The notes below the pieces were generated by a model. The model did not search any database, was not told the origin of the DNA, and saw nothing but the letters and a program-made list of their open reading frames with translations. DNA of 32,066 bases from Chiloscyllium plagiosum (Eukaryota), in contig NC_057758.1 in the NCBI RefSeq assembly GCF_004010195.1, positions 2,814,609 through 2,846,674 of the forward strand, given 5' to 3'. Positions within the stretch are counted from its first letter, which is position 1; every line of letters begins with the position of its first letter. Position numbers and translations under genes: made by a program. Positions 1 through 32,066 of the stretch are shown here, piece after piece.

Positions 1-236
1 GGGGTAGGTATAGGACAGATGTTAGGGGTAGGTTCTTTACTCAGCGAGTCGTGAGTTCATGGAATGCCCTGCCAGTAGCAGCGGTGGACTCTCCCTCATT
101 ATGGGCATTTAAGCGGGCATTGGATAGGCATATGGAGGATTGTGGGCTAATGTAGGTTAGGTGGGCTTGGATCGGCGCAACATCGAGGGCCGAAGGGCCT
201 GTACTGCGTTGTATTCTTCTATGTTCTATGTTCTAT
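1..236 (+). mobile_element. CR1 LINE 3' end (young subfamily), continues beyond the window start
   Basis: ORF2 C-terminus (RTDVRGRFFTQRVVSSWNALPVAAVDSPSLWAFKRALDRHM), 3' UTR GGGCCGAAGGGCCTGT and (TTCTATG)n tail ending at 236; highly similar to the reverse complement of 30955-31190. Confidence 0.92.
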
Positions 237-1015
237 AACATGATTGAGACTTTCCAGGACAGAAACAGTAGAGAACTTTGGTGACACCATCGTTAATTTT
301 CTATTGTTTTACTTATACTTGTGATGGATCTGAAAGTGAAGTCAAAACTAAACTTTGATCATTAAATTGTGATAAATGCAGTAAAACTGGCAGAGATTTG
401 TTTTGTTAATGGTAGACCTGCTAGGCAATGGTAATTCATTACAAATCTGGGTAATGCTGCGGACGATGCAACATCGAGTTCTGTTATGCCCGGTGCTGAC
501 ACCTAGTTGCATGTTGAATTTCCTAATCAAGGGAAGGCAGACGCTTACCAGGCAACACAAAGAATAGTGATTAAAATAAAAAGAGGAATAGTGGTCTAAC
601 TTTGGCAGGACGGAAATGAGTTTTTTAATCATTGGGGCTTGATGATATGATTTACTCTCTCTCGTTGTCTGTCCAGTTCAACAATGGTTGAACGTTCTGT
701 CAAACATTTGATTTTCTATTCCTGATTGAAAAAAACGTATGAAAGAGTACATTTAACGGATAGCAACACGGTTACCTATGTTCACTACATTTCACACAGA
801 CAATTCACATGAACAGTAACGCCAGCAGAGGGGACAGTAAACCACAAGCGCATTCTTGTTGTAAAGCCTGCTTTCCAGCATCAATCCCTGACTGCAGAAA
901 CTTACCTGGGACGTCAACAATAGCTAGAATAAGCTAGTAAAAAGTTAAATAATCCGAATTGATCTATAGATCCACGATTCCAAATTCATTCATTTATGAT
1001 TCTGATAAATGTAAT
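237..1015. repeat. Paralogous block (intron + exon 1) duplicated at about 14928-16127
   Basis: Collinear matches: ACATGATTGAGACTTTCCAGG (238/14929), CTAATCAA.GGA.G.AGACGCT (~522/~15200), GTAAAGCCTGCTTTCCA (~860/~15973), ATAGATCCACGATTCCAAAT (~967/~16079). Confidence 0.85.
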
Positions 1016-1085
1016 TGAGCTCATAAGAGAGCGATTTTTCTAATGTTGGAATACTGGGAAGTGTTGATCCCAACTTCGAATCCAT
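906..1085 (-). pseudogene. Exon 1 of a GPR139-like orphan GPCR, decayed (copy A); exon 2 would lie left of the window
   Basis: Minus strand reads MDSKLGSTLPSIPTLEKSLSYELNYIYQNHK*MNLESWIYRSIRII*L[fs]Y*LILAIVDVP followed by a phase-1 donor G|GTAAGT at 906/905. Same position as the YYPFLAAIGIL G|gtaagt exon at 25768-26002, and paralogous to 16018-16127. Has in-frame stops and a frameshift. Confidence 0.72.
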
Positions 1086-1599
1086 TCATGTTACAATTTC
1101 TTATATTGCAATCAAGCTTCGCCCTCTGTAGTGAGCTGCAGGCTTCTGCCAGCTTAAAAGGTCACACAGCGCTCTGTCTTAGACTGTGAAAGGACACATT
1201 GGGAGGCAGGTGCTTATTACGAGAAGCAGGATACTGGGGATACAGTCAGACAACAGAATGCTGCTAATAACAATTACATCAGATGGAGCAGGTTCAGGTT
1301 TAAAACCCAGTGAGTTTTAACCAATAAAAATACTTCTGCCATAGCATCTGTAAAACTTTACAGTTTGCTGAAAATGTGGGACCAAAAGGTGAAAGCTTCA
1401 ATGACCTATGATCAGCTAGGGATTGACCAGGTGACTGCAGAATGGATGCTTTTGAGCAGATATTAGTAGCCCATCAACATTGAAGGGCGTTTTGCTGTTG
1501 AGAGGTCAACAATCATCATTTGTGATATTGTTGCACACATCACCTTCTAGGATATTGTCTGAGGTTGATGCATCAGCGCTGGTTAGAATGAATGTCCAG

Positions 1600-1920
1600 A
1601 GGATGATCTATCTCAGACTCCTGAGTTGCCAGTGATACAGTTTGTCTGTTTTCAGCCGATTCTGCTCACATCAGATGGTATCCATAAGCAGCTGAAGGCA
1701 TTGACAAGAAAAATTACCTTCCGTTCTCAGAGTATCCCCAAGCCACGATGCAAAACCTGTGCATGCATTGGACAATCAACACTTTCCATGCCCTACACAC
1801 CGACACTGGCAGGACGTGACAATCTAGGAAATAAATCACATGATGCCAGTTTAGAAAAAAAGCTTAGGAAACAATAAAGTTATCCAGTCAGTTCCCATCT
1901 CTCACTCGACCACCCTCCTT
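1600..1920 (+). mobile_element. Old CR1/L2-group LINE ORF2 fragment
   Basis: Degenerate FQPILLTSDGIHKQLKAL, resembling the pre-RT segment of a second LINE family; probably the family whose 3' ends occur at 26500-26865, 27610-27990 and 30700-30950. Confidence 0.5.
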
Positions 1921-2319
1921 CCCCAACAAAGAGACGGACAGTTCATTGACAGATGCATCGGTCCTCTGCAGACAGAAATAATTGATGCTGGTGTGATATC
2001 CAATAGGATCCATATCTGTCTGTAGCGCTGTTTGAAAGATGAACAGAATTGCACTGCAGAGGTGAAGTGAGAGGGAATGCTGTTGACAGAATCTCTGCGT
2101 ATGTCAGAGAGTGTCATCAGGCATTGTCAGTGAGTGGAAAATTGGCACAGACTCTTCACTTTCTTGAGGTTGAAAGAATATGTCATGGTTGTTGGAAACC
2201 AATCATCTCTCACCAATCCTCACATCTCCGGAAACGTGCAAGCAAAGAAGCCATGAGCAGGATTTGGCTATTCGAATCTGCGAGACTGTTGCAAGATTCA
2301 AAATGACCATCGCTGCTAA

Positions 2320-2820
2320 TCTAGCTGAATCCTTCCTTCCCACATGCGTCCCGAAACCGTTTGATCCCATTCTCCCAAAGTACAATATCTAACTGCTTTT
2401 TACAGACGTTCAAGGTTTTGGCCTCCCTCACTTTCTCTGACCGAGGATTCCATAGGTTGATCACTCTCTGCGTCAAAATATATCCTTTTTTCTCAGTTTT
2501 ATATAGCCAAACCCCATAACCTTAGACTTTGAGCACATTCTTCTCGATCTGGCGTTATTTGGAATAAACTACCTGTCCTCTGTTGAATCCTGTCAGAATT
2601 TTGAAAGATTCCATTGCATCACAGCTCATTCATATGAAGTCCAGTGAAACGAGTTCAAATGGATTCAGTCTCTCTTCATATGCTAATTGTTCCATCACTT
2701 GAATAAGTCCGATAAATCAGTTTGACATACATTGGCGCAGTCTCTCCATTGTCAGAACACCCTTCCTCAGGAATGAGAAGTGCACAAAGCGTTCCAGATG
2801 GGATCACAACAAGAGTATTA
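2320..2820 (-). mobile_element. Degraded CR1 LINE 3' fragment
   Basis: Reverse complement resembles the CR1 ORF2 C-terminus (TQRVINLWN-like motif at ~2445-2475). Confidence 0.6.
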
Positions 2821-2847
2821 TTAGCGGAATGTTTCAGAATCGGAAGA

Positions 2848-3195
2848 TCAATACCGAGGGAGTGTTGCAGTGTCACAAGGTCAGTGCAGAGAAAACGCCT
2901 CACTGTAGGAGGGTTCGTGCAGAGAGGGCACTGGACAATCGGAGTGTTAGTGTTGAGAGAATGGCCACTGTTGGCCAGCTGGTGTTGAGGGAACGCCACA
3001 GGATTAATGCTGATGGAGCACTCAGCTGATCAATACTGAGGGAGTGATGCACTTTTGGAGGGTCGATGCTGAGGAAGCACTGCACTGTCAAAGGGTGAGT
3101 GGTAAGGCAGAGCGCACTGCTGAGCACTCAGTGCTGAGGGAGAACCGAACTTTTCGATGGTCAGCTTTGAGTGAGTGAGCTAATATCGAAGAGAG
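2848..3195. repeat. Degenerate 33-bp minisatellite, about 10 copies, consensus TCAGTGCTGAGGGAGTGCTGCACTGTCGGAGGG
   Basis: Units start at 2848, 2881, 2914, 2947, then 3030, 3063, 3096, 3128, 3161; period about 33 nt with no unique spacers. Confidence 0.8.
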
Positions 3196-3369
3196 AGTCC
3201 CAATCAATTGAATGAGTTAAACATTGAAGTAAAAGATAGCGGACACACCTCCTCATGTGTGTTACATGTCATGTTTCTGATGTTTTTCCAATAGTCTATC
3301 TGCTCTTCCACAGTGAACTAAATTTATTATAAATGCTGTGCGGACAACGCCATCAGAGCACAACAGATT

Positions 3370-3530
3370 GTGGGTGAGGAGTGTCATTGGGTCAGGGAAT
3401 ACTTGATGAATGATGGGACACCAGGAATAAGTGGGCGTCAGAGGGAGTTTATATAACTATCGATAGATCCTCTAATGTAGCAGCACAGGTAGAAAAAGTG
3501 GGTCAGGCGATATATGGAGTACTGGCCTAC
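3370..3530 (+). mobile_element. Short degraded CR1 ORF2 fragment
   Basis: Encodes ...SSNVAAQVEKVGQAIYGVLA, matching the post-RT CR1 motif SLKVAXQVDKVVKKAYGMLA. Confidence 0.55.
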
Positions 3531-3559
3531 GATATACTTACGATACACCTGGATAAATT

Positions 3560-4150
3560 ACCCCATTTGACTCCAGTTCAAAACCATTTGCTCGTCACTT
3601 TGAAGTTATGCCATCGGGCCTCAGACACATTTGGTTGGGGAAGTAATTATTACAATCCACTCCATCTGTGCCTCTCATAGTTTTGTGTACCTTCATCAAA
3701 TTCCCCCCTCCCCAATCCTCCTCTGCTCCAAAGAGACAAATCGCAGTCTTTCTACTTAACTGAGACATTTCATCCAACGTAATATCCTTATGAATCCCTT
3801 CTGCATTGTTTGCAATGAAGTCAGTCCTTGTGCTAATATGGCGAGCAAAACTGCACAGTATTCCATTTGAGGACAAAATTGTGTTACAAAATTGTAGCGA
3901 AATTTATTTTCTCCAGACTTTACGAATGCCTAATGAAGGCAAGTATATTTTATGCCTTCTTCAACAAACCGTTACCTGTGCTGACACTTTCAAGGATCCT
4001 TGCACACCAAGATCCCGCAGTTCCTGCACACTTTTTGCAGATCTGCCACTCATTTTCTATGCCCTTTCCTGATGAACGTTCTCAAAATGAATCACCTCGC
4101 ACTTAACAGGCAGAAGTCTCACCAGCCATTGCTCTGGCAAATTTTGCATT
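3560..4150 (-). mobile_element. Degraded CR1 LINE ORF2 fragment
   Basis: Minus strand gives DLGV-SLKVSAQV near 3970-4015 and LFGAEE..GGNLMKVHKTMRG near 3675-3740. Confidence 0.6.
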
Positions 4151-4299
4151 TAAACAATACCAGCGTACACATAGACCATCCTCCTCATAATCAACTACAT
4201 GACCAAATTTCGAGAAGTATACAACCTTACTGATTATACATTTTATATTCTCATGCAAGTTGTGAACTTATCGTTCTGAGTCTCGGAATAGGTTGGTTT

Positions 4300-4605
4300 T
4301 GCATAGAAATAAGGAGGCGTCCATTTAACACTCAGATCAGGAGTTTCTTTTTTCTCTATCAGCAGTTTGTGAGCCATCAGAATTCCCTTCCTGAAAATGC
4401 AGTGGATTCAAAAGATTTTTTTTAAGTCAAATGTAATGAGATTTTTGATGACTGAGGGGATGAATGCTGATAGGGTGATATACATGAATGCAGAAATGAG
4501 GATAAAATTGAAACAACTATCATCTTATTGAGTGAGTGAGTGTGTGTGAGGGAGGGTTAGTAGTCTCCAGGGACTGAATGGACTCCTCTTGTTCCTTGTT
4601 CTTGT
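4300..4605 (+). mobile_element. Degraded CR1 3' end
   Basis: IRRRPFNTQIRSFFF-like C-terminus and 3' UTR GGGACTGAATGGACTCCTCTTGTTCCT. Confidence 0.55.
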
Positions 4606-5240
4606 GTTGAGGTTACTTCATAAAAATGCCTGGCAGCTTCTCGCACCGACATGTCCTATTTGTCCTTACGTGTGTTCCGCTCAATCAATTGTGCTTTGAC
4701 GTTGAAGGAGTGTACTGTAAGTCAGAAAGAGACTGAAAGCTGACAAGCACCTGTCATGTCGCAGAGTGTGCTGGAATATTTGAAGATGGAGCATTTTTGC
4801 TGGAACGTAGATACCTGACGCTTTTCACTGCAATACGAATTTAAACAAGCAGTTTACATTATACCCAAAGATACTAAAACCCAATCGAATTTGATTTTAC
4901 TGTTTTGACAACATGAAGTGAACGAGACGATCCGGTGTTTTGGGGATTAAAAGCAGGTATTTTGCACATTCAGCCAGATACAAAAAGTACCTTCTGCCAT
5001 CGGCAGACTGCTATTCAAAACTCTCTCAAAATTATACCTTGCTTTTTTTTTCAAATGAAAGCATCCGTGCAGCAGAAGATCAAGACGACCCAGGGAGATC
5101 TAAAAACGGAGGAGGATCGACACCGCTAACTGGTTTTGAAAATTGATTTGATATAAATTTAACAGGGACTCTATTGGCAGTTTATATAGTGGGAGGCAGA
5201 CAAACCTAAAAGAAAAATGAGGCTTAGAGTTATAAACTCT

Positions 5241-5944
5241 TCCACTGACACCCTCCTTCGACTGACTGAACTGGTCCTCACCCTGAACAACTTCTCTTTC
5301 CAATCCTCCCACTTCCTCCAAACGAAAGGAGTAGCCATGGGCACCCGCATGGGCCCCAGCTATGCCTGCCTCTTCGTAGGATATGTGGAACAATCCATCT
5401 TCCGCAACTACACTGGCACCACCCCACACCTTTTCCTCCACTACATCGTTGACTGTATCGGCGCCGCCTCATGCTCCCACGAGGAGGTTGAACAGCTCCC
5501 ATTCCACCAAGGATATGCAGGTCTTTGGATTCCTCCATCGTCAGACCACAGCGAAACGACGGTTGGATGAAGAACGCCTCATCTTCCGGCTAGGAACTCT
5601 CCAACCACAAGGGATGAACTCGGGTTTCACCAGTTTCCTCATTTCCCCTCCCCCCACCTTGTCTCAGTCAAATCCATCGAATTCAGCACCGCCTTCCTAA
5701 CCTGCAATCTTCTTCCCGACCTCTCCGCCCCCACCCCAGTCTGACCTATCACCCTCACTTTGACCTCTTTCCACCTATCACATTTCCGACGCCCCTCCCC
5801 CAAGTCCCTCCTCCCTACCTTTTATCTTAGCCTGCTGGACAAACTTTCCTCATTCCTGAAGAAGGGCTTATGCCCGAAACGTCGATTCTCCTGTTCCCTG
5901 GATGCTGCCTGACCTGCTGCGCTTTTCCAGCAACACATTTCCAG
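5241..5944 (+). mobile_element. Penelope-like element, 5'-truncated and internally deleted, flanked by a 13-bp direct repeat
   Basis: RT segment LTELVLTLNNFSF..QTKGVAMGTRMGPSYACLFVGY..HYIVDC joined at ~5495 to the endonuclease C-terminus EERLIFRLGTLQPQGMN; AGTTATAAACTCT at 5228-5240 and 5943-5955. Confidence 0.92.
5851..5887 (+). ncRNA. Minimal type I hammerhead ribozyme motif in the Penelope 3' terminus
   Basis: CTGAAGA (5856-5862) - A - stem II GGGC/TTAT/GCCC - GAAA - palindromic ACGT stem III - GTC cleavage triplet (5881-5883); stem I weak (ATTC/GATT). Confidence 0.7.
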
Positions 5945-6792
5945 TTATAAACTCTAGTTGTGTAATGTTGGTTTTAGAACTAAAGAATGAAATTGTTATT
6001 TTTTCTTTAATCAGTGGATTTTACGTAGTTCTCTGTCACTCTTACTTTATCAGATAACGAGAAGAGGTGAGCTTGCCTGTGTGCTTGACTTAATTAATAG
6101 ATGTGCTCACTGCCGTGTTTGAACAGTTCGGCTGCTCGGGTAGGTGATTTGGACAGGTTTAGTCAGACCAAGTCTGAAACCTGAACAGATTTTAAAAGAT
6201 TTGGATTGAAACATCCCTGCAGAGTTAACCATTAGCTGAATAGTGTGCTCGGTTTTTCAATAAAACATAGGTGAGACAATTCGTTTAATTTAGGTTACTT
6301 GTGGTAGCTTAAATTAGAAATGAGAGAAACAGCTCTTTAAATTGTTCAAGAGGTTCTGGGTTTGAACTCGATTCCCAAATTTATCCATAAAATGTAGAAC
6401 GAAAAGAAAAGATCATAGTTTTAGAGTTAGCAAAAAAAAGTTTAGCCTTGGGTTTAACCAATGACAAAAGTAAAAGTGAAATTGTAAGGGATTTCCTGTT
6501 TAGGTGTGTCAGAGAAACAGACAAGTGCAATAGAATTAGAAAAAAGAAATAAAAAACATTGAATAAAATGGTGTTGGAAGTTAACAGGATGGACATGAAG
6601 ACAGCAGGTAGTGGTGTATTATGTTAAATCACTGCCACATTTTGATGACAAAGATGTCAAAGCCTTCTTTATTTAACTTGAAAAATTGGCAAGGTAGAAG
6701 GAATAGTCAGAGGACCTTCGGTAATGCTATTCAGACTAAACTGTTGTCAGAGCGAGTGAATTGTTTCCAGCGCTCTCAGATGAGGGGTGAAG

Positions 6793-7873
6793 TCATAGAG
6801 TCATAGAGTCATAGAGATGGACAGCATGGAAACAGACCCTTTGGTCCAAACCGTCCATGCCGACCATATATCCCAACCCAATCTAGTCCCACCTGCCAGC
6901 ACCCGGCCCATATCCCTCCAAACCCTTCCTATTCATATACCCATCCAAATGCCTCTTAAATGTTGCAATTTTGCCAGCCTCCACCCCATCCTCTGGAAGT
7001 TCATTCCATACACGTACCATCCTCTGTGTGAAAAAGTTGCCCCTTAATTCTCTTTTATATCTTTCCCCTCTCACCCTAAACCTATGCCTCCAGTTCTGGA
7101 CTCCCCAACCTCAGGGAAAAGACTTTGTCTATTTATCCTATCCATGCCCCTCATAATTTTGTAAACCTCTATAAGATCACCCCTCAGCCTCCCATGCTCC
7201 AGGGAAAACAGCCCCAGCCTGTTTAGCCTCTCGCTGTAGCTCAGATCCTCTAACCCTGACAACATCCTTGTAAATCGTTTCTGAACCCTTTCAAGTTTCA
7301 CAACATTTTCCGATAGGAAGGAGACCCGAATTGCACGCAATATTCCAACAGTGGCCTAATCAATGCCCTGTACAGCCGCAACATGACCTCCTAACTCCTG
7401 TACTCAATACTCTGACCAATAAAAGAAAGCATATCAAACGCCTTCTTTACTATCCTATCGATCTGCGACTCCACTTTCAAGGAGCTACAAACCTGCACTC
7501 CCAGGTCTCTTTGTTCAGCAACACTCCCTAGGACCTTACCATTAAGTGTGTAGTGTATAGTTGTTCTGTTACCATTAAGTGTATAGTTCCCTGGCTTGTC
7601 TTCACCGTCGTTCTTAAGCAGTGGCACCACGTTTGCCAACCAGTCTTCCGGCACCTCACCTGTGACTATCAATGATACAAATATCTCAGCAAGAGGCCCA
7701 GAAATCACTTCTCTAGCTTCCCACAGAGTCCTCGGGTACACCTGATCAGGTCCAGGGGATTTATCCTTCAACCGTTTCAAGACATCCTCCTCTGTAATCT
7801 TGACATTTTGCAAAATGTCACCAGCTATTTCCCTACAATCTATATCTTCTATATCCTTTCCCACAATAAATAC
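6793..7873 (-). mobile_element. CR1 LINE inserted in Gypsy gag, 5'-truncated, RT core deleted
   Basis: (TCATAGAG)3 tail at 6793-6816; ORFs give LRGNFFTQRMVRVWNELP, LERVQKRFTRM, RLRGDLIEVYKIM and DKSPGPDQVYPRTLWEARE..VPEDW..KPGNY joined to YTLNGKVLGSVAEQRDLGVQV. Confidence 0.93.
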
Positions 7874-10319
7874 GTAGTGATTATACACAGGTCAAACTGG
7901 CTATTTGGAGTCCTTATGAATTGGTAGAATTGCTTCAGAAACATAAAGAAGGAACAAAGTCAGGCTTAAGTTGAGTTCTAAAGCATAAACAAAGTCATTT
8001 TGATAGATGGATATAGGGCTACAAAATATTTCAGACCAATGAGTTTGTAAGAGGGGTTATTCTGCTGGAAGAGTATAAACACGTACTTCCAGAGATGATA
8101 AAATTTCTTATTCATGAACTGGAAGTTCAAAAACTGAGAAGAGCAGATGAACACACATTGACGCAAAAGGCAATGTTTAGAATCCAGCAAGAACTTCATC
8201 CTGTGAAGATGAAAATTGGGAGAAGTGGAGATCCCATACTACAAAATAAAGAAGAAAGAACACTGGTAATTGATTACTGGATGTTAAAAACGAGGTCTAG
8301 GATGTGAAAAGACGGTAAAAGGCTACAGCTGTAAAGTGGAACACGTAAAGTCACAATACTGGTCGTTAAATAAAAGCATAATGGGAAAAGATGTGGCAAA
8401 AGAAGCAAAGCCAGTGGCATTAATGAGAATAGTAATTGAAACCCCAACGCAATTGGAAGACTTGCAGGAGAGTGCGCAGCCTATGCAAGGGCCGGATATT
8501 GAGTTAATGCCTGATCTCTCTGTGGGTCAGTTTTACTCAGAAACAACAGTGGGAGAAACAGAAAAAAAGCCATACTTTTGAGAGACACAGGATCTAACCA
8601 GTCTCTACTACTAAGAGATGAACGTATTTGCAATATTTCTAATTTGCCACCAAGAGAGTAGCAATTTGTTGGAGAGATGGGCAGAAATTTAGCGTGTCCC
8701 AATGTAAGATCAGATTGGAGTGCCAACTCCAGACTGGGGAAGTAACAGTGGGAGTGATTGACAGACTGTCTGTTTCAGGAATTCAGTTTGTTCTTCGGAA
8801 CGATTTAGCAGGATCCAAGTTGGGAGTGACACCGATTATTGTGTAGAAGCCTAAGGAAGACCAGGGATGGAAACAGTTAAAAGAAAAACACCCTGACATT
8901 TTTCTCAGACTGTGTACTAACAAAAATCCACAGTGTGCATTCAGACCACGAAGCAAAAAGATGAAAGACATCAGATTCAGATAGCCGACACCCTCTTTAA
9001 TGAAATGTTGCAGGAAAGATCTGAACAGGCAGAGGGTCAGACAGAAGTGCTGAGTCCTGAAAGGCTGATGTACTTGCAACAGAAAGATGAGACAATAAAA
9101 TATATATCTGTTGATGCACACTCAGGAAAGGAAATAAAGCATATTCCTAAGGTTAGTATGTTACAAATAGAATCAAAAGCCGAATACGTAGATCATGGCA
9201 GGCTAGTGCCGAGGAGAAATGGGCGCAAGTGCACCAGATTGTGTTGTCGGTTGCATGCAGACAGGACGATTTACGGGTAGCAAATGAACTATCAGTAGGA
9301 AATCACCTGGGTGTACGGAAGACTCAGCTAAAGTACAAAAACATTTCTATTGGCCTGGAATGAAGAAGAATGACGTTAACTTTTGCCATACATGCCATAT
9401 ATGTCAAATGTAGGTAAGCCATAAACAGTAATAAAAGCAGCACCTTCTTTGGCAATTCTCGCAGTCAAAATCATTTCATGTGTGTTATGATCGATTGCAT
9501 AGGTCCCGTCCCGGGAACTAAAAGTGGGAACCGTACTTGATAACTAAAATGGATGTGTCTATAAGGTTCTTGAAGACAATTCCATTACGGAGTATTCAGA
9601 CAAAAAAGGATGTTAAAGTTGTTAGTAGCTTTCTTCACGCGGTATGGGCGACCCAGAGAGATTCGATAACACCAAGGGCCTAATATTACTTCTAGGCATT
9701 TTAAGGAGATCGTGGAGAGTCTAGGTATACAGCACTTTAAATCCAGTACGCATCATCCTGAATCCCTGGGAGTTTTAGAAAGGTGGCATCAGATCCTGAC
9801 GACCATGATAAAGGCATATTCTCAGGGTGCCCCGAATGATTGGGATAAGGTTATCCCATTTATGTTTTTCTGCCATGACAGCTGCCCCAAAGAATCTACT
9901 CAGTTTACTCCCTTTGAGTTAATATTCGGACATGACGTGAGAGGCCCTTTGAAATTAATTAAACAGAAATTCACAGTAATTAAAGTCGGAAATCTGACAC
10001 TTTGATTATGTGTCGGAAGTGAGTGACAGATTAAATCGCTTAGGTCAGTCAGCTAAACAGCAACAGAAGAGGGCACAGCATGGAATGAAGCATGTGGCAG
10101 ATAAAAAAAAAAACCTAAAATTCGGACTTTTCCGTGGTGACATGACATACAAGTATTGTTCCCAGAGACAGGTGAATCCGTCGGAGCTATGTTTCGTGGT
10201 TGCTATCAAAATGAGAAAAGAAGTTGAGTCAGGTAAACTATCTTGTGAAGACGTTGGATCGGAAAATGTTTATGGCGCATGTCATGTGAATATTTTGAAA
10301 CTGTATTAAAATAGAGCTA

Positions 10320-11275
10320 TATCAGTGGTCAGGAATGGATGTTGCAGGCTCTAGGGTTTATATCTTCCATTAAGAACAGGCAAAAGTTTCGGAAAGGATA
10401 TTAAGAGATAAGATTTGGAATAATCTAACACGCAACAATTTGATTTCAGATAGTCAACATGGTTTCGTCAAGGGCAGGATATGTCTCACAAACCTCAATA
10501 AATGTTTGAAAAGGTGACCAAGCATGTGGATCATGGTAGGGCAGATGACGTGGTGTACATGGACAAGGTTTCACATGGTAGGCTGTTGGAGAAAATGCAG
10601 CGGTATGGGATTGAGAGTGATTTCGCAGTTTGGATTAGAAACTGGCTTTCTGAAAGAAGGCAGCGAATGGTGGTTGTTGGAAAATATTCAGCCTGGAGTC
10701 CGTTTACTAGTGTTGTGCCACAAGGATCTGTTTTGGACCACTGCTGTTTGTCATTTTTATAAGTGATTTGAACGCAGGCATAGGTGGATGGATCAGTAAA
10801 TGTGCAGACAACACTTAGATTAGAGTCGGTGGAGTAGTAGTGGACATTGTGAAAGAATGTTACAGGTTGCAGGGGGACTTGGATAAGCTTCAGAATAGCA
10901 AATGGCGTTCAATAGAGATATATGTGAGGTGATACACTTTGAGAGGAATAACAGGAACGCAGAATACTTGTTCAATGAAAGCAATCTTGGTAGTGTGGAT
11001 GTGCAAAGTGATCTTGGTGTCCATGTGCATAGGTCCCTGAAAGTTGCCAACCTTGCTGTACGAGCTGAAAAGATGGCATACTGTGTGTTAAGTTTTGTTT
11101 TGGAGTGGGATTGAGTTCTGGAGCCGTGCTGTAATGCTGCAACTGTACAAAAGGCAAGTGCGACATCACCTGGAATATTGTGTACAGTTCTGCTCACACC
11201 TTTACAGGAAGGATGTGAAAACATTGCAACGGGTGCACTGGAGATTTCTAGAGGTATCATGAGATTATAGGGCTG
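10320..11275 (+). mobile_element. CR1 LINE RT fragment, degraded; marks the 3' truncation of the Gypsy element
   Basis: QHGFVKGRICLTNL, DVVYMDKVSHGRLL, WIRNWLSERRQR, SVVPQGSVL, DLGVHVHRSLKV. Confidence 0.9.
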
Positions 11276-11923
11276 TCCATAGACTTATTGAACATCGATT
11301 GCATTTTTATTGGATTGAATGTTTAGATTTAGTTGATGTGCCTTGCAAGTATATCACTGATGCGTTAGTTGCTGTAGCATGAATGAAAGTAAAATGTTGT
11401 ATTTCCTTTGGGAAACCAACGCATTATTGACCATCCGATCTTAGCTGCGATGAAGAGGGAAACTGCACCCCATGAAAGCCACATCGGGGTAGTTTTTGGT
11501 CTCTCTCACACATATATGCAAATAAAGCTCTTAAGGAGCTAAGGACTGAAGTCTGCTCTTTGATAGTTCTCCCCACAACATATATTTCTTGCTGTTTGTT
11601 TTGAGCTTCTGGAGCGTGATTGAAGTTGTATTCATTCCGACACGTCTAACGCCTTTCAGTGAGTGGCCAGACCTCAGGCAGCCAGGAGGTGAGTTACTTC
11701 TGACAGAATGCATGGGCCACCTGGCAACACTTGCAGCCGAAACATGAATACTATTGATTCAGTAAAGTGTCTGGTCAATAATAACCTCTAATGTTTTTGA
11801 GACAGCTATTGGCGCATGGAAATGCATTGAAAGTGTGAGGGAAATGCTTCACTTCTCTCTCGGAAAGTTCGATTTACACTTTAGGTTTGCTTGTTCATAG
11901 ATCAAGTCAAATTCAGCCCAATA

Positions 11924-12817
11924 TCATTCAACATTTTTCGACTCATCTCCACATTGAACATATTTTACGATCAGAGTGAAGGGATATTTCAACCTATGTG
12001 TGAACTGATCTCGGAACATATTCTGTGTCAGAGCATATATAATAGTGTCTGTGCAACAACTCAAGAGCTGCAGCATGAGTCCCATTTCATGTACAGGGCC
12101 AGCTATCCAAAATGATACATCACCGACTAAATTCATTCGATTCCACAGATAATGGAGCATTGGCATTGTTCATCGTAATATAAAACCCTCAGAGAGTACA
12201 AATTGTCTCGTCTTGGAATTCCTTCGACTCTCCATTTCTGGATCTTTTGGACTTCTATCAGTTTTGTGGGCCCGGAGTGTTCTATGAGCACTGTTAGCTG
12301 TTAAACTGCACTTGACAGATAAAGTATTCAAGACAGATGGAACACATGTGGTCATATTGTAATGCAGAAAATCGATTTTTGTCCATGGCAATGTCAGGAC
12401 ACCTTTTGCGTAATACAACCAGTGAGCTTTCTGAAGAGTGTATGCGCTTTCACACATGAAATACCAGAAAATATTCTTGAAGCAGCTCAACGCAGTCACT
12501 GTACCCAGAACTACAGCTCTTGTTTTCTCGCTGCAATATTTACGTTTCAGCTCCTGGCAACAAATGGCCACAAATCGATCAAAGGTAAAAATGACGGTGA
12601 ACCAGACAGAACAGTCAGTGGCTGCATAAAGCAGGAAGACGTGGATATTACGCACGGGGGATGGAATATAGGAAATTAGCCTGTTCCTGATAACAATCGG
12701 AATGAGTCTCAATACCACATTGAGGACAATGATACTGCCATGGTCTCCAACTAACGACTGACAGAACTCGAGAGACTACAGTTCTGTGAACGAGAATGAT
12801 GATCAACGTCCTGTTGC
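11924..12817 (-). pseudogene. Exon 2 of a GPR139-like class A orphan GPCR pseudogene (copy B, TM1 to C-terminus)
   Basis: TM3 AATDCSVWFTVIFTFDRFVAICCQELKRKYCSEKT, ICL3 DPEMESRRNS, TM7 LQLLSCCTDTIIYALTQNMFRDQF..KYPF. Disabled by TAG near TM2, frameshifts at ~12725-12780, TGA at 12170-12172 in TM6, a shortened TM5 and a probable AG>AT acceptor mutation at 12818-12819. Confidence 0.9.
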
Positions 12818-12921
12818 ATGTGAGGTTGAGTGGTATGTGCTTAATCAAGGATCAGTTGAATATAAATATGACGATTGATCCTCTAATGCAATGAGCATGA
12901 TTTTTTCCACAGGTAGATGAA

Positions 12922-13179
12922 GGGAGGCACAGTGGATCAGTGGTAATCACTGCTGCCTCAAACACCAGCGATGCAGATTTTATTTCAGTCTCGGGCAAAA
13001 GTCTGTTTGGAGTTTGCAGGTGCTGACATGACTTTCCTCCAACAGATCAAAAATGTGCATGGTAGATGGATTGACTATGGGCAACTTAGGGTTACAGGGG
13101 TAGGGGTTGAGTTTGGTTGGGGTACTCTACGGATTCAATGGGCCTAATGACCTACATCCTCGTTATATGGATTCTACGA
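12922..13179 (+). mobile_element. tRNA-derived HE1/V-SINE-like element in the GPCR intron
   Basis: 5' GGGAGGCACAGTGGATCAGTGGTAATCACTGCTGCCTCA (A box), TGTTTGGAGTTTGCA core, and CR1-like tail ATGGGCCTAATGACCT..GGATTCTACGA. Confidence 0.8.
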
Positions 13180-13904
13180 AAATTTTGCTTCATACATTCT
13201 TCATTATCTGTCTATTAAATTATTCACAGAACAACAAATGAGAGTTATTCCTCTATATGCCATCTACAATGATTTATAAAAAAAATTCTCAGTATTCCAT
13301 CATTTTCACGCACTTTCCAGAAAATGACTATTCACTGAGTGTCCAGTTATTTGTCTCTGTTCGCGAAACATTTCTAAAAGCTATTAAATATTATGGTAAA
13401 CTAGAGCAAAGAAGACACCAAGTAATGAGACTATTATTCAAACAGAAGATAGGATAATTCCCAGGAGACCGTGGATTTCTGTGGTGAGATCAGTACAGAA
13501 GAATGATTATTCCCAGGCGACAGTGGTTAGTTTTCATGCAATTTCTATTGATTCCTACTCGTTATGTTTGCACTGTCAATAACGTTTGTCAAGTGCGTGT
13601 CTGTTCATATAGTATTCTGGTCTCTGCCATGAGATTTTGAACTTTGACGCCTTGTGGGGATCAGAAATTAATTCTCAATCATTGCTCAAATTTTGTTTTG
13701 GAAAGTAAGGTTGAGGGTCTGTGCCGTCCCTGGTTTGCTGTGATTCCGCTGAAATGTCAGGATTGAGCAGACGAATTTCAGAGAATCGTGGCGATTTGCA
13801 GTTGGCATAATGCAGTAATTTCTTGGTAAAACACAAGATGAGCACCTGTCAACGAAATTGAGATTTATTGTTCTGTTTGGGAAACGGAAAAGGGATCACA
13901 TTTA

Positions 13905-14135
13905 GAGTCGAAGAGTTACATATCACAGAAAAGACCCATCAGTCTATCTCGTCCATGCCAACTGGATATCTTAAACTACTCTCGTCCCATTTCCCAACAT
14001 TTCTTCCAACAATATCCATTAAACCCTCCTTATTCATGTACCCATACAGATGAATTGTAGATATTTTAATTCTAACAACCTCTACCGTATCATCTGGAAG
14101 ACCATTCCATACAGGCAGCACCTCTGTGGAAAAAA
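13905..14135 (-). mobile_element. CR1 3' end fragment
   Basis: ORF 13939-14121 VWNGLPDDTVEV..HLYGYMNKEGL..NVGKWD. Confidence 0.75.
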
Positions 14136-16017
14136 GCAGGAATCATCGATGCACTTATTTGTTTGACCAATAAAAGGAGAGTACAAATGTGAGATGATTA
14201 TTTTGTTACTCCATCAGTTACTTGATGAGCTGAATGGAAAAGATCAACACTGTCGTCTGATGTGATCCTATGAACAATAGCAAAGCTGTACATGACAGAA
14301 AAACAGAAAAAAGTGACTCAATGGATACAGACACAGAGACACTGAAAGAGAATGAGGGGGAGATGGAAGAAAAAATATTGATTTGAAAATTGCAGACGTA
14401 AAGAACGTTTCAAAAAGGGCAATATCCCGGTCAGGATTGGACTTTAAGAGTATTGAAGGATTAGCAAACAATGATAAGAATTTCAAATTCCAGACCTCGC
14501 CCGGATAGGACCCCATGGCCGTCGTGAACGCAGGAGACATAAAAGACTTGGTGTGAGTGATTGAATAACTTACCAGCTTCGGATGAGTTGCAGTTAATAA
14601 AAGCTTACATCTTTGGAATCTCGCTGGAAGACGATTAGACAAGCTGAGGGTGAATTTAAAAAATACACTGATGAGTTTGCATAGTGCAATGGATTCAGAA
14701 GAATTGCAGCTGGACACAACAATGGGGTGGTTGATGGCAGAGTTGACTCAGTTCACAGTCTAGACGTACGGGATTAATGTGATCATCTACAGTCCTGTTC
14801 AGAACGATGTTGGCAGTGGATATTGAGCAGGCTGCGTGCTAATGAATGAAAAGAGTAGCCTCGGTTTTCCAAGGATTTGAGTAAGAATTGGGGCATGCAA
14901 ACGAATAAATGTTTTCACTTCAATCGTCACATGATTGAGACTTTCCAGGGCAGAAAGAGCAGAGAATGTTGGAGAGACTCTCACTAATTTTCAACTATTT
15001 TCCCATTTTTATGGATCTACGTTCAAGGACTGAAATTAATTTTGAAGAACGAAATGTGGCAAAATTGGTTTGAACAGGCAGCGACTCGTTTTGTTGAGAA
15101 CTGACAAGGAAGGTGATGGTTATTCATTACAAACCTGGAGTATGCTGTGAATGAGTCTTGCTAGGCTCACTGTTAGTTGTTAGTACCATTTTGATTTTGC
15201 TAATCAAAGGAGGAGAGACGCTAAACAGCCAACACAATGAATATTGATTGAAATAAATAGAGAAAACGGGTTTTGACAGAAATGATATTTGGAATCTTTG
15301 AAACTGGCTCATAAGTTTCACACTCTCTACTTTTCTGCCCTGTTCAACAGATGCTGAATGTTATGGCAAAAGAAAAATGAAATTACTTTGTGAAGTCTCC
15401 TGAAACAGTTTGAAATCCAACTGGACTTAGTAATTAGAGCTTTGCGACTGTAAACAAGTATTTTTTTTAATAAAATGAAGCCTTGGAGTGCATCGCTTAA
15501 AGCGACCATCCAACATGAATTGCTTAGCTTTCTATTCAATTCTTCCCTTCAGTGTAGCTGTCTGTATGTGCGTGAGTAGAGATCACGATAAAAGAAATTT
15601 GAGATCAAAGCATAGTCATTAATTAGAGTTTATCTTTGTCCTGCCAAATTTAACGCATGACTAAAAACAATGAAGATTTTATTTAAGTCATCAAGTTACT
15701 GCTAAATATCCATTACTCTGAAACTCTGGTTAGTAACCGTTGGGAAAATTGGAATGTGATTTGATACTTTAAATTCAATGTTATACACATTCAGGTCAGA
15801 GTGATACTTTGGTTTGGTTTGCTATTCCTGTTTGAAAAAGAATGTCTGAGAGTAATTTTAAAGAATACTAAACACAGTTATCTGTGCTCACATTTCACAA
15901 TTTTTGTCAAATACTTCCCCAGGACAATAACCCCAGCTGGATGGAACAGGAAATAACGAACACATTCTTGAAGTAAAGCCTGCTTTCCATCATCAATCAC
16001 TGATTGGAGACACTTAC

Positions 16018-16127
16018 CAGACATGCCAAAAATAGTCAGACTGAGATCGTACAAATGCTCAAAAATCCGAATTGAACAATAGATCCACGATTCCAAATCT
16101 ATCTATTTATGATTATCATTAATGTAA
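16018..16127 (-). pseudogene. Exon 1 remnant of GPCR copy B, 5' part lost at a CR1 boundary
   Basis: YINDNHK*IDLESWIYCSIRIFEHLYDLSLTIFGMS then G|GTAAGT donor at 16018/16017 (phase 1); same strand as and ~3.2 kb upstream of exon 2; paralogous to 906-1015. Confidence 0.75.
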
Positions 16128-16925
16128 CAGTAGGTGGAAATGCAGTTGGTGAGACATGGAATTAGTTTATACAGATATATTTATAGTTTAAAGCAGATGG
16201 TTGGGGGAATGGCAAATGGTGAATTCTGTAGGAAGACGTGAAACGAGGGAGAACAAAAAACAATATTATTTAAATAGAGAAAACTGCAACACAGTGGGAC
16301 TGGGGCACTTGTGCTCCAAACATAGAAGGCTGACACAGAGAGGCAGCAGGTCATCGGAAATGTTGATGTTATTTCCGTCAGTACAAAGTGCTGGTGCGAT
16401 CATGTCTGTAGTACTGCGAGCAGTTCCTGTCTCCATTTTGCAGGAAAGATATCATTTCATTGGAGGCAGTTCAGACAAGGTTCACTCGGGTGATTGCTGA
16501 TATGAACGTTTTATCTCGTCAGCAAAGCCTGAAGCGTTTATGACTCTACTTACTGGAGTTTAGAAGAATGAGACGTTTTCTGACGTTAAATGGTTGGAAT
16601 TCTAAAGGCAGCTTTACATGTCAAATGTTGAAAGAATGTTACTCCTAATGAGAGAGTCAAGGATCAGAGTCTATAATACAGGCACACCAATTTAACACTG
16701 AGATGAGGTATGATTGCTTGGAAATCCTTGTCAAAGACAGCTCTGGCGGCCAGTTCCCCAGTTACCTTGGTGGCTGCGACAGAGAGATTCTTGATCATTC
16801 AGAGAATCAAGAGTAACAGAGAAAGGGCAGGAAAGTGGATGTGAAGAATGTTTGAGTAACCGTGTTTGGATGAACGTCAGAAGGGTTTGAGGGGTTGTGC
16901 GGCCTTTTCCTCGTGCTATCTTTTA
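16128..16925 (+). mobile_element. Degraded CR1 3' part
   Basis: EWQM..YYLNRE and LEAVQTRFTRVI motifs plus a CR1-like 3' UTR; starts where exon 1 homology to copy A stops. Confidence 0.75.
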
Positions 16926-17226
16926 GTTTTTACTGAAATTAATCCTTCATTGTTAACATTACTCTGAATCGCAAACCAGCCACTCGGCCAACTGAGTTAC
17001 TCAGGCACAAGTGCGTACTGCACATGCTGGAGATTAGACACAAGATTGTGTTTTAGCAAGAAATGACCTGGAAAACATCAACTGCAAGTTACATGCATTT
17101 CTCTGAAGTATGTCTGCTCAGTCCTGACATTTCAGGGGAATGACAGCAAACCAGGAATATCACGTAGCCTCACCCTTACTTTCCAAAATAGAATTTGAAC
17201 AAGGATTGTGAATTAATTTGAGACAT

Positions 17227-17332
17227 GATTAGAGTGGCGATTCCTAATAAAGGGCTTTTTGCCCGAAACGTCGATTTTCCTGCTCCTCGCATGTTGCCTG
17301 AGGTGCTGTCCTTTTCCAGCACCACTTTAATT
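17227..17332 (+). mobile_element. Short Penelope terminus with a degenerate hammerhead motif
   Basis: ATTCCTAATAAAGGGCTTTTTGCCCGAAACGTCGATT.., homologous to 5852-5935; ends GATTAGAGTGG / CCACTTTAAT are inverted. Confidence 0.8.
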
Positions 17333-17651
17333 TCAACTGAGCCAGACAACCCCAATATTGACTCAACTGCACTTAAATGAAGATATATAATTTAAAACCC
17401 TTCGCAGATGGTGTTGTAAAGGTATCAGGCAAGTTTGAACCAAAGGAAAATAACTGATAAAATTAAATGCAGAGATCGTGGAAAGCCTTACCAGCTACAA
17501 GACTCCATTCCATTTCTCAGAGTTCAGCAGAAGTTGCGTTGTCCCGTCCGAAAGACTGTAAATGATCCAGTATCTCATTGCGTGCTGGCATTTTCAATGA
17601 ACAGGATGCACTCAATTGAGTGTCCAAATATCAGTCTCCCAGACAGTAGAC

Positions 17652-18411
17652 TGTTATGATACGGCGTTGAACAATTCTGTTAATTAAACCAATCGTCTCG
17701 TAATCTGTTAAATTATGAGTGACAAGGATCTTCCAGATTTAAATATTTAAAGAAATAATATCAATTTATTCTTTAAACTTAAAAGTGAACATTAAACAAC
17801 AACTACTTACAACTCTAAGCCTCCTTTCTCTCAACTGTTTATTATCTGCCTCCAACTCTTTCACAATATACTGTTCTAATACACAACCGTATTGAAATTA
17901 CATCAACTTAATTTCTCAACCACGGAGCAGCTGTCCTCGTCAGTGCCTGTTATCCATCGGCTTAGGTCTCCCTGCGTCGTCTTCGGTCTTCTACCAAAGA
18001 GACGTTTCATATGAATCATGTGCCTTTGTTGGAGAAAGTTTTGAATCGCAATCTCTCTCGAGTTGGCAATTACTCTCTCGATGGCAGTAGCTCTCTGTCT
18101 AACTTTCAAAAAATGCCTGTTTTTTCGACCCTAAACACCGGCTTGTTTCATTGGTTTGAGTTTGGCAAAAGCAATAAATTCAAACTCGATTGGGTTTTAG
18201 TATCCTGGGGCATCATTTAAAATGATTGGTTAAATTCGAATTGCTTCGAAAACAGCGACCAAAACTCAAGACTTTGTTTCACAACCAAATGTTACACATG
18301 TTCACTTTTCAGTACGCTCTGTGAAAGCTGGCCAGTCACGTGACAGTTGTCTGCCAGCTCGCAGTGCAAAACAGCTTTCTCTCTCTCTGAAACACCTTGG
18401 ACTTAATGACA
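17652..18411 (-). repeat. 3' LTR, 760 bp
   Basis: On the minus strand it begins TGTCAT directly after the PPT and ends ATAACA; homologous to the 4690-6125 LTR. Confidence 0.85.
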
Positions 18412-19340
18412 CCTTTCCCCTTCAGAAAAAGAAAATGGACTACCAAACTGAAAAGGTGGCTTCAATTTTTTTCGAATTCTTAACCTCCATTCCAAGGAAA
18501 TGCACAGCACATTAATCTAAGTTCACATCAATTCCTGCACCCACGCGCACATACACAGACAATTGTTATCCATTTAGTCTTAACTGTACTTTATCCATTA
18601 AATCCATGATAAAGCCTCCGCTATCACAGTCTTACATTCAGCAACATATGCAATTTATAAATTAAAAGTCAATAAAATTAGTCTTCAACGATATAGTCTC
18701 ATATTCTTGTCTTTAAATCATGTCAAGCATATAAGAGAATTGTGTTCACAATCTGTTCATAACTGTCTCTGACACATTGTTTGCCAAATAAACATTTCAA
18801 TATTGTCAGGCCAGTACCAGGCTCGTTAATTCATTTTCAATGGTAGAGTATTTTCTCTCGTGGGTGTTGACATTTTCTTTCGAAAATTAACCGACTGGCC
18901 GTTCAATTCCATGGTTGACCCCTTGATCATTTGCATCGATTGCAACTTTGAAGGGTTTCGAAAACTTTGGTGTAGCTCGAACTTGTGCAATGGTTCCTAC
19001 TGCTTTCAAATTGTCAAATGTCTTCTGGCATTGTTCTATCCAACAAAGTGGTGTGTTCTTCTTCAGTAAAACTGTAGCCATGCCAATATGCTGTTGAAGT
19101 TGGGAAGAAACTTCTGGTGGAATCCACTAATTCCCAAAAACGGAAGCGCTTCTTTCTTCGAGATTTCTTGTGGAAATTCCTCGATGGCCTTCATCATTGC
19201 GTCCCTTAGGTTCAATATTCCATGACCGATATTATATCCAAAGAAGATCACATCTGCCTTCGTGAATTCTGTTTACTTAAGTTTATTACCAGTTTTTCTT
19301 CTCTTCATCTTTCAACGAGCTCTGCCAACTGTGCCATGAC
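17652..19340 (-). mobile_element. Gypsy (Gmr1-like) 3' remnant: RT end, RNase H, PPT, 3' LTR
   Basis: Minus ORFs FFGYNIGHG..KAIEEFP..FLGISGFHQKFLPNF and WIEQCQKTFDNLK..FSKPFKVAIDAND; PPT GAAGGGGAAAGG (18412-18423) abuts the LTR. Confidence 0.88.
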
Positions 19341-19534
19341 TCACAGAGCTCACGATCTGATTCAAAAAGACTGCATATTTTGTTAACCCAGCTACAATAC
19401 TTTATATGTGTCTTTGGAATGTGGCTGGTGCGTTTTTCGTTCCAAAGCTAACCAATTCGCGAAACGTGTTTTCCCAACCTCATCATAATTGTTTAGCAGG
19501 CATAAGATGTCAAAACGAATCGCAAATATTATTT

Positions 19535-20095
19535 CAGCAAGTGCTACTCTAAAATTGGTTATGCCACCGTTAGACTCTTGTGTGCAATTCCATTCACCCA
19601 CTTATTCGAAGGATATTGTGAAACTTGAAAGGATTCAGGAACGATTTCCAACGGATTTAAGCTGTCGGGAAATGCTGAATAGTCTGGGACTGTAGTATCG
19701 GAGGCTGAGGGGTGACCTTATAGGAGTTAAGGAAATCATGAGGCGCATGGATTGTGTAAATACATGTGGCATATTCCCTTTGGCCGTAGAGTCTGGAACC
19801 AGAGAGCATAGGTTAAGGTTGAGAGGGAAAAATGTAGAAGGGACCAAAGGGACAAGCTTTAACACAGAGAATTGTGCATGTATGGAGTATATGCTGTGCT
19901 TTACCAGTAACACATTTTCAGCTCTGATCTCCAGCATCTGCAGACCTCACTTTCTCCGCAAGCATGGAGTAAGCTGGCAGAGTAAGTGGTGGAGGCTGGT
20001 AAACTTACAACATTTCACAGGTATCTGGGTGGATATATGAATAGGAACGGTTTAGAGGGTTATAGGCTAAGTGCTGGCAAAGAGAACCAGATACG
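19535..20095 (+). mobile_element. CR1 3' fragment containing a Penelope micro-insertion
   Basis: LVMPPLDSCVQFHSPTYSKDIVKLERIQERF, RLRGDLIGV, TREHRLRLRG. Confidence 0.85.
19890..19957 (+). mobile_element. 68-bp extreme 3' tip of a Penelope-like element with a 14-bp flanking duplication
   Basis: TGCTGTGCTTTACCAGTAACACATTTTCAG matches 5915-5944; flanks are GCATGTATGGAGTA (19876-19889) and GCAAGCATGGAGTA (19958-19971). Confidence 0.75.
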
Positions 20096-20119
20096 CTTCG
20101 ATTAAATTGCATTGAAGAT

Positions 20120-23100
20120 TAAAACTGGCAGGAGATGTCTGATCCGTGTTATGCTTCTCTTGCTCAGTACAGGAGCTCAGGAACACAATTGATATTCCAG
20201 ACTCCTTCACGTGCAGTGTTTCTGGCTGCAGTTCATGTTAGCCTGGATGACAGCTCGAGAGTTGTGGATTGAATTGCTTTGATCTGAATCTGAGATCGGG
20301 GATAGTACGTTTAGTAAATTGGTCACACCGCACATTAGGTTTAATGAGGGAGAAATGGAATGGGTGACAAACAGGTGGGGAAAGAGCAGGACGGCGCTGC
20401 AGGTGACTCCTATGATCATCTCTCTGGAAAACAGGTATTCTGTTTCGAATACTGCTAAGGGAGATGGCTCGCCAGGGAATAGCAACAGTAACTAGGTTCG
20501 TGGCATTGTAGATAGCTCTGCTGTGTAGAAGGGCGTAAAAATGAGTGCAAAGGCTATTGTTATGAAGGTTTAATTGGAAGGAGAGTAGATAGATTCGCTG
20601 TGGTTGAAAACGAGACGACAGAATGGGATGTTGCCTCACAGGTGCACGGGTCAGGTATGTCGCGGATTCTGAAGTGGGAGGGTGAATACCCAGTTGTCGT
20701 GGTGCACAAAACATATGGAAAAAGAAGGATGAGGTCTTCCTAACAGAATGTAGGGAATTTGGAGCCATGTAAAAGATAGGACGTTGGAGGCATTCATACA
20801 ACCTCAGGATTGCTACCAATGCAACGTGCTCGTCAGAGTTGAAATGAAAGCATAGGCAGGATGAAGGCGTGGCTTGGGAGGTGGTGCTGGAGGGAGGGGG
20901 ATCTGATTTTCGGGACTTTGGGACCGTTTCTGGGTGAGGTGGGACGATTAAAAATTGGATGGTCTGCACCTGGGCAGACACCTGCACCCGTTTGGGGTGC
21001 CTTTGCTAACGCTGTTGGGGAGGGTTTAAACTAACGTGGCAGAGATGTGAGAATCAAATGACAAGGTTAGTTGAACATAGCAAGGTAGCAACTAAAGCTT
21101 GTTAGGAACAGGATAATGAAGTCAATGTGTCTGAGGGGAAGAGTCGGCAGGGAGCAGATGATGAATGCAAAAGGACAGGTGGTCTGAGGTGCATTTTTGC
21201 TAAATGTGAGAAGTTCAGGAGGTGAGGCATGTGAACATAGGCCATGAATTAGCACGTGGGAGTATGATGTTATTGTTAGTACTGAGACTGGGCAGACAGA
21301 AGATTTGCAACCAAAAATTCCAGGATATAGATATTTCATTCGGTATAAAGAATGACGTAAAAGGGGTGGAGGAGTTGTATGACTGGTCAGAGAAGATATC
21401 ACAACTCTTCTGAAGGAAAGGACTATGGAGGACACGAGCAGTGAGACAATATGTGGAGAGCTCAGGAATAGGAAATAGGACGGTTTGGGTAAATGCTTTG
21501 GGGCTGGACTACAGGCCTCCCAACGGTGGCGTGAGATAAAGGTACGCATATATTGGCAGATTATGGAAACATGTTGCAGCAACAGGGTGGTGATAATAGA
21601 AGATTTTAATTTTCCCAACATTGAATTCGATTCACTTAGTGTTAGATGTCTTGTTGGAACAGAATGTCTAAGTAGCATGCACGAGGGTACATAAATAGAC
21701 CAGCAAGGCATTGAAAGCGTCACACTCAGGAAGGGGGCATTCTAGACATGTTGATGGGAATGAAATGAACAGGTGGTTGAAGTTTCAGTTGGGATTTACT
21801 TTGGGAATAGTGATCACAATTACATTAGTTTTAGAATACGCATGGGCAAAGACGAGAGTAGTCCTAAAGTAAGAGTGCTGAATCGGGGGAAGGACAATCA
21901 TACAAAAAATATCGCAGCAGCTGTGTAATGTGGTTTGGGGGCACTTATTTGAAAACAAATCCACATTTGATATGATTTGAAGATTGATTGACTGGTGGAC
22001 AGGACAGACATACCCTGTCAAAATGAAGGTTAGCTCTGGCAAAATCAGGAAACCAAATATTCCAGGCGAAATTGTGAGAACAGCTAAGAGGAATAAAGTA
22101 GCTTAAATAAGGTCTAGGCAGCTGAAAACAGACGAAGCTTTGGACGAATATTGGGAAGTTGAAGCAATCTGAAATGAGCAAGAAGATGGCGAAAAATGGT
22201 CATGAAATATCTCTGGTAAACACGGTTAAGGAAAATGTCAAAGCTTTTCATTCGTATATAAGGAGCAAGAGGGGAACTGGGGTGGCCCAGCCAATGACAA
22301 ATGAGAAAAGTTATGCGTAGATTAAGAGAAAATGGATGAGATTCTTAATTAGTGCATTGACTCAGTATTATTCGAGGAGAGGGATGTGACAGGTGAGGTT
22401 AGGGATAAATGTTGATACTCTAGTTCACGTTCGCCGAAGTGTTGGTCCGAAAGACATTAAGGCAGTCAAGTCCCCAAGTCTGGATGGGATGCATTTCAGG
22501 ATACTGATTCAAGTGAGATCGGAAATAGCTGGGGCCTTCACAAATGTATTTTCAGCATGACTGAACGCGAGTGAGGTCTTGGATTGCTGGAGAATTTCTA
22601 ATGTTGTCCCCTTGTTTAAGAAGGCACGATCCTGGTAATTATTGACTGGTGAGCCTGTTGTCAATGGTAGCGAAGGTGCTGGAGAAGATACTGAAGAACG
22701 GGATTCATTTATATTTGTTAGAAAATGTTCTCATTAATGATCAGCAACATACTTTTGACCAGGGAAAAGTCATGTCTTTCCAAATTGAAAGGAAGTCATT
22801 GAGGAGGCACCTGACTGAGAACTACAAATTCAGGAGAGGCAGAGATAAGGTGGATAGCAAGAAGTGTTTTCCGATCACGGGGTCTCCACTATTAGGGATC
22901 ACGAGTTCAAGATGACGGCGTAGTTTATACGGGATATAAATGAAAGATTCTGTCTGCAGAGGGTGGTGGGTGCATGGAATGCGTTGCCAACGGAGGAGGT
23001 AGTGACGGACACGAAAACGTCATTTACGTTGCATCTGCACAGATATATGAAAGGACTGAGAGCAGAGCAATACAGATCCTTTGAAAATAGGCAACAGGTT

Positions 23101-23175
23101 AAGATAAAGGATCTGAATCAGCGCATGCATGGAGGGCTGAAGGGCCTATTATCGTGTTGTAATTTGTTCTTTGAT
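20120..23175 (+). mobile_element. Near-full-length degraded CR1 (ORF1 esterase-like, ORF2 endonuclease, RT core deleted)
   Basis: ORF1 RDDRMGCCLTGARVRYVAD (~20611) and LDGLHL (~20956); endonuclease VVIIEDFNFPNI (~21590) and NSDHN (~21806); WRISNVVPLFKK (~22590); jump at ~22780 from QQHTFDQGKVMS to the C-terminal LRRHLTENYK..VVGAWNALP; then the 3' UTR. Confidence 0.88.
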
Positions 23176-23249
23176 ATTTGGTCAAAGTGGACGACTTGGA
23201 CCAAAGTGTCTGTTTCTGTGCTCCAGATCTCTATTATTCTATGACAATA

Positions 23250-24035
23250 AAATTCTGAGGAGTAGAGTGATTTACGTCTTCAGGTGCATGACTCCCAAGT
23301 AGTTCTTCTTAAAAACAGAAGATAGTGAAGGAGACAAGTATGGTGTTGGCCTTTATGATAAGATAGAGTGAACTTAGATGTGATCTTTCCGTTATACAGG
23401 GTTCTGTTGCAGAGGGTGCAGGAGTTTTCTCATCTGGAGCATGGTGTGCGGTTCTGGGCTCCTTATTGAAAGCTAGATGCAAATTTGTTGAAACTTATGA
23501 AGAAGAAGGATTCATGGGTTGATTCCCTGGAATGACGAGATAAGGTTGCACTGATTGGTCTTGCTCCAACTGGAGTTATAAGAAGTGAGGGGGATTGGGG
23601 GAAGGATGTGACCCAATTGATAATTGCAAGATACTTAACCGTCTGGTCAAAGCAGACATGGGGAGACAGGTCTACTGTTGTTGGTCAGTCTGGAATGAGA
23701 GGTAAACGGATTTGCAATGGGGGAGGATCGGGGTAGGATGCCGACCTTACAATTCGGAGATGAACATTCTCTCTTTCTCTCTCTGTGGAAACGTTTGTGT
23801 GACAGTGGAACTCTGTGCACTCCGAAGGTGGTCGAGGTTGCCCATGGAAGATTTTAGAAGATGGAGGTGAACAGATTATTTTGACAGAGAAATGGAAAGG
23901 TATTGGAGGTGGATATGGCAGCGTGAAATTCCAAAGACAGCAGAATCAGCCATGATCATTTTGAAGATGGAGCAGGCTCGAGGGAGCCGATGGCCTTTTG
24001 GTCTGCTCCTGCCTGATATCTCCTGTATTTGTGAC
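23250..24035 (+). mobile_element. Degraded CR1 3' part (older subfamily)
   Basis: HLEHGVRFWAPY motif (~23431) and 3' UTR GGCTCGAGGGAGCCGATGGCCTT..CTGCTCCT. Confidence 0.7.
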
Positions 24036-25384
24036 TGAATGAAATCTTCATTGAACACATTCCATGGCTCTGCTTGCATATAATTTCATTGACGCTATGT
24101 CCAGTTTTCACAGAGAAATGCTTTCTCACTTCGTTCATCTTGAGCCTCTCTTGGGTATTCACAGCTTGCACTGTACTATCCCAAATCGAACATTATCGTA
24201 AAATGTGTCTCAGTTCCCCATAATTACCCCTGTCCTAAAACATGGTCACAATCTCTTCTCTTTGTGGGACATCCACGACTCTCTCTCTCTCTCTCTTCCC
24301 CGCAAGCATGCAGCTTTTACCTTAATCAATTGTCTTGTCTCTCCTGAATATTTTGTAACCAGGAAAATGACACACCCAGTAATGCTCTAAGTGAATCCCC
24401 AACTTTGGAGGTCCAGCAGCATTATTTTTGTTTTCTACTGTGGACAGGTGGAATGAAAATTTGCCACTGTATCTCGCCAGCACTGTTTACCATTTACATG
24501 GAATTCACGTGCAGGGACATTATGTTTACTTTCCATGTCATTGCCTCTCTTACACCTAACTATGAGTGGTCAATACCTTTCAGTTTCCTGAGTTGGTTAC
24601 CTCCTGAGTGGAGTTACCCCACTTCTGAAATCATTCGGTGCGTCCTGTTGTTTCTCTTCCAATTTTCACTCTGGGTCAACGCTGCAGACCAGTTGGTAAA
24701 AACCTGCCCAGATCACATCATCCGCACTGCAGCTTGTCGAAGATTATCCACTGGAAAGTGCTCAGGTAGCATCAATCTCATCATTGGTGATATTGTCCCT
24801 TTCTCTAAAGCACTCCATTTTGCTGTGGACTTCTCGCCACATTCTTTTGGTTACTTTACTATTCTTCCTTCAACTGTGAGATTAATCAATTCTGTCTGTT
24901 ACTTTCTGAAAGATACGTAACAGGTTTATCATTATCAAACCATGGCAGATCTGTCTCAGACCAGAGGACATCAGTTAAAGGTGAATGAGCAAGAGGTTTT
25001 GCGGAGGTCTGAGAAGTACTTTTCACCCGGAAATGTGTAACATGCAAGTGAAGACGGTGGTGGTTGCAGTTACTCTCACTAAATTTGAACACAGTAACTG
25101 GATTTGACATATTTGGCCTTAGTGAGCTCTGACTCCATATATTGGGCAAATTGGAAGAAAATGTTTGTATTACAGTAATACGGTCCTGTGCCTCCCTGCA
25201 CACTCTTTCTGATATTGCGCTGAGAGGCCTGCACTACCATAGTTTATGTCTGCCATTATCTTATTAAGAGGTACACTTTTTGCATAACCGTCTCTCAGTC
25301 AAATCAAGCAAAAAGACTCATAAATGTAAAATTGAAAGATTTTGATGTTTGTGTGTTTATCTTTTGTCCTGAAGTCCTGTTGTC

Positions 25385-25672
25385 TGGATATCTCAATGAG
25401 AAAGTTCATGTTTTGTGAATTTCTGAGGCCAAGGTGTGTTGCTCTGAAAGACGTCAGTAGAAATAATTTGTTCAGAGACGACAAATGATGTCGGGCTCCA
25501 GGGACTATCGTTGTATCAGTGGAGATTTTCTCTTTTTAATGAAAAAGTTTTTTCTTGTGATTTCCTGAGTGCAAGGCATGTTACAATGAGAGACGGCAGC
25601 AGCAATTATTTGTTCAGAGACGACAAATGATGTCAGTCTCCAGGGATCCTGGAGATCAGTGGAGATTTCCAC
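25385..25672. repeat. ~142-bp tandem duplication immediately upstream of GPCR copy C
   Basis: ATTTGTTCAGAGACGACAAATGATGTC at 25466 and 25608; ATCAGTGGAGATTT at ~25514 and ~25655. Confidence 0.88.
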
Positions 25673-25767
25673 TTTTCGCTTCATAAGGACAACACTCCAA
25701 AGTATCATCTTATGGTATCAGAGGGAGCCCTTAGCTGTGGCTTTCACAGCTACCGACCTCAGTAAGA

Positions 25768-26002
25768 ATGACGGAGAGGAGTGATCGAAATCTGAGAAGG
25801 GCACACTGGAATATTACAACAATGGAACCGAACCTGGCGACAGCAGACTGGAATTTCACAAATATGGATAGAATATTGCCTTCACAAATAGCCTATTACA
25901 TTAGAAATCAGCACTTGATGACAGTCTACTATCGAATACGGTATATTCTTCTGCTGTTTCAGCATGTTTACTATCCATTCCTTGCTGCTATTGGTATCTT
26001 AG
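25768..26002 (+). CDS. Exon 1 of a GPR139-like orphan GPCR (copy C): N-terminus to mid-TM1; exon 2 not seen in the window
   Basis: Open frame MTERSDRNLRRAHWNITTMEPNLATADWNFTNMDRI..FQHVYYPFLAAIGIL then G|GTAAGT (phase 1, 26002/26003); N-glycosylation sequons NIT and NFT. The true start ATG is uncertain. Confidence 0.78.
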
Positions 26003-26499
26003 GTAAGTCTCTCAATACAGTAAACTTCGGCCATGAACCGGGGATGAGTGGGCTGTCAAGTAAAGAGAGATTGAATAGTTTAGATGTTCCTTCTGCCTTT
26101 GTGATATCTGCTGACTGCGGGACTCCTGTGTGATTTAGATTGATACTGGCAACAAGCTTTCAATTCACACATCGCATGACAATCCCACCTTCCCGACCTC
26201 TCCTTGTGTCATTTAAATTCTACAAAGACCAATATGAGCGTCAATACAGCGATCAAATCTTCTCTCCTGGGAAGTGACCGTGAACGTCTGATCCATATCA
26301 TTACCACCCTGAATTCTTGAACAAAGATCCTCCAGACCATCTCCACATCCTGCCTCAGTAGTTTTGACCTGTAACTGCGTTCATAAAAAAAAAGCCACAG
26401 CAAACTTAGGCATTTAACTTTTGATGCTTAATATCCTGGTTTTTGCGTCTCTGTCTCTAGGACACAGACATTCACTCCCTCAGACGTCGATGCCTCGAC

Positions 26500-26865
26500 G
26501 CAGCAATGTTTACCACTTATAAGATACACTCCACAAATTCAACAAAGGTCACTAATCAGCACCTTCCAATATCATGGCCACTTACATCTAAAAGGACAAG
26601 AGCAGCAGATACATGGGAGCATCACCAGCTGCAAGTACCCCTCCAAGCCATTCACTATCCTGATTTGGAAATATATTGGCAACCCCTTCAGTGTCACTGA
26701 GTCACTATCTTGGGACTCCCTCGCTAACGGCATTCATGTTTGTGCATCTCACAGACTGCAGCAGTTTAAGAAGGCAGCCAACCACAGCCTTCTCACTGAG
26801 TCAAATCGTGACCCGCAATAAAATCCAGTCACAAGCAAAGATGTTCCCATTCCACAAGTGAATAA
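26500..26865 (+). mobile_element. CR1/L2-group LINE 3' end
   Basis: AGGACAAGAGCAGCAGATACATGGGAGCATCACCAGCTGCAAGT..ACTGCAGCAGTTTAAGAAGGCAGC..CAATAAA; inverted homologues at 27610-27990 and 30700-30950. Confidence 0.75.
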
Positions 26866-26924
26866 GAATAATGCATGGATGGAAGATTGGAATTTGACAT
26901 TGTAATGATTCAAACAAAGTATCG

Positions 26925-27790
26925 TTCTTCATTCAATAACGTGTGCATAAATGGTCGAAATCTCTCTCCTGAAAAACAAGTTTGACATTGCATCATTTCT
27001 CCTTGATTTTTCCTGCAAAAGGGAATCCTCGGCGTTTTTGTCATTTGCCATCCTTTTCACCCCCATCGCCCCGACCTCATTGGCGTCTTCAGAAACTCGA
27101 TTCCTCCTTGATGACTCCTCATTCTTTTGCCAAAACGTGTGTCATCCCAAAACGTGCCTGTCTTACCAGTTAAACCCCTGTGGAATAATCGATTGAGACA
27201 TGAGCCTGTCATTGAACCCCGAGCAACAGGATGCATTTGTCTTCTAAGTTCAGAAGGGTAACTGGACCCAATATTCTGATCTGCTTTCTCTCCACATGAG
27301 CTGGCAGACCTGCAAACCTTAGTTTCTCCAGCAATCTTTGCTCTCTTGACTGATCGCCTTATCACAGCAAACGAGCATCACCAAAAAAAACCCGGAAGAA
27401 CTGCAAATTTTTGGAAATTAGATTCATAAGTAGCAAGTACTGTAAAGACACAACACGTCTGGCAACATCAGTGAACAGAAATCCGACTTAACATTTCAGG
27501 TACAGCGACCTTTCTTCCGAGCCACTTCTCACAATGTTGAGGAAAGAACCTTAAGATGTTTTATTTTGTGCAATACTTACCAGGGACCGAGTCATCATTA
27601 TGATGCCCCTTAAGAAGATATTGGTGCGCTGCCTTCTTGAAAACCTGTAAGTCCGCAGATTGTAGGTAGATGCACAATTCCCTCAGGGAGCAGATTCCCG
27701 GACTTTGATACAGCCATACTGAAGGAAAAGCCAATAGATTTCCAACTCCATGATGGTGAGTGTCATGGAAGCGAATTTGCAGCTGGTGTT
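26925..27790. repeat. Local segmental duplication, copy 1 (copy 2 at 29921-30950)
   Basis: GTCGAAATCTCTCTCCTGAAAAACAAGT.TGACATTGCATCATTTCTCCTTGA at 26954 and 29950, collinear through TACCAGGG.CCGAGTC.TCATTATG (~27578/~30585) and into the adjacent LINE. Confidence 0.9.
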
Positions 27791-27990
27791 GTTCCGATGC
27801 ATTTGCTGACTTTGTCCTTCCAAAAGAAAATGTTTGTGTGCTTGGAAGGTGCTGTCGAAGAACCTTTTGTGAACTGCCGTAGGGCATCCTGCAGGTAGCA
27901 CACATTACAGCTACTGAGCGTTGTTCGTAGATGGAGTGGACGTTTGTGGATATGGTGACAATCAAGTGGGCAATTTAGTTTCGGTGGTGT
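27610..27990 (-). mobile_element. CR1/L2-group LINE 3' end
   Basis: Reverse-complement homologue of 26500-26790; LQVFKKAAHQYLLKG. Confidence 0.7.
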
Positions 27991-28004
27991 TGAACTCCTA
28001 GACT

Positions 28005-29918
28005 GTTTTTGAATTTGACTGGTTCTGGGGGAGGTGGGGTTATTAAAACTTGGACGGACGACACCCACCAAGACTGGAACCAATGATCTTGGGGTCGCTT
28101 TTGCTTACGCTGTTTGGCATTGTTTAAATTAATGTGGCAGGTGGATTAGAACCAAATGAGCAGATTAATGGACAGTAAGGAAGTACGAACGCGATAATGA
28201 AGTCAATCTGACCATTTGAGTGGGTGACCGGTGGGGAGTATGGGAGAACATGCCGAACGCAAAGGGACACGCGGTCTGAAGTTATTTTAATGCAAGAAGT
28301 ACAGGAGGCAAGGCAGCTAAATTTCGAGATTGGATTATTACCTGGAACTATGACGTTATTGTTATGACTAATACTTGGATGGGCAAGAATGCCATATAGA
28401 TATCTCAGGATATTGATGATTTATTCAGGATAGAGAAGAAGGTGAAATGAGCGGAGGATTTTCATTACTAGTCAAAGAGAACATCACAGTCATGCTGAAG
28501 GAGGCCACATGAAGGAATGGAGCAGTGAGGCTATATGGGCAGAGATTAAAAATACGAAGTGTGAGGTAATAATGTTGGGGCTGTATGACAGGCGTCCCAA
28601 CAGTGAGTGTGAGATTGAGGTACAAATATGCAAACTAATTATGTTAAGATGTAGGAGAACAGTCTGGTGGCATTGAGAGATTTTAATTTTCCCAACATTG
28701 ACTGAGAGTCACTTCGTGGTAGAGGTCGAGATGAAGCAAAATTTGTTAGGAGCATCTAGGAGAGTTTTATACAGCAATATGCAAATAGTCCAACTCGGGA
28801 TGGGGCCATACTGGGATTGGTGTTGGGGAATGAGCCCGGCCAGTTGATTGAACCTTCATTAGGGTATGTTTTTGAGAACAATCATCAAATTCCGTCGGTG
28901 TCAGAAGAGCCATGGAAAAAGAAGAGAGTGGTCCTATTGGAAGTCTGGTACTTTGGAGGAAGGCCAACTGCAGCAAAATTCAGCAGGAGATGGTTAATGT
29001 GGATTGCGAGCAGCTGATTGGGGAGAAATCTACATTTGATGTTTAAAGAGAGATTGAGTAGAGTGCAGGACATGCATGTGCCTGTGAAATTGAGGACTAG
29101 ACATGGAAAACAAATGAAGGAGCCATGGATGGCTGGTGAAATTGTGAGACGAGCTAAGAGGATAAACGAATCAAAGGTCTAGATGACTGAAAACAGGCGA
29201 TGCTTTGGAATAATATTGGGAAAGTAGGACAAATCTGAAATGAGGAATTAAGAGGTCTAAAGAAAGTCGTGAAATAGCTTGAGCAAACAGCATCAAGCAA
29301 AATCCCAACGCTTTTTATTTGTATGAAAGGAACAAGATGGTAACACAACAAAGTTTTTGCCCACTCAGTTATGCAAGGAATCGGAATCTTAATGAATACT
29401 TTGCGTCGGTATTCGCTGAGGGGAAGGAGACTAGGGATGTTGAAATTAAAGTTAGATGTTTGTTTACTCTAGATCAATCGACATTAGTAGGAATGAAGTG
29501 TTAACTTTTGTGAAAGGTATTAAGGTGTCTAAGTCCTCAAATCCTGAAGGGATCTAACCCAGGTTACTGAGAGAAGTGAGACAGGAAATAGCTGGGGCCT
29601 TAACAGATATCTTTCCAGAATCCATAAACATGTATGAGGTCCGGGAGTTTCGGAGGATTATGATAGCGTCCTTCTGTTTGAGAAGGATATCAGGGATAAT
29701 CCAGACCATTATGGACTGGTCAAGATACTGTCAGAGGTGGGGAGAATGCTGGAATAGGTACGGAGGCATGGATGCATTTCGGATTGCTAAAAAAAATGGG
29801 CTTAACAGTAAATGGCAGCTCTTTTTGTGTGGGGAAATTCATATCTTATCAACTTAATGGAATTCTTTGACGAAGTGATTAAGTTGATTGATAAGGGAAG
29901 GTCTGTAGAAAGCATATA
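28005..29918 (+). mobile_element. Degraded CR1: ORF1 end, endonuclease and start of RT; 3'-truncated
   Basis: YFNARS (~28283), DFNFPNID (~28679), NEYFASVF (~29391), EVRQEIAGALTDIF, LMEFFDEV (~29853). Confidence 0.85.
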
Positions 29919-29920
29919 TA

Positions 29921-30950
29921 TTCTTCTTTAAATAATGTGTGCTTAAGTAGTCGAAATCTCTCTCCTGAAAAACAAGTCTGACATTGCATCATTTCTCCTT
30001 GACTTTTGCTGCAAAATGGAATTCTTGGCTTTATTTGTCACTTGCCCTGCTTTCTACTTCCGCCAGCCCAACACATTTAGCATCTTCAGAAACTGGATCC
30101 TCACTGACTTACTCCTCATTCTTTTGCCAAAACGTACGTTATCCCAAAAACCTGCCTTTTATACCAGTAAACTCCCATTAAATCAGCGATTGAGACTCGA
30201 GCCTGTCATTGAGCAGTGAGCCCCAGAAACTGTTTGTCTCCTGAGTTCAGACGAACGTTCACTGCACCCAAAAAGCTGACTCTGCTTTCTCTCCACATAC
30301 GTTGTCCGACCTGCAAACTTGAATTTCTCCAGCAATCTTTGCCCCCATGACCGATGACCTTGCCACAGCCCAAACGAGAGAACCAAACAAACCGGAAGAA
30401 TTGCTTATTTTGGGGCATTGAATCAAGATACAAAAGCATAAAGTACTGGGAAAACACAACATGTCTGGCAGCATAAGTTAACAGAAATTAGTCTTAATGT
30501 TTCAAATACAGAGACCCTTCTTCTGTGCTACTGTTTGCACTGTTGAACAAAGAGTTTTAATGTCTCTTATTCTCTACAATATTTACCAGGGGTCCGAGTC
30601 CTCATTATGTTGTTGGTTTAATACTCGATTGAATTCACTGCTTCAAAATTATTGAACATGACTGAAACTTCCTTTTGGAGTCTATTTTCCAAGTCATCTC
30701 GCTATTTTTTGTCCGCTCTGGTGGAATGTTGATGTCAATGGTTGAGAGCAGAATTTATTGCTCACCTTTAGCTGCCCATTAAGACTATGCTGATGAGCTG
30801 CTTTGAAACGTTGCAAGTCCACATACTGTGGATAAATACACAATTCCCTGAGAGAGGTGATCCGGGCAGTAATCCAGCCACAGTGAAGGAACGGACAATA
30901 GATTGAGAAGTCACGATAGTGAGTGGCATGGAAGTCAACTTGCAGATGTC
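29921..30950. repeat. Local segmental duplication, copy 2 (includes a minus-strand LINE 3' end at ~30700-30950)
   Basis: Collinear with 26925-27790 at an initial offset of ~2996; has ~165 bp (30610-30770) absent from copy 1. Confidence 0.88.
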
Positions 30951-30954
30951 CTTC

Positions 30955-31214
30955 TAGAACATAGAACATAGAACATAGACGAATACAGCGCAGTACAGGC
31001 CCGTTGGCCCTCGATGTTGCGCCGATTCAAGCCCACCTAAACTACACTAGCACCACTATCCTCCATATGCCTATCCAATGCCCGCTTAAATGCCCATAAA
31101 GAGGGAGAGTCCACCACTGCTACTGGCAGGTCATTCCATGAACTCACGACTCGTGAGTTCCTACCCCTAACATCTGTCCTATACCTACCACCCCTTAATT
31201 TAAAGCTATGCCCC
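30955..31214 (-). mobile_element. Young CR1 3' end with (TAGAACA)n tail
   Basis: Near-identical to the reverse complement of 1-236; tail repeats at 30955-30978. Confidence 0.92.
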
Positions 31215-32066
31215 CTCCCTGTCAGGCAGGGAGGAAAGGGTCGTGCGAGGGAGCCGTGGTTTAATAAGGAATTGGAATCCCTTGTTAAATGGAAGAGGGC
31301 GGCCTATCTCAAGATGAGACGTGAAGGTTCAATTGGGGCGATTGAGAGTTATAGGGTAGCCAGGAACGACCTGAATAGAGAGCTAAGAGCAGCAAGGAGG
31401 GGACATGAAAGGTCCTTAGTCGGTAGGATTAGGGAAAACCCTAAGGCTTTCTATAGGTATGTTAGGAATAAAAGAATGACTAGGGTAGGAATAGGTCCAG
31501 TCAAGGACAGTAGTGGGAAGTTGCGTGTGGAGGCGGAAGAGATTGGGGAGACACTGAATGAATACTTTTCTTCAGTATTTACTCAGGAACACGGCATTGT
31601 CGTCGATGTGAATACTGAGTCACAAATAAGTAGAATGGATGGATTTGAGGTATGTAGAGAAGAGGTGTTGGAAATCCTGGAAAAGGTGAAAATAGATAAG
31701 TCCCCTGGGCCTGATGGCATTTATCCTAGGATTCTCTGGGAAGCAAGGGAGGAGATTGCAGAGCCATTGGCCTTGATCTTTATGTCCTCTTTGTCTACTG
31801 GAGTAGTGCCAGAAGACTGGAGGATAGCAAATGTGGTACCCTTGTTCAAAAAGGGGAGTAGGGATAGCCCTAGTAACTATAGACCGGTGAGTCTCACTTC
31901 TGTTGTGGGCAAAGTCTTAGAGAGAATTGTAAGGGATAGGATTTATGCACATCTAGATAGGAATAATGTGATCAAGGATAGTCAGCATGGTTTTGTGAAG
32001 GGCAAGTCGTGCCTCACAAACCTTATTGAATTCTTTGAAAAGGTGACGAAGGAGGATGATGAGGGG
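31215..32066 (+). mobile_element. Young CR1 ORF2 segment, uninterrupted frame running off the window
   Basis: 284 open codons: EPWFNKELESLV..ENPKAFYRYV..LNEYFSSVFT..DKSPGPDGIYPRILWEARE..VPEDWRIANVVPLFKKG..NYRPVSLTSVVGK..SQHGFVKGKSCLTNLIEFFE. Not in the ORF track, presumably because it has no stop codon inside the window. Confidence 0.95.

Follow-up and report, generated by a model that had tools for sequence, protein, structure and literature searches.

What kind of receptor family left its broken gene copies in this 32,066-nucleotide stretch of Chiloscyllium plagiosum DNA (the window), and what does such a family do? The first-pass annotation had read the stretch as holding three paralogous first exons with phase-1 GTAAGT donors, two belonging to dead copies and one open and divergently oriented. 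The coordinates, an N-terminal profile and DNA alignments agree on the three exons, and the stops and frameshifts of copies A and B, together with the open frame of copy C, bear out the rest. All three exons end in G before GTAAGT, in phase 1 and in the middle of TM1. With 14 GTAAGT hexamers in the window, the donor by itself says little. A profile of the N-termini of 94 family members detects copy C (E 8e-21) and copy A (1e-4), copy B alone not being significant (E 5.4). Copies A and B are 74% identical in DNA over 320 nt and 66% identical over a further 469 nt of intron, and the alignment scores of 50 (A-C) and 49 (B-C) exceed shuffled maxima of 31 and 34, respectively.

Copy A is a pseudogene on the minus strand at the left edge of the window. 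Its first exon (906..1085), encoding the N-terminus and the first half of TM1, runs from an ATG at 1085 to a phase-1 donor at 905 and has acquired two stops and one frameshift (TGA at 990-992 and TAG at 934-936, with one nucleotide lost near 946). The adjoining intron (238..905, minus strand) is homologous to segments 14929-15370 and 15813-16017 of the copy B intron and is broken at 236 by the 3' end of a young LINE; exon 2 is expected past the left edge. Copy B, likewise on the minus strand, retains a remnant of exon 1 (16018..16127) with the phase-1 donor and a TAG at 16103-16105. The 5' part of this exon is gone: the match to copy A ends at about 16127, the start codon was not identified, and the missing part was found nowhere else in the window. 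An intron of about 3.2 kb (12811..16017) with an eroded acceptor leads to exon 2 (11924..12810), which encodes the protein from the latter half of TM1 through the C-terminus, carries four frameshifts and two stops, of which one falls on the W6.48 codon, and is 53% identical (150/283) to its best relative. The second exon placed earlier at 11924-12817 is thus present, but it starts near 12810, the nearest acceptor AG being 12812-12811, and this acceptor end is eroded.

At one shared site of exon 1, where Trp is the commonest residue (21 of 53), copy A has TGA and copy B has TAG; different stop codons at the same site fit separate deaths of the two copies. The duplication that produced A and B is old, their DNA identity being 71-74%. 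The rapid turnover originally proposed holds only partially, although sequencing runs of DNA from this species do contain relatives 90-97% identical to copy C. Both dead copies sit amid LINE fragments, and a search of Rfam gave no match in the window. No 26-bp satellite was seen upstream of the copies: TRF lists none, and the lag-26 match near A, B and C is 0.39-0.40, lower than the window maximum of 0.47.

Copy C lies head-to-head with copy B on the plus strand. Its exon 1 (25768..26002) is open over 78 codons to a phase-1 donor at 26003, and by its reading frame the copy is possibly alive. The N-terminus contains two units of 42 nt (14 residues; 25783..25866, plus strand), each with a W-N-x-T glycosylation sequon; akin units occur in 36 of the 73 family N-termini examined. 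Directly upstream is a diverged 142-bp tandem duplication (25395..25676, plus strand; 79% identity). No exon 2 was found in 26003-32066, where neither a tblastn search using 120 relatives nor DNA alignment scored above chance; the intron may simply be longer than the searched span, since that of copy B is 3.2 kb and the DNA downstream of copy C contains repeats. One RNA run yielded three reads from a close paralog of copy C, none of them more than 95% alike. A second run yielded none for copy C, and neither run contained splice joints. RNA support for copy C itself was thus nil in these runs, and no RNA dataset is listed as carrying its exon.

The family to which these copies belong is large. 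Exon 2 of copy B matched 1,055 protein clusters (290 of 336 candidates and 765 of 1,132), and among the 240 matches listed, the 230 that are named all come from sharks or rays, in 18 species. Counting genes less than 95% identical as distinct, there are at least 71 in Heterodontus and at least 46 in Heptranchias, most of these counts being of automatic gene models. Six to 12 distinct genes occur at each of seven scaffold lengths, seven on a 2.4-Mb scaffold, and the window itself holds three copies within 32 kb. Each of the 19 deep representatives looked up is chondrichthyan, one of them from Callorhinchus. The tree contains lineage-restricted clades: in one, supported at 98, eight of nine rows are named Heterodontus, and in another, supported at 92, 11 of 13 rows are named batoids. 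A metagenome scan for family DNA gave 173 pattern matches, none of which was confirmed. Judged from the gene models, the expansion is real and clustered, and it extends to chimaeras. The claim of a class A GPCR family with two-exon genes, clustered, expanded in one lineage and undergoing birth and death therefore stands, on the Heterodontus genes, the shared scaffolds, the dead copies A and B and the lineage clades.

Gene number of this kind could be mostly neutral, the outcome of repeat-driven segmental duplication of a few receptors, with most copies redundant or decaying. Two of the three copies in the window are dead, amid LINE fragments, and the donor at the position of copy C is broken in one DNA contig, as such a process would leave them. 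We nevertheless consider this explanation improbable: in 18 species there are still intact models with conserved signaling motifs and both cysteines, sharks and rays have deep subfamilies in common, with one chimaera member, and variation is concentrated outside the cell.

The class of the receptor is clear from its intact members, which score 54-107 bits against Pfam 7tm_1 (cut-off 30.5), while the broken window piece alone falls below the cut-off. A structural model of one family member has a full 7TM fold with seven long helices (pLDDT 87.9). Among 236 sequences, R3.50 is kept in 234, W6.48 in 236, N7.49 in 232 and Y7.53 in 234, and T takes the place of P7.50 in 231. Two cysteines, one atop TM3 and the other in ECL2, are kept in 236 and 234 of the 236, and a TM3-ECL2 disulfide is likely. 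The window peptide from broken copy B does match Pfam Srx (E 6.5e-7), but of four intact shark members three have no Srx match and the fourth is below the cut-off, and we reject that label. Pfam Srw matched none of the shark members scanned. The automatic names capa, CysLT1, GPR15 and vasopressin receptor-like were also rejected, because proteins so named fall inside the same clade.

Human GPR139 (PDB 7VUG) is the best solved-structure match both by sequence and by fold, and the first-pass annotation had by implication tied the family to GPR139 and GPR142 as amino-acid sensors. Some features would suit true co-orthologs that sense L-Trp and L-Phe and were amplified in sharks. The shark receptors and GPR139 are both class A 7TM receptors with a non-canonical NPxxY region that keep F/Y3.33, H5.43 and W6.48, and GPR139, like the shark family genes, has two exons (PMC7318219). 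In the subfamily of copy B (n=236) the hydrophobic pocket residues of GPR139 agree, F109 being Y or F in 224, H187 being H in 224 and W241 being W in all 236, but these positions are far more varied in 60 deep representatives. The polar pocket, with positions mapped via HMMER alignments, is replaced: in 236 sequences E108 is never E, R244 is R in at most two and N271 is N in three. Identity to human GPR139 is 24% by structural alignment, whereas human and zebrafish GPR139 are 70% identical (PMC7318219). Human GPR139 also aligns a Pro at the first of the two cysteine positions, and it is one conserved gene rather than many clustered copies. The family profile gives human GPR139 50.7 bits, below proteins of leech (95.5), amphioxus (98.1), a teleost (138.6), coelacanth (153.5) and salamander (164.8). 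We regard co-orthology as very improbable and no longer hold the proposed tie. As far as sequence comparison reaches, the shark family appears to be an unnamed class A lineage in the GPR139/GPR142/FMRFamide-receptor group, separate from GPR139, which would be merely its nearest human label. The trees contain no GPR139 or GPR142 sequences, and profile scores stand in for placement.

The nearest bony-vertebrate relative is an amphibian and sturgeon gene annotated as probable GPR139 (e.g. XP_069092602.1), which groups with the shark family in a single clade (SH-aLRT 94) and shares its ICL3 end motif and both cysteines. Unlike the shark family, it is represented by one cluster per species listed; its amphibian sequences are 66-74% identical to one another and 29% identical to shark members, and their pocket is invariant in 22 of 22. 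The next closest relatives form a sister lineage, also named probable GPR139, in coelacanth, a teleost and amphioxus (XP_005988539.1, KAM4562537.1 and CAH1273669.1), which differs from the shark family in keeping R6.51. Against human GPR139 the coelacanth protein scores 70.4 bits and a shark member 52.6.

We consider it probable that the family is an expanded, functional and ligand-diversified repertoire that is not GPR139. The window would be part of a tandem cluster in a lineage that cartilaginous fishes grew into a large repertoire. Its two-exon genes duplicate locally, introns included, and some copies die, as A and B did. Each intact copy would signal through G proteins and prefer ligands of its own, the whole set serving as a repertoire. 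Paralogs keep the side facing the G protein (ICL1, the DRF motif, ICL2, the end of ICL3 and TM7) as well as the two cysteines, and vary in ECL1, ECL2, outer TM6 and ECL3. Measured at the protein level, column identity outside and inside the cell is 0.54 and 0.79 in Heterodontus and 0.46 and 0.82 in Heptranchias, compared with 0.71 and 0.67 in 22 amphibian ortholog sequences. Retained intracellular loops beneath a variable exterior resemble sensor repertoires. Variable outer loops are, however, common among GPCR paralogs, and the variation may reflect relaxed constraint. The deep pocket is almost uniform in the subfamily of copy B (L3.32, Y/F3.33, D3.37, H5.43 and W6.48), which could mean one shared ligand, and deeper subfamilies also differ in the pocket.

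What such a repertoire reads is less settled. Within this explanation, the likeliest role, with a chance only a little short of even, is the sensing of external chemical cues in sensory or barrier epithelia; the cues would probably be peptides or other molecules larger than a free amino acid. Clusters, turnover and a variable outer surface also fit leukocyte or epithelial receptors for peptides of microbes or inflammatory signals of the host, for which formyl-peptide receptors and MRGPRs are the comparison, and the differing numbers of glycosylated N-terminal repeats would suit them too. According to the whale shark paper (PMC8455134), cartilaginous fishes are without MAS1 and its relatives, so that role would be open for the shark family. 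Yet the nearest relatives are of neuropeptide type and not chemokine or formyl-peptide receptors, and we think an immune or barrier repertoire unlikely. A part in reproduction, through sperm or genital tract signaling or mate cues as with the protostome sex-peptide/MIP receptor, has a slim chance. Fast-evolving families are often expressed in testis. The wider clade does contain MIP/sex-peptide receptors (PMC8514136, PMC12208981), but the link to them is distant.

A narrower version of the preferred repertoire is tentative and rather doubtful: a further chemosensory family of about 100 or more genes per genome in sharks, rays and chimaeras, active in olfactory cells or sensory cells of another kind. 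Such a family would make up for the tiny sets of OR, TAAR and V1R genes and be a counterpart to the expansions of Srw type in invertebrates, bony vertebrates having kept one conserved copy or lost the lineage. Weighing against a sensory role in general, the catshark study has no GPCR among its 50 most specific brain-and-olfactory genes (PMC11979771). Cartilaginous fishes have been described as GPCR-poor (PMC8455134), a picture that sits badly with a single shark having 71 or more distinct genes under the one automatic name GPR139. Literature searches, covering the matches listed in largely non-subscription literature, found no paper on the shark family, and GPR139 is absent from 12 of the 24 whale shark supplement files and from part of file 19. 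RefSeq already contains these genes as automatic models, so the novelty lies in recognizing and placing the family. The family supplies definite candidates to look for in existing shark RNA data, and the conserved single gene of frogs and salamanders, Xenopus among them, opens a way to seek the ancestral ligand in the laboratory.

Among known systems, the OR, TAAR, V1R/ORA and V2R families are likewise clustered birth-and-death GPCR repertoires, from which the shark family is an unrelated lineage by the searches made. Although they smell keenly, cartilaginous fishes are described as carrying only small numbers of OR, TAAR and V1R genes; the catshark numbers are OR 8, TAAR 3+2, V1R/ORA 3 and V2R about 35 (PMC11979771), below the shark-family lower bounds in Heterodontus and Heptranchias, which are different species. 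Closer in kind are the Srw/FMRFamide-receptor-like expansions of nematodes, gastropods and planarians, which belong to the same broad receptor group and are also lineage-specific; atlas look-alikes of the shark family include Srw-bearing invertebrate clusters, and in molluscs and nematodes receptors of this type have a putative chemosensory role (PMC11682238). The shark expansion is independent of these, the shark members scanned differ from them in having no Srw match, and the invertebrate roles are themselves mostly putative.

Three first exons of a two-exon class A GPCR gene lie in the window, each ending midway through the first transmembrane helix (TM1) at a phase-1 G|GTAAGT donor: those of copy A (1085-906) and copy B (about 16127-16018) on the minus strand and that of copy C (25768-26002) on the plus strand. 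The second exon of copy B (about 12810-11924, minus strand) is present as a broken coding sequence. The first-pass annotation took the three first exons to be paralogous, and this is confirmed by DNA similarity, which ties all three together, and for A and C by a profile of 94 family N-termini, which matched copy C at E 8e-21 and copy A at E 1e-4; copy B exon 1 alone gave no significant match to this profile. Copies A and B lie in tandem, separated by about 15 kb; they share 74% identity over 320 nt, and a further 469 nt of their introns align at 66%. Local DNA alignment scores were 50 for A-C and 49 for B-C, against shuffled maxima of 31 and 34.

Two of the copies had been regarded as dead and one first exon as open and divergent, and both views hold. 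In copy A exon 1 there are two stops, TGA (990-992) and TAG (934-936), and one base has been lost near 946. Copy B exon 1 has lost its 5' part and contains a TAG at 16103-16105, and its exon 2, 53% identical to the best relative, has four frameshifts and two stops. At one shared codon position A and B carry different stops; Trp is the commonest residue there (21 of 53 family N-termini), and TGG becomes TGA or TAG by one change each. The simplest reading of different stops at the same codon, each one change from TGG, is that A and B were inactivated separately after duplication. The first exon of copy C, which faces away from B, is open for 78 codons and holds two 14-residue units with glycosylation sequons. 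Because no exon 2 was found within 6,064 nt downstream, using tblastn with relatives and DNA alignment in the window, copy C is a candidate gene only. At window position 26003, one contig of a DNA run (depth 28.3) reads C where the donor should have G and has a gap of 21 nt close by; it represents a non-functional version of copy C, either a paralogue or an allele.

The copies are set among repeats. Within 30955-32066, a plus-strand LINE with a reverse-transcriptase ORF (Pfam RVT_1) adjoins the 3' end of a minus-strand LINE, which is tailed by (TAGAACA)n, and the pair looks like a 5'-inverted insertion. A second copy of this 3' end, 92% identical and with the same 7-bp tail, lies in the copy A intron (3-236) and is a recent insertion into an inactivated gene. 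The degenerate 33-bp array at 2845-3165, about 1.8 kb upstream of copy A, is presumably a common shark repeat. Downstream of copy C an unclassified element some 860 bp long occurs twice (26925-27785 and 29921-30948), its copies being 73-77% identical. A diverged 1.3-kb repeat pair (20922-22277 and 28017-29344) is 67% identical, and two ORFs from its region had no Pfam match.

With the copy B exon 2 peptide as query, 290 of 336 and 765 of 1,132 candidate protein clusters (clustered at 90% identity) were matches, with 38-58% identity among the matches listed. Among those listed (240 of 1,055), 230 were named and every one was from a shark or ray, spanning 18 species. Counted from the matches listed, and so as lower bounds, Heterodontus has at least 78 family members, at least 71 of them distinct (below 95%), and Heptranchias at least 55, at least 46 of them distinct. 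Seven recurring scaffold lengths each account for 6-12 distinct genes; a 2.4-Mb scaffold has 7. A HMMER search gave 129 clusters (50% identity) at E up to 1e-30, and among the 30 of 150 listed clusters examined for taxon, all 19 high-scoring ones were chondrichthyan, including one Callorhinchus. The lineage-expanded receptor family proposed initially is borne out by the Heterodontus count and the uniformly shark and ray matches, and a chondrichthyan expansion is well supported. In Chiloscyllium plagiosum DNA-type runs, contigs 90-97% like the copy C exon reach depths of 131-232, and an exact 5' piece of that exon occurs at depth 12 in the same DNA run; this suggests recent near-copies of copy C, read depth not being copy number. 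A normal first half of TM1 is missing from 38 of 147 gene models examined among the listed matches; the prediction of exon 1 therefore often goes wrong, and tallies of intact genes taken from databases should be treated with caution. In one Chiloscyllium punctatum model a family receptor is joined to a segment with a coiled coil and a RING-type annotation; the model is likely a fusion of neighbouring genes, hinting at TRIM-like genes beside a receptor cluster.

In a 50-row tree, with long branches flagged at the root and without GPR139 and GPR142 among its rows, the shark family and an amphibian/sturgeon gene form one clade (SH-aLRT 94), copy B sits within a shark-and-ray subfamily (support 99), and a coelacanth, teleost and amphioxus group falls outside that clade. 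Since amphibian and sturgeon members join the shark clade, the lineage predates the divergence of bony from cartilaginous fishes, the expansion seen here being chondrichthyan. The best 25 of 1,675 candidates in a salamander protein search comprised 20 amphibian clusters, each headed by a different species, together with four clusters from sharks or rays and one from a sturgeon; amniote or teleost relatives were not among these 25, which is weak evidence of absence. The amphibian/sturgeon and coelacanth/teleost groups are two further conserved vertebrate orphan receptors auto-named 'probable GPR139' and distinct from it; either may be a gene that still lacks a name of its own.

Of 236 listed full-length members, all 236 retain a cysteine at the TM3 top and 234 retain one in ECL2. 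Conservation inside versus outside the cell is 0.79 versus 0.54 among Heterodontus paralogues and 0.82 versus 0.46 in Heptranchias, compared with 0.67 versus 0.71 among amphibian orthologues. A conserved inside and variable outside is the signature of common signalling combined with diverse ligands, and does not prove positive selection; within the copy B subfamily the deep pocket is near-uniform. A chemosensory role for the family has a little under an even chance (putative chemoreceptors of Srw type are treated in PMC11682238). An immune or barrier role is possible at perhaps half that likelihood, that the copies are largely neutral is improbable, and a reproductive role is slightly more doubtful still. 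Evidence of expression is thin: in one single-cell RNA run, 3 of 12,955,460 records (about 2% of the run) are 90-95% like copy C and share differences with paralogous DNA contigs, and another run of that sample had 0 such records.

Literature searches, covering among others parts of PMC8455134, PMC11979771, PMC7318219, bioRxiv 10.64898/2026.08.31.747588 and bioRxiv 10.1101/2022.11.27.518102, showed no publication on this family among the papers listed; subscription papers and further supplements could describe it. According to PMC8455134, GPCRs are scarce in cartilaginous fishes, and a term search of bioRxiv 10.1101/2025.02.19.638963 gave no mention of GPCRs.

The proposed tie to the amino-acid sensors GPR139 and GPR142, which are grouped with MIP, proctolin and FMRFamide receptors (PMC12208981, PMC8514136), is not supported. 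Among solved structures, human GPR139 ranks first on sequence as well as on fold, but with 24% identity and a very narrow lead over other peptide receptors; true GPR139 orthologues of human and zebrafish are 70% identical (PMC7318219). The 50.7 bits that GPR139 scored against the family profile were exceeded by proteins from leech (95.5), amphioxus (98.1), a teleost (138.6), coelacanth (153.5) and salamander (164.8). The 'GPR139' label is misleading for the shark family. GPR139 contacts L-Trp and L-Phe through F109, H187 and W241 and the polar E108, R244 and N271 (PMC7318219). Sixty deep family representatives vary widely at all these positions save W241. Free aromatic amino acid binding in the GPR139 manner is unlikely because the polar trio is replaced, and a GPR139-like amino-acid role for the family is very improbable. 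Among 236 listed full-length members, the hydrophobic positions F109, H187 and W241 are kept as in GPR139 in 224, 224 and 236, whereas E108, R244 and N271 are kept in 0, at most 2 and 3.
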